Below are positions 1 through 64,000 of a stretch of DNA of 64,000 nt, piece by piece (position 1 is the first letter of the stretch; each line of letters begins with the position of its first letter). Under the pieces are notes generated by a model, which ran no database searches, was not told the origin of the DNA, and saw nothing but the letters and a program-made list of their open reading frames with translations. The position numbers and the translations under genes are program-made. Source of the DNA: Candidatus Bathyarchaeia archaeon (lineage in GTDB: Archaea > Thermoproteota > Bathyarchaeia > Bathyarchaeales > Bathycorpusculaceae); the NCBI GenBank assembly GCA_049512075.1, contig JBEKXL010000006.1:58439-122438 (forward strand), given 5' to 3'.

Positions 1-123
1 AGCCTTTTTTACAGTGATAGAAAATTTGACGAGGAGCAGAGGATTGACAAGGTTTTTTTGACTTTGTTCTTTTTGGTGTCAGCTGTCGTTGGCTATGGGA
101 TAATTCATTTTCTGCATTTCTAG
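1..123 (+). CDS. 3' end of a small membrane protein (partial, runs off window)
   Basis: Frame 1 is open from base 1 to TAG at 121-123 and ends in a hydrophobic segment (VFLTLFFLVSAVVGYGII). Confidence 0.45.
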   Translation, partial: SLFYSDRKFDEEQRIDKVFLTLFFLVSAVVGYGIIHFLHF

Positions 124-311
124 TCGTTTCTCAAAATCCTTGTCGACTGCTCTCTGGCATTTTTGAGTCACAGAATCGGAATCACGTATTCCCAAAATCG
201 GTCTAATGGTCCCCCACCTTCAGCCTACACTGTAAACAAAAAAGGTTGGTGAAACTTGTGAAACAATGTGTCATAAACCTTTTAAGTGGTCATGTTCACT
301 CTGATTTAATC

Positions 312-391
312 AGAGGTGCAAGTAGAACACTTATAAGGTGATTCTTTCCCCTTCTCCCTCGTATAGAAAGAGGAAACAAGCTTGCACCTCT
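312..391 (+). ncRNA. candidate structured RNA (three-way junction)
   Basis: Perfect 11-bp closing stem AGAGGTGCAAG (312-322)/CTTGCACCTCT (381-391) enclosing two imperfect hairpins; TATA-like TTTTAAG at about 280. Confidence 0.3.
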
Positions 392-457
392 CTCTTCTAG
401 TAATTCAATTCAGAAAACTTAAAAGCACACTTGCCTTTCTTTTGAACTACTACCGTT

Positions 458-563
458 GCCGAGGTAGCTCAGCCTGGGAGAGCGCTCGACTCAACGCATC
501 CGTGCTTTGGGGGCGAAGCTGAAGACCGAGTCGTCGCCGGTTCAAACCCGGCCCTCGGCACCA
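458..563 (+). tRNA. tRNA-Phe(GAA) with a 29-nt non-canonical intron (about 489-517)
   Basis: GCCGAGG/CCTCGGC acceptor stem, D arm, GGTTCAAAC T loop and encoded CCA; removing 489-517 restores CTCGG-CT-GAA-GA-CCGAG. Confidence 0.93.
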
Positions 564-699
564 ATGAGCCCAATTTATTCTTGATGTGTGAGAACAAGCT
601 CATTTTGTTCTAATCGCTGAAATTCGATGTTATGAAATCCTTTGGTCATACGTTGAGAAGAAACAGCGAGAGCATGAAGGAGAAATTCTTGAATGAAGG

Positions 700-1074
700 C
701 TAACGTGTTGGAATGTCAGTTGCTCCAATCTTGCCCTTGAACTTTTCGATAAGGCGTTCGGCCCTTTGCTTCCGTTCCTCTTCTTGTTTGTAGAATTCAG
801 TGAGATTCTCATTGTCTTGTGGAATCTCTCTTGCATAAGGCCATTTGACGTGAACCTCCGTACCATTTTGTCTTTCCTTGAATACGAACTCTATCTCTAA
901 TGCTTTCCCAACCCATCCGGGACTGTATGCTACTAGCAAATAATGCGGTGGGACTTCCTTTTTTATCATCACGTTTTCCAAGCCCACCTCATTCAACGTC
1001 TTCTGCACCAGAGAAGAACACTCTTCGATAGGTGTGCTGACCAAGTATTTGCTCTCGAGGAATTTCAGCAGCAT
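700..1074 (-). CDS. hypothetical protein
   Basis: 124-aa ORF with natural composition and GGAGG upstream. Confidence 0.7.
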   Translation of the reverse strand: MLLKFLESKYLVSTPIEECSSLVQKTLNEVGLENVMIKKEVPPHYLLVAYSPGWVGKALEIEFVFKERQNGTEVHVKWPYAREIPQDNENLTEFYKQEEERKQRAERLIEKFKGKIGATDIPTR

Positions 1075-1328
1075 TCTAATCCTCCTACTTATGTGTCAAA
1101 CTTTCTTCTCATAAGCCTTGTTCCACGTTATTCCACTAATGTTTAGAAAGCATGGCACTATGTATCAAGTCTGCGAAGTGTTGGAGCCAATCTGCTTGTG
1201 TTTTGGTCTGTTTTTTGGTTTTCTGAGCAGTTTGGCGTCTTCAATTTACCTCCTGTTGCTGTCTTTGAATATGGATTTGGGCTTCGTAATTCTTTTACCT
1301 TAGGCGTGACAGGAACGACATAGCCTTA

Positions 1329-3230
1329 ATGGTTTGCATTGGTGGGAACGGTATATCTAGAATTGGGCACGATTCGAAGGGTCTCAGCAACGTAGTAGTG
1401 GTTATGCTAAGCCTAATCATAGTGGTCACCATCGTTGTCAATGTGATCCTGTGGAGCTATCAGATGAACCAGTTCGACCTGGAAAGAATGCATGAAGACG
1501 TCAAGATTACTGACGTTGCCCACGTCAACGGCTCCTCTTCTTGGTTTCCAACCCAGGAGGAATTCACCGTAGACGCTGGCAACAAAGTGTCGGGCACCTA
1601 CATGGACACGCAGAGCATCGACGGTTCATACGAGAGCTTTTCAGAGAGCATGACGCGTGCGGGAGGTCTGAATTGGTGGGATACGGACTATGTCTATCGC
1701 AGAAGGGTGACTATAATGAACAACGCCTCGTCAACTCTCATCATGAACTATTCGGTTTCTGTAACGTTGGACACTGCTTCGCTGGTTTCTTCCGGCAAGC
1801 TCATGCCTAGTGGCCATGACCTTAGAGTAGCCTATCAGGTGGGAAGCAGCTGGGTTGAACTTGACAGGGAAGTCGACGGCATGGACACCTCTTCAACCCA
1901 AGTCTGGTTCAAAACTCAAGCATCAATCCCGGCAAACGGCTCGGACAGCAACTACTATATGTACTATGGAAACCCGAACGCTGGAACTCCACCCACGAAC
2001 GAGAGCAACGTTTACCTATGGTTCGACGATTTCAACAGAGCAGATAAATCGGATATTACCACAGAAGCTGCCTATCAAGTCAAGACCGGCGGCGGTACCT
2101 GGTCCATTGAAAATGGCGCACTCAAGAATGTTGGGGCTGACGGAGACCCGAACAAGTTGATAATCACCACGCTGGGCAATGTCACTGCTGCCGTCGATAT
2201 GCTCGTGAAAATCGATGTGATTTCCTTTGCCGGCGGTGACCTTAGCAGGATGGGACTATCCTCTTGCATGGACGGGAGTCCCCCTGAGGGTAGTGGATAC
2301 TGCGGCTTGTTTCACAACGACAGAAACAGTCTAAATCTTCTGAATGATCTGCGCTCTTGGGGCACGCATGGAACCTACAGCTGGTCGTTGAACACCTGGT
2401 ACTACATGCGATTCAGGGTTATCAACCCGTCAAGCGGGCTTGGTGAAGCTAAAGTATGGCCCGTTGGAACGATTGAACCTGACACGTGGACAGTGAATGG
2501 AAGTTTCGGAGGTGGGAGTTCCAGAGGTTACGGCGAAGTTGGGTTTGCAGGTTCGAGAACATCCGACACGACATACTTTGACAACATACTCATCCGTTAC
2601 ATCGCTAGTCCAGAGCCTTCAGCCTCTCTAGGAGCAGAGGAGAGCCAATTGAACAACAAGCTTGAAATCGACGGCACTTTTCCTGTAGATGTCTCGGCAT
2701 ATCCTCTCAATCGCATCCAAACCTTTGAAATACTGATGACCTACAGATCCAGCGACGCAGGCGAGAAGTGGTATCTAGAAGCCTACAACTGGACATCATC
2801 AGCCTTCAGCGACGTTGGCTTCAACTCAACATCCGGCAGCCTTCCCACAACAGGATGGGACAATTACGCCGTGAACCTGACCGACCAATGGAACAGCTAC
2901 ATGAGCAGCAACGGAACAGTATGGATAAAGGTGTTTGACCAAGGAACCGATGCAAACCATACAACCATTGACATGGATTTCATAGCGGTGAGAGTGGCAA
3001 CAGACGTGACAAGCTTCACCTTCGAAAACGACGGCTCCTTCACATCCCACCTCATCGCCTTGTGGATAGATAACTCGACGTTACATCAAAGATATGACAT
3101 AAGCGTATACATCAATTCCGGGGACACAGTCTCAATCTCTCGTGCTGACGTAAACCTACCCGAAAAGCCCTACTCTGTCAAGGTCATCTCGGAAAGAGGA
3201 AACATCGCCGTATATTCGCCAGCTAAGTGA
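1329..3230 (+). CDS. pilin/archaellin-like surface protein with DUF2341-type domain
   Basis: Class III signal-like SKG|LSNVVVVMLSLIIVV; WWDTDYVYRRRVTI...DLRV...YMYYGNP pattern; pilin-like C-terminus (VKVISERGN). Confidence 0.75.
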   Translation: MVCIGGNGISRIGHDSKGLSNVVVVMLSLIIVVTIVVNVILWSYQMNQFDLERMHEDVKITDVAHVNGSSSWFPTQEEFTVDAGNKVSGTYMDTQSIDGSYESFSESMTRAGGLNWWDTDYVYRRRVTIMNNASSTLIMNYSVSVTLDTASLVSSGKLMPSGHDLRVAYQVGSSWVELDREVDGMDTSSTQVWFKTQASIPANGSDSNYYMYYGNPNAGTPPTNESNVYLWFDDFNRADKSDITTEAAYQVKTGGGTWSIENGALKNVGADGDPNKLIITTLGNVTAAVDMLVKIDVISFAGGDLSRMGLSSCMDGSPPEGSGYCGLFHNDRNSLNLLNDLRSWGTHGTYSWSLNTWYYMRFRVINPSSGLGEAKVWPVGTIEPDTWTVNGSFGGGSSRGYGEVGFAGSRTSDTTYFDNILIRYIASPEPSASLGAEESQLNNKLEIDGTFPVDVSAYPLNRIQTFEILMTYRSSDAGEKWYLEAYNWTSSAFSDVGFNSTSGSLPTTGWDNYAVNLTDQWNSYMSSNGTVWIKVFDQGTDANHTTIDMDFIAVRVATDVTSFTFENDGSFTSHLIALWIDNSTLHQRYDISVYINSGDTVSISRADVNLPEKPYSVKVISERGNIAVYSPAK

Positions 3231-3420
3231 GCCCGCGCACAGGCATTATTGAAAGTCCAAGCCCTTCGACAAGATTTCACTTAAGCCTTGTCATCAATAG
3301 GATCTAGAGCCTTGAGTCTGCCCTCAAGCCAGAATCATGACGCAGAACCGAAGCTAACGCGTTAACGCAGAAAAGGAAAATAGGAACCTCTGCAGAATGT
3401 CCTTTACCGATGGATAATGG

Positions 3421-3498
3421 GCGGTCGTAGTCTAGTTTGGTCTAGGACATCAGCCTGCCACGCTGACGACCCGGGTTCAAATCTCGGCGACCGCACCA
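3421..3498 (+). tRNA. tRNA-Gly(GCC)
   Basis: GCGGTCG/CGACCGC acceptor stem, TCAGC-CT-GCC-AC-GCTGA anticodon arm, T loop, CCA. Confidence 0.97.
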
Positions 3499-3688
3499 AG
3501 GATTCTCTGTTAAGAATAAGGCGAGCTACTACATGAATTTCAATGTTCCGTGGGATGTCAGGACTACTACCATCATGACGGAGCTTTGATTCTCAACTTA
3601 TTCTAAATAAATATTTGTCGTTAGTAATTCTTATAATTCTGGAATGGGATGATTGTTTGTAATTTGATGCACGCGAAGATACGGAGTA

Positions 3689-4189
3689 ATGGATGAATTG
3701 AGTGTCGGAAACTCTGGTGCCGGCAGGCCTTCGGTGCTGATAGTAGATGATGAAGCTGGGATACGGAAGCTGTTGACAACAGCGCTGAATGAAAACGGCT
3801 TCACTTCAGACTCTGCTGAAAATGGGGCTGAGGCGATCAAGAAGGCAAATGAACGGTACTACAACCTTGCACTGATTGACATAATGTTGCCCGATATAAA
3901 CGGAGTCGAACTGCTGGCTAAATTCAAGCCGACGCGTCCGCGAACCAGAAAAATCATTATGACGGGCAATCCGTCGCTTCAAAACGCAGTTGAAGCTCTG
4001 AACAAGGGAGCGGACGCTTACATAATGAAACCGCTGGACATCGCGAAGGTCTTGGCAACTCTTGAAGAACAGCTGGACAAACAAAAGGAGCAGAAAGATA
4101 CAATGTTAAAGCTGCTTGAGACTGGACGCATACGCGCACGCATTGAGCTGATAGGCAGAGATGCTACTGAAACTCCTGACGTACGTTGA
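3689..4189 (+). CDS. response regulator receiver protein (no kinase gene nearby)
   Basis: VLIVDD, LIDIMLPDING, MTG and YIMKP receiver motifs. Confidence 0.9.
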   Translation: MDELSVGNSGAGRPSVLIVDDEAGIRKLLTTALNENGFTSDSAENGAEAIKKANERYYNLALIDIMLPDINGVELLAKFKPTRPRTRKIIMTGNPSLQNAVEALNKGADAYIMKPLDIAKVLATLEEQLDKQKEQKDTMLKLLETGRIRARIELIGRDATETPDVR

Positions 4190-4278
4190 ATGGCAACAGA
4201 TTTGTCTCGTCGAAGGATCGCAAGATGTTTCTTTCATAACAGACGTGAAAATCCGCCCTAGAAAAGAGCTCTTACTCC

Positions 4279-4836
4279 TCACACACTTGGTGCCGACTGC
4301 TGTATGAAATTCGTGATGATTTCTGGGTTCAAGACTTCTGGATGAAACAAGCAACCGTAGAATCTTCTACGCTTGTGCCTGATCATACACTTCAAGTCAC
4401 CAGATTTACCCAGTGTTTCGAAGTCTTCACTTGGCTCCACGGCTTTAGAATTCAGGAAATATGAATAGAATTCATGCTTGGATGAAAGAGTGTTCTTTTG
4501 AACAGTCCTAACCTTGTATCTGCCGATTCTTGTTCTTTCAACGATGTCGCCATCGGAGAGTCCCACGAGAATCTGCATTCCAGCGCAGATGCCGAGGATC
4601 GGCGTATGCGTTTCATTTATCCATTCGAATCTGTCAACGTTGTCCAAGTATTTGAAATCCTTCAAGGCTGTTCCGCATATGATGACTTTTTCCGCTCTTT
4701 TGATGTCCTTGTGATCCAAACTCTGGAAGTTTATGGGAAAAAAGTCTATCTTGGCCTTTTTGAGGATGTCTTCAACCGGCTTAACAAACTCGAAATAGCT
4801 GAGCTTGTCTGAACAGACGTTAACTATCAGAATCAT
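4279..4836 (-). CDS. class I glutamine amidotransferase (GMP-synthase A-like)
   Basis: PILGICAGMQ nucleophile motif and FHPE. Confidence 0.85.
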   Translation of the reverse strand: MILIVNVCSDKLSYFEFVKPVEDILKKAKIDFFPINFQSLDHKDIKRAEKVIICGTALKDFKYLDNVDRFEWINETHTPILGICAGMQILVGLSDGDIVERTRIGRYKVRTVQKNTLSSKHEFYSYFLNSKAVEPSEDFETLGKSGDLKCMIRHKRRRFYGCLFHPEVLNPEIITNFIQQSAPSV

Positions 4837-5513
4837 TTGTCGACCATCCTAACATCCTTTATCCTGAATACTCCAGAGTAATCTTTGTAAGAGACATCAT
4901 AATCCAAGATTTCTAGTCTTTTTTTGAAAAAGGGGGCGTCTATGACGGTTGTCTCTATTTCCCCACCCTCTCCAGCAGGGCTCAAGCCGTATTCGTCCCT
5001 CAATCTTTCGAGCTTCTGTATCATTTCACTATCCAGCTTTCTGCCAAGGAATTTCTCGTCCAATGGATAAGCAAAAACACCTGATATGACCACCTCGTAT
5101 TTGCCCTTCACGAGTTCGTTCAAAAGCTCTATTTCATCCTTCAACCAGAGTGGGTTGAAACACCATAAACCGAGTCGTTTACAAATTCTCTGCACCCGCG
5201 TTGACTGATACATCGATTTCACAGCGCCTGTCACTATTCCTTCCAAGTCAAAATCGGCCTTGGCCGTACCAATGGCTTTTTCCAAATCCTCAAGCTCCCT
5301 CTCTTTCTTGCCCTTCGTCCTTCTTTGAACGATCGGCAATCCGATGGCTTCAGCTTGTCTTCCGGTTACTTCTATGTTGGGAACATGAAACATGTAGCTC
5401 TCCTGACTTTCAGATATCAAGCTGATCAGACAAGTCACATCATGGAAACTCCTCGATTTGTCCAACGCTAAACAGGAGTCTTTTCCACCTGAGAACAGCA
5501 CTCCAACTCTCAT
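4833..5513 (-). CDS. dph6: diphthine-ammonia ligase (Dph6 family)
   Basis: FSGGKDS PP-loop, SYMFH, PLW and GEGGEIET motifs. Confidence 0.88.
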   Translation of the reverse strand: MRVGVLFSGGKDSCLALDKSRSFHDVTCLISLISESQESYMFHVPNIEVTGRQAEAIGLPIVQRRTKGKKERELEDLEKAIGTAKADFDLEGIVTGAVKSMYQSTRVQRICKRLGLWCFNPLWLKDEIELLNELVKGKYEVVISGVFAYPLDEKFLGRKLDSEMIQKLERLRDEYGLSPAGEGGEIETTVIDAPFFKKRLEILDYDVSYKDYSGVFRIKDVRMVDK

Positions 5514-5709
5514 GAAAAGTGACTAGAACACCTTGGTTTATAAAGACATTTTTCCGTTTTTGACACATCTTCACCGCAAAACCGACCAAGGATCGCATTA
5601 CGGCGACTTAACCATGTGCAGTGATGACACGTGCCTTATTCTTAAAAAAAGGCTAAAACGTATATGGAGCTAGTCTGATAGATTGCCTCGAATTGGAAGA
5701 TCGTAGACG

Positions 5710-7404
5710 GTGGATGGCGTTGCATTGAAGGAGAAGAGTGTCTTTGCTTCTTCGCTTACGTTTCTTTTGATACTTGGGGCTTTTTCACTTTTCATGGCGT
5801 GGTATGGCCCGTCGAGCTCCTGGAAATTCTTGCTTGCCTTTTTTCCGCTGGTTGTGATTCTGTTCGGCGTCGCTTTTCTGCGTCGAAGCGGTTTGTTCAT
5901 GGCCGTGGTTGGCTTAGTGCTTGTAATTGCATTGGCAATTCTGCAGTTCAGCACACCGTTTGAGGTGGCTCTCGGTGCTTCATTGCATGGTTTTGTGAGC
6001 AGTTTTGGAGTTTCAATTTCGGTTGCGGCAACCATGCTGATGATTTACTTGATGAAGGAAGCAGGCGCGTTGCAGACTGTTTCAAAAGTGATCAAGCAGC
6101 AATTGATAGGCGACGAGGTCCGAGCGTTGTACATTGGGATCGGCTTCGGCTCTTTTCTCACTTCCTTGGGTGTAGTGACTCCTGCACTGTTTCCTCCTCT
6201 GCTTCTCGCGATGGGTTTCAGCCCTATGTCTTCCATTGCGATCGCTGTTCTCGGCTACAATCCTACTACGAGTTTTTCGTTGCTTTCCATTCCGATAACT
6301 CTCCCAGCTTCCAATTTTGGTTTCAACCCGATGGCGTTAGCTTTCAAGGTTGCTATTTTCTTACCCGTCATTTCACCGGGTTTTGCTTTTGCTCTCCTTG
6401 GGCTAGTGGGCGGGAAGAAGTCGATGCGTGAAGGCGCTGTTCCTGCATTGGTTTGTGGTTTAGTCTTGGCTTTTGCGTGCGTTGCAACCACCAGCCTCGA
6501 CTATTTCACCGGAGTGCAATACGTTCCTCTCACACTTGTCGGGGTCATAGCAGGACTCTCCGCAATGCTTTCGCTTCATGTGTATCAGAGACTCAAGCGG
6601 ACAGCTAGAGGAGTGGCCAAAGACGCTGACTATCCGTCGAAAGGCGAGATTTGGCGCTCTTTTTCTCCATGGATACTCCTTTCAGTGCTGGCAGGGTTAA
6701 CGAGTATAAGTCAGATTAATGATTGGCTTTTGCATCTTCCCGGAGACATTCAAGTGATTAGAGTTTTCTCCAACGAACCGATTAATCTGAAATTTCTCAC
6801 TCAGCCTTACACTTGGATATTCATCACCATTCTCTTGTCACTATTCACCCTCAAGCCGACAAGAAGACAGATGCAAACTGCTACAAGTGTCTGGCTCAAA
6901 CGTTTCTTTGGGCCATTCTTGACGTACAGCCTGTACTTCTCAATATCTTTTGTGATGGCATTCTCGGCAATGCAGATCGCAAACGGTGTCTTGAACACTA
7001 ATCCAGCGGGGTTCAACCAGTTCAACATGAATGTGATTCTCGGCACCACACTTGCTTCAGTATTCGGTGCGGACTACGTTTTCGTGGCTGCCTCGCTTGG
7101 CTTGTTCGGTGCAATAGTTGCTGGTTCTGAGACTAGTTCAAACGTTCTTTTCTACAGCATTCAGAAGACCGCGACTCACAATCTCGGGTTAGATTCCGAG
7201 TTCATGACAGTCTATAGCAGTCACGCTGTTGCGGGGGGCGTAGCAAGCGCTGTCACTCCTGCCAAAATCAATAATGCCGTAGTCACGATTGACGAGTCGC
7301 ACGAGACTGAATCGTTGATGATGAGAAAAAACCTCGTCATCGCACTAACGCTGACAATCGCAACGGGCATACTCACAGGTATACTGGTCAGCCTGGGAAT
7401 CTAG
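5710..7404 (+). CDS. L-lactate permease family transporter
   Basis: Multi-TM protein with GSETSSNVLF and AVTPAKI LctP-like motifs. Confidence 0.75.
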   Translation: MDGVALKEKSVFASSLTFLLILGAFSLFMAWYGPSSSWKFLLAFFPLVVILFGVAFLRRSGLFMAVVGLVLVIALAILQFSTPFEVALGASLHGFVSSFGVSISVAATMLMIYLMKEAGALQTVSKVIKQQLIGDEVRALYIGIGFGSFLTSLGVVTPALFPPLLLAMGFSPMSSIAIAVLGYNPTTSFSLLSIPITLPASNFGFNPMALAFKVAIFLPVISPGFAFALLGLVGGKKSMREGAVPALVCGLVLAFACVATTSLDYFTGVQYVPLTLVGVIAGLSAMLSLHVYQRLKRTARGVAKDADYPSKGEIWRSFSPWILLSVLAGLTSISQINDWLLHLPGDIQVIRVFSNEPINLKFLTQPYTWIFITILLSLFTLKPTRRQMQTATSVWLKRFFGPFLTYSLYFSISFVMAFSAMQIANGVLNTNPAGFNQFNMNVILGTTLASVFGADYVFVAASLGLFGAIVAGSETSSNVLFYSIQKTATHNLGLDSEFMTVYSSHAVAGGVASAVTPAKINNAVVTIDESHETESLMMRKNLVIALTLTIATGILTGILVSLGI

Positions 7405-7502
7405 CCAGAACGTTGCAGTGTGTCATCTCCTCATTTGGCGAAACCCTGTCCCACTTTTCCTTCATAAAGTCTTTTTTCACAGACTCGTTTGACTGGCTAC
7501 TG

Positions 7503-8225
7503 TCAGATTTTTAACGCTAGTTGTTTCACTTTTTCGGCAAAAGCAGTGTCCAGCAGTTTATCAGTTTTCCCTATGGTCTCCTCTATCCCTGTGTCAAAGG
7601 GAATTTCTCCAATGAATGCTAAACCCAACGTCTTGGTCTCCCGCTGTATAGTATCAGAATGAGCAAATTTCATGTTTTCCACGACGCCTATAACCCGTAT
7701 TCTCATTGTTTGCAATAGTCCAGCCAGTCTTTTTACAGTTTCAAAGGCCAATTGTGAGGGTGTCGTCACTATCAGAAATTCTATTCTTTCTACGAGTCTT
7801 ATCAGGTCAAGAGTTGCATCGCCTATTCCAGGTGGCATGTCGAGGATGAGATAATCCAGTTTCCCCCATCTGACAATCGACAAAAGTTCTATCAGCGCGT
7901 TTGAGACATCTGCTCCTCTCAGTGGAGTTGCGTGGTCGCCTGAATAATAGATTATTGACATGTACTCAAAACCTTGGAACTGTGGCGGGATTATGCCCTT
8001 TTCTTCCCTCGGCTGCAGGTCTTGGACGCCTAGGATCGTGTGTGTGGATGGGCTTGTAAAATCCAGGTCGAACAATCCGACTCTGAAGCCTTTCCTCGCA
8101 AGAATTAAGGCAAACGTTGAAGCAAACAGGCTCTTGCCGACTCCGCCTTTGCCGCCTGAAACAGCTATGATGCGGCGTATCCCCTTCAACCTTTCATTTA
8201 CTATGCTGGTTCGAGGATCAACCAC
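7503..8225 (-). CDS. Mrp/NBP35 family ATP-binding protein
   Basis: SGGKGGVGKS, DMPPGIGD and GVVENM. Confidence 0.9.
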   Translation of the reverse strand: MVDPRTSIVNERLKGIRRIIAVSGGKGGVGKSLFASTFALILARKGFRVGLFDLDFTSPSTHTILGVQDLQPREEKGIIPPQFQGFEYMSIIYYSGDHATPLRGADVSNALIELLSIVRWGKLDYLILDMPPGIGDATLDLIRLVERIEFLIVTTPSQLAFETVKRLAGLLQTMRIRVIGVVENMKFAHSDTIQRETKTLGLAFIGEIPFDTGIEETIGKTDKLLDTAFAEKVKQLALKI

Positions 8226-8227
8226 GC

Positions 8228-8626
8228 CTATTTCACTCCTTTCACGCTAAGAAGCCAAACCCCACGTCCTTCGACTACCTCAAAATCCGGGCTGCCACAT
8301 TTTGGACACTTAACATATGCGTGTGCCACCTCTGGAACAAAATGGATAGCCTCAACCACGCTTTCATCCAGCTTCTTCTTGTTGAAAATCCACGTGTGAC
8401 CGCAGGCGCGGCACTTCATTCTTGCCCTTGCCTCTTCTATCTTGAACTCTGCACTTTCGAGCTTGGCCTTCTTGATCTGTTGGAGCGCAAACATCAACAC
8501 ATCCTGCTCTATTTGCTGAAGCTCACCCACTCTTATCCTCACTTCTGTGACTTCCCTAAAACCCTCTTTCTCAGCTGCTCCAGAGGCCGCGGAGATCACT
8601 GCTTCAGCCAAGGCCCATTCGTGCAT
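8228..8626 (-). CDS. hypA: hydrogenase nickel incorporation protein HypA
   Basis: MHE N-terminus and two CxxC pairs; start set at MHEWALA. Confidence 0.92.
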   Translation of the reverse strand: MHEWALAEAVISAASGAAEKEGFREVTEVRIRVGELQQIEQDVLMFALQQIKKAKLESAEFKIEEARARMKCRACGHTWIFNKKKLDESVVEAIHFVPEVAHAYVKCPKCGSPDFEVVEGRGVWLLSVKGVK

Positions 8627-8723
8627 ACAAGAGCCTACAGGCAAGCCTAACTTAAAAATATCGCAGAAAGACGATGAGCCGTTAAAAACATCTCGCGTTT
8701 ATTAAAGCCGTACTCCATACTAA

Positions 8724-9338
8724 TTGAAGAAAACGAAACCAGGCTGGAATGGGTTGGCATTCGGCGCTGAACTCCTGAGCGTTCTGTTCGGTTCTTTTCT
8801 CTTGAACCTCATTCCATTTGCCGGCCCGTCGAATCTTCTGATAGCCTCGAACGCAGCGTTACTTGTCCACACAGATCCGTTTACTTTGGGCCTTCTGGTG
8901 GCCTTGGGCTCAGCCTCAGCGAAGTTCATACATTACCTGGTCACCTTCTTTGTCGGAGGCTTTCTAAGTAAAGAACGCAGAGAACAATTGGGCAAGGTAA
9001 ACTCAAGAGTAGGAAAATGGGCTTTTGCAGCCCTGTTCATCGCGGCTGCCACCCCAATACCTGACGAGCCCGTCATAATCCCACTGGGACTCATGAAATA
9101 CAACCCAGCAAAATTCTGTTTGGCAATGTTCCTCGGAAAAATCTCGATCACCGTACCGGGGGCATACCTCGGGCAACTCGGCCAAAGTGCCTTGTCATCT
9201 CTCATAACTCAGGAAGCTCTAATAGTCCTTTCACTAATCCTAACCATCGCCATAACAATCATACTGCTAAGAATCGACATCACAAAAACCTTGCGAAAGA
9301 CCAAACGCAACAACCGAACAAAAACAGCAAACCCCTGA
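8724..9338 (+). CDS. VTT/DedA (SNARE-associated) membrane protein
   Basis: AATPIPDE...PLG motif and several TM segments. Confidence 0.75.
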   Translation: MKKTKPGWNGLAFGAELLSVLFGSFLLNLIPFAGPSNLLIASNAALLVHTDPFTLGLLVALGSASAKFIHYLVTFFVGGFLSKERREQLGKVNSRVGKWAFAALFIAAATPIPDEPVIIPLGLMKYNPAKFCLAMFLGKISITVPGAYLGQLGQSALSSLITQEALIVLSLILTIAITIILLRIDITKTLRKTKRNNRTKTANP

Positions 9339-9574
9339 GAACGTCCACAGACGGCAAGTAGGAAAAACAGGCAGAAGATTGAGTCCCAAAGAACACAGCT
9401 AAAGTACTCTAAAGTAGGGGCTCGAATCAACCCGCCACGGCAACAAACCTGCCAGCAATTCTGCGCGCAACAGTTCAAACGGCGTGACACACACAGAGAG
9501 TCTCAACAAGCAGGAACCTAAAGCTAAATAAAGTCATAATCAACAACTAAGCATAACCTGCAAAGGTGACATTC

Positions 9575-10330
9575 ATGTTCAAACTCAAAGTCGCTGACGC
9601 TAAACAACTGAGAGACATGATTACATCCATCTCCATACTCGTAGACGAAGCCACGTTCAAGCTTGACGCTGAAGGCATGAAACTCCGAGCAATGGACCCG
9701 TCACGCGTCGCCATGATAGACTTCGAATGGCCTAAAACAATCTTCGAAGAATACATGTGCACAGAACCGACAAAAATGTGCATAAACATAACCGAACTGC
9801 TCAAACTTCTAAAAAGAGCGGGCAAAGGCGAAACACTTGAGCTTTCCATAGACGAAAAAACCGGTAAATTACAGGTCGCAATCGCCGGAAAATACGCGCG
9901 CAACTTTACCATGCCCACTCTTGAAGCCTCAGAAGAGGAAGTTCCAACCCCGAAAATCACCTTCAACGTCAAAATAAAAGCCACGACGGAAGGCCTGAGC
10001 CAAGCAATCGAAGATGCCCAGCTCGTGAGCGATCATGTGAGAATCGAGGCAGACCCTGAAAAAGTGGTCTTCAACGCCGCGGGAGACCTGATGGGCGCAA
10101 CGATAACCCTTCAAAAAGGAAGCGACACACTGCTCGAACTGGACGCCAAAGAACCTCAAAAAGCAACCTTCAGCCTCAGCTATCTGACAGAGATAATAAA
10201 AACAGCATCCGCAACCTCAGACATAGCAACGCTCGAGTTCTCATCAGACATGCCGATAAAACTCGACTTCCAACAGGCAAAAGAAGGAAAACTAACCTTC
10301 TACCTCGCACCCAGAATCGAAAGCGAATAA
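9575..10330 (+). CDS. pcn: PCNA sliding clamp
   Basis: AMDPSRVAM and FYLAPRIE motifs; start set at MFKLKV. Confidence 0.97.
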   Translation: MFKLKVADAKQLRDMITSISILVDEATFKLDAEGMKLRAMDPSRVAMIDFEWPKTIFEEYMCTEPTKMCINITELLKLLKRAGKGETLELSIDEKTGKLQVAIAGKYARNFTMPTLEASEEEVPTPKITFNVKIKATTEGLSQAIEDAQLVSDHVRIEADPEKVVFNAAGDLMGATITLQKGSDTLLELDAKEPQKATFSLSYLTEIIKTASATSDIATLEFSSDMPIKLDFQQAKEGKLTFYLAPRIESE

Positions 10331-10343
10331 CGAGAAAAATAAG

Positions 10344-11384
10344 ATGCAAACCGTTTTCTCAAAATTCGCCAAGAACGACTACACCAAATACCCCTTTCTA
10401 AGAGAAGCAGCGAAATATCTGAAGCTGCCGGACCTGCACATTGAAGACTTGGCAAACAGCGAGCTCGAACAGATTCTCAACCGAGCAGAAGAAAGAGTTG
10501 AAGAAGCGATACTATACACCCGAGTCACCCGAAACCCGCACCACGACGAAGACCTGGAAATCCTCTCCTTCACAGTTGCCATCGTCCTTGCGATGGCAAC
10601 CCAAAACTCCTTCATCCAGAAGAGATACGCGCTGGCGGAAGCAAAACAGGCATACGAGGACTTCAAACTCGAACCCAAAGAAAAACTAACGAAAATCGCA
10701 CAGAACTTCGAATGGAAACTGGCACTCAATAACGACCTGAAAATACCATACGAGTTCGCACTTGACTTCACCGATTACCTCAGGAACACAACCCACCTGC
10801 GAGAAAAAAAATGGAAGCTCATCAACCGCACTTTGACAAACGGGAAAGTCTACCTAACAGGGAGTGAGGCGGCCAGACTGCTCGCGGAAGAAGTTCGCAG
10901 ATACGTTGAAAAGCGAACAGAAGCAAGAGACCTGCCGAAGTTTCCAACCAAAATCTTGGAGACAGCCGAGAGGATTAAGAAACTGTCGATAGAGAAAATA
11001 GGCAAAACCGAGATGGAAGGCTTTCCGAAGGCTATAACGCAAACAGCCTTCCCGCCCTGCATACAAACACTGTACCAAGCCTTCTCATCCGGACGCCACC
11101 TCTCACACATCGGCAGGTTCACCCTGACTTCATTCCTCATAAACATCGGAATGCCTTCGGAGAAGGTCATAGAACTCTTCAAAAACATCTCCGACTTCAA
11201 CGAAAGAATGACCCGCTACCAAGTTGAACACATAGCAGGAGAAAGAGGCTCCAGAACCCACTACACCACTCCGAAATGTGACACGCTGAAAACCCATGGG
11301 GTCTGCACTAATCCTGATAGCCTGTGCAGAAGGATACATCATCCCCTGGGCTATTATAGAAGAAAGGTTACATACCCGCACTAG
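10344..11384 (+). CDS. priL: DNA primase large subunit
   Basis: YPFL, FPPCI, HIGRF, YQVEHI and C-terminal Fe-S cysteines. Confidence 0.95.
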   Translation: MQTVFSKFAKNDYTKYPFLREAAKYLKLPDLHIEDLANSELEQILNRAEERVEEAILYTRVTRNPHHDEDLEILSFTVAIVLAMATQNSFIQKRYALAEAKQAYEDFKLEPKEKLTKIAQNFEWKLALNNDLKIPYEFALDFTDYLRNTTHLREKKWKLINRTLTNGKVYLTGSEAARLLAEEVRRYVEKRTEARDLPKFPTKILETAERIKKLSIEKIGKTEMEGFPKAITQTAFPPCIQTLYQAFSSGRHLSHIGRFTLTSFLINIGMPSEKVIELFKNISDFNERMTRYQVEHIAGERGSRTHYTTPKCDTLKTHGVCTNPDSLCRRIHHPLGYYRRKVTYPH

Positions 11385-11478
11385 AAAGAGTTAAAGCCGC
11401 GATGCTTGTATGCTAGAACAGTCAAAAGTTTAATATTGACATTGCTACAAATCAGTTCGTCTTACAGGAACGGGAAAG

Positions 11479-12252
11479 ATGAATCGAACAAGAACAGCAA
11501 ACCTCACGCACATCGAAGGAGACCTAAGTGCAAAATCGGAGATAGGACTGATCCTCCCAACATATTGTGAAGTCTCAAACATTGAAAAGCTGATAGGCGA
11601 CATCGAGAACCTGGATATTGATGTTCGCGTGCTAGTTATAGACGATTCCAGCCCAGATGGGACGGCAAATGCAGTTCGAAGACTGCAGAAAAAGTACAGG
11701 AACATTCTCCTCCTTGTGAGACCGAGGAAATCTGGGCTTGGAACAGCCATAACAGATGGTTTCAAGACGCTCATATCGTTGAAAAACCCTCCAAGCTACA
11801 TAGTCACCATGGACGCTGACTACTCACACAATCCCAAAGAAGTTCCACGCGCAATCTCAACCGCAAAAGAAGGAAAAGGCCTGGCAATAGGCAGCAGATA
11901 TTGCAAGGGAGGCGGAGTAGTGAAATGGAGCATATTTCGACGCTTAACAAGTCGCGTGGCAAACGTACTTGCCTACGTCCTAGTGAGAGCAAAAATCCAT
12001 GACTACACTAGCGGTTTACGCTGCTATTCGACAAGGCTTGTCAAAGAAATGGTCCCAGACCTGCACAGTCAAACCTACGAAATACAAATAGAAACTATAC
12101 GGCAAGCCTGCAAAAGAGGATTTGACGTAAGGGAGTTTCCAATGACCTTTGTCAACAGAAAGAATGGGAAATCAAAACTCTCTGCGAACGAAATCATGGA
12201 GTTCACTTCATACATTTTCAAAATCAAAAGGCTTAAAGGCTCGGCTAACTAG
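11479..12252 (+). CDS. polyprenol-phosphate mannose synthase-like GT2
   Basis: IDDSSPDGT, MDADYSHNP and DYTSGLR. Confidence 0.88.
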   Translation: MNRTRTANLTHIEGDLSAKSEIGLILPTYCEVSNIEKLIGDIENLDIDVRVLVIDDSSPDGTANAVRRLQKKYRNILLLVRPRKSGLGTAITDGFKTLISLKNPPSYIVTMDADYSHNPKEVPRAISTAKEGKGLAIGSRYCKGGGVVKWSIFRRLTSRVANVLAYVLVRAKIHDYTSGLRCYSTRLVKEMVPDLHSQTYEIQIETIRQACKRGFDVREFPMTFVNRKNGKSKLSANEIMEFTSYIFKIKRLKGSAN

Positions 12253-12258
12253 CCTTTC

Positions 12259-13155
12259 GTGAACCGAATGTCCCTGAACAGAATTATGATTGGAGTATGC
12301 GCTTACAACGAAGAAAACAACATAGCGCGTCTTCTTCAAAATCTAATTTCAGAACAGAACATACCGAAAGAAAGTAAGATTCTGGTAGTATGCTCTGGGT
12401 GCACCGATAGAACACCCCAAATTGTCGCGAGTTTCCAGAACAAAGATCCTAGAATAGAGCCGTTAATTGAAGATGCTCGCAAAGGAAAATCAAGTGCACT
12501 CAACGAAATCTTCAGAGCAGCGAGAGCTGAAGCTGACATATTAATCCTCGTCAACGCCGATGCACTGCCCGAGAAAGGCAGCATAAACCGGCTCGTCACA
12601 AAGTTTACCACGCCAGACATCGGGGCGGTCTTTGCACAGCCAGTTCCGCTGAAAAACTGTAACAGCTCCTGTTACGGGGTCACACGACTGATATGGCGTT
12701 TACATCACATAATTTCAATGCTTGACACGCCCAAGCTGTCAGGAGAACTCTGCGCGCTGCGCGCAGCATATCTCCAAGAGATCCCAGAAAACACCGCAAC
12801 CGACGAGCCCTACATCGAAGGCGCGATTCAAAAGCGACACAAGAACACACTTTACACACCTGAAGCCCTAGTGTACATAAGATGTCCAACAAACGTCGTC
12901 GATATAATAAAACAGCGCAAGCGAATATGGATCGGCCACATGCAACTGCAAAACACAACCGGGTACAAGGTCTCAACGTCGAGCTTCAAAAACATGTTAC
13001 GCGCAATCTTCAAACTGAAAAGAAACGAAGCCATTTATGTGTTGCCCGGAGGGTTTCTAGAAATCGTCGCCTACTTGGAAGCCAGAATCCTTTTCAGCAA
13101 AGGCACTATTCCCTTCGCTTGGGAACCAATAAAAAGCACAAAAGCCTCAATCTGA
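12259..13155 (+). CDS. glycosyltransferase family 2
   Basis: AYNEE, GKSSALN, NAD and QRKRIW. Confidence 0.85.
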   Translation: MNRMSLNRIMIGVCAYNEENNIARLLQNLISEQNIPKESKILVVCSGCTDRTPQIVASFQNKDPRIEPLIEDARKGKSSALNEIFRAARAEADILILVNADALPEKGSINRLVTKFTTPDIGAVFAQPVPLKNCNSSCYGVTRLIWRLHHIISMLDTPKLSGELCALRAAYLQEIPENTATDEPYIEGAIQKRHKNTLYTPEALVYIRCPTNVVDIIKQRKRIWIGHMQLQNTTGYKVSTSSFKNMLRAIFKLKRNEAIYVLPGGFLEIVAYLEARILFSKGTIPFAWEPIKSTKASI

Positions 13156-13189
13156 ACGCAGCAACGTCTCGTTGATGGAGAACTAGCAA

Positions 13190-14293
13190 ATGCACGTGCT
13201 CCAAGTGACTCCCAAGTATTTTCCGAGCATCGGAGGTGTCGAAACGGTAGTGAAGAAAATCAGCGAGACACTTGTCGAAAACGGCATTGACGTTACCGTC
13301 TATTCGGTTGACTTGAATCGACAACTCCCGAGGCAGCAAAGAATCAATCAAGTCTTCGTTAAGCGTTTCCGCCCCGTGTTAGATGATCCGCTTTTTCTTC
13401 CTGAACCCAGATTCCTGATTGACTTGCTGCATGAAAAAGCCGAAATAATCCATGTTCACAATGTTCACACTCTTCCGCCCTTTCTTGCAGCACTAACCAA
13501 AAACGCGAAACAAAAATTGTTGCTGCAACCGCATTATCATCGGTTTGGCCAGTCCGTGTTTCGGCATTCACTGTTTGAACTCTACAAATATGCTCTTAAG
13601 AACATCGTTTTTCCAAGAGCAGATCTTGCCATAGCCAATTCATCTTACGAAGAAAGGGCACTTCGCGAAGATTTCCCAGAGTTCAGGAACATCAAATTGC
13701 TTCCAGAGGGGATGGATGCGAACGAGGTTAGACACATAAAACGTCACCCTGAAAAGTCGAATCGGATTCTTTACGTGGGGGTCCTGAAACGTTACAAGAA
13801 TGTTGACAAAATTCTTGAAGGCTTTTCATGTTTTTTGAGAAGAGAAAGTGACCAATCGAAACTCGTCATAGTAGGTGATGGTCCGGAATTCGAGTTCTTG
13901 GTCGCCCACGCTCGCAGTTTGGGGCTTGACTTATTCGTAGAATGGAAGCATGGATTGTCAAGGGAGCAGCTGCTGGATGAATACGCGAGAGCGAGTGTTT
14001 TCATTCTCCTTTCACATTTAGAAAGTTTCAGCAGAGTCGTTTATGACGCGTTATTGATTGGAGTGCCTGCTGTCGTGTTGAATTTCGGAGCTTTGAAGGA
14101 TTTGGTCAGGACCGGGTTGGCGATAGGCGTCGACTCGCTAAACCCCCCGGAAATTGCACGCGCGCTTTCGGAAGCTTTAAGGAGAAATCCGCCCAGATTT
14201 TCAAAAGATGACAATATCTTCCTTGAGTGGCCAGAGTATTCAAGGCGGATCATAAGTGCCTATCATGAATTGTTGGGGGAAAGAATGCTATAA
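13190..14293 (+). CDS. glycosyltransferase family 4
   Basis: GGVE N-terminus, YKNVD and ESFSRVVYDA. Confidence 0.87.
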   Translation: MHVLQVTPKYFPSIGGVETVVKKISETLVENGIDVTVYSVDLNRQLPRQQRINQVFVKRFRPVLDDPLFLPEPRFLIDLLHEKAEIIHVHNVHTLPPFLAALTKNAKQKLLLQPHYHRFGQSVFRHSLFELYKYALKNIVFPRADLAIANSSYEERALREDFPEFRNIKLLPEGMDANEVRHIKRHPEKSNRILYVGVLKRYKNVDKILEGFSCFLRRESDQSKLVIVGDGPEFEFLVAHARSLGLDLFVEWKHGLSREQLLDEYARASVFILLSHLESFSRVVYDALLIGVPAVVLNFGALKDLVRTGLAIGVDSLNPPEIARALSEALRRNPPRFSKDDNIFLEWPEYSRRIISAYHELLGERML

Positions 14294-14527
14294 CCTTTTA
14301 ATGCAGGTTAAAATAGGAGAAATACGAGTGAAAACAACTTTGCGCTCAAGGCGAAATCTGCGTGTTCGGGGACATGCGCTAATTGCAGAACTTCAGTTCA
14401 ACATCGCCGAATGACTTTCGTCTGGGATTTGCAGATCATGGTTTTGGCGCTATCAAGAATATGGCCTGTGTCGTGATATCGTCATTAATACTTGAGCAGT
14501 TGACTGTCTGCTGGAAGGAATGAACCT

Positions 14528-15361
14528 ATGGATAGGTCTAAAGTATCAGTAATAATTCCGACGTACAACGCCGGCGATACGATCACGCGTTGTCTCAAAA
14601 GCATACACAATCAGAGTTACTCTCGCGTTGAGGTTATTGTTGTTGACAACTTCAGCAATGACACAACAATGAATGTTGCAAGAGCCTTTGGGGCGAAAGT
14701 CGTGCAACAAAAATCAACCCCTGCATCGGCCAGGAACACAGGCATTGTCAACTCCGCAGGAAAATATGTCTTTTTTGTTGATTCAGATCAGGTCTTATCT
14801 CGGTGTGTAGTTGAAGAGTGTGTCATAAAATGCGAGGAAGAAAAGGCAGGAATGGTTAGGGTTCCAGAACTTTTCATCGGAGAGGGATTCTGGGGCTCCT
14901 GTTCAGCGGAATGGAAGAATTATTATGGGAAGGTCGAACAGAGGTACGGGACGCGGGGAAAGATTCTTTCGGGGAAACCACGCTTTTTTGCAAAGGAACA
15001 GTTGATTCGCGTGGGAATGTTCGATGCTTCTCTGCTTTGGGGTGAGGATTATGACCTTTATCAAAGATTAAAAGAAAGGAACACCAAGGAAGTCTCCTGT
15101 CAATCCATGCTGTACCACTGTGAACCAGTTTCAGTCAAAGGAATAATGACCAGAAACCTTCGCTATGGAGAATCCATGCCGACCTTTATGAATCGCTCCG
15201 AGAAGCAAGTCTTTTCGCGCGTTGTCAGACATTCCTTACTAGCTTGGGTGGAGAGTCTTTCCGAGCTGGTTGAGAAACCTGACATAGCTTTCGGATGCAC
15301 GATTCTTCTCGGAATGAAAGGATTTGCGATGTTAGCGGGCTTACTGGCGAATTTGGCCTAG
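14528..15361 (+). CDS. glycosyltransferase family 2
   Basis: VSVIIPTYN, VDNFSND, ARNTG, DSD and GEDYDL. Confidence 0.88.
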   Translation: MDRSKVSVIIPTYNAGDTITRCLKSIHNQSYSRVEVIVVDNFSNDTTMNVARAFGAKVVQQKSTPASARNTGIVNSAGKYVFFVDSDQVLSRCVVEECVIKCEEEKAGMVRVPELFIGEGFWGSCSAEWKNYYGKVEQRYGTRGKILSGKPRFFAKEQLIRVGMFDASLLWGEDYDLYQRLKERNTKEVSCQSMLYHCEPVSVKGIMTRNLRYGESMPTFMNRSEKQVFSRVVRHSLLAWVESLSELVEKPDIAFGCTILLGMKGFAMLAGLLANLA

Positions 15362-15407
15362 AACGAAATGCTTTTTATCCCTGCATCAAATTTAGAGTTG
15401 AGCATAC

Positions 15408-16622
15408 TTGAAGTCAATTGCTTTTGTACAGCAAGCGTTCAGAGAACACTATACGAAAGAGTTCTCTTTCAGTGAAAACCTATCAATGATTGAGAGACGC
15501 GAATTCGGCTTCGCCACGTTTGAAGGATGGATGCTCCGCCACAAGAGCTTTGACGCCAAAAACGAGTTAATCTCCTTCCTAGGCGATTCCGTGCCCAGAG
15601 ATGCCTATTTCTCATGCGCTTATTATGAAGACCCACTGGCTGAGATGGAAAGGAAGGGATGGTTGGGTGCGGACTTGATTTTCGATATCGATGCTGACCA
15701 TATCCCCACGTCCTGCGACAAGGTTCACGACCAGTGGACCTGCGGCAAGTGCGGTTTCGCAGGAAGGGGAGTCGTACCCGAGAATTGTCCGGTCTGCGGT
15801 AGTGAAAAGTTCGACGAAAGCACTTGGCCCTGCGAAGTCTGTCTGGCTTCTGCAAAGTATGAAACTGTGAAGCTTCTGGACATACTGATGAAGGATTTCG
15901 GCTTCTCTGACAAGGAACTCCGTGTATTCTTCTCAGGACATAGAGGTTATCACGTGCACGTGGAACATGAAGCTGTAATGAATCTTGATAGTATCGCTCG
16001 CAAGGAAATCGTTGATTATGTCTGCGGCTTAGGTTTAGACACTGCCTTCTACGGGCTGATTGAGAGAGGCCCGAAAATGTTCAATGTGACTGATCCTGGC
16101 TGGCGAGGACGAATCGCAAGAGGGATCCACGAGTTCGTCGCCGAAGCCAAAGCAGAGGATTACAGAGACATAGGGCTGAAAGGAAATGTTGCTGAGACCA
16201 TGGTCAAGAACAGAACAGCAGTTCTGAGGAACCTGAACGAATCAAAGCCCTGGGAAGCAGTCAAAGGAGTGGGTCCCGAAACGTGGAAGAAGATTGTTGA
16301 ACACTTCGTAATATCACAATCAGCCAGCGTGGATACGGTGGTCACAACGGACACTCACCGTCTGATCAGACTTGGAAGTACATTGCACGGCAAAACGGGA
16401 CTAAAAAAAACCGAGTTTCCAGTTCCGACGATAGAGAGCTTTGACCCTTTCAAGAGCGCGATAGCCTTTAAAAAGGGCACAGCCACAGTTCTCGTCTCTA
16501 ATGCACCTGAGTTTAGGCTGGGGGATCAAACGTTCGGCCCTTACACAAATCAGAAAATTGAGTTGCCGACCGCAGCGGCTGTACTCCTCATCTGCAGGAA
16601 AAGAGCGGAAGTGATAGACTAG
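15408..16622 (+). CDS. priS: DNA primase small subunit with zinc-ribbon insertion
   Basis: REFGF, DLIFDIDAD, FSGHRGYH and RLIRL motifs. Confidence 0.95.
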   Translation: MKSIAFVQQAFREHYTKEFSFSENLSMIERREFGFATFEGWMLRHKSFDAKNELISFLGDSVPRDAYFSCAYYEDPLAEMERKGWLGADLIFDIDADHIPTSCDKVHDQWTCGKCGFAGRGVVPENCPVCGSEKFDESTWPCEVCLASAKYETVKLLDILMKDFGFSDKELRVFFSGHRGYHVHVEHEAVMNLDSIARKEIVDYVCGLGLDTAFYGLIERGPKMFNVTDPGWRGRIARGIHEFVAEAKAEDYRDIGLKGNVAETMVKNRTAVLRNLNESKPWEAVKGVGPETWKKIVEHFVISQSASVDTVVTTDTHRLIRLGSTLHGKTGLKKTEFPVPTIESFDPFKSAIAFKKGTATVLVSNAPEFRLGDQTFGPYTNQKIELPTAAAVLLICRKRAEVID

Positions 16623-16624
16623 AA

Positions 16625-17173
16625 ATGTACAGTCAATTGTATGAGATTTGGAAACAGGAACTCGAAGACCCTGAACTGGTCCGGCTCCCACCGGACTTCT
16701 ACGCGGGAATCGTTGAATACGCGAAGAAGCTCAAAGAAGAAAGCCGAATGCTGGACAAGAGAACGGTCAAGGCGAATCTTCTGAAAAAAGAAATGCAGAA
16801 CATGAAACGCATGGTAAGGGAACTGATACGGGCAAGATATAGGAAAATCCTTAACAGAGCAGCGAGGGGAGAAGAGGTCTCTCGGGACGTATTGACGGTT
16901 GAGGACGAACAGATCTATGGAAAGATTTCACCGCTGGCTGAGATAGTGTCGAATTTTGCATCGGAAATCCTGCATGGGCATGAACCCAAAACCATGAGCG
17001 ACTTGAAGCACAAGAGGATTATCATGCGCATGTTGAAAGAAATTCCAGCCATTATCGGCGCAGACATGAAAACCTACGGGCCGTTCAAAACCGAGGACGT
17101 TGCATCCCTGCCTGCCGAAAATGCAAGGATTCTGGCCAAGCAGAATCTGGCTGAAAAAGTTGAAATCAACTAG
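16625..17173 (+). CDS. GINS subunit Gins15/Gins51
   Basis: LPPDFY and IIGADMKTYGPF...DVASLP B-domain; directly follows priS. Confidence 0.85.
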   Translation: MYSQLYEIWKQELEDPELVRLPPDFYAGIVEYAKKLKEESRMLDKRTVKANLLKKEMQNMKRMVRELIRARYRKILNRAARGEEVSRDVLTVEDEQIYGKISPLAEIVSNFASEILHGHEPKTMSDLKHKRIIMRMLKEIPAIIGADMKTYGPFKTEDVASLPAENARILAKQNLAEKVEIN

Positions 17174-18186
17174 TCGGCACCATCCTTAACGGCTGCAGTG
17201 TCAATGTCCCCAGTTTTCCCCCAAAATGCGCGGCTGCCCATAATCAGCAACGGAAAGAAAACTATCCATGCAATGGAGAACAATTGACCGTAATAATCAT
17301 GGAAGGTGTTAGCAGCAGTGGCACCGCTGTCGGCTCCAATCATGAAGATAGTCACTATCCTCAGGACGTTTATGAAATACGTGACGGCACCACCGGTCAC
17401 GAAATAGACTGTTCTTTGCTTCCAAGGAATAGCACTATTTCTCAAAAACAACAGAATTGTGACAGCGTAAATCAAAAGACTCTCGATGCCCGAGCAAGGC
17501 CAAGCTATAGTGGCAGGGTAACTTCCATGGGAACCGATAGCAATCAATTCGGGCATACCATTATTTATGCCCGCCCATATTGTCCGATACCCTAAGAAAT
17601 TCAAGAAATTGGCTGCAAACGAGGCCGTGGTTGGCACAAAAATCTGGAAAGGGGTGAAGCTCCCGTAGGGAAAGAAGTTGTCTATACTGTATATCACTCC
17701 GATGAGCCCTAAGAAAAGCGCAGATATTGAATGCACCTTTAAACCGCGAACTCCGTATTCCAGCAGGATTATCAGCGCAAAAAGAGCTGCAAACACCATG
17801 TACTCGGTTGAGAGAGGCACCACATCCGCCCAAGGGTGCAAAATGCCTCTTCCAAGTGCAAGATTCTCGATTAGGGTATTTAGTCCGTAAAAGTTGGAAA
17901 CCACAACGTATGCGATGGGCAACAAAAGGGATAAAAAGAAGGCACCAGTTTGTATAGACCTCGTCTTCTTGATTTTTCCTGTTTGGAGTTCTTCCCAGCT
18001 CAGGATTATCTCCAACGAAACTAGCCACAAGAAGAAAGTGTAGAATATTCTGCCCTTCCATGTTTTCTCGAAAACGACAGGATCCAGAAAATACAACACG
18101 GTGATGGGTATAACGAAAGCGAGCAGTGGTAAGATCTTCATTAATATGTTGGCTATTGTACGAGACCTGGACATGTCGTTCAGCAT
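17170..18186 (-). CDS. archaeosortase/exosortase family protein
   Basis: Multi-TM protein with Cys (IAWPCSG), Arg (NVLRI) and His (FHDY) triad; start uncertain. Confidence 0.85.
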   Translation of the reverse strand: MLNDMSRSRTIANILMKILPLLAFVIPITVLYFLDPVVFEKTWKGRIFYTFFLWLVSLEIILSWEELQTGKIKKTRSIQTGAFFLSLLLPIAYVVVSNFYGLNTLIENLALGRGILHPWADVVPLSTEYMVFAALFALIILLEYGVRGLKVHSISALFLGLIGVIYSIDNFFPYGSFTPFQIFVPTTASFAANFLNFLGYRTIWAGINNGMPELIAIGSHGSYPATIAWPCSGIESLLIYAVTILLFLRNSAIPWKQRTVYFVTGGAVTYFINVLRIVTIFMIGADSGATAANTFHDYYGQLFSIAWIVFFPLLIMGSRAFWGKTGDIDTAAVKDGAD

Positions 18187-18347
18187 GCTGAAATCCCCAC
18201 ATTGCCCTCTTCGCTGCCATAGTTTTAACATTCAGCAACTAATAAACCGATTTCTGCAAAGAACTGGAAACTATTCGTGATTGGCCCGCCTCGATAAGAG
18301 GCGAAAAAGTATAAGAGGATCTGTCGTTTCTTTATGCAAAGCCGGTC

Positions 18348-18632
18348 GTGCCTAACGTGAACGTTCCTAAGGAAATAAAAACATACTGTCCAAAGTGTAA
18401 ACACCATCAGGCTCATTCTGTCACTCTTTACAAGGCTGGCAAGCGGAGAGCCTTGGCCAAGGGTGAGCGTCAACACGCGCGAGAAAAGAGGGGTTACGGT
18501 GGGCAGAAGTATCCGCTTCAGAGAGAGTTTGCGAAGACAACGAAGAAGCAGACTTTGAAGTTGAAGTGCAGGGTCTGCGGTTTCATGAGGCACAAGGACG
18601 GTATACGGCTTAGAAAATTGGCTATTGTATGA
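18348..18632 (+). CDS. rpl44e: 50S ribosomal protein L44e
   Basis: TYCPKC...GYGGQ...KTTKK...C. Confidence 0.97.
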   Translation: MPNVNVPKEIKTYCPKCKHHQAHSVTLYKAGKRRALAKGERQHAREKRGYGGQKYPLQREFAKTTKKQTLKLKCRVCGFMRHKDGIRLRKLAIV

Positions 18633-18651
18633 TTGTTTAGGGAGGATGTGT

Positions 18652-18849
18652 ATGTCTGATTGGGAAAGACTCATTCCGAGACCGAGAAGTAGTTTCGTCC
18701 GTGTGAAGTGTCTGAAATGCGGGAACGAACAAATAGTTTTCAGCAGCGCCGTGAACAAAGTGAACTGCAACGTTTGTGGAATCGAGCTTGCCACACCGTC
18801 AAGCGGGAAAGCAAGGATTAAGGGCGAAATAGTCGCGGTTTTCGAGTAG
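18652..18849 (+). CDS. rps27e: 30S ribosomal protein S27e
   Basis: PRSSFVRVKCLKCGNEQIVF zinc ribbon; start set at MSDWE. Confidence 0.96.
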   Translation: MSDWERLIPRPRSSFVRVKCLKCGNEQIVFSSAVNKVNCNVCGIELATPSSGKARIKGEIVAVFE

Positions 18850-18864
18850 GGATGAAGGTTCACA

Positions 18865-19653
18865 ATGTCGCTAAAAAAGTTGGAGTGGCCCGAGACAGGC
18901 GACCTGGTAATGGCCACTGTGGAAACTGTCACCGATTTCGGTGCTTACGTGAAATTAGATGAGTATAGCAAGAGAGGGTTGCTGCACCGTTCAGAAATCT
19001 CTTCATCGTGGATTCGTAACATTCGCGATTTTGTCCGAGAGGGACAGAAGCTTGTTTTGAAGGTTCTGCGTGTCGACCCTGAAAAGGGGCACGTGGACTT
19101 GTCCCTAAGGCGAGTTACGAAGAGGGAAAAAATCGAGAAGACAATGGCTTGGAAAAAGGAGAGGAAAGCCGAAGCTCTGATTCGAGGCGTCGCCGACAAA
19201 ACAGGTTTGCCCTTGCAGGAAATCTATGACAAAGCAGGAGGGCTCATGGAGAACGAGTACGGGCTGTACGAAGGCTTCGAAAAGGCCGTAAAAGAAGGCG
19301 CTGAATCTCTGACGAAAATCGGCGTACCTGAAGAAATTGCCAAAGCAATTTTCGAGGTCGGTCAAGAAAGGATACACGTGCCAATGGTCAGAGTGAAAGG
19401 AACGATCGAGCTTCGATGCATGAAGCCGAACGGAGTGAAAATCATAAGGGAAGCTTTTTCGAATGCCAAGAAGGCAGAAAAACTTGGCAGCACGAAGCTT
19501 CGTTTCTATGTTATTGCTGCTCCGAAATACAGCATTGAAGTCTTGGCTGAGGACTACAAACACGCCGAAGACACATTTCAAACGGTAGCTCAGAACATAG
19601 TGACAAACGTCACCAAAGCCGGCGGACAGGGCAGTTTCAAGAGGGAAAAGTGA
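18865..19653 (+). CDS. eif2a: translation initiation factor 2 alpha
   Basis: S1 domain (GAYVKLDEY, KGHVDLSLRRV) and APKY. Confidence 0.96.
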   Translation: MSLKKLEWPETGDLVMATVETVTDFGAYVKLDEYSKRGLLHRSEISSSWIRNIRDFVREGQKLVLKVLRVDPEKGHVDLSLRRVTKREKIEKTMAWKKERKAEALIRGVADKTGLPLQEIYDKAGGLMENEYGLYEGFEKAVKEGAESLTKIGVPEEIAKAIFEVGQERIHVPMVRVKGTIELRCMKPNGVKIIREAFSNAKKAEKLGSTKLRFYVIAAPKYSIEVLAEDYKHAEDTFQTVAQNIVTNVTKAGGQGSFKREK

Positions 19654-19823
19654 TGGTTTGGCTGCTGAGGAAATGTGAGCAATGTGGAAGCTACACACTG
19701 AAGAAGGGTGTATGTCCATATTGCGGCGGAGGGCTTAGAGTGCCTCACCCGCCAAAATTCTCACCTGACGACAAATACCTCAGGTATCGAATGGCCTTGA
19801 AAATGGAGAGTTCAAACGAGTGA
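19653..19823 (+). CDS. nop10: H/ACA RNP protein Nop10 (absent from ORF track)
   Basis: Manual translation MVWLLRKCEQCGSYTLKKGVCPYCGGGLRVPHPPKFSPDDKYLRYR; conserved position after aIF2a. Confidence 0.95.
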   Translation: MVWLLRKCEQCGSYTLKKGVCPYCGGGLRVPHPPKFSPDDKYLRYRMALKMESSNE

Positions 19824-20593
19824 AAGAGACGGTCATCAAAGAACTCAAGAAGGTCGATTTGAACAACCCCATTTTAGTCGAGGGATTGCCGGGTTTAGGA
19901 CTTGTCGGCAAAATCGCTATACGATATTTAGTAAAGTGGCTGAAAGCAGAAAAGCTTGCATATATTTATTCACCGCACTTTCCATACTTCGTGCTTGTGA
20001 ACAAAAAGGGAAACGTGAGGCTCTTGCGTGGAACGTTCTATTTCTGGAAGAACAAAAACAGAAAGAACGACCTCGTGCTCTTCACGGGTGACAGTCAGGC
20101 GCAGACGATTGAAGGGCAATACGAGATTTCTAACAGCATACTGAACTTTGCCCGCAAATGCAACGTGAAGACCATCATAACGATAGGTGGCTACCGAATG
20201 GAAGCCACGGACAAGCCCAAGGTTGTCGCCGCTGCCACGAGCCAGGAATTGCTGAACAAAGCACAACAGGCAGGTGCGGAGATCAGTCCAACAGGAAGCC
20301 CTATCGTGGGTACCGCTGGACTAATCTTAGGCCTCTCGCATTTCAAGAAGATCGATGCTCTCTGCCTCTTAGGGGAGACGCGAGGATACCTGCCAGATCC
20401 GAAGTCAGCCAAGAGCGTCTTGGAAGTGTTGCAGTCACTCCTCGGTTTTGAGGTAAGCTTGTCTGGACTTGATGAGGAAATCGCCAAAGCGGACAAGATG
20501 GTTACGCGTTTGCAGAGCATCGAAGAAAAAAGAACGTTGGAAGCTGAGGAAACACGGAAAGAAGAAGACAAGAAAGTTACCTACATTTCCTAA
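19820..20593 (+). CDS. proteasome assembly chaperone (PAC2) family
   Basis: EGLPGLGLVG, IGGY and GET..Y.PDP motifs. Confidence 0.9.
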   Translation: MKETVIKELKKVDLNNPILVEGLPGLGLVGKIAIRYLVKWLKAEKLAYIYSPHFPYFVLVNKKGNVRLLRGTFYFWKNKNRKNDLVLFTGDSQAQTIEGQYEISNSILNFARKCNVKTIITIGGYRMEATDKPKVVAAATSQELLNKAQQAGAEISPTGSPIVGTAGLILGLSHFKKIDALCLLGETRGYLPDPKSAKSVLEVLQSLLGFEVSLSGLDEEIAKADKMVTRLQSIEEKRTLEAEETRKEEDKKVTYIS

Positions 20594-20599
20594 ACACCA

Positions 20600-20748
20600 T
20601 TAAGATAACATGTCTTCCTTGATTATCCTCACGATTCTTTCGGCAGCGTTGCCATCTCCATAAAGAGATGTCTTCGGCAGGGTTCTGGGCCGTTCCAATG
20701 CGGTCTTCATTTCTTCTGGTATTGTTTCTTTTTCTGTGCCAACGACTT
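20600..20748 (-). pseudogene. C-terminal remnant of UDP-GlcNAc 2-epimerase (WecB-like)
   Basis: VVGTEKETI...LYGDGNAAERIVRII matches the WecB C-terminus; no upstream homologous sequence. Confidence 0.7.
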
Positions 20749-20820
20749 GCGCGCGCTGCGCCAAGTATGCTGAAACACCTTTTGCATCATGGTCCAGCAA
20801 AGTCGCTCCCCTTTTTCACT

Positions 20821-20936
20821 TGTAAGGTCAGATGTAATGTGTACTGTTACAAACCATGAAGAAAAACAGGCTGAAAGGCTGTTCAGAGTTGACTCGCCCT
20901 TTTATTTGTAATGTCAGATGTAATTTTCAATGTAAT
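20821..20936. repeat. direct repeats TGTAA(G/T)GTCAGATGTAAT
   Basis: 18-bp copies at 20821-20838 and 20907-20924 (1 mismatch) plus an extra TGTAAT at 20931. Confidence 0.7.
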
Positions 20937-21146
20937 AGACAGGGACGGTAGTGTTGCCCGCGGTGCAAAGCCAGAACGGCGGGTTCAGGCAGGCTCAGTT
21001 CGCCGTTGCCGTCTACGTCGCGCGCGCTAGCAGTGGCATGATGACGGCAGGTATGTTAATATCGTGGCCTGTGTTTTCGCTGGCTTGGTTTCTGTCTTGA
21101 TGCCTGCTAGGAAATTGAGGTCGATTCGTCGGGCAGCTAGCATTGT

Positions 21147-23183
21147 TTACGTCTTTTTCAGGTAGCCTTCTCTGGGCTCGTAAATCGTTCCTTCGCGCAG
21201 CAGTTGTCCTATGAGACGATCTGACTCTCCTCTTGGAATCTTGTATTTCGTTTCAAGTTCGTTGAACAGTGCCGCTCTTTCGACCATTCCCGTTTCTTTC
21301 TCCATTTCCATCAGCGCCGAGAGAATTATTTGCAGCCGGTCTCTCATGCTTTTGGGTTTTCCTGTCATGATTATGTCTATGTCTATTTTGTACGAGGATA
21401 GGTCTATGCCGACTTCTTCGAGTGATCTTTTCATGATTGCCACTGCAGCTTCTGCATCTTCGGCTGTTACTTCTTTTCTGAGAGCCACGCGGGCTCTTGC
21501 TTCGGCTGTGCGTACAAGGGACTCCAGCTGCCGTGCCGTGATCGCTACGGGTGAACCTTCTGCTTCGCTGGCTGAACGCATCGCCAAGTAGAAATCGCCG
21601 AGACGTTTAAGAGCTTCTTGGCCTAGAACAGGCTTTACTCCCTTGGCGTAGCCGATGTATTTCCGCAGGAGTTCCACCGGTATCGGGGGTTCAACAGGGC
21701 TAGAACCTTTTCTGTGTATCTCGAGGATGTGTTCCGACATTTTGGTGTCTGATTCCTTGTTCGGCACGTCCCTCAACACAAAGATCAAGTCAAACCTTGA
21801 GAGTATTGTGACTGGCAGAGAGATGTTTTCAGCAACGGTGCGATGCGGTTCGTATCTTCCCAATGCGGGATTTGCAGCCGCAAGTATGGCCGCTCTGGCG
21901 TTGAGTGTTGCAACAATGCCGCCCTTTGCAACTGAAACAGTGTGCTGTTCCATGGCTTCATGAATTGCCACTCTGTCTTCTGGGCGCATCTTATCCATTT
22001 CGTCTATGCAGCAAATTCCCTTGTCAGCCAGCACTAAGGCTCCGGCTTCAAGGCTCATTCCGCCCCCCTTTTCTCGGATTACTGCAGCCGTCAGGCCCGC
22101 GGCTGTGGTGCCCCTTCCAGACGTGTATAGGCCGCGTGGTGCGATTCGCGCTACGTACTGCAATAATTGAGATTTTGCGGTTCCGGGGTCCCCGACTATA
22201 AGTGCGTTTAGCTCCCCCCTTATCGTGATGTCTGGGAGCGTCTTTGGCACACCTCCGAACAGGAGGTACATTATTGCCTCTTTGATGTGATCATAGCCAT
22301 AGATTGACGGGGCAATCGAGCTTACGATTTTGCGATGCACCCAAGGATCCTTTGCCAGTTCGAGGATTTTTTCTTCTTCCTCCGGTGATGGCTGTGCTGT
22401 TTCTGGTTCTTTGCCCATAACCTCGATCGAGTTGGCATCCAAGTGAAGAATGAAGGTTCGAAGCTTTCCAACACCTGGCAGTGTTGGCGCTAAAGCGTGT
22501 ACTTCTCCAACTGCGGAAACGTCGTCGCCAGGTCTTGCGATGTCAACGATTTCGCTTCCCACCAGTTTGATGCTCAGCGTTCTAGGCAGTTGTCCCGGTG
22601 GCAAGTCTTCTGGTCTTTCTTGAACTCGTAAATCTTGAGAGTCTATGAAGGTCGATTCCTCTTGGACGAATTCAAATGGGCCTTTTGATCCGCAATCTGG
22701 GCTGCTGCATGCGAAAGGTGCTTTCAGGTACTGGCCTGTCTGGTTCACGGGGTTCAATGTTCCACATCTTTTGCATTTGAATGCCGCTTGCATGACCATG
22801 GGGCGGACTGGTGATGAACGAACTACGATTCCTTCAACCATTACAAGTCTGCCAATCTGCCGTGAACCGAGTTTGCGCAGCACCTCCGCCTCTAACAGCC
22901 GTACAATCCGGGCATTCACAGTTGCAGCTTTTTCGGCGTATTCTGGATCTTCTATTTGCAGTTGCGCATAAGCGGCGTTGTTGGCGTGCTTTAGATATTC
23001 TTCAGGTTTTTCCAGAAGCTCCTCCGCAAGCCTTTGATCAAAGGCCAGAAGATCTTCAAAGTCAACCGTCAATGATGTCGTGCCTGCCAATGCCATCTGT
23101 GAGATCCTTTGACGGTATCGTTCGGTCTTTAGGAAATCCTGGAATCGTTCTTGTGGGTCTACTGCCTCCAGTTCTTCAGTCAT
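21147..23183 (-). CDS. mcm: MCM replicative helicase
   Basis: GDPGTAKS, IDEMDKM, SRFD and zinc finger; start set at MTEEL. Confidence 0.98.
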   Translation of the reverse strand: MTEELEAVDPQERFQDFLKTERYRQRISQMALAGTTSLTVDFEDLLAFDQRLAEELLEKPEEYLKHANNAAYAQLQIEDPEYAEKAATVNARIVRLLEAEVLRKLGSRQIGRLVMVEGIVVRSSPVRPMVMQAAFKCKRCGTLNPVNQTGQYLKAPFACSSPDCGSKGPFEFVQEESTFIDSQDLRVQERPEDLPPGQLPRTLSIKLVGSEIVDIARPGDDVSAVGEVHALAPTLPGVGKLRTFILHLDANSIEVMGKEPETAQPSPEEEEKILELAKDPWVHRKIVSSIAPSIYGYDHIKEAIMYLLFGGVPKTLPDITIRGELNALIVGDPGTAKSQLLQYVARIAPRGLYTSGRGTTAAGLTAAVIREKGGGMSLEAGALVLADKGICCIDEMDKMRPEDRVAIHEAMEQHTVSVAKGGIVATLNARAAILAAANPALGRYEPHRTVAENISLPVTILSRFDLIFVLRDVPNKESDTKMSEHILEIHRKGSSPVEPPIPVELLRKYIGYAKGVKPVLGQEALKRLGDFYLAMRSASEAEGSPVAITARQLESLVRTAEARARVALRKEVTAEDAEAAVAIMKRSLEEVGIDLSSYKIDIDIIMTGKPKSMRDRLQIILSALMEMEKETGMVERAALFNELETKYKIPRGESDRLIGQLLREGTIYEPREGYLKKT

Positions 23184-23782
23184 CTGCGTCCCTCTTGCTG
23201 TTCGATTATTTGGGTCTTCCACTGACAGATAAGCTTGAACAGCTTCTCATAGAGAAACTTTTCCTCGTCTGCAAGATTTCTCAACGCATTTTCTGTTTGA
23301 GCGGGGGCAGAGGCGATTGAGATGATTTTCTTCAGTCTTGAATTTATGATATCCTGAGCCAATTGTCTGACTCTTTCGTATTCGCGCACTTTTTCAGGAT
23401 CTCGCACAATTTCTTGTTTCAATTTCGTAAGGTATCTTCGAACCTTCGGGTAGAAATTCTCAGGCAGTCTAGATATTTGGCCAGGGCTTTGTATGCGCTC
23501 AGTCCATTGAATCTTGTTAAGCTTGGCAGCATCAACTTGCTCTTCTTCATGAATATGGGCGATTCCGGACTTTTCAAGCTCTAAAGCTGCCCAATAATAA
23601 ACTTCATATTCGTTTCCTTCCTCAAGAGGGCCCACGCATAGGCCTCCGAGTTTGATTTCAGGGCAAGCTCTGTTTGCAATTATCCTAACTGACGAGTTCT
23701 CAAAGCAGAAATCTTGAAATTCGATCTTTGACGCGACAGTCCGTGGCAAATTCTTCTCCTTCCCAACCCTCGATACCAACAC
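23180..23782 (-). CDS. GINS subunit Gins23
   Basis: LPENFY, RLKKII and NLADEEKFLY; directly upstream of mcm. Confidence 0.8.
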   Translation of the reverse strand: MLVSRVGKEKNLPRTVASKIEFQDFCFENSSVRIIANRACPEIKLGGLCVGPLEEGNEYEVYYWAALELEKSGIAHIHEEEQVDAAKLNKIQWTERIQSPGQISRLPENFYPKVRRYLTKLKQEIVRDPEKVREYERVRQLAQDIINSRLKKIISIASAPAQTENALRNLADEEKFLYEKLFKLICQWKTQIIEQQEGRR

Positions 23783-23907
23783 TCAGTGCAGGACAAGATG
23801 TGAAGACTGCTGCTTAAAAGTTTAGATTAGAGACTCTGACACGATCAAGATCCTGGGATTCCTTTCTTGGAATAGAAAATGGAAGAGAATCTTTTATCCT
23901 CATGTTG

Positions 23908-25158
23908 TCATGGCCATAGGCCCAGAGTCTTTATTGCTTCGGCAACTCTTCCCACACCGAGCATCAGAGCGGCAGTGCGCAAATCGCTTTCTTCTTTCTT
24001 GGCTGTTCTGTGGACATCGTTGAATGCTTTGACCATCTTGTTCTCCAGTTTCCTGTTCACATCTTCCAGCGACCAGTGCTCGCGTGTCAGATTTTGAACC
24101 CACTCAAAATAGCTTGTTGCGACTCCTCCCGAGTTTGCCAGTATGTCTGGAATCAGGACTGTTCCTTTTTCGTGAAGCGCCCTGTCGGCTTCGGGCGTCG
24201 TTGGCCCGTTTGCTCCCTCAGCTACTATCTTTGCCTCTATTTTGTCCACGTTTGTTCTAGTTATCTGGTTTTCCAATGCTGCGGGTATGAGGATATCACA
24301 TTTTGTCTCAAGTATCTCTTTGTTCGTGACGTTTTCGGTTCCTTTGAAGTCAAGGACAGAGCCAGTTTTAGACTTGTGCTCAAAGACTTCGTAGGGGTTC
24401 AAACCTTTGGAGGTGCAGATTCCTCCCGTTGAATCGCTCACTGCCAAGATCTTGCAGCCCAAGTCGTATGCTATTTTGGCAGCGTTCCAGCCCACGTTAC
24501 CGAAGCCTTGAACGGCGGCTGTTGCTCCTTTTAGCTTCAGTCCCATTTGTTTCGCAGCCTCTCTTGCGCAAACGACGACGCCCAGTGAGGTTGCTTCCGA
24601 TCTTCCTTCTGAGCCGCCTATGCTGAGGGGTTTTCCGGTAACGCACTCTGGGACGCTGTAGCCTCTTATCTGGCTGTAAGTGTCCATTATCCACGCCATG
24701 GTTTGCGAGTCTGTGTAGACGTCAGGAGCCGGCACATCGCGGTATGGACCGATGAAATCGTAGAGCAAGCTTGTGAAGCGTCTTGTCATTCTTTCCAGCT
24801 CGCCCTTTGACATTTTCTTCGGGTTGCAGCAGACTCCCCCTTTCGCTCCTCCATAGGGGATGTCTACGACGGCGCACTTCCATGTCATCCACATTGACAG
24901 CGCCGTCACCTCTTCCAAAGTGACATTCGGGTGGTATCTTATGCCGCCTTTGAATGGTCCTCTTGCATCCCAATGTTGCACGCGGCAACCACTGAAGACA
25001 CGTATGTTCCCATCGTCCATTTTCACGGAAATGGAAACGATAAGTGACCGTTTTGGATTTGCTAACATTGCGCGTAATCCTGAGTCAAGTTTCAGTTTGT
25101 CCGCCGCTATTTTCAGCTGCTCTAGGGCGACAGCCAGTGCTGTTTGTGTTACTGCCAT
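23908..25158 (-). CDS. gdhA: glutamate dehydrogenase
   Basis: GPFKGGIRYHP, GGAKGG, DVPAPD, QGFGNVG and EGANGPTT. Confidence 0.97.
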   Translation of the reverse strand: MAVTQTALAVALEQLKIAADKLKLDSGLRAMLANPKRSLIVSISVKMDDGNIRVFSGCRVQHWDARGPFKGGIRYHPNVTLEEVTALSMWMTWKCAVVDIPYGGAKGGVCCNPKKMSKGELERMTRRFTSLLYDFIGPYRDVPAPDVYTDSQTMAWIMDTYSQIRGYSVPECVTGKPLSIGGSEGRSEATSLGVVVCAREAAKQMGLKLKGATAAVQGFGNVGWNAAKIAYDLGCKILAVSDSTGGICTSKGLNPYEVFEHKSKTGSVLDFKGTENVTNKEILETKCDILIPAALENQITRTNVDKIEAKIVAEGANGPTTPEADRALHEKGTVLIPDILANSGGVATSYFEWVQNLTREHWSLEDVNRKLENKMVKAFNDVHRTAKKEESDLRTAALMLGVGRVAEAIKTLGLWP

Positions 25159-25196
25159 GGATAATTCCTCCAGTTTCTATGGCTAGAGGACTTAAC

Positions 25197-25211
25197 GCAT
25201 TTAAACGTTGC
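25197..25211 (-). promoter_or_regulatory. shared promoter motif GCAACGTTTAAATGC upstream of gdhA
   Basis: Exact 15-bp match to 26906-26920; contains TTTAAA TATA-like box. Confidence 0.65.
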
Positions 25212-25240
25212 TTAGAAAACTAAAAAAAAAGAGAGGTGTG

Positions 25241-26848
25241 TTATTCGAGGATTCTCTCGATTGCGTCTTTTTCTACGTCGTCGGCCATTGGTATGCCTGT
25301 GACTTTGGTGGCTCTTTCGGATAGGCTCATCAAGTCGTTTCTGTTAGCGAGTTCCAGTTTCCATTTTCTGTTGCCGGCCAAGAGTTGTTTCAGTCCTACG
25401 CCTACTCGGTCGTTTAGATATGTATACATCCCTATGGCTTCCCAGGGTATTTCTTTGAAGCGTGTGCCGTATTTTGCCTTCAGTTCGGGAGTGGCGATGA
25501 AGAACTTTTCGGGTGTGGCGCCGAACTTGTCAGAGAAGGCTTTTGGCAGTTTGCCTTCGTCAGACAGTTGCTTGAAGTAGCTGGACTTCATGACGGCAGT
25601 TATTGGTGAACGTCCAAGCAGAACAGCTTTTATGAAGGGGCCGTTTCCGAAGTTGCTCATTGCTAAAGCCTTGAACATCGATGTTTCTTCTATGAATCCA
25701 CCGGCCATTATCAGGTCCGGAACGTAGCGTCCTTTCTTTTTCAGTATCTGTGCGCATCTGAGGACTATGGATTCGAGATAGACAGTTGGGATGCTCATTT
25801 CGTCCATCATTGGTACCGGGCTCATGCCTGTTCCGCCCGCGGCGCCGTCGAAGGAAACATAATCGATTTTGGCTTCCGAGGCCATTTTCATTGTCCAAGC
25901 GACGGCTGATGGTCTGTATGCTCCTGTTTTTAGTGTTACGTGTTTTGCTCCTTGCTTTCTCAGCCATTCTATGTCTTCTATGAAGCTCTTCTCTTTGGGT
26001 ATGCCCACCCTACTGTGTCTCTCGAAGGATCTGAACACGCCTTCCTTGAATGCCTTTTGAACATTGGGATCTTCAGGGTCTGGGATGACTACGTAGCCTC
26101 TCTTTTTCAGCAGAATGGCTTTTTCCAGGTCTCTTACGCGCACTTCGCCTCCGATGGCCTTTGCGCCTTGTCCCCATTTTCTTTCGATGACGTTGACTTC
26201 GAGTTTGGAAATGGCGTAGACATCGACGCCCAGCTTCTGGTCTTCAACGTTCGTCTGTATGACTATATCTCCGTTCTTTCCGTCCCAGAACTTTCGGAAC
26301 AAGTCTACTCTTCGCTTCAGTTCTTTCGACTGTGTAATCTTGCCGCCAGTGATCTGTGCTTCTGCGTCCATGCCGCCAACGTTTTCCCCTACTATCACAG
26401 ATGTGCCTGCGAGAGCTGCACCTATGGCTAGGCCTTCCCAGTTCAGTCTTGCAACGTCCGTTGAGCCGAACGCGCCGTTTAGAATCGGAAGTTTTAGCGG
26501 TATGCCTCCGACTTTAGTTTCTATTTTGACGTTTGGAAATATCATAACGTCGGAGATGGGTTCAGTGCCTTCTGCTTCGAAAAGACCTGCTTGTATGTTG
26601 AAGTGCGACCAGTCTAATCCGAAGTCTTTCAGAGCGCCTGCGGTGCTGGTGCCGAACTGAGCTGGTTCAGGGTAAAGTGCCTCTCTTCCTCTGAAAGCTG
26701 ATAGGCTTATCTCGCACAGGAATGGGCAGTCACGGATGCATATGGGGCACATTCCGCTTGTCGGGCTTGTATCCTTGACACGTGTTTGGCTTCCGGTCGT
26801 TGATTTGCCGTTCAGGTAAGCGCTGTTTTTATGTGTACGTTCTGACAT
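25241..26848 (-). CDS. FMN-binding glutamate synthase family protein
   Basis: KWGQGAKAIGGE, DGAAGGTGMSP and N-terminal CxxCxxxC. Confidence 0.88.
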   Translation of the reverse strand: MSERTHKNSAYLNGKSTTGSQTRVKDTSPTSGMCPICIRDCPFLCEISLSAFRGREALYPEPAQFGTSTAGALKDFGLDWSHFNIQAGLFEAEGTEPISDVMIFPNVKIETKVGGIPLKLPILNGAFGSTDVARLNWEGLAIGAALAGTSVIVGENVGGMDAEAQITGGKITQSKELKRRVDLFRKFWDGKNGDIVIQTNVEDQKLGVDVYAISKLEVNVIERKWGQGAKAIGGEVRVRDLEKAILLKKRGYVVIPDPEDPNVQKAFKEGVFRSFERHSRVGIPKEKSFIEDIEWLRKQGAKHVTLKTGAYRPSAVAWTMKMASEAKIDYVSFDGAAGGTGMSPVPMMDEMSIPTVYLESIVLRCAQILKKKGRYVPDLIMAGGFIEETSMFKALAMSNFGNGPFIKAVLLGRSPITAVMKSSYFKQLSDEGKLPKAFSDKFGATPEKFFIATPELKAKYGTRFKEIPWEAIGMYTYLNDRVGVGLKQLLAGNRKWKLELANRNDLMSLSERATKVTGIPMADDVEKDAIERILE

Positions 26849-26905
26849 TTTTCTCTCTCCTTTACATTTGTAAACTTTTTGGAACTAGGATGTTTGACTC
26901 AATCA

Positions 26906-26920
26906 GCATTTAAACGTTGC
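26906..26920 (-). promoter_or_regulatory. shared promoter motif upstream of glutamate synthase-like gene
   Basis: Exact 15-bp match to 25197-25211. Confidence 0.65.
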
Positions 26921-27199
26921 CTTAGAAGGGCGTAGAAATGAACATTTATGAACATGGACCCACGGTGAGTGTATGTGTGAAACTCTGAACGTCTATCCCC
27001 CAGCTAAGCATCTGTCGTGCTTGAAAGTCTGCGATTCTCACGGTCTAACCTGATTCAAGTGCTGCTCTTCTAAGCAAGCAATCGACCGCTGTGTGGATTG
27101 CTCAGCGGATGGTCGGGGTCCGGAGGCACATTTTCTTCGATGCAAGTATAACTTTTATTAGTGCATGGAAATAACGTATAGACAGGAGGCTTATGTGGG

Positions 27200-28171
27200 T
27201 TGAGTTTCGAGATGTGGGCTGAAAAGTACAGGCCGAAGAAGCTGAGCGACATCGTTGACCAGAAAGACATTGTTGAGCGGTTGAAGAGTTTCACGAAATC
27301 GAGAAACGTGCCGCACTGCATTTTTGCGGGGCCGCCGGGCACTGGGAAGACCACTGCGGCTCTTTGTTTGGCAAGAGACCTTTACGGCGATGCTTATAGA
27401 GAGCACATGATGGAGTTGAATGCGAGCGACGAGAGAGGAATTGACGTCGTTAGGGAGACCGTGAAGACTTTTGCGAGGGTGAAATCGATTGGTGAAATTC
27501 CGTTTAAAATAATGATTCTGGATGAGGCGGACAACATGACCTCTGATGCTCAGCAGGCTCTTAGGCGGACGATGGAGCGTTACACGGAGACTTGCCGTTT
27601 CATTATGTGCGCTAACTATAGTGGGAGAATAATTGAGCCTATTCAATCTAGGTGTGCTCCTTTCCGTTTTACCTACTTGCCGAGAGAAGCTCACGATTCT
27701 TACTTGATAGAGATGGCTGAAAAAGAAAAGGTGAAGCTGTCAAGTGAGGGTTTGGACGCTATTTTTGAGATTTGTGGTGGAGACCTGAGACGGGCCATTA
27801 ACACTCTGCAATCCGCGGCTTCGTTGGGCAAACCTGTCGATGCAAAGGTAATCTATTCGATCACCGGAAAAGCTAGCCCTGCAGACGTGCAAAAGATGAT
27901 TAAAGTGGCTATGGGGGGTGACTTCATGGAAGCAAGAAAACAGTTGCGTGACATGATCCAGAAGTACGGTGTGGCTGGGAGCGACGTGATACGTCAGATT
28001 CACACAGAACTCTTCAAAGCTGAGCTTCCTGAGCAGTGGAAGATAAAACTGGCTGACATTGTGGGCGAGGCGGATTTCAGGCTTGTTGAAGGAGCTGATG
28101 AAGAGATTCAGTTAAGCGCGTTGCTGGCTAGGCTCGTTGAAGCTGGCTGCGATTTGAGAAGCGCAAGATAG
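27200..28171 (+). CDS. rfcS: replication factor C small subunit
   Basis: WAEKYRP, GPPGTGKT, ELNASDERG, DEAD and SRC. Confidence 0.97.
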   Translation: MSFEMWAEKYRPKKLSDIVDQKDIVERLKSFTKSRNVPHCIFAGPPGTGKTTAALCLARDLYGDAYREHMMELNASDERGIDVVRETVKTFARVKSIGEIPFKIMILDEADNMTSDAQQALRRTMERYTETCRFIMCANYSGRIIEPIQSRCAPFRFTYLPREAHDSYLIEMAEKEKVKLSSEGLDAIFEICGGDLRRAINTLQSAASLGKPVDAKVIYSITGKASPADVQKMIKVAMGGDFMEARKQLRDMIQKYGVAGSDVIRQIHTELFKAELPEQWKIKLADIVGEADFRLVEGADEEIQLSALLARLVEAGCDLRSAR

Positions 28172-28181
28172 GTGCAGATTC

Positions 28182-29441
28182 TTGCACTTTGCTTGGACCG
28201 TTAAGCACACACCGAAGTCACTTGCTGACATCGTTGGGAACGCTGAGGCAATTGAAAAGCTCAGTGAATGGACAAAATCTTGGGAAAAAGGAATTCCCAA
28301 GAAGAGGGCCGCCTTTCTCTATGGGCCGCCGGGCGTTGGGAAAACGGTTACTGCGGAAGCTCTGGCTCATGATTATGGCATGGAGTTCGTAGAGAATAAC
28401 GCGAGCGACTATCGAACTGAGGAGGCGATAAATCGGTTTGCAGGGCTGGCCTCGCAATACGGTTCGCTGTTCGGTGGAAAAAGGATAATTCTTCTTGATG
28501 AATTGGACGGGTTAACCGGGACTTCAGACAGAGGCGGGGTGAAGGCAATCACTGAGGTGGTCAAAGCTGCACAGTGCCCAATAGTCTTGATTGCTAACAG
28601 CGCATATGACCCTCGCTTCTCCAACCTCCGCAGCTACTGCCTCTTGATAGAGTTTAAGAAACCGCCTGCAGGCGAAGTTGCGAAGCGTTTGAAGTTGATA
28701 AGTGAAGACGAGGGGATTCAAGCAGACGAGGCTTCGTTGAAGTTTATTGCCCAACGCTCAGGAGGGGATGTGCGTTCTGCAGTGAACGATCTTCAGGCGC
28801 TGGGCCAGGGTAAGAAAACGTTGACGTACGAGGACGTGTCTTGGCAGGGTTACCGAGATAGGCAAGACAGCATCTTCAACGTTCTAAGAATGATACTCTA
28901 CGGAAAGACCTGCGCCAGCGCAAAGCAGGCTGCCAACATGGTGGACGTTGACACTGACATGCTTTTCGAGTGGATCTACGAGAATGTTCCAGCGCACTTG
29001 ACGGACCCGCATGATCTGGCCGACGCGATGGATGCACTGTCTGTTGCAGATGTTTATCGCGGCAGAATCCGCGCGACGCAGGAGTGGGGTTTTTTGCGTT
29101 ACGTGATAGACTACATGACGGCTGGTGTAGCCCTAGCTAGAAAGAACACCAGAACCTCAGGGTGGATCCAGTTCAAGTTCCCTGAACGAATACAGATGTT
29201 GTCTAGGTCCAGAGCCGAACGTGCCATGAAATTAAGCATAGGCGCCAAGATCAAGAAGAAGAACCACATTTCAGCTAGAAGAGCCTCGAGGGAAGTCATT
29301 CCGTACCTGAAGATAATGTTCGACAATAATGCTGAGATGGCAGCTGGACTGGCAAAGTGGCTGGACTTGAACCAGGAAATGGTTGAGTATCTCGTCGAGA
29401 GCGAGGAAAAAGCTGAAGCGATCATCAAACTTATGGGTTAA
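28182..29441 (+). CDS. rfcL: replication factor C large subunit
   Basis: GPPGVGKT, NASD, DELD and GDVRSAVNDLQ. Confidence 0.95.
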   Translation: MHFAWTVKHTPKSLADIVGNAEAIEKLSEWTKSWEKGIPKKRAAFLYGPPGVGKTVTAEALAHDYGMEFVENNASDYRTEEAINRFAGLASQYGSLFGGKRIILLDELDGLTGTSDRGGVKAITEVVKAAQCPIVLIANSAYDPRFSNLRSYCLLIEFKKPPAGEVAKRLKLISEDEGIQADEASLKFIAQRSGGDVRSAVNDLQALGQGKKTLTYEDVSWQGYRDRQDSIFNVLRMILYGKTCASAKQAANMVDVDTDMLFEWIYENVPAHLTDPHDLADAMDALSVADVYRGRIRATQEWGFLRYVIDYMTAGVALARKNTRTSGWIQFKFPERIQMLSRSRAERAMKLSIGAKIKKKNHISARRASREVIPYLKIMFDNNAEMAAGLAKWLDLNQEMVEYLVESEEKAEAIIKLMG

Positions 29442-29455
29442 CGACTGGTTGCCTG

Positions 29456-29782
29456 CTAGTGTATTCTGCTTCCCGGTGCGATGTCCTTTTCTGGCTGCAA
29501 GACCACGACGTTGCCCTTTTCGTCCTCGGCGGCGAAGATCATGCACTGGGATTCGACGCCCATCATTTTGCGTCTCTGAAGGTTGAGAATGAAGACGCAT
29601 TTTTTGCCCACGAGATCCTCGGGTTTGTACCACTGCAAGAGTCCGGCAACGGCTTGTCTCTTTTCAGTTCCAAAATCAACTATCATTCTTATGAGGTTTC
29701 GTGACCCTGGGATTTGGTTAGCTTCCACTATTTTTCCAACACGAAGATCGAGTTTTTGAAATTCATCAAAGGAGATTTCCAA
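29456..29782 (-). CDS. tRNA-binding OB-fold protein (Trbp111/CsaA/MetRS C-terminal-like)
   Basis: FQKLDLRVGKI and NL..RKMMGVESQCMI. Confidence 0.9.
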   Translation of the reverse strand: MEISFDEFQKLDLRVGKIVEANQIPGSRNLIRMIVDFGTEKRQAVAGLLQWYKPEDLVGKKCVFILNLQRRKMMGVESQCMIFAAEDEKGNVVVLQPEKDIAPGSRIH

Positions 29783-29823
29783 TCTTAAGTCACTGTTTCT
29801 CAGTTTTCACGCGGGCTGAGCTA

Positions 29824-30546
29824 TTAAGTTTTGTGCGTTTTTCTTCTGCGACTTATTTTTTCGATGGTTTTTGCAACGCCTTCCCAGTCTTCGACGGACT
29901 TCGAACGGACTATTTCGAATGCTTCCTTCGAGTTCATCCTGGAAAGTTCTTGACCGACAGCTCTTCTTGAAAGGTATGCTGCTGCGTTCAAGATTTCGCT
30001 GTTCAAACGTGAATCTGTCGAGTCTGCCAGGTGGCAGATCAGGGCCTCAATGGTCTTCGGTCTTATCGGGCTCGCCTCGCCGTGGTGCGCTGACACTATG
30101 TGAACCAGTTCTAGCGGAAAGTCCCTGCGAACGAGTTCCGAAGTTGCGAGTGATAGGTGGTCCAAGTAGTCGGCTAAGCGTGCTGAGCTGTAGCTTCCGT
30201 TCTTGTTGATAGTGTATGTTGCTGGTTTGAATATGTCGTGCAACAGTACGCCGGATATGACAAGGTCGCGGTTTACACTGCCGTGGTATGTCTTCTCCAC
30301 GGAGTCGCACATTGCCAGTGCGAGGTTTGTTGTTGAAGCGACGTGTTCAATGTATCCGCCCGAGTAGCTGTGGTGACGTGATATACCGGCGGGCGATGTT
30401 TCAAGAGGCAAGCCTGAGTATGTTTTGCCGTTGATTTCGATAGTGGGGTTTTTCAACAGTTCAATGACCTTCTGGCGAAGGGGTTCGTTGCGAATCTTTT
30501 TTGCTATCGCACTGAGTTTTGGGTCTAGCAATTCATTCACTATCAC
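29824..30546 (-). CDS. HD-domain phosphohydrolase (YhaM-like)
   Basis: HHSYSGGYIEH, LLHD, HHG and HLAD. Confidence 0.88.
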   Translation of the reverse strand: MIVNELLDPKLSAIAKKIRNEPLRQKVIELLKNPTIEINGKTYSGLPLETSPAGISRHHSYSGGYIEHVASTTNLALAMCDSVEKTYHGSVNRDLVISGVLLHDIFKPATYTINKNGSYSSARLADYLDHLSLATSELVRRDFPLELVHIVSAHHGEASPIRPKTIEALICHLADSTDSRLNSEILNAAAYLSRRAVGQELSRMNSKEAFEIVRSKSVEDWEGVAKTIEKISRRRKTHKT

Positions 30547-31261
30547 GGTTCTTATTTGTTGAGAGGATATTGATTTTTCGTTTCTCGCCTGTTGCTATGC
30601 TGTGGGCCATGAGAACAGGTTCTGGCATTCGGTTAGTTGTGGCACAGTGCTTGACTATTTTGATGGCGGTTTCTAGCGAAATCATGTGTCCAACGCTGAC
30701 ATAGACGGGTTTGCATCCGCTCTTGGTGGTGACAGCCGCGCCGATGGTCCTTTGGTCATACTCGATGAGGTTCGCATCGGCTTTGGATTTGGCAGTTTTG
30801 ACTTCGCCGATCAATTTGCTTTTTGCAACACCGATTACCGGTTTTCTCAGAATGAGTCCCAGATGGCTTGCAAATCCGCAGTGATAAGGGTGCGCAAATC
30901 CGTGGGCGTCGACTAGGAATAGGTCCGGTTGGGTGTGCAGTTTTCGAGTGCACAGGACCGCGGGTTCTGTTTCTCTGAAGGAAAGTAGGGTTGGAATGTA
31001 GGGAAAACGAGTCTTGCAGAAGGCTGTTTGCTTTTCCACGAGCTTGAAGGAGTCATAGTCAAGAACTGCTACGGCTCCTATAGACACGTCATCAGTATAC
31101 GCGATGTCTACACCCGCCACTAAGCAGATTCTCTTGGGTAATCTGTCCTCGAAAGTAATCTTCTCTGACATGCGTAGCTGAGCTTCATGGGCTTTCTTGA
31201 CAGAAAAGCGATGTTTGAAGTTATTCTCACCAGTGCTTCTTCGGCGCTGCATTGAGTTCAT
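30533..31261 (-). CDS. nfi: endonuclease V
   Basis: AGVD, FPYIPTLLSFRE, VDAHGFAHP, GVAKS and VSVGH. Confidence 0.95.
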   Translation of the reverse strand: MNSMQRRRSTGENNFKHRFSVKKAHEAQLRMSEKITFEDRLPKRICLVAGVDIAYTDDVSIGAVAVLDYDSFKLVEKQTAFCKTRFPYIPTLLSFRETEPAVLCTRKLHTQPDLFLVDAHGFAHPYHCGFASHLGLILRKPVIGVAKSKLIGEVKTAKSKADANLIEYDQRTIGAAVTTKSGCKPVYVSVGHMISLETAIKIVKHCATTNRMPEPVLMAHSIATGEKRKINILSTNKNRDSE

Positions 31262-31896
31262 TTCTTGCTTCTTGCGTACTTTTCAAACTGTCTCAGATGT
31301 TTCTCAAGCTCGTTTCTCCGGATTTCTTGGGTTATATCTCCGCGAGTGATCTCGATGAGTTTTCTAGCAACGTCACATTTCCTCCTTAGGCCTGGCACAA
31401 GCATGTAAGATTCGTCCATAGCCATGAGTTCGATGTAGATTTGGTCCATCGTTTGCAGGTAATTTTCCCCTTTTTTTGTGTCGCCTTCGCGTAGAGCGTC
31501 CAGCACAGCGCGTCTGCATTCGCCTATTACATCAGCCAGTCCGAGCACGTAATCATCCGAAGGAGCACCAATCTCCTTAGGTGTTATGAACCTCGATTCT
31601 TGGACTAGCTTCAGGAATATGTTTGCTTCCGAGTATTCTTGAAGCGCGGCGCTGTACAGGCCGCAATAAATGATGCTGGGATGCGAGGCTGACATGTCGT
31701 TGACTCTTGAAATAGTTTTGCGTGCTTTTTCAATGAATTTTTCTGCTTCTTTCAACCTTTTTTGATGAATGAGAAGTATTGCTTGCTTCGAAAGGCTCGT
31801 TGCTTCTCTCAGATCTCTGTAAGCTGTTTCACGCACTTTGTCCTTGCACATTAGCTCTTTTCTTGTTTCATCTAGAATAGTTTTCAGAGCGTCCAT
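31258..31896 (-). CDS. translin family protein
   Basis: LQEYSEA, YVLGLADVIGE and LRRKCD. Confidence 0.88.
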   Translation of the reverse strand: MDALKTILDETRKELMCKDKVRETAYRDLREATSLSKQAILLIHQKRLKEAEKFIEKARKTISRVNDMSASHPSIIYCGLYSAALQEYSEANIFLKLVQESRFITPKEIGAPSDDYVLGLADVIGECRRAVLDALREGDTKKGENYLQTMDQIYIELMAMDESYMLVPGLRRKCDVARKLIEITRGDITQEIRRNELEKHLRQFEKYARSKK

Positions 31897-31999
31897 TACG
31901 TCAGCACCTTTTTCGGTTTGGAATATGTAGAATAAACGAGTATTTTATCGTATCCTCAAAAATAGGGACGGGCGACCGTTGCCCTGTGCCGTGCCCTGC

Positions 32000-32197
32000 T
32001 CATTCCTCTGGTACTATTTCTTTCCATTCCTCTATCAGCAGTCTGCTGTCGCCGCTTGGTCTGAAGGACACCTTTACAAATACAGAGTCGGAGCCTTTGA
32101 ACGGAAACATGCTGTCTTCGGCTAAATCTTTCGGCACGTAGATGAGGTATTTGCCGTCTTTCCTCCTGAATAGGCGCCCTCGTCCATCATTAACCAT
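32000..32197 (-). CDS. small hypothetical protein (AbrB-like fold possible)
   Basis: 65-aa ORF with GKYLIYVPKDLA; GAGGTG upstream. Confidence 0.6.
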   Translation of the reverse strand: MVNDGRGRLFRRKDGKYLIYVPKDLAEDSMFPFKGSDSVFVKVSFRPSGDSRLLIEEWKEIVPEE

Positions 32198-32291
32198 CCA
32201 TCAACACCTCGATTCAATCTTTGGTTCAAGAGCAAGGGTAATGCTCGAGGGAATATTTAAGCTTTGTTCTCATTTGATTCAAAAAGAACCT

Positions 32292-32323
32292 GCCAAGAGT
32301 CAACTCGGCCAAGAGTCAACTCG
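32292..32323. repeat. 16-bp tandem duplication GCCAAGAGTCAACTCG
   Basis: Two exact adjacent copies in intergenic DNA. Confidence 0.85.
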
Positions 32324-32506
32324 GCTTCAAAAGCTGACTTAATTGCAAAGAATATTACGCGCTGTCAAATCTCCTTGAACTCTCAAGTTTGCTTAACAGT
32401 ACAACGCGGCTTTCTGCAGTGGGCGGGACGCATGTTTCCAACGTAACCACTTTCAGGCGTGTTGCGCAGATGTTTCAGAGGGTGAGGATGGAGAGATAAT
32501 GCGGTG

Positions 32507-33688
32507 TTACGCGTCAAAGCAGTATTGGACTTTCTGGAACTCGGCGGCGAGTTTCGCCACGTTCTTTTTGATGGTCTCCGGGTTCTCCTTGTCGATGATT
32601 GTTCTTTTGACTAGTTCGGCTATTTTCAACATTTCTGTCTCTTTCATTCCGCGTCTTGTGACCTCGCATGTGCCAAATCTAATCACGCAGTCTGTGATTA
32701 TGTTTGCGCGTTGAAGCTCTTCTGCTACGGTTCTGCCTTTTTCGTAGTCTCCGTAGTCCACTATGACTTGGTGGGACTGGGTGAAGCCTAGGTGTTGGCA
32801 AATCACTGGGCAGCCGCAGTCTTGCAGTGCTTTGGCCAAGGATTTTGAGTTGCGGACAATCTGTGTTGCGTACGCTTTGCCGAAGTCTTTCATTTCAGCC
32901 AAGGCTAACGTAAGCGCTGCGATACGGTTCCAATGGGCATTATCTACAAAAGTAGGATAGATCTTCTCTTTCAGGGTTTCTCCGATTTCTTTATTTGCGA
33001 GAAGTATGCCTCCTTGAGGGCCGAATAAACTCTTGTGGGTTGAGCCGAACAGGACTTGTGCGCCTTCCCGCAGTGGATCCTGGAACTGCTCGCCGGCAAT
33101 AAGCCCGAGGACGTGTGAGCCGTCGAATCCCACGATTGCGCCGTTTTCGCGGGCAACTTTCGCCAGTGTGCTGACTGGATACGGAAAAAGAATCAGGCTT
33201 GCACCGAAAATCACTATTCGAGGTTTGAGAAGTGATATGGCTTCTTTTGCTTCTTCAACTCTTATGTTCCAATCTTTCTTCGAGAACGAGAAGGGAACAG
33301 GTTTAAGATTAAACAGTCCGGCGAGGCCTTCGCTCCACATTCCGGGGTATCCTCCGTCTTGCGGGGAGATGCACATGAGCGTGTCGCCTGGTTTCGTGAG
33401 GTTTGCCAGGACAATTGTGTCGGCGATGTGCCCTGAGAGCGGTCGCAGATCTGCAGTTTCAGCTTTGAACACTTCTTTTGCCAGTTTTTCACCGTATTGT
33501 TCGATTTCATCCGTGAAACGTGTTCCCATGTAGAATCGATCTCTGGAAGTGTAACGATGTGCAAGTTCCGAGGAAAGAAGTCTGCGCGCGGTTGGGCTCA
33601 TTATGTTCTCGGATGGGATGAGGTTCAAACATTGCTTGCCGCGCCACTCTTCATGCCTATTGACTAGGCTTAGAATATCCTCAATCAT
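32507..33688 (-). CDS. glyA: serine hydroxymethyltransferase
   Basis: LNLIPSEN, DGSHVLGLIAG and STHKSLFGPQGG (PLP lysine); start set at MIEDIL. Confidence 0.95.
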   Translation of the reverse strand: MIEDILSLVNRHEEWRGKQCLNLIPSENIMSPTARRLLSSELAHRYTSRDRFYMGTRFTDEIEQYGEKLAKEVFKAETADLRPLSGHIADTIVLANLTKPGDTLMCISPQDGGYPGMWSEGLAGLFNLKPVPFSFSKKDWNIRVEEAKEAISLLKPRIVIFGASLILFPYPVSTLAKVARENGAIVGFDGSHVLGLIAGEQFQDPLREGAQVLFGSTHKSLFGPQGGILLANKEIGETLKEKIYPTFVDNAHWNRIAALTLALAEMKDFGKAYATQIVRNSKSLAKALQDCGCPVICQHLGFTQSHQVIVDYGDYEKGRTVAEELQRANIITDCVIRFGTCEVTRRGMKETEMLKIAELVKRTIIDKENPETIKKNVAKLAAEFQKVQYCFDA

Positions 33689-33857
33689 GCCTGCACGCCT
33701 CAGCTCTTCAATACTATCTACTTCGGGCTTAAGTTGCTTTTCATTTGACACACGTGCCAAGCGCGCGTCAGAGATTGCGGGGGAAAAGGTAAAGTTTAAA
33801 ATGCACCCAGTATTAGAGATGTTCACAATCTTGGATGTATAGTTCGAGGGAAGACAG

Positions 33858-35966
33858 TTGGCAAAAATTCGGCTTAGGGCCAAACAGTTAATGTGTTTGT
33901 TCTTGATGTTAACATCTGTGCTGCTGGGTTTTTCATTCTTGCCTAGAGCTAGGGCTGTGATGCAGGTGTTCTCGATCAGTCCTGCCACGGGAAATGTTGG
34001 TACGAACGTTACGTTGACGGCAAACCTGACGACGACAAATGGGGCGTATAACGTTACTTTTGATGGGGCGGTTCAAGTTGTTGGAAATGCTACTGGAAAC
34101 AACGTGACCGCCTCGTTTTTAGTTCCAGAGACAACGTTTGGCAACCACACGGTGGCGGTGGTTGATGTGAGCAACCCCCTTGAGAACGCCACATATCCTT
34201 TCTATGTTTCAACGGCATATTACATGAATGTTACTGTGCCTCCAACCCCAACACAGTTGCAGGAAGGTGACTCAGTACCGATCTTTTTGAATGTAACTGG
34301 TGAGTTTGCCAACATGACGTACGGTGCTCAGTTTGATGTTCAAAACCCCGACAATTCGACATACTCTGAAAAGTTGGGCATTTCAACGTCCCCCCGTGGA
34401 AGCGGTAGCGTAACACTGACTTATCCTAGAGATTTTTCGACGGGCGCTAACACCAACTACGTTGGCAATTACGCGGTTTCTGCTAACTTGACAGTTGCCC
34501 CAACGAAGTTCATCGTGAGTTTGACGAATTCGACGGAATATCACAGGATGCAGACAGTTAACATCAAGGCAGTCTACGCGTCTAACGAAACCGTTACGCT
34601 TAACGTGTCCGGAAACAACATTCAATATTCCGTGAATATGACCGCTGATTCTGCCGGTGTAATCAATTATTCGAGCTTTGCAGTGCCGTTGAATGCTTCA
34701 GTGGGCACCTATAATGTGAACATTGTTTCAGTAGCTGCATCTCCGACAGTGAAGACTCCTCAAGATACTCAGAACTTCGCAGTCCCAGGTTTTGCTCTCA
34801 ATGTGACTGCAAGGAACTTGGCTGGAGACCTCGTGCCAAACGCCCCCGTTAGCGCCTTTGAAAACGGGACGTCTGTCAACAATCAAACAACCGATTCGAA
34901 TGGTACGACAGTGTTGATGCTTGAAATTGGAAACTACACTTTGAAAGGATATTTCCAAGGTGTGGAGGTCGGAGAAGGCCATTTTGAGGTAAACAACACC
35001 GAAGCAAGTAATCTTGTACTCAATCTTACAGATCTGAACGTTAGAGTTGTTGCGATTGTGAACGGTGCTGAAGTAGGCATCCCCGAAGCGGGAGTCTACC
35101 TGACACCGGAGAACGTGACCTTGACAACGGATGTCACTGGAAACGTGGTGGCACAATCACTGTTGCCAAATAGTACCTACACTCTGAACGCATCGCGGTA
35201 CAACACGCCGTTTAACGTGACAACGATTATCGAGTCTTCTTCAAACAACACTGTCAACGGAACGATTACAAGTCTACTGGTCGGTGGAAGCCCAGTGCCC
35301 TTCTTCAACGTAACCATTAGTTGCCCCTCGTACACATTGCAAGTCCAAGCCTTCAAGGCAGATGGGCAGCCATTCAGTAATGCTGCGGTGGAGGCCAAAG
35401 AGCTGGTTGGCGGCATTAACTATGACGGAAACACTGATTCGAATGGCACTGTCGCTTTCCAAAATGCTACTCTTGGCGAGTACTATGTGGAGATTCTTGA
35501 CAGTGCAGGAAAGGAGCTTAACAGCACGACAGTAAACCTGTTCCAAGATCAAAACGTGACCGTGAACTGTAATCTCTTCGGCTTGAACATTTCGGTCACG
35601 GTGACTGACTACTTTGGACAACCGTTTGCAAACACGAACGTAACGTTGCAGGAAAACGGCGTTGAACCGATTTCGAGTCGGACACAAGCCAATGGCATGG
35701 TTACGTTTGCCAATCTGGTAGGTGACAGTTACAGTGTCTCGGTCTACTTGTCAGATCAGGGTCCACCAACCATGATTGAGGGTCTTCTTGTTGATGGTTC
35801 AACAACGGTTTCGATTACAATGAACAGGTACGTGTTGTTGGCTGGGCTTCCAGTTGAAACAAGTCAACTGGCGGTAGTCATAATCATCGTGCTGAGTGTG
35901 CTTCTGGTTCTTTCATTGGAAGTCTACAGGAGAAGAAGAAACAAGAGTCAAAAAACAGACAGTTGA
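33858..35966 (+). CDS. secreted, C-terminally anchored Ig-like/carboxypeptidase-regulatory-like repeat surface protein
   Basis: Signal peptide, many N-x-S/T sequons, TDxNG repeats, C-terminal TM followed by RRRR. Confidence 0.8.
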   Translation: MAKIRLRAKQLMCLFLMLTSVLLGFSFLPRARAVMQVFSISPATGNVGTNVTLTANLTTTNGAYNVTFDGAVQVVGNATGNNVTASFLVPETTFGNHTVAVVDVSNPLENATYPFYVSTAYYMNVTVPPTPTQLQEGDSVPIFLNVTGEFANMTYGAQFDVQNPDNSTYSEKLGISTSPRGSGSVTLTYPRDFSTGANTNYVGNYAVSANLTVAPTKFIVSLTNSTEYHRMQTVNIKAVYASNETVTLNVSGNNIQYSVNMTADSAGVINYSSFAVPLNASVGTYNVNIVSVAASPTVKTPQDTQNFAVPGFALNVTARNLAGDLVPNAPVSAFENGTSVNNQTTDSNGTTVLMLEIGNYTLKGYFQGVEVGEGHFEVNNTEASNLVLNLTDLNVRVVAIVNGAEVGIPEAGVYLTPENVTLTTDVTGNVVAQSLLPNSTYTLNASRYNTPFNVTTIIESSSNNTVNGTITSLLVGGSPVPFFNVTISCPSYTLQVQAFKADGQPFSNAAVEAKELVGGINYDGNTDSNGTVAFQNATLGEYYVEILDSAGKELNSTTVNLFQDQNVTVNCNLFGLNISVTVTDYFGQPFANTNVTLQENGVEPISSRTQANGMVTFANLVGDSYSVSVYLSDQGPPTMIEGLLVDGSTTVSITMNRYVLLAGLPVETSQLAVVIIIVLSVLLVLSLEVYRRRRNKSQKTDS

Positions 35967-36057
35967 GCCAGAATAAGGAGTTTTGAAGAAAAAAGTTTAT
36001 ATGATGTTTAAGGCAAGATATTGCTTAAGAGACTTAGCTAGCGACGTAATTTTGTAA

Positions 36058-36372
36058 ATGAAATGGTCAAAGAGAGTGCATGCATTGGCACAGGTTAAAG
36101 CTTGTTCTCCAAAATGTCAATCCTTCAAATGTGTAAAAGAAGCAACTGTCCCCCGTGGGGATGCCGCGTGGTGCAGATGGACAGAAGAGATGTGCGACAT
36201 TCCAAACTGCACGTATGCCATGTGCATGAAAAGGCGACTGTTGCCGAAGGGAGTGTGTGGAGAAAGCATAAAAAGAAAAACTGTTGAGAAACAGCCGGAC
36301 GAAGTCGTAGGTCCGGCGATAAAGCTTCGTGGCAGAGCGCTTCGCAGGATTGGAGAGAAGGAGATATTCTGA
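36058..36372 (+). CDS. Cys-rich hypothetical protein
   Basis: 104-aa ORF with multiple Cys; TATA-like TTTATA upstream. Confidence 0.7.
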   Translation: MKWSKRVHALAQVKACSPKCQSFKCVKEATVPRGDAAWCRWTEEMCDIPNCTYAMCMKRRLLPKGVCGESIKRKTVEKQPDEVVGPAIKLRGRALRRIGEKEIF

Positions 36373-36438
36373 AGCAGAGCTTTCAACAGTGAGAGCGCTA
36401 GAGGTTCAGAAAAATCGTTTTCCCTTTATTTTTCTGCT

Positions 36439-36606
36439 TCACGTGGCTGGGATACGCTTGACAACGGGCGGCTTCACCTTGCGCAGAACTCTGTAGCCGC
36501 AAACTATGCATTTAGTTTCCCCACCGCGCAGCTCTAGTTCTTCCGAAGGAACCTTCGCTCCGCACCTTACGCACTCATAAACTATGCCCGCTGGTGCCCT
36601 TTCCAT
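36439..36606 (-). CDS. rpoP: RNA polymerase subunit Rpo12 (RpoP)
   Basis: YECVRCG...KCIVCGYRVLRKVKPP; start set at MERAP. Confidence 0.92.
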   Translation of the reverse strand: MERAPAGIVYECVRCGAKVPSEELELRGGETKCIVCGYRVLRKVKPPVVKRIPAT

Positions 36607-36906
36607 GCTGTTTCCTCTTCCTAACAAGGAAATCCATTTTGCTTTTAAATGTTTCCAGAGGTTTCTGTATTCCTGGCGCGCGCTGGAGCAACGGGTCCAA
36701 ACTGGCACCCAGTGGGCTTGGACATCGAAGTCTCCGAACGGGATAGAAGTGGTTGAAGCATGTGCAGGTGTTGCGATTAGTCGACTGTTGCAATAGGTGA
36801 GCTGATTGAGGAAGAGGAACAGTTCGCGCTCCTAGTGATGCTGAGCCCGTGGAAAAACCTTGAGTAAAGTGGTCCCTGGTTTGGGCGAACAATAAGTGCG
36901 GTTTTC

Positions 36907-37233
36907 GTGAAAGAGTTTTATAGTTGCAAAGCAAAAGGGAAATTGGAGGAATGGCTCATCAAGAAGAAATTGATGGAAATACTCGCGTGTCCAATTGACA
37001 AGGAATACCCCTTAGAACTGCTTGTCTTTGAGGAAAAAGAGGAGATTGTGGAAGGGTTGATCATCTGTCCGAAATGTTCAAGGTGGTACCCGATACGCGA
37101 CGAGATTCCTGAAATGCTGCCGGATGAGATGCGAACGGAAAAGGAGGACTTGCCTTTTTTGAAGAAGTGGAAGGCTAAAACTCCGGAGAAGATTCTGCGA
37201 GAGGGCAAGCCGTTCAACCTCGGGAAGCGCTGA
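36907..37233 (+). CDS. Trm112-family protein
   Basis: LMEILACPIDK...CPKCSRWYPIRDEIPEML; start uncertain. Confidence 0.88.
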   Translation: MKEFYSCKAKGKLEEWLIKKKLMEILACPIDKEYPLELLVFEEKEEIVEGLIICPKCSRWYPIRDEIPEMLPDEMRTEKEDLPFLKKWKAKTPEKILREGKPFNLGKR

Positions 37234-37246
37234 GGATTTGCCGTGC

Positions 37247-38194
37247 CTATTTCAGTTTGACTATTCTGTTTGTTGATGAGGATTTTATCGCTGATTCAGC
37301 TATTCTGAGCGCTTTCAGCCCGTCGAGGCCTGTTATCAGCGGTTTCTCTTTCTTCAGAATGCAATTTGCAAAGTGTTGAAGCTCAAGTTTTAAGGGTTCT
37401 TGAACTTGGTATCTCGGTTGCACTGTCTCCTTCGCGTCTTCAACCGTTAACTCTTGGGTGATGTAGTCAAGCCTCATTATGGCTTCGCTGCCCGTAGCTA
37501 TCAGAATTCGAGTCTTGTACGGTGTTAGCCAGTTAGATTCGATGAACGCGCTTTTTCCTCCTTCAAACGCGAGCATTATCTGAGCGTAATCCTCAAATTT
37601 CTTGTTTCTCATGCTTCCAGTCTTGGCGTAAACGGCAATCGGGTCTTGATTGAAGAGATACAACATTACGTCTATGTCGTGAATCGCTGTGTCCTTGACC
37701 ACGCCAACGTCGCCTATTCTCTCAGGCCATTGAGAAACTCTCTTTGCCGTAGCACATACGAGTTCTCCGATTGATTTGTTTTCAACCGCCTTTTTCATGT
37801 GTTGCAATCCTGGGATGAACCGCATCAAGAAACCGACGGTCAGATGTACTCCCATTTTTTCAGATGCGGCGAGAAGTTTTTCCGCCTGTTTCGTGTTTGC
37901 AGCCATTGGCTTCTCGACGAGGACGTGTTTCCCATTCTCTACAGCCTTGATGGCTTCTTTTGCTAGGCTAGTTGACCAGGTGCATACACTCACTGCTTCG
38001 ATGTCTTCTTTCTTGAGCATTTTTTCCACGCTGTTGTAAGGTGTGACGCCTAGTTGTTTGGCCACGTTGCTGGCTCTTTCAGCATCTATGTCGCATATAG
38101 CTAGGAGTTCGGTTTCTGCCAGTTCCTTGTATACTCTCGCGTGGTTTTTTCCCCAGAAACCTGTTCCTATGACCGCTGTTCTTACCTTCTTCAT
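37247..38194 (-). CDS. Gfo/Idh/MocA family oxidoreductase
   Basis: GTGFWG, VEKP and DTAIHDID. Confidence 0.92.
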   Translation of the reverse strand: MKKVRTAVIGTGFWGKNHARVYKELAETELLAICDIDAERASNVAKQLGVTPYNSVEKMLKKEDIEAVSVCTWSTSLAKEAIKAVENGKHVLVEKPMAANTKQAEKLLAASEKMGVHLTVGFLMRFIPGLQHMKKAVENKSIGELVCATAKRVSQWPERIGDVGVVKDTAIHDIDVMLYLFNQDPIAVYAKTGSMRNKKFEDYAQIMLAFEGGKSAFIESNWLTPYKTRILIATGSEAIMRLDYITQELTVEDAKETVQPRYQVQEPLKLELQHFANCILKKEKPLITGLDGLKALRIAESAIKSSSTNRIVKLK

Positions 38195-39567
38195 TTTGTC
38201 CAGACTCCTCTTCCTAACCCTCGATATACGAAACCTTCCTTTTCAATTTTGCTTGGCTCCGCTACGCCCTCCAGGTCGATTATGGCGGCTGGCATTTTCA
38301 TGGTGAGCTTCATTTTCCTGAGATTCATGTGTTTGAACTGGTCGTGTGCTGTCAGGATTATTACGCAGTCGGCGCGTTCCATGGCTTCAGTTGAGTTTTT
38401 TTTGAAGTGATACGAGGTTTCTGCGATTTCGTTCTCTGAAACGTATGGGTCGTAGAGGCTGATTTTGGCCCCCCTTGCTTCCAGAGTGTCAATGATTTTT
38501 CTTGCTGTTCTCTTGATAGGGCTTTGGGCGTTGGGGGTTTGTGAAACTCCCAGCAGCGCAATCCTTGCTCGTTTCAGTGTTTTTCCGCAGCTTTTCAACG
38601 CGTCCTTGACTAGGTTGGCCACGTGTTTAACTGTCTCTTCATTCGTGTCTCTTGCGGCCGTTGCTACTCGAGATCTTACGTTGAAGCTTTCCGCATCTTC
38701 CAACAGAAGGTATGGTTCGTCGCTGAGGCTGTCGTCCGCAAGTGCGGGTGTGGGAGGCAGCTTGTCAGTGTCTGTCCCGACGATTTTGAGGGCTTCAGTG
38801 TAGTCCACGCCTACTCTCTCACAGAGAAGAGCAGTTTCGTTTGCGAGAGCGATGTTGATATCTCGCTGTAAGACTTCGAGGAGCGCGGCCACTTCAGCCG
38901 CTTTTACGTTGGCTGTTCTTCTAACGCCTCTCTTGGCGAGTAGTTCAAAAACGAATGATGCAATCCTCAGGCTGTCCTTATCGGTTGCTGCGACAATTCG
39001 CTGATAATTCGCGGCTTCCTCACAAGTCAAGGTGTGCACGGTTTGAATTGGACTGTACGCCAGCCCGAAATCCCTGCCCGCTTTGAGTCCTGAAGTGTTT
39101 TCTAATGTTTCTTTTATCAGGCCTTCCGTGAGGCCAATCCCGGTTAGGCTCGTAACTATTATAAGGGATCCGCTCCGAAGGTTTGAGCCTATTTTTTTGC
39201 AGGTGTTCTCTAAATCTGAGTACTCTGCCTTTTTCCTCGAGCTGATCTTGACGGGGGTTGTGATTGCGATTATGTCGCTGTGGGAAACTGCCTCTCCAAT
39301 ATCATTAGTTGCGCTCAAGTGTCCTGTTTTTGCATGGCTTTTCAGTCTAGCCCCTGTTTCTAGTTTCAGAGAAGTTCTTCCCTTCGCAATACGGCCGACC
39401 GTGGTTTGGTCGGCGTCTACGCATGTTACTTTGAATCCTGCGTCTGCAAAGAGGACGGCTTGCAGAATGCCGTGTTGTCCGCATCCAATTATGCTTACAA
39501 CATGGTTCCCCCGTTTTTCAGGGGTATCCATTTCCTCTGGTTTGGCTTGCATTATCGGCGTGGACAT
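38191..39567 (-). CDS. nucleotide-sugar dehydrogenase homolog with degenerate active site
   Basis: UDP-glucose/GDP-mannose dehydrogenase architecture (GCGQHG, YDPY, TAHDQF) but catalytic motifs altered. Confidence 0.8.
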   Translation of the reverse strand: MSTPIMQAKPEEMDTPEKRGNHVVSIIGCGQHGILQAVLFADAGFKVTCVDADQTTVGRIAKGRTSLKLETGARLKSHAKTGHLSATNDIGEAVSHSDIIAITTPVKISSRKKAEYSDLENTCKKIGSNLRSGSLIIVTSLTGIGLTEGLIKETLENTSGLKAGRDFGLAYSPIQTVHTLTCEEAANYQRIVAATDKDSLRIASFVFELLAKRGVRRTANVKAAEVAALLEVLQRDINIALANETALLCERVGVDYTEALKIVGTDTDKLPPTPALADDSLSDEPYLLLEDAESFNVRSRVATAARDTNEETVKHVANLVKDALKSCGKTLKRARIALLGVSQTPNAQSPIKRTARKIIDTLEARGAKISLYDPYVSENEIAETSYHFKKNSTEAMERADCVIILTAHDQFKHMNLRKMKLTMKMPAAIIDLEGVAEPSKIEKEGFVYRGLGRGVWTK

Positions 39568-39599
39568 GCGACTGTTCTCCGTGGCTTTAGAGTCACTGC

Positions 39600-40973
39600 C
39601 TAGCTTAGCTTTTTGATTATTGCTTGGAGTTTCGAACTGTATTCTTTTACGAGCTGTTTGGTTTTTTGGCTGGTTTTGGCTTCGGCGTATATTCTATAGA
39701 TTGGTTCGGTGCCGCTTGGCCTTATCAGGATGCTGCTCTTGTCTTTGAACCAGATTTTGACGCCGTCAAGAGTGTTTGTTTTCAGCCCTTTGGTTTGTTC
39801 GATGAGTTTCTGCAGGACTTCCTGTTTGGCTTCTTCTTTGCATTCGATTTTTGTTTTTTCGATGAAGTATTCGGGTAGTTCCTCTATCAGCGTTGAGAGT
39901 TTTTTGCCTGTTTTGGCCATGATGTTCAAGATTAGGGCGGTTGTCATTGCGCCGTCTCTGACTGGTTGGTGAGGTCCGTAGAATATTCCTCCGTTTTCTT
40001 CGCCTCCGAGCTTGGCTTTCAGTTCTTTCATGGTTTGAGCGACTGTTACGCTTCCTATTTTGGTCCACACGATTTGGCCGTTATACTCGTCGGCTATGTC
40101 CTTGATTATGGTTGAAGAACTCACCGGCGTGACGATCTTTTCGCCTGGATTATCTGTCAGAAAATACTTCGCCACTAGGGCGAAGGTCTGGTCTCCCATG
40201 ATGATCTTGCCTTTCTCGTCGACAAAAATAGAGCGGTCAGCGTCGCCATCATAGGCCACGCCCAAGTCTGCACCTGTGGCCTTCACCGTGATTGCCAAGT
40301 CTCCCAGGTTTTCGGGGCGGGGTTCAGGCGGTCTGCCCGGAAATGTTCCGTCTATGTTTGCGTTTATAGTGGTGACCTTGCATCCTAGTTCTCGTGCAAG
40401 GCGCGGCCCTGTTAGGCTTCCTACACTGTTTGCTCCGTCGATTAAGATGTGGTAGTGTTTCTGCGTTATTGCTCTGATGTTGACGTGCTTTTTTACGGCG
40501 TCGATGTATTCGTCGATTATTCCTGGCAGTTCATGTGTCGTTCCTATCGTGTTCCACTCGGCGAGCTTTGCTTTTTCGCCGAAGTAGATGTTTTCGATTT
40601 CGATTTCATGCTCGTGGGATATTTCTATTCCGTCGTTCCATATCACTTTTATTCCGTTGTATTCCGGCGGGTTGTGTGATGCTGTCACTATGACTCCGCC
40701 ATCGGCTTTGTGACGTCTCACTGCGAATTGCAGTGCCGGTGTTGGCGCCATCCCTGTGAGGAGAACGTTGCATCCTGTCGAGTTCAAGCCGGCGATAACG
40801 GCTTTCGCGAGCATTGGTCCGCTTGTCCTCGCGTCGTAGCCGACGATGAGTTCTCCTCGTTTGAAAAAGGTGCCTATTGCATTGCCAACTTTGATGGCCA
40901 TTTCAGGCGTTAGTTCCTTGTTGGCAAGGCCGCGGATGCCGTTAGTGCCGAATAAGTGCTTCGAGCTTGACAT
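39600..40973 (-). CDS. glmM: phosphoglucosamine/phosphomannomutase family
   Basis: FGTNGIRG, TASHNP, DGDADR, GEENG and RPSGTEP. Confidence 0.9.
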   Translation of the reverse strand: MSSSKHLFGTNGIRGLANKELTPEMAIKVGNAIGTFFKRGELIVGYDARTSGPMLAKAVIAGLNSTGCNVLLTGMAPTPALQFAVRRHKADGGVIVTASHNPPEYNGIKVIWNDGIEISHEHEIEIENIYFGEKAKLAEWNTIGTTHELPGIIDEYIDAVKKHVNIRAITQKHYHILIDGANSVGSLTGPRLARELGCKVTTINANIDGTFPGRPPEPRPENLGDLAITVKATGADLGVAYDGDADRSIFVDEKGKIIMGDQTFALVAKYFLTDNPGEKIVTPVSSSTIIKDIADEYNGQIVWTKIGSVTVAQTMKELKAKLGGEENGGIFYGPHQPVRDGAMTTALILNIMAKTGKKLSTLIEELPEYFIEKTKIECKEEAKQEVLQKLIEQTKGLKTNTLDGVKIWFKDKSSILIRPSGTEPIYRIYAEAKTSQKTKQLVKEYSSKLQAIIKKLS

Positions 40974-40994
40974 GGTCTGACAGACCTCTTTCAA

Positions 40995-42116
40995 TCAGAT
41001 GCGGTTAGGCGTTAATACACTTTTGGAAACTTCGTTTGCTGGACAGACTGATATTCCCTCGGCGAGGGACACGTCGTCTTTTATTTTGGCGTGGTCGCCG
41101 ATTACGCAGCCTTTCTCGATTTTGGCCCTTTCTCCAACTGTCACGCCTTCGCCGATTATTGCGCCGTTTATCGAGGAAAAGTCCGATATGACCGATCCTT
41201 CGAAGATGATTGAATCTTGTATGTGCACGCCTTTTCCGATGATGACATCTTTGCCCACCACTGTGTAGGGTCCTAGGGCAGATTCTTGTCCTATGCGGAC
41301 GTTTTTGTCGATGGCCACGGGCTTCTTGATCACTATGTTCCTGCCCAGCTTGCTTTTCTGTCGGTCTGGGGCTGAGGTGAGCATTTTTCGGTTGATTTCC
41401 ATGTAGTCTTCGGGTTTGCCGATGTCCATCCACAATCCGTTGAAGACGTGTCCGTAAAGTGCGCCTTCTTCTGCAAGTTTCGGGAAGATCTCGTGTTCAA
41501 TGGAAACAGCGCGTCCTTCTGGAATATAGTTAAAGATTTCAGGGCTGAAAACGTACACTCCAGCGTTTATCAAGTTTGTCGGGGCGGTTCCAGGCGGAGG
41601 CTTTTCAATAAACCTTACTATGCGATTGTCTTCGGCCAATTCGACAACCCCGTATCTGCTCGGATTCTCCACACTGCGAACGGCTATAGTTGCCACCGCT
41701 TTCTTCTCTTGGTGAGCTTCCAATAGTTCGGCGTAGTTCACGTCTGCAAATATGTCTCCGTTCAACACTATGAACGGTCCGCTGTGTCCAATTCGCTTTT
41801 CAGCCCTCTTTATTGAGCCACCAGTTCCCAAAGGCTTTCTCAAAGGGTCGTGTGAATACGTGACATGCACTCCGGATCTTGGGACTCGGTGATGTTTTAT
41901 GTAGACCTCGGTTTGGTAAAAGACAGCCATTATGGCATCTTCTATTTTGCTGCGTGCAAGTCTTTCGAAAGTCCACTGCAACAGGGGTTTGTTGACCACT
42001 GGAAAGAGTATCTTGGGTCTTGTGCAGCTTAGTGGCCTTAGCCTTGTGCCAAAGCCCCCTGCCAGAATCACTGCTTTCAGAGTTTTCACCGCCTTGGACT
42101 GTAGGTTTATATTCAA
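40995..42116 (-). CDS. NDP-sugar synthase (nucleotidyltransferase with hexapeptide repeats)
   Basis: LAGGFGTRLRPLS, EKP and WMDIG. Confidence 0.92.
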   Translation of the reverse strand: MNINLQSKAVKTLKAVILAGGFGTRLRPLSCTRPKILFPVVNKPLLQWTFERLARSKIEDAIMAVFYQTEVYIKHHRVPRSGVHVTYSHDPLRKPLGTGGSIKRAEKRIGHSGPFIVLNGDIFADVNYAELLEAHQEKKAVATIAVRSVENPSRYGVVELAEDNRIVRFIEKPPPGTAPTNLINAGVYVFSPEIFNYIPEGRAVSIEHEIFPKLAEEGALYGHVFNGLWMDIGKPEDYMEINRKMLTSAPDRQKSKLGRNIVIKKPVAIDKNVRIGQESALGPYTVVGKDVIIGKGVHIQDSIIFEGSVISDFSSINGAIIGEGVTVGERAKIEKGCVIGDHAKIKDDVSLAEGISVCPANEVSKSVLTPNRI

Positions 42117-42157
42117 TGTGCTTGCAATAAAACAGTTTGGTGAAGGAGAGTCTAGTT

Positions 42158-42916
42158 ATGAAGGTTCTGCTTCATGAAATGAGCTGGCCAGAAGCTAAAG
42201 AGTACTTCGCAAAGAATGACATTGCAATCCTCCCTGTGGGTGCAAACGAGCAGCACGGACCAGCGAACCCGTTGGGAACAGATCACCTAATCGCCAAGAG
42301 CATCGCTGAGGAAACTGCGAAACGAACAGGAGTGCTGTGTCTGCAGGTCATCCCGTTCGGCGTGAGCTCGCATCATAAACAGTTTTGGGGGACCATCTTC
42401 ATTTCTCCTAAGGCATTCAAGGAGTACGTTAAAGAAACGTGTTTGTCCCTTAACTACTACGGTGTGCGAAAAATCGTGGTGGTTAATGGCCACGGAGGCA
42501 ACTTGGCCGCACTCGCGGATTTGGCCAGAGAATTCAAGGAGGACGGTGTTTTCATGTCCGTTTTCCAGTGGTGGCCTGCCGTGGCGAAGCTTCTGCCCGA
42601 CCTTTTTACGTATGAAGAGAGGAGGCATGCTGGCGCTGAAGAGACATCGGTGAATTTGGCCTTGCATCCGAACCTTGTTAACATGAGTGAAGCATTGGAT
42701 GAGGAACCTCGCAGGCACGCAGTGCAAATAGAAGGCATGACGCTGCCATTGAGCACAGTGGACGAAACAAGTTCAGGCGTCTACGGAAGGCAGTCAACCG
42801 CTTCAGCCGAAAAGGGAAGAAAAGTTCTCGAAGCCGTCATAAACGAACTAGTCAGACATGTTAATATGCTTAAGAAAGCAAAAATTGATGATTTGATGCA
42901 GAAGCCGAAGGTCTAG
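42158..42916 (+). CDS. creatininase family protein
   Basis: EQHGP..PLGTD, NGHGGN and HAGAEETS. Confidence 0.92.
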   Translation: MKVLLHEMSWPEAKEYFAKNDIAILPVGANEQHGPANPLGTDHLIAKSIAEETAKRTGVLCLQVIPFGVSSHHKQFWGTIFISPKAFKEYVKETCLSLNYYGVRKIVVVNGHGGNLAALADLAREFKEDGVFMSVFQWWPAVAKLLPDLFTYEERRHAGAEETSVNLALHPNLVNMSEALDEEPRRHAVQIEGMTLPLSTVDETSSGVYGRQSTASAEKGRKVLEAVINELVRHVNMLKKAKIDDLMQKPKV

Positions 42917-43244
42917 CTGCAGATCTTCCTACAGACCGTCGGCCAAGAATGCAAAAACCTCTGTCTCTCCCATGAAGTTACGCCATTCCTATCAACCGAC
43001 ACCTGCAGCTTTGCATTCTTTTCAACACTCACATCTTGAAGTCGGCGTATTACCCCCTTCCAGCCCTCTTCCACTTTCTCGTGCAGAACGCCAACATGCA
43101 ATATAGTGTTGACAACCACAAGAGAGGGCTTTCGCACAGTCTAGCCGGCATGGCTAGATACCTCGTTTTTCCTTTAGCTTGCCGGAGAATAGATAAGATT
43201 TAATTTAGGCCGTAAATTAGAAGATAGAACGATTGGCCTTCAAA

Positions 43245-43329
43245 GCGGGGGTTGCCAAGCATGGTCAAAGGCGTAGGCCTGAGGCGCCTATCCTGTAGGG
43301 GTTCGTGGGTTCAAATCCCACCCCCCGCA
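43245..43329 (+). tRNA. tRNA-Leu(GAG), integration target
   Basis: GCGGGGG/CCCCCGC acceptor stem, TAGGC-CT-GAG-GC-GCCTA anticodon arm, long variable arm; no encoded CCA. Confidence 0.96.
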
Positions 43330-43653
43330 TTCTAATTTAGGCTTATTCTGAGCTTGATTAGCCGAAATAAATTCACTTTAGGACTTTAGTGTGCGGGGGC
43401 TAACAATTGAACACATGTTTACCGGTAAAATACTAAGGTTATCCCACATTTTATTGACGAGAATTTATAGCAGTCTCCATGCGACTCTGATTGTACGCAC
43501 ACTGGAGACCGAGTAACTCAATTTTGCAGTGTTTCAGAGAAGAAGCACACACTATATATGAGCGAGTCCGCTAGGATTAGACCCCAAACGGGGTCGAGTC
43601 CAGCAGCCAGATCATGCTAACCAAGTCCATAATTCAGGGCGGCGCTTTCCTCG

Positions 43654-44016
43654 TCAAAGGAGACCTGCTATCTGTGTGGCTAAAAAACTCGCCACCTCGG
43701 AGACCCTAAAGGGCCATGCATATGTTATCGGAATTTCAGGGTGTTGTGCTTGCGCGGTTTTTACAGCAGCAGGGATGTCCACTTCGGCGTGCTCACCCCC
43801 GCGTGTCATCATCGGCGTTACCACAATGACTTTCTCGGCTCCCCGTGCTATGGCATGGCTGACTGCATCGTCCACACTGGGAGCACAGAATTCGTTGAAT
43901 CCCACGATCACCTCACACCCAGTCGCCTCACTCAGGTGTGCTCCCAGCTCTTGAGACCCAGCATAGAAGGGATCGTTTTGGGCTGTACGCGTCCACCCGC
44001 GCATTTTAGCATCGAG
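43654..44016 (-). pseudogene. 5'-truncated CbiX/SirB-like chelatase
   Basis: GFNEFCAPS and MMTRGGEHAEVDIP present; N-terminal HG motif absent; ends against AGCGCGCGCGCT. Confidence 0.7.
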
Positions 44017-44084
44017 CGCGCGCGCTGAACAACAGCCATGGCCTTTGACATGATATCAGAGAAATCACCCTGAACACGTATGGC

Positions 44085-44351
44085 TTGGCTAACGTTTGGG
44101 ATGACGGGATCAGGGGTAACTACTGGAGCGACTATCTGACGCAGTATCCGAACGCCGCTGAAATAGACAGCTCAGGCGTCTGGAACACACCTTATGTCAT
44201 CGACACGAACAATACTGACCATTATCCGCTTATGGTTCAATATGTAATTCCAGAGTTTCCATCGATTCAAGCTACGATGTTTTTCATATTATTAACACTA
44301 CTAACAGTCATAATCTACAAAAAGAAAGGCGTGAAAACAAGCCAAAGTTAG
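44085..44351 (+). pseudogene. C-terminal fragment of a NosD-like surface protein with PEF-type sorting signal
   Basis: GNYWSDY...DHYPL followed by IPEF + TM + KKK; no signal peptide or N-terminal region. Confidence 0.75.
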
Positions 44352-44426
44352 ACAGAACAGAGAAAACGCAATAACCAACCATTCTCCTACGTGCGGCTAT
44401 GAATTATAGTCAAAACATAGCGATTT

Positions 44427-44440
44427 TGGTAGCCCGGGAG
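44427..44440 (-). repeat. tRNA(Gln)-like 3' end fragment CTCCCGGGCTACCA
   Basis: Acceptor 3' strand + discriminator + CCA; related to 49562-49587 and 58683-58711. Confidence 0.55.
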
Positions 44441-44759
44441 TTACCGTTCCCAGACTGTAATTTATACCGGAATTCCACCTTTTTTCCTTAGATTGTAGGT
44501 CGCTGGTATCTATACCTAATTAGGTTCAGATACAGTCGCGCGCGCTGAGAAATTGGGGAGTCGTTTCCACAAGCGCGCGCTCAGAACTGTGAATTTCAAT
44601 TCCTATTTCAGATTCATCAAAAAAAATCCAGCGCGCGCTTTACACGCAATGACCCGCTTCTTGACAAGGCTTATTGATTGAAGCTTCCATTTGTGGAGCG
44701 CATCTACGAAACGAGAACGTTTAAGAGTTGAATAGTTCATACGTAACTTTTGAACTCTC

Positions 44760-45929
44760 ATGAGGTTGAAGGGTCTACCGCTCAATCTAGACATGTATAA
44801 AACTTCTGAGACGCTGACGAACAAGCATTTCAAAGAATTTAAGATGCCTGAATTTGAAGTGGTTTACCTTCCCGAAAGCATGAGACCTTTCATGATCCTC
44901 AACCCCTTAGACACGAAAGAGTTCATCGTAGACGACAACAGAGGAGCAGTTGCCGCTTTACCCTCCTTGAAATTGGACGGCACTGATTTTTACCTTTCAG
45001 TTAAGGGCGTAGGTTCAACAGCAAATCCCTTCTCTCATCAGCTTCTAGGGAAAGCAGAGATTTGCAGCCTGCTGAAAGATACCCAACTGAAAGATAGAAT
45101 CATAAACTCTGAGGAAAAGATTCCGCGATACCTCACAGGGGAATTATGGCTAAGAGGCTCCCCATATGGAGGACAGGGACTTGAGCACGCGTCTACTTCG
45201 ATGAAAATCTCAGAAATGGCTGACCTTACCTCCATTCATGGATTTCGAGTCGCGCCTCTTGTCAAAATAGTTTTCATTCCTAAAGATGTTGAGAACGAAA
45301 TCAAAGAAATATATTGGTACCGCAGGTTTGCTGGAAGGATTGTTCAGGAAACAAGAATTGTTCCTTCCAATGTGAGGATTTATTTTCATTCCAAAACCAC
45401 AATCGGCGGGAACATAAGCGCAATCTTCAACTTCTTCGGAATAGATGAAAATGACAAAGCATTACAGTTTTTGAAAAACTTCATCAAAAGCGGGCTTGCA
45501 TTCCTAACGTTGTTCACTAGATCAATAAAGAGCAATGAGGATGGAACTTTCAGTGGGCTAGATTTCTATGATGTCTGGCTGGACAAAGATGCAGTGCTCG
45601 CTCCTGACGGAACCATTTACTTTGTAGATCTTGAAGGCTTGGAATGGATAACTGTTCACGAAAAAAAAGTCCATGAAAAGATAGACGATCAAATATACAG
45701 GTCACTCTACGAATTCATGTTTGCCTACGAACAGATAGAACGAGAACGATCTAGAAGGTTCGGGCAAGTTACAGACAGGAAAACTCATTTTGAATGTCTT
45801 CTTAGGGAGGCTCTCAAAGACGATGAAGTTGTCGATCTCGCGCGTGAGGGACATAGTCTAATGCTTGTTGTAGGTAACATTCTGGGAGAGCAAGGCTTAA
45901 TTAAGAAATTTCCAATCATTGACTGGTAG
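44760..45929 (+). CDS. hypothetical protein, probable atypical kinase-like/SelO-like fold
   Basis: SVKGVG and D...D...YFVDLE motifs; family assignment is inference. Confidence 0.6.
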   Translation: MRLKGLPLNLDMYKTSETLTNKHFKEFKMPEFEVVYLPESMRPFMILNPLDTKEFIVDDNRGAVAALPSLKLDGTDFYLSVKGVGSTANPFSHQLLGKAEICSLLKDTQLKDRIINSEEKIPRYLTGELWLRGSPYGGQGLEHASTSMKISEMADLTSIHGFRVAPLVKIVFIPKDVENEIKEIYWYRRFAGRIVQETRIVPSNVRIYFHSKTTIGGNISAIFNFFGIDENDKALQFLKNFIKSGLAFLTLFTRSIKSNEDGTFSGLDFYDVWLDKDAVLAPDGTIYFVDLEGLEWITVHEKKVHEKIDDQIYRSLYEFMFAYEQIERERSRRFGQVTDRKTHFECLLREALKDDEVVDLAREGHSLMLVVGNILGEQGLIKKFPIIDW

Positions 45930-45934
45930 TAAAA

Positions 45935-47491
45935 ATGCAGTGCAACACCGCAAGAACATTCTTTTCTCAAATAGCTGGAAAGCAAGTTTCAATGCAAGTT
46001 TCACAAAGCGACTTGGATTTTCTTGCCACTAACGACTACGTCTCGGTCATTCAGAAAGACCAGTACGATCAGGCTCTGGCTGAACTCTCAAACCTGTCAA
46101 AAATGACCGAAGATCTACACGATGAAACTGTGGAGGAAATGACCGCGGAGGCCACTCTGACAAAAGAAGAAAGAAAAATCCATTCAATCCTGTTTCATCT
46201 TGAAGGAAAGGAGAAGAAAGAAGCCGAAATGCAAAACGTTGAAGCTGAAAGGAGCGTTGTCTCCAAAGAAAAAGCTGACATTGCAGAAGAAGACTCCAGA
46301 ATAAATGAGCTTCTTAAGAAAAAATCCATGATTGACAGGATGGTTCCATACAACGGGCTGTATCTGTCGCTTACTGGCCTCGGGGTAATGACGCTGAACG
46401 ATCTCAACGTCAGAAATTACAGGGTCTCTGAAACTGAGTTTTCAGACTTCATTCAGGAGCGCTTGGCTACTTATACAGAACTGCGATCTATAGCAGACAA
46501 GGGTAGCTTTTACGTATCCGCTCTTAAGATCGATTTTCCTGGCGCAGATCTCTCTCAATTGTGGTGTGTTTCAATAGGATTGGGGAAGCTTCAGGGCGAC
46601 CCAAATCAGATTAACCAGAGATTTCTCCTTTCACTCGGCATCGTTCAGCATTTCAAATCTAACCTTGAAAACAAGATGATGGCAGCGGAAGTCATGACTG
46701 CTTCTAAGGTGAACCCTTCTCAGGTGCCTACAAACTCTGATCTTCAAAACTTGGCAGAGACCCTGCGGAGTCTTGAAAAAAAAGTCAGGCGTGACGCTCA
46801 CGTTCCCAAAGAGCTTTCGGTTGGTGTTGCCGCTACTATTTTGTTTGCGAGAAGATATGACGGCACATATCCCATTGACAACCTTGTAGAATTCTCAAAG
46901 AGAACCCTTTCATGTGAAGCAGCCGTAATACTGTCTGTAATCAACGCGCCGTTAGAGGAAATTGGTGGCAAATTCCAACAGTTCAAATCACTGTTCAGTT
47001 CTTGGGGATATGAGGAATCAGAGGATACTGAAATCGCCTCAGCCTTCTTGGCAATTTCTGATTTGGCGCGAGATGAAGTGAAAGATAAGATGACCATAAT
47101 CCTAGATGCCCTTAAGAATTACTTGGAATATCCGCTCGTAGCCACTGCAATTCTCACTTCGATACCGACGCTTGAAGCTAATGAAACTCTTGACCTGATG
47201 GAAAAAGCTTCTGCCATGCTTGGAACTTTCGCGCCCAGCCTAGAACGTTCTGAACTGATAAGCCTCTCAGTCAGAATGATTCACGGAATCAAGAACGAAC
47301 TTGTAAAAGAACTTGATCCAACTGCGAAAATTGCAGAAACTCCTGTCCAGTTCACGTATGTCCCGTCAATAGTCTTCTTCAGGTACCATACGCCCTTGAT
47401 TATCGCACATTCATCATACCATTCTACGTTCAGCGCGCTTGGCGGTGCTCACCCTGCTCACGTGCACGGTGTTGGAGGTTTCACGGGTTGA
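45935..47491 (+). CDS. hypothetical coiled-coil/helical protein with His/Gly-rich tail
   Basis: 518-aa ORF tightly coupled to both neighbours. Confidence 0.75.
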   Translation: MQCNTARTFFSQIAGKQVSMQVSQSDLDFLATNDYVSVIQKDQYDQALAELSNLSKMTEDLHDETVEEMTAEATLTKEERKIHSILFHLEGKEKKEAEMQNVEAERSVVSKEKADIAEEDSRINELLKKKSMIDRMVPYNGLYLSLTGLGVMTLNDLNVRNYRVSETEFSDFIQERLATYTELRSIADKGSFYVSALKIDFPGADLSQLWCVSIGLGKLQGDPNQINQRFLLSLGIVQHFKSNLENKMMAAEVMTASKVNPSQVPTNSDLQNLAETLRSLEKKVRRDAHVPKELSVGVAATILFARRYDGTYPIDNLVEFSKRTLSCEAAVILSVINAPLEEIGGKFQQFKSLFSSWGYEESEDTEIASAFLAISDLARDEVKDKMTIILDALKNYLEYPLVATAILTSIPTLEANETLDLMEKASAMLGTFAPSLERSELISLSVRMIHGIKNELVKELDPTAKIAETPVQFTYVPSIVFFRYHTPLIIAHSSYHSTFSALGGAHPAHVHGVGGFTG

Positions 47492-48525
47492 CTTCAAAAT
47501 CGTTTGTTGTTATCGCACTTTTGCTGTCCTTAGCTCTGTTCTCGGTTCAGGCCTTCGCAGCCTATGTTCCTCATCAAGGAGATTATTTCAGTTATTATGA
47601 AGTTCAGAACTTGGGAAGCGGCACCGGCGATTATTCTGGATATACGGAACAGACAATCATTAACGGAACAGGAGCCATCAACGGGGTCACCGCAAACGGA
47701 ACAGTATCTGCCTACTACAGTTACTCGTATGATTTCAGCAACAGTTCAGGCTCAACAGAAACCGGAGGCTCGTCAGGAAATTTCACTTTTTCCTCAAACA
47801 ACTTCCTTTACATTAACGGAACCGACGACCAGACTGGATACGTTAACCCAACTGTCTGGTTCTGCATGGATAACTCGATCCCTGAGGGCGGAACCTTCAC
47901 CCTTCTGAACACCTTGATGACTGTGAAGTCCACGAATTACAGCTATTTCCTTCCCTCACAGAACAGAAGCGTGTACGCGATTTACGCTCAAGGAGAGTCA
48001 AGCTACGAGAGAAACGACGTATACGGACAATTCACTGCCACATACACCTGGGACACGTACTTTGATCCGTCTTCAGGATACATCATAGGGTACGACTATA
48101 CTGAACACGACAGTAACCCTTCAGGAACAGGGTTCACGTACACTGAAAATCTATACATTAATTCAGCCAGCTACCCGCTGACAACAGCTCCCACCGCCAG
48201 CCCTAACGGAAGCTCAGACTTAATGAAGGATGCCCTGTATATTGCAGCGATAGTCATAATCATCGCAATCATCTTAATCATCATCTATGCAGCTTCGAGA
48301 AGAAGGAGAAGACTCCAGAAACACCCGTCCCAACAACCGGTGTACACACCGCCAAGCGAACCTCCCTCGCCACCACCGCCACAAGATATCAATCTGACTC
48401 CAAAACAAGCTCCAGTGCAGCAAATCGTCATCAAGGAGGTAGTGAAAGTAAAGTGTCGTTATTGCGGAGCACTAATAGATTCCACTGCGGAGAAATGTCC
48501 TTTCTGCGGAGCTCCTAGAAGTTAG
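47488..48525 (+). CDS. membrane-anchored protein with Pro-rich linker and C-terminal zinc ribbon
   Basis: Signal peptide, Y/T/S/G-rich ectodomain, TM + RRRRR, CRYCG...CPFCG. Confidence 0.8.
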   Translation: MTSKSFVVIALLLSLALFSVQAFAAYVPHQGDYFSYYEVQNLGSGTGDYSGYTEQTIINGTGAINGVTANGTVSAYYSYSYDFSNSSGSTETGGSSGNFTFSSNNFLYINGTDDQTGYVNPTVWFCMDNSIPEGGTFTLLNTLMTVKSTNYSYFLPSQNRSVYAIYAQGESSYERNDVYGQFTATYTWDTYFDPSSGYIIGYDYTEHDSNPSGTGFTYTENLYINSASYPLTTAPTASPNGSSDLMKDALYIAAIVIIIAIILIIIYAASRRRRRLQKHPSQQPVYTPPSEPPSPPPPQDINLTPKQAPVQQIVIKEVVKVKCRYCGALIDSTAEKCPFCGAPRS

Positions 48526-48534
48526 ACACATCTG

Positions 48535-49347
48535 CTAGCTCTTCACTGGCTCCTTCCTTGCCAGATTCTTCTTGAAATATTGAAAAACCTGCCCAGACAC
48601 CCTCATTTGAGCCTTCAGTGCAATTCTTGAAGATGAAGGATTATAACGAGAAATCTCTGAAAATGCTGAACGTGCATGCTTTGACTTCAGCCATAGAAGT
48701 CGCGCATAAAGGATGTCTTCACCTATGCCTAACCTCCTGAACTGAGGTTTCACAAAAAGAGAGTGTATCCTTCCGATACTCTTAACAAATGAAACCCATC
48801 CTAAACCAGCAATCTCGCTGCCCAACCTGACAACAAAGCATTTGTCTCCATTCTTTAGGGCGATTTTTACCCATCTCCTGTTCATTCCAGCGTGCGCCAA
48901 AGCCATGAATCGCTCTATCTCACCTATTTGCCCCTCATCCGCCATGGAGATTTCATGGCTGAACCTGTGAACAATGTCATGATTCTCCAAGTCTATAGTG
49001 TAAATGTCATAAATCTCACTTTCAAACTCAGTTGTCAACTCCGCGAAGAGAAAATTAAACGGCTTCAATCCATAAAAGTAGTCAAACACTTCCCTCGATC
49101 TCGTGTAAACCGTTCCAGCCTTCTCAAAGTCGTCGTAAATGAATATGCCTGAAACATTATCTTCAGAAGTCCTAGATACGTAAGCCTCACCCCCTATTTC
49201 GAGAACCTCCCTGATGAAATATTGAAGATAAGGTTCAAAGAACGAGAAGCCATCTGGAAAAACAAAGTCGATATCAAATGCACTCGATAATTCGGAGACT
49301 TCCATTTCTTTCGATCCGCTCATGTTTGCAGATATAAAGTATCTCAA
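48535..49347 (-). CDS. GNAT family acetyltransferase
   Basis: LFVKPQFRRLGIG acetyl-CoA motif. Confidence 0.85.
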   Translation of the reverse strand: MRYFISANMSGSKEMEVSELSSAFDIDFVFPDGFSFFEPYLQYFIREVLEIGGEAYVSRTSEDNVSGIFIYDDFEKAGTVYTRSREVFDYFYGLKPFNFLFAELTTEFESEIYDIYTIDLENHDIVHRFSHEISMADEGQIGEIERFMALAHAGMNRRWVKIALKNGDKCFVVRLGSEIAGLGWVSFVKSIGRIHSLFVKPQFRRLGIGEDILYARLLWLKSKHARSAFSEISRYNPSSSRIALKAQMRVSGQVFQYFKKNLARKEPVKS

Positions 49348-49561
49348 TCTGATAAACTTGAGTTTTCATCGCATTCAAGCGCGCGCTCTATGAAGCTTTG
49401 AGTTTTTCTGAATAGCAAAAGCGCGCTAGACTGGGGAATAGTAGAGTGTATGCCGTTAGCGTCGGGTCGTATATGAATAGGGTGCGTCTGCACTCTCACA
49501 GTGCAATTAACCCTCATTTATACTTGATTTGCGAAGCCAAAATACATATTCTGGAGTTTGT

Positions 49562-49587
49562 TAGCCTGGGAGAGATTCGAACTCTCG
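49562..49587 (-). repeat. tRNA-like T-arm + acceptor fragment (CGAGAGTTCGAATCTCTCCCAGGCTA)
   Basis: Core GAGAGATTCGAACTCTCG identical at 58694-58711 and 61955-61972. Confidence 0.75.
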
Positions 49588-49747
49588 CACACATGCGGTT
49601 CTTGGAGGGAGGCGGACTTGAACCCGTTTGGGTATGGGGATGGGCGGCCCAATTATTCCTGAAGGTTGATAGTGGATGTTGAAGGCGAAAAGTCCAAGTA
49701 ATTCTACATACTTATTATGGCTTTGTATTTCCAAGGACGTAGAAATT

Positions 49748-50062
49748 ATGGGCAGGAAAAAGGTAACGATGTCACTTGGCACAAAGTGCCTTCAACTAAT
49801 CGACCACTACGCAGCAACAACTGGATTTGAGTCCAGAAGCAGAGTTATGGAAGAAGCAGTTTTCGCAGTTACCGAGCTTTTGGGTCATAGACGTATGTTT
49901 GCTCAGAAGGCTCAACAGTTGAAAGAAAATCCTTCTAAAGAGGAGATAATGAGAAGTCTTCTCTACATAGGTGACATCCTCTCGAAGTATGGTGCAGTTT
50001 TGGATAGATTCGAAAGATTCGCCGATGTTCCACTCACAGAGACAGTCGCGGGCAAGAAATAG
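49748..50062 (+). CDS. ribbon-helix-helix (CopG-like) protein
   Basis: KKVTMSL...IDHYA...SRSRVMEEAV; start set at MGRKK. Confidence 0.7.
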   Translation: MGRKKVTMSLGTKCLQLIDHYAATTGFESRSRVMEEAVFAVTELLGHRRMFAQKAQQLKENPSKEEIMRSLLYIGDILSKYGAVLDRFERFADVPLTETVAGKK

Positions 50063-50183
50063 AGTGCGCGCTATACAAAATAATAACGTCAACGTGAAGC
50101 GTCAGCCGAGCTGCTTTTTTCCAGCTTACAGTTCAGTCTGAACTTGTCGGCAGCTTTTCCGCGGCAAATCCAGGAGCGCGCGC

Positions 50184-50222
50184 CTACTTCTTCTTTCCTT
50201 TTTTCTTCTTGCTCTTTGGCAT
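50184..50222 (-). CDS. possible 12-aa Lys-rich micro-peptide MPKSKKKKGKKK
   Basis: ATG...TAG with GAGGT about 10 nt upstream. Confidence 0.3.
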   Translation of the reverse strand: MPKSKKKKGKKK

Positions 50223-50603
50223 CTTGCTCAAACCTCGCTAAGAACAAATAATTATGGTTTTTTGTTTATGAATTTTGTTAAATAGAAATACTGTTTAGCG
50301 CGCTGTTGTATTAAACAGAATTAACCCTTCAGGAGTGACTTTTCTAAAAAAAGAAAAGTATCTGGATTTTTGGCGAGACTTACTTTTTCTTTGCTGGTTC
50401 TTCAAATGTCTCGCAGGCTTTTGCAGCTTTACAATGCGGTCACGCTCTTGCGGAGGAACATAGCGCGCGCGCATAACCTATTTGGCAAAGTTTACGGTAA
50501 TCTTGGCGCGGACTAACTGCAACTGTAGGATGAAGTCTTCCAGTTTCAGCAGGTTCTGAACCCTTTCGGGTTTAGGGACGGGCAGACCTGCCAAAAAAGG
50601 GGT

Positions 50604-50751
50604 TTTACCGGTAAAATAGGGTGGGGGTCCCACCCCCCGCACTCTAATTTCAGGCACACTTCAGGCTTATTTCAGCTAATCAAACTCAATTCATGACGTT
50701 GTGGAAGGCCTGTGCGGGGGTTAAGAATTGAACATCCCTTTGCCGGTAAAA
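50604..50751. repeat. cassette junction repeat (E1/E2)
   Basis: About 148 bp matching 58734-58881 with about 8 mismatches; includes the att core. Confidence 0.92.
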
Positions 50752-51022
50752 ATGCTTGGGTTTCTGCGGCACGGGATAGGTTCGAACGCTCGTTCAAATA
50801 TGCTCGTTTACTACTATTTTAAGGGTGAAAAGCGCGCATGCGTGTTCCTAAATTGGTCTAAAATGGTTTTTATTCGTCTTTCTTAAGTCGAGGGCAGTTT
50901 GGGGTTCATATCTGTCCTTGATTCCTACGAGTACCTGTCTACTCTGAACACAGCAGAAACAACCAAAACGGAATTAAAACCATTTTTAACCATTTTCGGA
51001 ACAGGCATGCGCGCTACATGCC

Positions 51023-52261
51023 TTACTTCTTGCCTATTCTTCCCTCCCACATTTTCTCCAGGAGTTCACTGACGTTTTCTAATGTCGGTTTCGTAGGGTT
51101 GAAAGTTTTCAAGTCGTAAAGAAATTGCCGTTCCTTCACTATGTATTCCGCGAGAGGCTTCAAATCCTTCTCAGGTACACCTGCTTCCTTCAGGTTTGCT
51201 GGCAAATCCACGTCTTTCATCAGTTTCAACACGGCGTGTATAGCTTTGAAAGAGGCTTGGCGTTCAGTCAAACCTGCTGTGTCCTCTCCTGCAACAGTTG
51301 CCAGCGACGCAAGTTTGTCTTCCAACAGCGGCAAATTGTACTCCATAGCATACGGTAACGCTATTGCACAAGCAACGCCGTGGGGAATTTTGTACCTAGA
51401 ACCGACCGCTTCTGATATGCAGTGACCAATCGTCGCCGGCCCGCCTACCCACGGAAACCCTATTACCCAACCACCAAGAGTTGCAGCTAGACTCATGTTC
51501 CACCGCGCTTTGATGTCTTCTCCATGGTGGTAGGCCCTGCGCAGGCTCTCAAAAACCAGCTTCACAGCCGCTAGGGATAAGGCGTCCGATATGGGGTTGG
51601 CCTGCGCCGACATAAAAGCCTCGACAACGTGGCTTAAAGCGTCCATGCCCGTTCCAGCCGTCGTCCTAGGCGGCAAGCCACGGCACAGCAGTGGATCTAC
51701 TATTGCCGCTTCAGCGAGTATTTTGTTGTCGGTTATCCATGTCTTATACTGCTGTTCTATTATCACCAGCGTATTGGAAGCTTCACTTCCTGTTCCTGCC
51801 GTGGTCGGTATCAGTATCTTCGGTAAGGTCTTATTCTTGACCTCCTTTGGCGTCACTCCGACGTGAACGCAATACTCTTGTGGGTCACCAGGATTGGTGG
51901 CCATCGTGGCCGAAACCTTTGCTGAGTCCAAGCAGCTACCTCCTCCGACTCCGACCACCACATCATACTTCTCCAATCTGGATGCTTTGGCAACTGCTCT
52001 GGCGTTGTCCATTGTCGGTTCGGCAACTGGAATCTTGTACAGGCTAACGGCTAACCCATTCTCTCTGATTGATTTCAGAATGGTACCCAGAATCCCGGCT
52101 TTTTCGATATTCTCGTCGCTTATAACGAGTATCTTGCCTCCTCCAAGCCGTTTAGCTTCTTCTCCAACCCTTTCTGATGCGCCGACGCCGAAGATTATTT
52201 TCTGCGGGTTTTGAAATTCAATGAGCTTCGTAATCCCTACCTCATTCTCGACAGGAGTCAT
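51023..52261 (-). CDS. iron-containing alcohol dehydrogenase
   Basis: GGGSCLD, IPTTAGTGSE, DALSH and PHG. Confidence 0.93.
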   Translation of the reverse strand: MTPVENEVGITKLIEFQNPQKIIFGVGASERVGEEAKRLGGGKILVISDENIEKAGILGTILKSIRENGLAVSLYKIPVAEPTMDNARAVAKASRLEKYDVVVGVGGGSCLDSAKVSATMATNPGDPQEYCVHVGVTPKEVKNKTLPKILIPTTAGTGSEASNTLVIIEQQYKTWITDNKILAEAAIVDPLLCRGLPPRTTAGTGMDALSHVVEAFMSAQANPISDALSLAAVKLVFESLRRAYHHGEDIKARWNMSLAATLGGWVIGFPWVGGPATIGHCISEAVGSRYKIPHGVACAIALPYAMEYNLPLLEDKLASLATVAGEDTAGLTERQASFKAIHAVLKLMKDVDLPANLKEAGVPEKDLKPLAEYIVKERQFLYDLKTFNPTKPTLENVSELLEKMWEGRIGKK

Positions 52262-52472
52262 ACATTCGCCTGATTTCTAACTATAATAAACGGGCAGCTT
52301 TTAAGATTTCTCAAATGCAACGCTGCACGAGTTCCTATTCTTAATGACACAAAGCTACTGTACAGTTTTCAATGTTGGTGTATTTTAGAATCGTTGAATT
52401 GCAGAACCCGCAAAAGCAGAAACCGCAAAACATATTAGCGCAACGCCTAGATACTCTCGATAGAGAGGGATA

Positions 52473-54050
52473 ATGTCCAAAAAGGGAGACGACAAGAAAC
52501 TCGGGCTATGGCAAAACGTAATGCTCGGGTTAGCCTTCATGGAGCCGGCTTTTTCTCTTTTGGCAACATTCAGCCTTGTTTTGGTGGCAGGATACACATG
52601 GGCTGCAACATCATTAGCTTACCTAGTGGCAGGAATAGTCGCCATAATAACGGCAGTGAGTTTCGCTGAACTCGTCAAAGCCTACCCAAAGGGAGGTAGC
52701 ATATGGACGTTCGGATCCAACTCTGTAGGTCCAAAATTCGGACAGTTCGCGGTTTGGCTCTACTTCTTGGAGATTCTTGTGATTCCAGCAGCTGCTTTGA
52801 TACCTGTCGGGTTCTTTGCACTCGACTGGCTCGGTATATCGCCTTGGATAACAGTGCTGGTAGGTGTCGTGATCCTCATGGGGCTTGTGATCCGCGGGAC
52901 AAAACTTTCGTTCAGAGCTATCCTCGGGCTTTTCCTAGTTGAAATCGGTATCCTTCTCGCGTTTGCGGTAAGCGCGATACTCTTTTCAATCAACCTCGGC
53001 ACTTTCGGATACATGTCGGTAGATGCGATAACGCCAGCCGGATCACTCTTTGGCTGGGCAGGAATAATGGTCGGGGGAACTGTGGCCGTCTTCTCGTACA
53101 TCGGTTTCGAATCCTCAGCAAACATGGTGGAGGAAACAAAGGCGCCGACAAGAAATATTCCTCGAGCCATAATCATCTCAGCTATCGTAGGCACGATTTT
53201 GTACACGTTCTTCGCGTGGGCGTTCGTAATGGCAATCCCAAGCAGGGGACTCTTCTCACTTCAGTTCTACATAAACCCAGTTCCTGACATGGCAGCAGTA
53301 ATCTGGGGAAATAATCTCAGAGGAGTCATCGACCTAGCAGGAATGATTGGAGGGTTCACAGCTGCTCTGGCCTCAGTCACTGCGGGGAGTCGACTGCTGC
53401 AGAAACTCGGCGAAGACAAGATCATACCGAGTTCTTTCCACAAAACCCACTCAAAATACCTTACACCCGTAGTCGCAATCTTGTTCATGGGTTTGCTTGC
53501 ACTCATCCTCGGCGAGTTCGCACCTTGGGAAGTTGTTGTTTACACCGTTGCAGTCGGTGCAATACCCGCGTTCATAATCACTAACTTTCTCGCGTTTTGG
53601 ACCTATATGAAAAAAGGGCTTGGAATAAAGAACATGGTTGTTCACGCGATTCTTCCTTGGGCAGGCATCGCGCTGTGCTCTTGGTTCATCCTAGTGGGAC
53701 TCCCGGCACAGATGAAAATGCTTCTCATACTTTGGATAGCTGTGGGAGTGTTCGCAGTATTCCTCAACAAAGCCGTAAGACCGCAAGCCTTCTCACCAGA
53801 GAAAGATGCCAAAACGACTAGGAGAACGTGGACAGGTCTAATCCTATCAATCATACTGCTGGGACTCGTCGTGTGGGGTTTCAGCATATGGTACAATTTC
53901 TTCAGCGGGGGCATACAATGGTGGTATGTAGTCGCTCCATACGCTTCTAGCAGCATAGTTGCAGTTGCTGCCACCGTAGTTTTTGCCGCAGCCTTTTTTG
54001 CGTTGATGTGGCGAAGCTTGCTCAAGAAAAAAGTCGAGGTTGCAAAATAG
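52473..54050 (+). CDS. APC family amino acid/amine permease
   Basis: AELVKAYPKGGS, FSYIGFE and EETKAP. Confidence 0.92.
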   Translation: MSKKGDDKKLGLWQNVMLGLAFMEPAFSLLATFSLVLVAGYTWAATSLAYLVAGIVAIITAVSFAELVKAYPKGGSIWTFGSNSVGPKFGQFAVWLYFLEILVIPAAALIPVGFFALDWLGISPWITVLVGVVILMGLVIRGTKLSFRAILGLFLVEIGILLAFAVSAILFSINLGTFGYMSVDAITPAGSLFGWAGIMVGGTVAVFSYIGFESSANMVEETKAPTRNIPRAIIISAIVGTILYTFFAWAFVMAIPSRGLFSLQFYINPVPDMAAVIWGNNLRGVIDLAGMIGGFTAALASVTAGSRLLQKLGEDKIIPSSFHKTHSKYLTPVVAILFMGLLALILGEFAPWEVVVYTVAVGAIPAFIITNFLAFWTYMKKGLGIKNMVVHAILPWAGIALCSWFILVGLPAQMKMLLILWIAVGVFAVFLNKAVRPQAFSPEKDAKTTRRTWTGLILSIILLGLVVWGFSIWYNFFSGGIQWWYVVAPYASSSIVAVAATVVFAAAFFALMWRSLLKKKVEVAK

Positions 54051-56081
54051 ATGAATAATGTCACGCATAACCGATCGAAAATACTGGTCTTAATTGTCTC
54101 CATAGTCTTGATTTCTGCCCTGTTCCTGAGAATCAACGCTGTCCAATTGTCAGATGGACAGGCCACGACGTACATCATTCCAATTGAAGACTGGATCAAG
54201 AACGATGACACCAGTGCGGTACGACTGGTCAACATGCTACTGCAAGAAGAAGTGCCTGTCTACTGGGCATTGAGTAATTTCACGGTAGCAGGAACTACGT
54301 ATCCTGCAGGAACATTCTACATAAGGACACCGTTCACTACACGTTTGGGCGTCTCCAGCGATGACACAATGGGTTGGTTCATGCTGCAGGCAAAATTGAA
54401 CAGAGTGTGGAGAATAGACACAACGACAGAAAATTTCACGGTCAATTCAAAACAGCTAATCCTTCCACAGATAGCGCTCTTCTACGACAAGACAACGTAC
54501 GAAAACGCCCTAGAAACTTACTTGAGATTCAGAAGCTTAGGCTTCAAAATAGTCTTGGCAAACGCTGAAGATTTGTACACCAAATCTTGGAACGAGTCAG
54601 GAAGCGTTCTGAACGAGGCAAACGTGGTGGTGATTCCAGGAGGTGCAGTGCATTTCTGGTCATTTCCAACAGATGAGGCGCTTGCAGAGGGCATAGGAAA
54701 CCTGACCGAATTCATCAAGAACGGAGGAGGATACATCGGAGTCTGTGCTGGGACAGTCGAAGCATTGCAAGGTGTTCAACCCGTTTACTTGCCCCTCGTC
54801 AACGCATCCATGACTTCGCGGGACATGTGGGGGTTGGATTGGAGGCTACTTCAAGGACCATTATACATTAATATTACGCAACCTAGCAACCCAGTAATGT
54901 TTGGTTATGGATCTGATGCCGTTAGACCTGGATACGGGCCACTAACCACAATCTACTACCTCGGTGGCCCTGCGTTGTGCGACCTCGGGGCCAACACGAC
55001 GGTCCTCGCAACGTACGCTGGGCCAATTACGCAACAGGTGATGCCGAGTGTGAATAACACGTGGGGATTAGCAGCCGTCGTTGCTGCAGATTACTACGAC
55101 GGCAAGGTAGTCGTGTTCGGACCTCATCCAGAGTATCCTGGCCCTGTCGGGCGCATGTACGCGCAGGCACTGTATTATATTGCAAAGACTCCAAAGCCTT
55201 CGCGTTTAGAGCCAGCAGCATCTCAAGAAATCATGTCTGAGAGCGCAATATCAGAATGTGTCAATACTATAGAATCAACCGTCAACCAGATCAAACCTAC
55301 ACTTGAGGATGCAACTAGAAGCGCGGCAAATATCGTAAACCTGAGAACAGGAGATTATTACAACGTTCTGGGAAATGCGGTCGATGAAGATTTGTTATCA
55401 TTCGATAAAGAAGCTTACAATCAACTCAACGACCTGCAGAGATACACTGTAACGTTCCAATACGAATACTCCAAACTGAACACGCTTAAAGGCATGGTGC
55501 AAGGCGACCCTCAACTCGTGAGCCTTGCCGAATACGGTCAAGCAATGATCAGCAACTTCTTCAATTATACAGAAAACTTGCCCCCGGAGCCGCACACCGT
55601 GACACAAACAGATTGGACTGGAGACGGCCCATTCATGCCGTTCACGCAGGCCGATGAAGCCACGAAGTTTGAAAGCCTTCCTCACATATTTGACTACGTC
55701 GATAATGAGACCAATGCATCACTTTACCCGTTGGCACAGAACTATTCAGTCGTGTACAGAGAGTATAATATATTGAACCGTGAAAACCAAACTGCATACA
55801 CTCTTGAAACAAACCAAACACTATCAGATTTGTACCAGAATATCACCTCACCATGGCCCGTCGGCATCTACTATGTGATAATTTACAGCTTGTTCCACAC
55901 AGAAGACATAGTCCAGTACAAGATAGAATACCCCCTGTTAAACATGCTGACATTAGCCGACAGGGTGAATGAGGTCATCTCGTACGTCGAGTACGCCCTA
56001 GGCTCAGCCGTGGGACCATGGAACTACGCTTCTGCAGAAATACAAGCATTCATAGCACATCCTCAAGGCCCATTCGTGTAG
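54051..56081 (+). CDS. secreted protein with BPL-N / class I amidotransferase-like domain
   Basis: Signal peptide, IPGG, GGGYIGVCAG and GPHPE. Confidence 0.75.
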   Translation: MNNVTHNRSKILVLIVSIVLISALFLRINAVQLSDGQATTYIIPIEDWIKNDDTSAVRLVNMLLQEEVPVYWALSNFTVAGTTYPAGTFYIRTPFTTRLGVSSDDTMGWFMLQAKLNRVWRIDTTTENFTVNSKQLILPQIALFYDKTTYENALETYLRFRSLGFKIVLANAEDLYTKSWNESGSVLNEANVVVIPGGAVHFWSFPTDEALAEGIGNLTEFIKNGGGYIGVCAGTVEALQGVQPVYLPLVNASMTSRDMWGLDWRLLQGPLYINITQPSNPVMFGYGSDAVRPGYGPLTTIYYLGGPALCDLGANTTVLATYAGPITQQVMPSVNNTWGLAAVVAADYYDGKVVVFGPHPEYPGPVGRMYAQALYYIAKTPKPSRLEPAASQEIMSESAISECVNTIESTVNQIKPTLEDATRSAANIVNLRTGDYYNVLGNAVDEDLLSFDKEAYNQLNDLQRYTVTFQYEYSKLNTLKGMVQGDPQLVSLAEYGQAMISNFFNYTENLPPEPHTVTQTDWTGDGPFMPFTQADEATKFESLPHIFDYVDNETNASLYPLAQNYSVVYREYNILNRENQTAYTLETNQTLSDLYQNITSPWPVGIYYVIIYSLFHTEDIVQYKIEYPLLNMLTLADRVNEVISYVEYALGSAVGPWNYASAEIQAFIAHPQGPFV

Positions 56082-56085
56082 GCAG

Positions 56086-56469
56086 ATGACCCGGATGACA
56101 ACAGGAAATGTTGGGCGAAAACGGAAGATGAGTGGCATAATCAGCGGACTCACAACAATCGTCGTTGGAATAATCATAACTGCCGTTCTGTGGTGGTTGC
56201 TCGGTGGATTCGGTTTCTGGGAACTCCCGGGCGTAGCGATACTGTTCATCGGCATCGGTGAAGTTCTCTACAAGATATACGTGGCAGGTACTGACAAGAG
56301 GACTCCGTTATTACGCGGAGGGATTCTTTTGATGTTCATAGGTTTGGCAGGTTACGTCAGCTTTGAGGGCTACTTCTTGTTTGGAACATTTCAAATACTA
56401 TCGCTAATCGCAACGGTCATCGGACTAGTGCTGCTCCTAGCGGGGTTCGTTTCAGCTTCCAAACACTGA
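56086..56469 (+). CDS. small four-TM membrane protein
   Basis: Four hydrophobic segments; operonic spacing. Confidence 0.75.
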   Translation: MTRMTTGNVGRKRKMSGIISGLTTIVVGIIITAVLWWLLGGFGFWELPGVAILFIGIGEVLYKIYVAGTDKRTPLLRGGILLMFIGLAGYVSFEGYFLFGTFQILSLIATVIGLVLLLAGFVSASKH

Positions 56470-56524
56470 GCAATCAAATCTGGTCTGAACGTCGTTGCGC
56501 GGCATTCAAAGGAAATGATGGAAA

Positions 56525-58444
56525 ATGTTAGGTTTTAACGGACAAATATTGCGGGTGAATCTGTCCAGTAAGAAAGCCACAAAAGACGTGTTCACAGAGG
56601 CTGATGCAAAAAAATACTTGGGTGGAAGAGGTCTAGCCATCAAGATACTGTTCGATGAGCTCAGACCAGGGATTGATGCGTTGGGGCCGGAAAACAAGCT
56701 GGTTTACGCGGCAGGACCATTTGCTGGAACGGGGTTCCCGTTGAACTCTCGCTGGATCGTGGCCGCAAAGTCGCCCTTGACTGGAATCTGGGGCGAAGCT
56801 GCTTGCGGCGGCACCTTTGCGGTCCAGTTGAGAAAGGCTGGCTATGACGCACTGGTTGTTGAGGGCGCATCCACATCCCCCGTGTATATCGACATAATGG
56901 ACGATGATGTGCAAGTCAAAAACGCTTCCCACCTCTGGGGAAAGATGACTTTAGACACAGAGATCGCCATAGCTCACGACCTTGGAATAAAAACACGTAA
57001 GGAAGATGACCCGGCGATCGTGTGCATCGGTCCAGCAGGAGAAAAACTAGTGAAAATGGCAAACGTTATGCACACCGCACATCGAGCCGCGGGCAGAACA
57101 GGCTTGGGAGCAGTGATGGGCTCTAAGAAACTCAAGGCTGTCGCAGTTCGCGGAACCAAGAACATTCCAGTCGCTGACCCAGAAAATCTGAAAAGACTAA
57201 CGAAGGCCACGGTCACCGAATGCACGACGAACAAGAGTTTAGTCCTTTTCTCCAAGTATGGACAAGCTGGTCTGGTGGATGTTTTGAACGAGAGCGGTAT
57301 ACTTCCAACCAAAAACTTCCAGAACGGAACGTTCCAGCACTACGAAAAAATAAGCGGAAGGACCATGGCCGAAACAATTCTCAAGAAGAAGAACGCTTGC
57401 TCCCAGTGTCCAATCGCCTGCAAAAGGATGGTGGAGGTCGATCGGGGATCCTACGCACCCATCGACGCAGGCTATGGTGGCCCAGAATACGAAAATGTCG
57501 CATCTTTGGGATCGCTCCTCCTAATAGGGGACTTGGAGGCAGTGTCAAAAGAGAACCAGATGTGCAACGCGTATGGAATAGACACGATCTCGGTAGGTGT
57601 AATAATTGCTTGGCTGATGGAGTGCTACGAGAGGGGAATAATCTCAAAGGAAGACATCGATGGCATAGAAGCGACATGGGGCAACGCTGAAGCTGCGATG
57701 AAACTCATCGAAAAAACGTCTACTCGCGAGGGTATAGGGAATCTCCTCGCCGAAGGCATCAAGAAAGCAGCGAAGAAAATAGGCAGAGGCTCAGAAAAGT
57801 ACGCGATGGAAGTCAAGGGTCTGGAGGTTCCGATGCATGAACCCAGGGGCAAAAAAGGCGTCGGCTTGGCGTATGCGATTTCCGCAAGGGGAGCATGCCA
57901 CATGCAGGCCTTCCATGACACGGATACCGAAGCCGAGAATGTTGCACCCGAAATCGGAATTTCGAAAGGGCTGAACAGACACGATACCTCCAAAGACAAG
58001 GTCGACATGGTCAAGAAATCACAAGACTGGGTCGCCGTCACCAACTCTCTCCTGCTATGCACAGCACCCGCATGGGTCGGGTTCGACTACACGAAACCCA
58101 CCTTCTTAGTTGAAACATTGAACGCCATCACGGGAATGAACTTCACAGTAAACGAGCTGATGACCATAGGAGAAAGAATGAACAACCTATGCCGATGCTT
58201 CAACGTAAGAGAAGGCACAACCAGAAAGGACGACTACCTACCACCGAGATTCACAGAAGAACCCCTCCCCGACGGTCCATCAAAAGGACAACGCATAACC
58301 AACGAGGAACTCCAAAAAATGCTCGACAACTACTACGAGCTGAGAGGATGGAACAAGAACACAGGAATTCCGAACCGAGAAAAACTCATCGAACTCGGAC
58401 TCGAGCATGCGGCAAAAGCCATTGAAAAACACCTCCAATCTTAG
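56525..58444 (+). CDS. aor: aldehyde:ferredoxin oxidoreductase (W-dependent AOR family)
   Basis: KSPLTG, GRTGLGAVMGSKKLKA, CxxCxxxC, PEYE and DTIS. Confidence 0.95.
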   Translation: MLGFNGQILRVNLSSKKATKDVFTEADAKKYLGGRGLAIKILFDELRPGIDALGPENKLVYAAGPFAGTGFPLNSRWIVAAKSPLTGIWGEAACGGTFAVQLRKAGYDALVVEGASTSPVYIDIMDDDVQVKNASHLWGKMTLDTEIAIAHDLGIKTRKEDDPAIVCIGPAGEKLVKMANVMHTAHRAAGRTGLGAVMGSKKLKAVAVRGTKNIPVADPENLKRLTKATVTECTTNKSLVLFSKYGQAGLVDVLNESGILPTKNFQNGTFQHYEKISGRTMAETILKKKNACSQCPIACKRMVEVDRGSYAPIDAGYGGPEYENVASLGSLLLIGDLEAVSKENQMCNAYGIDTISVGVIIAWLMECYERGIISKEDIDGIEATWGNAEAAMKLIEKTSTREGIGNLLAEGIKKAAKKIGRGSEKYAMEVKGLEVPMHEPRGKKGVGLAYAISARGACHMQAFHDTDTEAENVAPEIGISKGLNRHDTSKDKVDMVKKSQDWVAVTNSLLLCTAPAWVGFDYTKPTFLVETLNAITGMNFTVNELMTIGERMNNLCRCFNVREGTTRKDDYLPPRFTEEPLPDGPSKGQRITNEELQKMLDNYYELRGWNKNTGIPNREKLIELGLEHAAKAIEKHLQS

Positions 58445-58682
58445 TACTCAAACACGGGGGCTCACATCCAACATAAGCCGCGCGCGCTGAGGAGGACTGT
58501 CGTTCGACGTTTAGGTCTGAGGGCTTTTCTTTCTATGGTGCCCTCGCGCCGATACATCTTATCAGTCAGATCTCTCGATATCTCCTCGGTGCTCCAGCCC
58601 CTGCCGAGCATAGCGGCCAGCTCACTTCAAGGCTAGACTTCCAAAAAAGGAGGGAATTTAGTATAAGTTCACGCTTGAGCGT

Positions 58683-58881
58683 TGGTAACCCAGGAGAGAT
58701 TCGAACTCTCGCCAAGCATATCCAGTATGCTTTTTTACCGGTAAAGTCGGGTGGGGGTCCCACCCCCCACACTCTAATTTCAGGCACACTTCAGGCTTAT
58801 TTCAGCTAATCAAACTCAATTTATGACGTTGTGGAAGGCCTGTGCGGGGGTTAAGAATTGAACACACGTTTACCGGTAAAA
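58683..58881. repeat. cassette junction repeat (E2/E3) with reversed tRNA-like 3' end
   Basis: Minus strand GAGAG-TTCGAAT-CTCTC-CTGGGTT-A-CCA, then TTTACCGGTAAA, att core and left-end repeat. Confidence 0.9.
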
Positions 58882-58992
58882 CCTTGCATTCTGGAGCGCG
58901 GGATAGCTTCAAACTCTCGGTTCAAACTTTTCCTGCGTACACTGCTGTTATTCCTCCCCAGCCAACAAAAAGAAAAAAGGATGGTGGTTGGT

Positions 58993-59496
58993 TTACTCCG
59001 CCAGTTTCTTTCTCAAGAATTCTCTTCGGTCTTTTCTTTCTAGTTTTTCGATTTCTGCTTTGTATTTCTCACGAATCAGTTTCAGCTTGCAGTTCGTGTA
59101 CAGCGCGTCATATACGGGGCTTGTCTTGGCGATGGTTTCATAATCGTCTTTTGAAACGATGCCGAAACCTGTCATGACGGCTTCCATTCCGGCGGCTTCG
59201 GCAGCCATCTCCATTTTGTCCGTGTCGGCAGCTCGGACGATTTTTGCTAACTCCAGGACTGCAGGATCCTTTACCTTGTACTTGTCTATAATAGCGTCGA
59301 AACTGCACTTGTCTCCGTGATGTCCGAGTTCGACTCCTGGTGCATCGTAGGGTATTGCCTTCTCTTTTTTGACTGTCTCCTCAATCTTTTCTACGGGAAC
59401 GAATAGGAATTCGGCTTTCGGGTCTATGAATCGTTTTATTAACCATGGGCATGCGGTTCTGTCTACGTGCACGAATAGTCTTGTTACCCACTTCAT
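58993..59496 (-). CDS. chromate resistance protein ChrB-domain
   Basis: MKWVTR..HVDRTACPWLIKRFID...CSFDA; start set at MKWVT. Confidence 0.88.
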   Translation of the reverse strand: MKWVTRLFVHVDRTACPWLIKRFIDPKAEFLFVPVEKIEETVKKEKAIPYDAPGVELGHHGDKCSFDAIIDKYKVKDPAVLELAKIVRAADTDKMEMAAEAAGMEAVMTGFGIVSKDDYETIAKTSPVYDALYTNCKLKLIREKYKAEIEKLERKDRREFLRKKLAE

Positions 59497-59510
59497 GCTT
59501 TTCATCAACA

Positions 59511-59720
59511 CTATTTGGCTTTCAGTTCTTTGATGCGTTCCTGTACTGCTGCAAGTTCGTTCTTCAGTTCTTGTGTGTACTCTTCTAGTTTCTTGATTTT
59601 CTCTTCTTTCGTTAGAAAGCGGCGAGTGAACTGTCCATATCCGTGGTGGCCTTCGCGCCAACAACGCCCGCCAAATCCATGGTGTTCTTCGCCATGTTCT
59701 TCATGCATACTTTTTTTCAC
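59511..59720 (-). CDS. small His/Gly-rich coiled-coil protein (DUF5320-like)
   Basis: RRFLTKEEKIKKLEEY...ELAAVQERI. Confidence 0.7.
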   Translation of the reverse strand: MKKSMHEEHGEEHHGFGGRCWREGHHGYGQFTRRFLTKEEKIKKLEEYTQELKNELAAVQERIKELKAK

Positions 59721-59808
59721 ACTCTCTTATGTAGATTAACTACTTATCACAGTAGAATATCTACTTACATAAGTTTGACGTCAAGATGAGTTCAAGCTGG
59801 TTTGCAGC

Positions 59809-61047
59809 ATGAATATTACGTCTGACAAAGTGGGAAAAGCCGTCTTTTGGACACTGTGCGTAATGGGAGTCTTTGCAATCCTGAGCTCGACAATGTCTAA
59901 GACTCTGCTTAATCCCTTTGCTATTGCGCTGGGCACGCCTACTGATTGGTCAGGCTTTGTGGGTGCGGCTTCAACCATACCGGGCATTCTAATCAGCCTC
60001 CCTGCGTCTTCGCTTTCCGACATTTACGGCAGAAAGAAGTTCCTGCTAGCATCAGGCTTCGTGTTTGCAACCGCACCTTTCTTCTACCTTTTCATATCAA
60101 CATGGTGGCAGCTCATACTCGTCAGGTTCTACCACGGGTTTGCAACTGCCATCTTCGTTCCCGTAGCCGAAGCCTCGATGGCCGAGTTGTATCCGTCACA
60201 GCGAGGAGAACGCATATCACTCTTCACATCTGCAACGTACGTCGGCAGAAGCATCGCACCTTTCCTCGGAGGATACATACTGTACAGCACCGCAAGCACT
60301 TCCGACCCCCTGTACAACTATCACGTCATGTACCTTGCGGTCGCAGCGGCCGGGCTAGCTGCCTTCGTGATGGCACTGCTGTTTCTAGCTGAAAGAAAGC
60401 CACGCATGCTCGCTGCATCTAAAAAACAAGACACTTTAAGGCGAATGTACGCTGGATGGGGCGCCTTGGCCAAGAATCATGCAGTGTTGGCTGTCAGTTT
60501 TGTGCAGGCCAGCTTGTACTACTCGTTCGGGACGGTGGATTATTTTCTCTCCGGATACTTGAAGGATACACTGCATTTTGACTTCTTCTCAACGGCCGCT
60601 GTTTCGGGCAGCATCATTGTGCTTGCTATCTTCGTAAGAGCTTACATGGGAAGAGTCTCGGACAGAACAGGCAGACGAAAGCCCATAATAGTCGGCCTGC
60701 TGATATGCTCCGTACCGTTGGTTGTCATGCCGTTTTCTTCGGACCTTCGAGTTCTCTTGCTGTTGGCTCTGATCTATGGATTCGGCTTCGCTACAGCGAC
60801 GGCGCCCACAACTGCTCTGATAACGGAGCTGGCACCGTGCGAGTTCATCGGCACCTCGACAGGCTTCTTGGACACCATGATGGACATCGGGCAGACTATT
60901 GGTCCCATAGTCGGAGGGTTCATCCTCGGAACGAGCTTTGGGTACTTTGGCCTATTTCTGTCACCCACTGTAGTCCTGCTCTCTGCTTGCCTAGTCTTCG
61001 CCCTGTCAGGAGTTGCGAAAAGAAAAATCAACCGTGTTGAGGTCTAA
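59809..61047 (+). CDS. MFS transporter
   Basis: SDIYGRK and SDRTGRR motif A copies; about 12 TM segments. Confidence 0.92.
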   Translation: MNITSDKVGKAVFWTLCVMGVFAILSSTMSKTLLNPFAIALGTPTDWSGFVGAASTIPGILISLPASSLSDIYGRKKFLLASGFVFATAPFFYLFISTWWQLILVRFYHGFATAIFVPVAEASMAELYPSQRGERISLFTSATYVGRSIAPFLGGYILYSTASTSDPLYNYHVMYLAVAAAGLAAFVMALLFLAERKPRMLAASKKQDTLRRMYAGWGALAKNHAVLAVSFVQASLYYSFGTVDYFLSGYLKDTLHFDFFSTAAVSGSIIVLAIFVRAYMGRVSDRTGRRKPIIVGLLICSVPLVVMPFSSDLRVLLLLALIYGFGFATATAPTTALITELAPCEFIGTSTGFLDTMMDIGQTIGPIVGGFILGTSFGYFGLFLSPTVVLLSACLVFALSGVAKRKINRVEV

Positions 61048-61976
61048 TGTCTCATCATTGGGGTTACGTAAGCGCTATCACTTCTGCAATTTTGTTCGGA
61101 ATAAGCTCAACCCTCAACAAAATCGCATTGCAGAATGTTAATCCCACCCTCGTAGCGGGAATGATCTACTTCATCGGCGGGGTTCTCCTCCTCGGAATCC
61201 ACTTCACTCCACTCTCCAAAAAGATTCTTTCCATGCTCAAAACGCCGGGAACAGAGGAGAAAATACTGAAGAAGGACTTGAGAGTTCTAACCCTTGTGAT
61301 TGTATGCGGCTCGTTGATCGCACCGTTGTTGCTCCTGAACGGCCTGAACCAGACCACAGCCATAAACGCATCGCTACTTCTAAATGCGGAGTCCCTATTC
61401 ACCGCCTTCTTAGCTTTTGTATTCTTGAGCGAACGAGGAAAGAGAGGTGAATATCTTGGAATTCTCATTCTGCTTGTCGGCGTGGTCTTCGTGGCCACAA
61501 ATGGAGAATTCCAGAGACTCACTCTAACAGAAAACATTCCCGGCAATCTCCTGATAATTGGCGCATGTCTGTTCTGGGGAATAGACAACAACCTAAGTAG
61601 ATTTCTCAGCAAGAAGAAAGATATCATATTGGTGACCGCATTGAAATGCTTTTTCGGAGGATTGGCCTTGCTCATCATCTCTTTTCTGCTCGGCGTTAGC
61701 TTTAGCATATCATTGGCATCGATACCTTACCTGTTGTCCGTGGGAGCCCTCAGCGTCGCATTCTCAATCTTGTTGTTTCTTTTTGCCCTTAGAAAAATAG
61801 GTTCGATGCGAACAGGAGTCATCTATTCTACATCTTCACTTTTCGGAGCCGTTTTCGCGTTTGCAATGTTGAGAGAGTCTTTCAGTCCCATCCAAATGAC
61901 AGCCGGACTAGTAATGGTTTTGGGCGTTTACGTCCTTTACCGCTATGCGCCCGCGAGAGATTCGAACTCTCGTTAA
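61047..61976 (+). CDS. EamA/DMT family transporter; 3' end fused into cassette end
   Basis: Two EamA repeats; last codons (RDSNSR*) come from the repeat at 61955-61972. Confidence 0.9.
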   Translation: MSHHWGYVSAITSAILFGISSTLNKIALQNVNPTLVAGMIYFIGGVLLLGIHFTPLSKKILSMLKTPGTEEKILKKDLRVLTLVIVCGSLIAPLLLLNGLNQTTAINASLLLNAESLFTAFLAFVFLSERGKRGEYLGILILLVGVVFVATNGEFQRLTLTENIPGNLLIIGACLFWGIDNNLSRFLSKKKDIILVTALKCFFGGLALLIISFLLGVSFSISLASIPYLLSVGALSVAFSILLFLFALRKIGSMRTGVIYSTSSLFGAVFAFAMLRESFSPIQMTAGLVMVLGVYVLYRYAPARDSNSR

Positions 61977-62961
61977 GCATAATCTGAGCATATTTTTGCC
62001 GGTAAAGTCGGGTGGGGGTCCCACCCCCCGCACCATCATTGAACACCCCGCAATCAACGAGATTCTGACCAAGTATCTGAACTATCTGCTCTGCAAGAAG
62101 GCATTGAAGCCAGCTACTATCAAACGAAAGGTCAAGACGATTAAGAGCCTATTGAAGCATGGCGTGGAACTGCCTAACCCTGATAATGTGATTGCTTTTC
62201 TGAATACTTGCAGTTGGGCTAGCGGAACAAAGGACATTACAATTGACGCTTATCGAGACTACCTCAACATGCTGGGGTTGACGGAAGTCAAGTTGCCGCA
62301 TATACGAAGAGAAGAGACATTACCTTTTGTTCCTTTGGAAGAAGAACTTGATTCCGTCATTTCAAGTGTTAGAACGAAGATGGCAACGTTCCTTCGAGTG
62401 TTAAAAGATACTGGTGCACGACCCATCGAGGCATGGACTTTGAAATGGACTGACATCAGCACAACCAGCAAATGTGTAACAATCACACCAGCAAAATACA
62501 GTCATGCAAGAAAACTCGGCATCACAGAGCAGACATTGAACATGCTTCTAGCCCTGCCAAAAAAGAACCAATATGTGTTCTCTCCGAGCGGTCAAAAAGA
62601 AAGATTCGGTGACGAACTGGAGTACTTCGCTATGAATTTCGTCAAAGCAAGAACCAGAGTAGCAAATAAACTGCAAAACCCTAGAATCAAGTTGATTAGT
62701 CTGAGGACTTTTCGTCATTGGAAAGCGACAATGCTCTATCATAGAACAAAAGACATTCTATTTGTCAAAGAAAGTCTTGGACACGTCAACATTCAGAATA
62801 CGCTAAGGTACATACATTTGGCAAATGCTGTTGCGACTATTCAAGACGAATATGTGTGCAAGGCGGCTAAGACTGTGAAAGAAGCATCAGAACTGATTGA
62901 AAACGGATTTGAATATATCTGTGAACTTGATGATGCGAGATTGTTCAGGAAAAGGAAGTAA
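61945..62961 (+). CDS. tyrosine recombinase/integrase spanning the att site
   Basis: TGAR, RTFRH (RxxR in place of HxxR), LGH and catalytic Y (LRYIH); start uncertain. Confidence 0.92.
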   Translation: MRPREIRTLVKHNLSIFLPVKSGGGPTPRTIIEHPAINEILTKYLNYLLCKKALKPATIKRKVKTIKSLLKHGVELPNPDNVIAFLNTCSWASGTKDITIDAYRDYLNMLGLTEVKLPHIRREETLPFVPLEEELDSVISSVRTKMATFLRVLKDTGARPIEAWTLKWTDISTTSKCVTITPAKYSHARKLGITEQTLNMLLALPKKNQYVFSPSGQKERFGDELEYFAMNFVKARTRVANKLQNPRIKLISLRTFRHWKATMLYHRTKDILFVKESLGHVNIQNTLRYIHLANAVATIQDEYVCKAAKTVKEASELIENGFEYICELDDARLFRKRK

Positions 62962-62965
62962 AACC

Positions 62966-63076
62966 ATGACAGACCAAGAAGTCGAACTCTTGAAGCAAAT
63001 CCTAGCCACATTGAGGGAAATCAAGAAAGCAATAGAAACGCTGGACTCAGACGTAATAACCTACGCATCACACTAA
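62966..63076 (+). CDS. 36-aa hypothetical protein after the integrase
   Basis: MTDQEVELLKQILATLREIKKAIETLDSDVITYASH, 4 nt after the integrase stop. Confidence 0.45.
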   Translation: MTDQEVELLKQILATLREIKKAIETLDSDVITYASH

Positions 63077-63158
63077 ACCCGCAAATTCCCTTTTTCTTTC
63101 GTCTGTTTCATAGCTATAGCTTTTCCGCAAAACCAGAAATTGGCTTAAAGGTCTGGTT

Positions 63159-63883
63159 TTACTTGAGACTGTTCTCGATAGTCTTCTTTTCGCTTTCCGT
63201 TATTTCATAAATCTTGTACACTTGTTCATCAATTTCGGAGTCAGTTTTCTTTATTTCGTCTTCCATTACCGCTCTTTCATCTGTTAGTTTATCGCCAATC
63301 TTGAGCAACTTTTCATTCAGTTGAAGAATTTTCTCCACATGTTGAGTTACCTCAATTTCTTGCTCTCTTGTCGGTTTTTTGATTGTAACCTGTGAAACAT
63401 AAACTGGCTTTTGCTCAATAAAGTTACCCTGTCTTTCTGCACATATAGACTTCAAGAAATAGGACATTAGTTTAGAATTCAAGACACCCAAAACGTATTT
63501 AGAATTGGTTGGCAGAATACATGCTGGAGCATTAACATAAAACCCATTCGTTTCATCTAATGAAAAAGAAGACCTCGTGCTAAGATTACCCCATACAATC
63601 TTCGGTACACCGAATAAATCATAGTAAGCACACGCCCTAAGTTCATACCAATAGTTCCCTTTGTCCCATCTCTTTTCGAGAGCCTCTTGAAAACTGCACA
63701 AGTGCTTGTAAATAGCAGGATAATTCTTCACTTCTACGCCAATTTTCGTAAGAATGATATAGTTCTTCTTTGATTTCACTACGTATCGTTTACATTCTGC
63801 CCCAGTTAAGAACGGTTTAATTAACTCCTCACTTCGTGAATCTTCCTGTATTAATTCATACCTTTTTTTCTCATCTATTTCAA
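63159..63883 (-). pseudogene. 3' part of a type II (Eco57I/TaqI-C-like) restriction-modification gene interrupted by an insertion
   Basis: Frame continues upstream as EIDEKKRYELIQEDSRSEELIKPFLTGAECKRY; WYEL, PKIVW, YVLGVLNS and IDEQVYKIYEIT motifs. Confidence 0.8.
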
Positions 63884-64000
63884 GGGTGTGGGGGAAGAGA
63901 ACCCCGGGGCTTGCCCCGGGCGGTGAATTCCCCCACTTAAGCCTTTATACTGAGCGTGTGTTACGAAAATGTGGAGATAACCTTGGAGATGGAGGCCGGG
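63884..64000 (+). mobile_element. probable left end of an IS200/IS605-family element (partial)
   Basis: Abrupt junction after TTCAA; nested hairpin GTGGGGGAA...CCCGGGGC-TT-GCCCCGGG...TTCCCCCAC; TTTATA box downstream. Confidence 0.65.

Follow-up and report, generated by a model that had tools for sequence, protein, structure and literature searches.

How do three packets of genes with no recombinase of their own come to lie one behind another at the 3' end of a single tRNA gene? The question is raised by a window of 64,000 nucleotides (the whole stretch of DNA that was analysed) from the 2.7-Mb genome of an uncultured Bathyarchaeia archaeon, in which three integrase-less gene packets follow a tRNA-Leu gene and the array terminates in a tyrosine integrase whose reading frame spans the fourth copy of a short repeat (Table 1). 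Judging from sequence comparison, we think it probable, if well short of certain, that three non-autonomous integrative cassettes have accreted in tandem at the 3' end of tRNA-Leu(GAG) and are mobilised in trans.

Table 1. Features of the array and its flanks (positions in the window)
Feature	Position	Strand	Description
tRNA-Leu(GAG)	43245..43329	+	ARAGORN; Rfam tRNA, 54 bits; last 14 bases (43316-43329) are core (att) copy 1
Left end LE1	43330..43432	+	spacer LE-a; LE-b (inverted tRNA-Leu 3' copy) ~43389-43417; palindrome TTTACCGGTAAA 43418-43429
Cassette E1 cargo	43433..50553		CbiX-like protein, three no-family proteins (one with zinc ribbon), GNAT acetyltransferase, small ORF
Right end RE1 (degenerate) and core copy 2	50554..50641	+	palindrome 50604-50615, then GGGTGGGGG; core 50628-50641
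Left end LE2	50642..50751	+	LE-a; LE-b ~50709-50737; palindrome TTTGCCGGTAAA 50739-50750
Cassette E2 cargo	50752..58683		Fe-alcohol dehydrogenase (-), amino-acid permease, BPL_N-domain protein, small ORF, aldehyde:ferredoxin oxidoreductase
Right end RE2 and core copy 3	58684..58771	+	GCCAAGCAT; palindrome 58734-58745; GGGTGGGGG; core 58758-58771, one mismatch
Left end LE3	58772..58881	+	LE-a; LE-b ~58839-58867; palindrome 58869-58880
Cassette E3 cargo	58882..61944		ChrB-C domain protein (-), MFS transporter, EamA transporter
Right end RE3 and core copy 4	61945..62032	+	tRNA-Gln-like piece ~61948-61973; palindrome TTTGCCGGTAAA 61995-62006; GGGTGGGGG; core 62019-62032
Tyrosine integrase ORF	61945..62961	+	Phage_integrase, Pfam E 1.1e-13
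TaqI_C-like specificity-domain ORF	63159..63779	-	domain matches
Multi-copy repeat closing contig	63874..64000		C6:122312-122438; matches C52, C8, C25, C3 and others at 99%; common to many contig ends of the assembly

Layout of the array

As the initial annotation had it, the 3' end of the tRNA-Leu gene, a 14-base core TCCCACCCCCCGCA, occurs four times, always on the plus strand, the third copy with one mismatch (G to A); 0.02 copies would be expected by chance, and none of 100 shuffles gave four matches. The core copies are spaced 7312, 8130 and 3261 bases apart and delimit segments of 7.3, 8.1 and 3.3 kb whose cargo is unrelated from one to the next, and the direct repeat bounding cassettes is always 14-15 bases. 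Within the window CCA is confined to the last copy, but this has no weight, because in relatives the tRNA-Leu followed by the cassette start often reads CCA too. The contig, and with it the window, stops 1 kb past the integrase.

Cassette ends and the junction module

Where the right end of one cassette meets the left end of the next a module is formed that reads, in order, TTTACCGGTAAA, N3 and GGGTGGGGG, the tRNA-Leu core of 14-15 bases, ~65 bases of spacer, the tRNA-Leu 3' end in an inverted and degenerate copy, and a second TTTACCGGTAAA. The earlier description of the array as being without classical attC sites understated the matter, as the junction is itself an imperfect palindrome of ~150 bases, attC-like in its position between cassettes. 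The shared end motifs are present as first written, att-CTAATTT...TGTGCGGGGG...ATTGAACA...TTT(A/G)CCGGTAAA on the left and TTT(A/G)CCGGTAAA-N3-GGGTGGGGG-T-CCCACCC on the right, and the E1/E2 and E2/E3 junctions are identical in 141 of 149 aligned columns. The right end of E1 is degenerate, with a different hairpin, GGGCAGACCTGCC, in place of the tRNA-Gln-like piece of RE2 and RE3. RE2 contains the reverse complement of a tRNA-Gln 3' end including CCA (~58683-58711), a degenerate tRNA-Gln-like repeat follows LE2 at ~50773-50795, and the conserved inner stretch of LE1 extends to ~43588. Past the repeat the right end still looks like the tRNA, with GTGGG..CCCAC as a T-arm whose loop is shortened; because it lacks the tRNA T-loop, any crossover would have to fall within the 14 shared bases.

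Sixteen right-end/left-end junctions from 11 genomes have a mean column identity of 78% over 156 columns, with the palindrome and the inverted tRNA copy as the most conserved stretches. A sequence model built from them (threshold E<=1e-5) matches 79 of 150 other genomes of the family, in 47 of 69 other genera and up to 14 times per genome, and 10 of 135 genomes of the class outside the family, mostly weakly. The exact right-end pattern was found in 14 stretches among 185,579 species genomes, all of them titled Bathyarchaeia or Bathyarchaeota. Matches usually lie in arrays anchored at tRNA-Leu(GAG or CAG) and enclose other cargo, with two to four modules at 1.5-8 kb spacing in long contigs, one of these of 2.0 Mb; wherever a called tRNA gene adjoins a left end it is tRNA-Leu (10 of 10 junctions, six GAG and four CAG). 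A search for the same ends with other cargo and in other orders, which the initial annotation had named as its test, was thus positive in the studied genome and in roughly half of those genomes of the family that were searched.

Cargo, integrase and the question of decay

The cassettes are multi-gene, 1.5-8 kb in size, with genes in both orientations, their own regulators and accessory genes only. That the three segments hold no recombinase was borne out by Pfam for the 15 ORFs scanned (ten belong to other families and five to none) and by NCBIfam for six, four of the five unassigned ORFs and two others. More widely, no recombinase, replication or virion genes were detected in cassette cargo among 40 proteins by Pfam and eight by NCBIfam, and the sole tblastn match to the integrase inside the arrays was a translation of a right end.

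The integrase had been placed after the array; the array does end at the integrase, but the ORF overlaps the last core copy and is in frame through it. Because the part kept among relatives begins ~8 codons past the core, 62035-62958 represents the conserved integrase protein, and relatives with an ATG integrase start have the start codon 1-3 bases after the core. This integrase would be part of a separate small element using the same core, of which the TaqI_C-like ORF is probably cargo; elements bearing an integrase share the core, with repeats of 9 to 24 bases. A classification as IntI was rejected, the NCBIfam integron-integrase model giving 49 bits against a cut-off of 265.

Could the segments instead be decayed autonomous elements that lost their own integrase, the shared ends being attP flanks of one element family and no cassette moving today? 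Tandem integration at one tRNA followed by loss of the integrase gene has been described for archaea (PMC8371274), and many junctions are degenerate, among them the E1 right end, a decayed junction in G068:C1 and incomplete left ends beyond the final right end. The close type of integrase is also rare among genomes that hold modules: it was found at 94% identity in one of the 150 other family genomes, against 79 with modules, two more have it at 52-53% with an internal stop, and in the module-rich congeners G145 and G068 the closest integrase reaches only E ~1e-51. This would mean a different helper enzyme, poor binning of the helper, or cassettes that are for the most part stranded. We nevertheless consider such a fossil pile-up unlikely, as the place where an integrase would be expected holds the same structured ~110 bases in 36 examined junctions from many genera, which would not be expected of independent decay, and none of 19 cassettes contains an integrase remnant. 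The small size and purely accessory content of the cassettes argue likewise, as does the occurrence of the same cassette at different tRNA-Leu genes and array positions. One with 7-8 genes (PadR regulator, two ABC transporters, Rieske protein, NAD-binding protein) occurs in three genera at ~80% amino-acid identity, lying at tRNA-Leu(CAG) in G083, in part at tRNA-Leu(GAG) in G116 and behind another cassette in G139.

Mixing of partners at the core

At the core CCCCCCGCA the left partner may be the tRNA, a cassette right end, a partial T-arm or an integrase promoter-like stretch (TTTTAAAC..TATAAAC), to each of which a cassette left end has been seen joined, and the right partner a cassette left end, an integrase or unrelated flank. 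In 17 relatives the integrase is preceded by the tRNA (13), a partial T-arm (two) or the promoter stretch (one), with one undetermined; a cassette right end joined to the integrase is found only here (0/17 relatives). Such mixing at one core is what site-specific recombination yields.

In the congener G126 the same tRNA, with a homologous upstream flank, is followed directly by the 94%-identical integrase, with a second core copy 4.95 kb further on, and relative to it the 18.7-kb array fits exactly between ...CCCCCCGCA and CCATCATTGAACAC. Different content stands behind the same tRNA in four congeners with an upstream flank 83-95% identical. The cassette lying first behind the tRNA in G068 also occurs in the studied assembly (contigs C51 and C29; 97-98% identical), there behind another cassette. 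A contig from public run X5 differs from E3 at six of 3103 letters and then continues for 2059 letters unlike the window after 62004; the right neighbour of E3 therefore differs between close strains.

If cassettes are mobile, a circular cassette would carry one module as its attP, and a tRNA-Leu-specific tyrosine integrase acting in trans would exchange strands inside CCCCCCGCA with the tRNA gene or any core copy in an array, so that cassettes could be added, excised and reordered. Since the integrase is joined here to a cassette right end, at least one exchange of the integrase type used a cassette-borne core copy, although this junction does not prove cassette movement because the integrase element could have integrated into the distal cassette core.

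A further reading dispenses with such exchange, or makes it at most ancient, and treats the 150-base modules as portable homology arms or a spread palindromic repeat, between which cassettes would be exchanged by ordinary double crossover or by gene conversion. In a pair of cassette copies that are 98% identical, homology begins with the inverted tRNA copy rather than with the core, the spacers being only ~65% alike, a sign of homologous recombination or conversion within modules; the X5 contig leaves the window inside or just past the right-end palindrome, and the palindrome and inverted copy are the parts best conserved. As the only process at work, however, homologous recombination seems quite unlikely. 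Junctions between tRNA and left end and between right end and integrase break exactly at the 14-base core with nothing shared beyond, and the 9-14 bases at which four unrelated left partners join three on the right are too short for this process. Nor are the modules scattered through the genome, whose 12 copies of TTT[AG]CCGGTAAA all belong to modules, either on the array or on small contigs with a module at the end. Homologous exchange in the conserved module parts would probably be a second route by which cassettes are shuffled, beside integration in trans.

Insertion at the tRNA-Leu 3' end by a casposase (Cas1) or other transposase, duplicating 14-15 bases of target, would account for the constant length of the direct repeat, and Cas1 homologues do exist in the genome (C37, C1, C2 and C43, with weaker partial matches on C7 and C1). 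Family 2 casposons of Methanosarcina give 14-base duplications, target tRNA-Leu and form tandem arrays sharing one duplication (PMC4779613). This origin is nonetheless very improbable here: the cassette termini beside the repeat do not form an inverted-repeat pair, Cas1 and PolB are absent from and beside every array examined and from the array contig, the likeness of the right end to the tRNA past the repeat fits an attP copy and not a duplication, and the integrase-bearing elements on the same core vary in repeat length.

That segment order and adjacency are a chimera made by a short-read assembler from near-identical repeats in a mixed population is scarcely credible. The order here does come from one short-read assembly that crossed repeats 95% alike, five further contigs of that assembly (C39, C51, C29, C7, C52) end in or near modules, its contamination is estimated at 4.19%, and in four runs the short public contigs stop at each module with none bridged. 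Contigs of other assemblies (one of 2.0 Mb, several of 150-620 kb) nevertheless show this architecture, the two junctions differ at eight of 149 positions, enough for long k-mers, and such an error could change the order here but not make modules or arrays.

Relation to known systems

The array is a new archaeal variant of accretion, with an integron-like logic but not an integron. CIMEs are usually seen as decayed ICEs or IMEs without a conserved structured end module and are found next to ICEs and IMEs in Firmicutes. They too are att-bounded DNA without an integrase, stacked in tandem at targets of the tRNA type, and the integrase of a neighbour is presumed to excise or co-mobilise them; here, by contrast, one ~150-base palindromic module recurs across genera and bounds small packets of accessory genes, in an archaeal host. 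The ssrA islands of Dehalococcoides likewise lie several in tandem behind one small-RNA gene, direct repeats of whose 3' end delimit them, and their accessory genes are strain-specific; 16 have a serine (CcrB-like) integrase together with a six-gene integration module, and some without that module are discussed as cis-mobilizable (PMC3146451). Their target is tmRNA, not tRNA-Leu, and no palindromic junction module is described in the parts of that account used here (PMC3146451).

The SSV-type (class I) 'suicidal integrases' are archaeal tyrosine integrases with tRNA targets and an att at or inside the 5' part of int (PMC7253208, PMC8371274), comparable to the ORF running in frame through the core. 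In the ATG-bearing relatives, however, the site is just upstream of the gene, not inside it, and the arrangement neither requires nor shows a separate N-terminal piece of the gene. The junction module also recalls another structure. In CTX phage the folded single-strand attP consists of two inverted, hairpin-forming dif-like sites, and here too two inverted target copies lie tens of bases apart and could fold into a hairpin, but the inner stem is perfect in just seven of 16 modules and a single-stranded stage would be purely an analogy.

The likeness to integrons, including those of archaeal MAGs (PMC9668308), is threefold: a tyrosine recombinase at one array end, accessory-gene cassettes with imperfect palindromes between them in which the crossover point lies, and many arrays with no integrase nearby (compare CALINs). 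The integron-like platform first proposed stands as regards standardised ends, integrase-less segments and partner mixing at one core, but not as regards the multi-gene, self-regulated cassettes in both orientations or the integrase, which is not IntI. Further differences are the primary site, which is the 3' end of a tRNA, the palindrome, which consists of tRNA-Leu 3' copies and has a conserved sequence, and the position of the array between the tRNA and the integrase.

Cassettes behind tRNA-Leu(GAG)

The last 14 bases of tRNA-Leu(GAG), TCCCACCCCCCGCA, here called the core, begin at 43316 and are found again at 50628, 58758 (with one mismatch) and 62019. Four copies compare with 0.02 expected by chance and none of 100 shuffles gave four matches, so that the fourfold repetition of the tRNA 3' end described in the initial annotation is borne out. 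The core copies mark off three cassettes, E1, E2 and E3, with core-to-core intervals of 7312, 8130 and 3261 bases and unrelated cargo genes (see the table), and no recombinase was found in a Pfam scan (for part also NCBIfam) of their 15 ORFs, again as that annotation had it. A tyrosine recombinase ORF is present at 61945-62961, with the last core copy lying inside it.

The 64-kb window (C6:58439-122438) ends where its contig ends in a 2.7-Mb, 86-contig assembly, and the order E1-E2-E3 in C6 is based on this one assembly, five other contigs of which stop in or near the junctions between cassettes. Of 24 public runs assembled as Logan contigs, four (X5, X6, X7 and X1) were compared to the window; their contigs cover all three cassettes and break at each junction, and show neither the order of the cassettes nor circles or empty sites. 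In X7 one contig runs from 50648 straight back to 43336, linking a right end to a left end of the E1 type (depth 1630, likeness 90%); its source is most likely a different organism of greater abundance, and it was not counted as a circle. Joints with a short side (20-39) at 49.6-51.0 kb are due to a multi-copy repeat, a gap in X5 cover at 62344-63000 was given no weight as holes in contig cover prove nothing, and contig depths were left out of the evidence.

Features of the tRNA-Leu array, its cargo and its junction module (positions are those of the window)
Feature	Position	Content or sequence	Basis
tRNA-Leu(GAG)	43245-43329		ARAGORN and Rfam
E1 cargo		CbiX-like protein, three proteins without family, GNAT acetyltransferase	Pfam
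E2 cargo		Fe-alcohol dehydrogenase, amino-acid permease, BPL_N protein, aldehyde:ferredoxin oxidoreductase	Pfam
E3 cargo		ChrB, MFS transporter, EamA transporter	Pfam
Module part 1		TTTTACCGGTAAA	16-junction alignment
Module part 2		N3 + GGGTGGGGG	16-junction alignment
Module part 3		core TCCCACCCCCCGCA(C)	16-junction alignment
Module part 4		spacer of ~65 bases, conserved words GAGCTTATTTCAGC, CAATTTAGGACGTTGTG	16-junction alignment
Module part 5		(TGTGC)GGGGGTTAAGAATTGAACAC	16-junction alignment
Module part 6		N3 + TTTACCGGTAAAA	16-junction alignment
tRNA-Gln-type reverse-complement copies	58683-58711, 61948-61973	at right ends	
Degenerate tRNA-Gln-type copies	near 50773-50795, 58900-58930	at left ends	

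The junction module

The E1/E2 and E2/E3 junctions are identical in 141 of 149 columns, and an alignment of 16 junctions of a right with a left end, taken from 11 genomes, defines a module of six parts. Before its second palindrome there is an inverted and degenerate copy of the tRNA-Leu 3' end, in which ~18 of 25 positions agree, by eye, with the reverse complement. This makes an imperfect palindrome of the whole module, and at every site both strands were matched by a left-end model. All 12 genome copies of TTT[AG]CCGGTAAA fall within modules. As single-stranded DNA the junction folds more stably than shuffles (z -2.4 to -2.9), and the junction with the integrase folds no better than they do (z +0.6); since only 7 of the 16 modules have an exact inner stem, a conserved hairpin is not claimed. 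A reading of the module as a permuted or split tRNA was rejected, there being no fit to a cloverleaf and Rfam matching the real tRNA alone in this region. Further in, ~160 bases inside the E1-type left end (43433-43588 in the window) are 93-98% alike in four cassettes, those of E1, contig C51 of the same assembly and the fetched loci L059 and L063, and beyond this segment their cargo diverges.

Outside the module, many right ends carry the final ~30 bases of tRNA-Gln(CTG), CCA included, in reverse complement, and many left ends have a degenerate direct copy just inside the palindrome. The cargo is therefore also bracketed by direct repeats of tRNA-Gln type, which may be a relic of another integrase system. 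The same repeats bracket ~4 kb elsewhere in this genome (C1:364723-368820), a stretch with a degenerate palindrome, no tRNA-Leu core and Cas1 genes nearby; a tandem repeat with a period of 156 bases lies close to it at C1:369652-370735.

Distribution of modules and their cargo

A sequence model of the module matches 79 of the 150 other genomes of the family (E<=1e-5), in 47 of 69 other genera and with up to 14 matches in a genome. Outside the family, 10 of 135 sampled genomes of the class have matches, mostly weak ones, and a single genome from a different family has nine. The exact right-end pattern, sought in 185,579 species genomes, occurs in 14 stretches, all titled Bathyarchaeia or Bathyarchaeota. 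Two module patterns gave no hits in IMG/VR when viral carriers were sought there, and the relatives of the integrase in that database are 33-39% identical (5 loci). Typically, in the 20 long loci, tRNA-Leu and the core are followed by left end, cargo, right end and core, with one to four such repeats, and wherever a called tRNA gene adjoins a left end it is tRNA-Leu (10 of 10 junctions; GAG in 6, CAG in 4). One such array sits in a contig of 2.0 Mb and the architecture is therefore independent of our assembly. The proposal of standardised ends in the initial annotation hung on the same ends occurring with other cargo and in other orders; both were found in the family genomes, and to this extent it survives.

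Modules without cargo, directly 3' of tRNA-Leu, were seen in G083 (L053, contig C3, ~15258-15296) and in G050 (L039, contig C14). Their order is core, CTAA, TTTAC(C/T)GGTAA, a few bases, a second core and a normal left end, and they may be empty cassettes or deletion products.

Nineteen cassettes of 1.5-7.9 kb hold 79 ORFs of at least 90 residues, between 1 and 12 in each cassette and in both orientations, with regulators such as PadR, HxlR and ChrB present; the first gene faces the left end in 13 of the 19 and the last gene faces the right end in 12. Among 20 of these ORFs from relatives, a Pfam scan identified ABC transporters (accompanied by a PadR regulator), Rieske, NAD-binding and solute-binding proteins, HxlR, NosD, a PIN protein, a GNAT, a large histidine kinase with PAS/GAF domains, a radical-SAM/SPASM enzyme and a STAND-like ATPase; three had no family, and none of the 20 is a recombinase, replication or virion protein by Pfam.

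Probable movement of cassettes

Several comparisons speak for cassettes moving as units. The flank upstream of the tRNA is 95% identical to the window in the congener G068, 86% in G145 and 83% in G126, and the DNA behind the tRNA differs in each of four congeners. On the far side synteny is found partly, on contig C21, for G068 and G145 and not for G126. The G068 cassette occurs in our own assembly at 97-98% identity (contigs C51 and C29). There the end of contig C39 consists of a right end, the core and an E1-type left end and overlaps C51 by 84 identical bases, so that in this genome the C51 cassette follows another cassette and not a tRNA. The ChrB-MFS cargo of E3 recurs in G068 at 95% identity; it is on a different contig there, preceded by a decayed junction from which core and left end have been lost. 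A cassette of 7-8 genes shared at ~80% amino-acid identity by G083, G116 (in part) and G139 is located at tRNA-Leu(CAG) behind a cargo-less mini-module in the first, in part at tRNA-Leu(GAG) in the second and behind another cassette in the third.

Between two copies of the C51 cassette that are 98% identical the high identity starts only at the inverted tRNA copy, the spacer being ~65% alike. The modules are therefore mosaics, and homologous exchange or conversion within their conserved parts must, as judged from these alignments, also be at work.

The core as a probable recombination site

Four unrelated sequences are found to the left of the core, namely the tRNA body, a cassette right end, a partial T-arm (for example GGTTCAAATCCC...) and an AT-rich stretch, TTTTAAACGACAGTATAAACCTAA, that resembles an archaeal promoter; to its right there are three, a cassette left end, the integrase and unrelated flank. 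The 36 left-end junctions have a right end on their left in 16 cases, a tRNA in 10 and another partner or unclassified flank in 10. Of 17 metagenomic integrases with at least 53% identity 13 follow a tRNA, two the partial T-arm and one the promoter-like stretch, with its ATG three bases past the core, one being cut by a contig end; none of the 17 follows a right end. In junctions of the promoter type the shared sequence is reduced to CCCCCYGCA. As these partners are joined combinatorially at 9-14 bases, we infer a site-specific recombinase acting at the core.

The congener G126 (8 contigs) has an integrase, 94% identical, directly on the orthologous tRNA-Leu(GAG), and a second core copy 4.95 kb downstream, with 24 bases of tRNA identity, closes what is therefore a small integrase element. 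By comparison the 18.7-kb array of the window sits exactly between ...CCCCCCGCA and CCATCATTGAACAC. Either the cassettes were inserted between tRNA and integrase, or the integrase element entered the core of the last cassette, which is at least as likely; since it holds for both orders, a cassette-borne core has served as recombination partner. A contig of run X5 matches E3 with 6 differences in 3103 letters and continues after 62004 with 2059 letters unlike the window.

The integrase

The catalytic domain of the ORF at 61945-62961 belongs to Phage_integrase (PF00589, E 1.1e-13, 51.8 bits against a cut-off of 27.1), and the R, K, H/W and Y positions are conserved across 20 aligned sequences. 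It is a generic tyrosine recombinase, and its homologues bear the name Bathyarchaeia in their source records. The best NCBIfam model is archaeal XerA with 65.7 bits (cut-off 220), and the IntI models score 49.1 bits (TIGR02249, cut-off 265) and 18.9 (PRK15417, cut-off 435).

The ORF is in frame through the core, here and where a tRNA adjoins the integrase, and VGSNPTPRT at the N-terminus of 9 of 19 aligned homologues is the translation of GTGGGTTCAAATCCCACCCCCCGCAC, gene callers having evidently set these starts inside the tRNA; the conserved protein starts ~8 codons past the core. Where relatives bear an ATG it stands 1-3 bases past the core (L136, L134). At this place the window gene and its closest relatives have ATC (62033-62040), so that they need a start further upstream, either a GTG in the T-stem or, for the window gene, an ATG or TTG within the right end. 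The idea that the right end is an N-terminal exon of int (MRPREIRTL..LPVKSGGGPTPR), in the manner of SSV-type elements, was rejected given frameshifting indels in right ends (C39, G018) and the differing hairpin of E1.

Among the 150 other genomes of the family the close type of integrase is rare, being present in one at 94% identity and in two at 52-53% with an internal stop, all on tRNA-Leu; it was absent from the module-rich G145 and G068 in a genome search. With matches in 106 of 151 genomes (our own included, E<=1e-40), the remainder form a clade of 40-48% identity that has a zinc ribbon and a tRNA on the opposite side.

The ORF at 63159-63779, downstream on the minus strand, has a TaqI-like specificity domain of the C-terminal kind and no other, and matches BREX methyltransferases weakly. 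Possibly the integrase element brought it along as part of a broken restriction or defence gene.

Comparison with known systems

In integrons the attC core is GTTRRRY, with R''/L''...L'/R' boxes between the cassettes. The initial annotation had called the array an integron-like platform, and in part this stands, in that the ends are standard. With regard to attC the observations point both ways: the junctions are imperfect palindromes, GTTRRRY is not evident by eye, and Rfam found nothing beyond the tRNA. IntI is absent, and in place of mostly single, promoterless ORFs in one orientation expressed from Pc the cassettes are multi-gene, bidirectional and self-regulated.

Among the nearest in logic is the accretion of cis-mobilizable elements, which have direct att repeats and no recombinase of their own. 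Here too the cassettes are bounded by direct repeats of the 3' end of the target gene, and recombination or transfer genes of their own were absent from Pfam and NCBIfam scans of the cargo, in which several proteins have no family at all. Likewise near are the tandem islands at ssrA of Dehalococcoides (PMC3146451) and integrons (PMC9668308). Family 2 casposons (PMC4779613) offer a precedent for a tRNA-Leu target with a 14-base repeat, and a repeat length of 14-15 bases fits casposons, but the cassette termini are not inverted repeats, and Cas1 and PolB within the element are absent by Pfam from this cargo and that of relatives. As to the hallmark of SSV-type systems, an attP inside int that splits the gene on integration, the frame open through the core and the ATG starts just past it in relatives point in opposite directions.

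Of the families defined by sequence features, the array system belongs neither to integrons nor to casposons, and we rate it as a new archaeal variant of accretion-type systems. No description of the module came up in literature searches on mobile elements of Bathyarchaeia, on archaeal integration at tRNA-Leu and on integrons in archaea; the supplements of PMC4779613 and PMC9668308 may hold cases from Bathyarchaeia.

A more far-reaching reading, less likely than not, is that genuine cassette capture has arisen in this family of Bathyarchaeia without any tie to integrons. In such a system the tRNA-Leu 3' end would be the primary site and the 150-base palindrome, with its direct and inverted tRNA-Leu ends, the cassette site, which may be used as a folded single strand or else through a dimeric protein binding TTTACCGGTAAA; the small tRNA-Leu-specific integrase element would be a roaming helper, and whole regulated operons would move among genomes and tRNA-Leu genes.

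Bathyarchaeia are abundant and uncultured, and to our knowledge almost nothing is known of their gene exchange. If the modules are active recombination sites, a uniform socket downstream of tRNA-Leu exists in about half of the genomes of one family and takes packets of transporters, redox enzymes and regulators; evolution would then have come to the cassette logic of integrons a second time, on its own path. With the site (~150 bases) and the integrase (308 residues) both defined, this can be put directly to the test, and the pair of module and integrase could serve as a genetic tool for archaea. Annotators should furthermore be aware that variable DNA behind tRNA-Leu in these MAGs consists of structured arrays that break short-read assemblies.

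Other repeats in the window

Three other repeats were observed. The first, of ~190 bases at 50831-51019, is bounded by GCGCGCATGC...GCATGCGCGC and has many copies in every genome of the genus at 78-82% identity; in the public runs its contig depths add up to a very high sum and short joints are numerous, and it looks like a MITE. The second, of 127 bases at 63874-64000, is 99% shared with the ends of many contigs of the same assembly and reaches at least 326 bases on C52, C40, C3 and C21; probably this is an insertion sequence at which the assembly broke off, 1 kb past the integrase. The third, at 44089-44385, overlaps an ORF of 88 residues and is multi-copy, with several copies, 79-94% identical, present in G126, G068 and G145.
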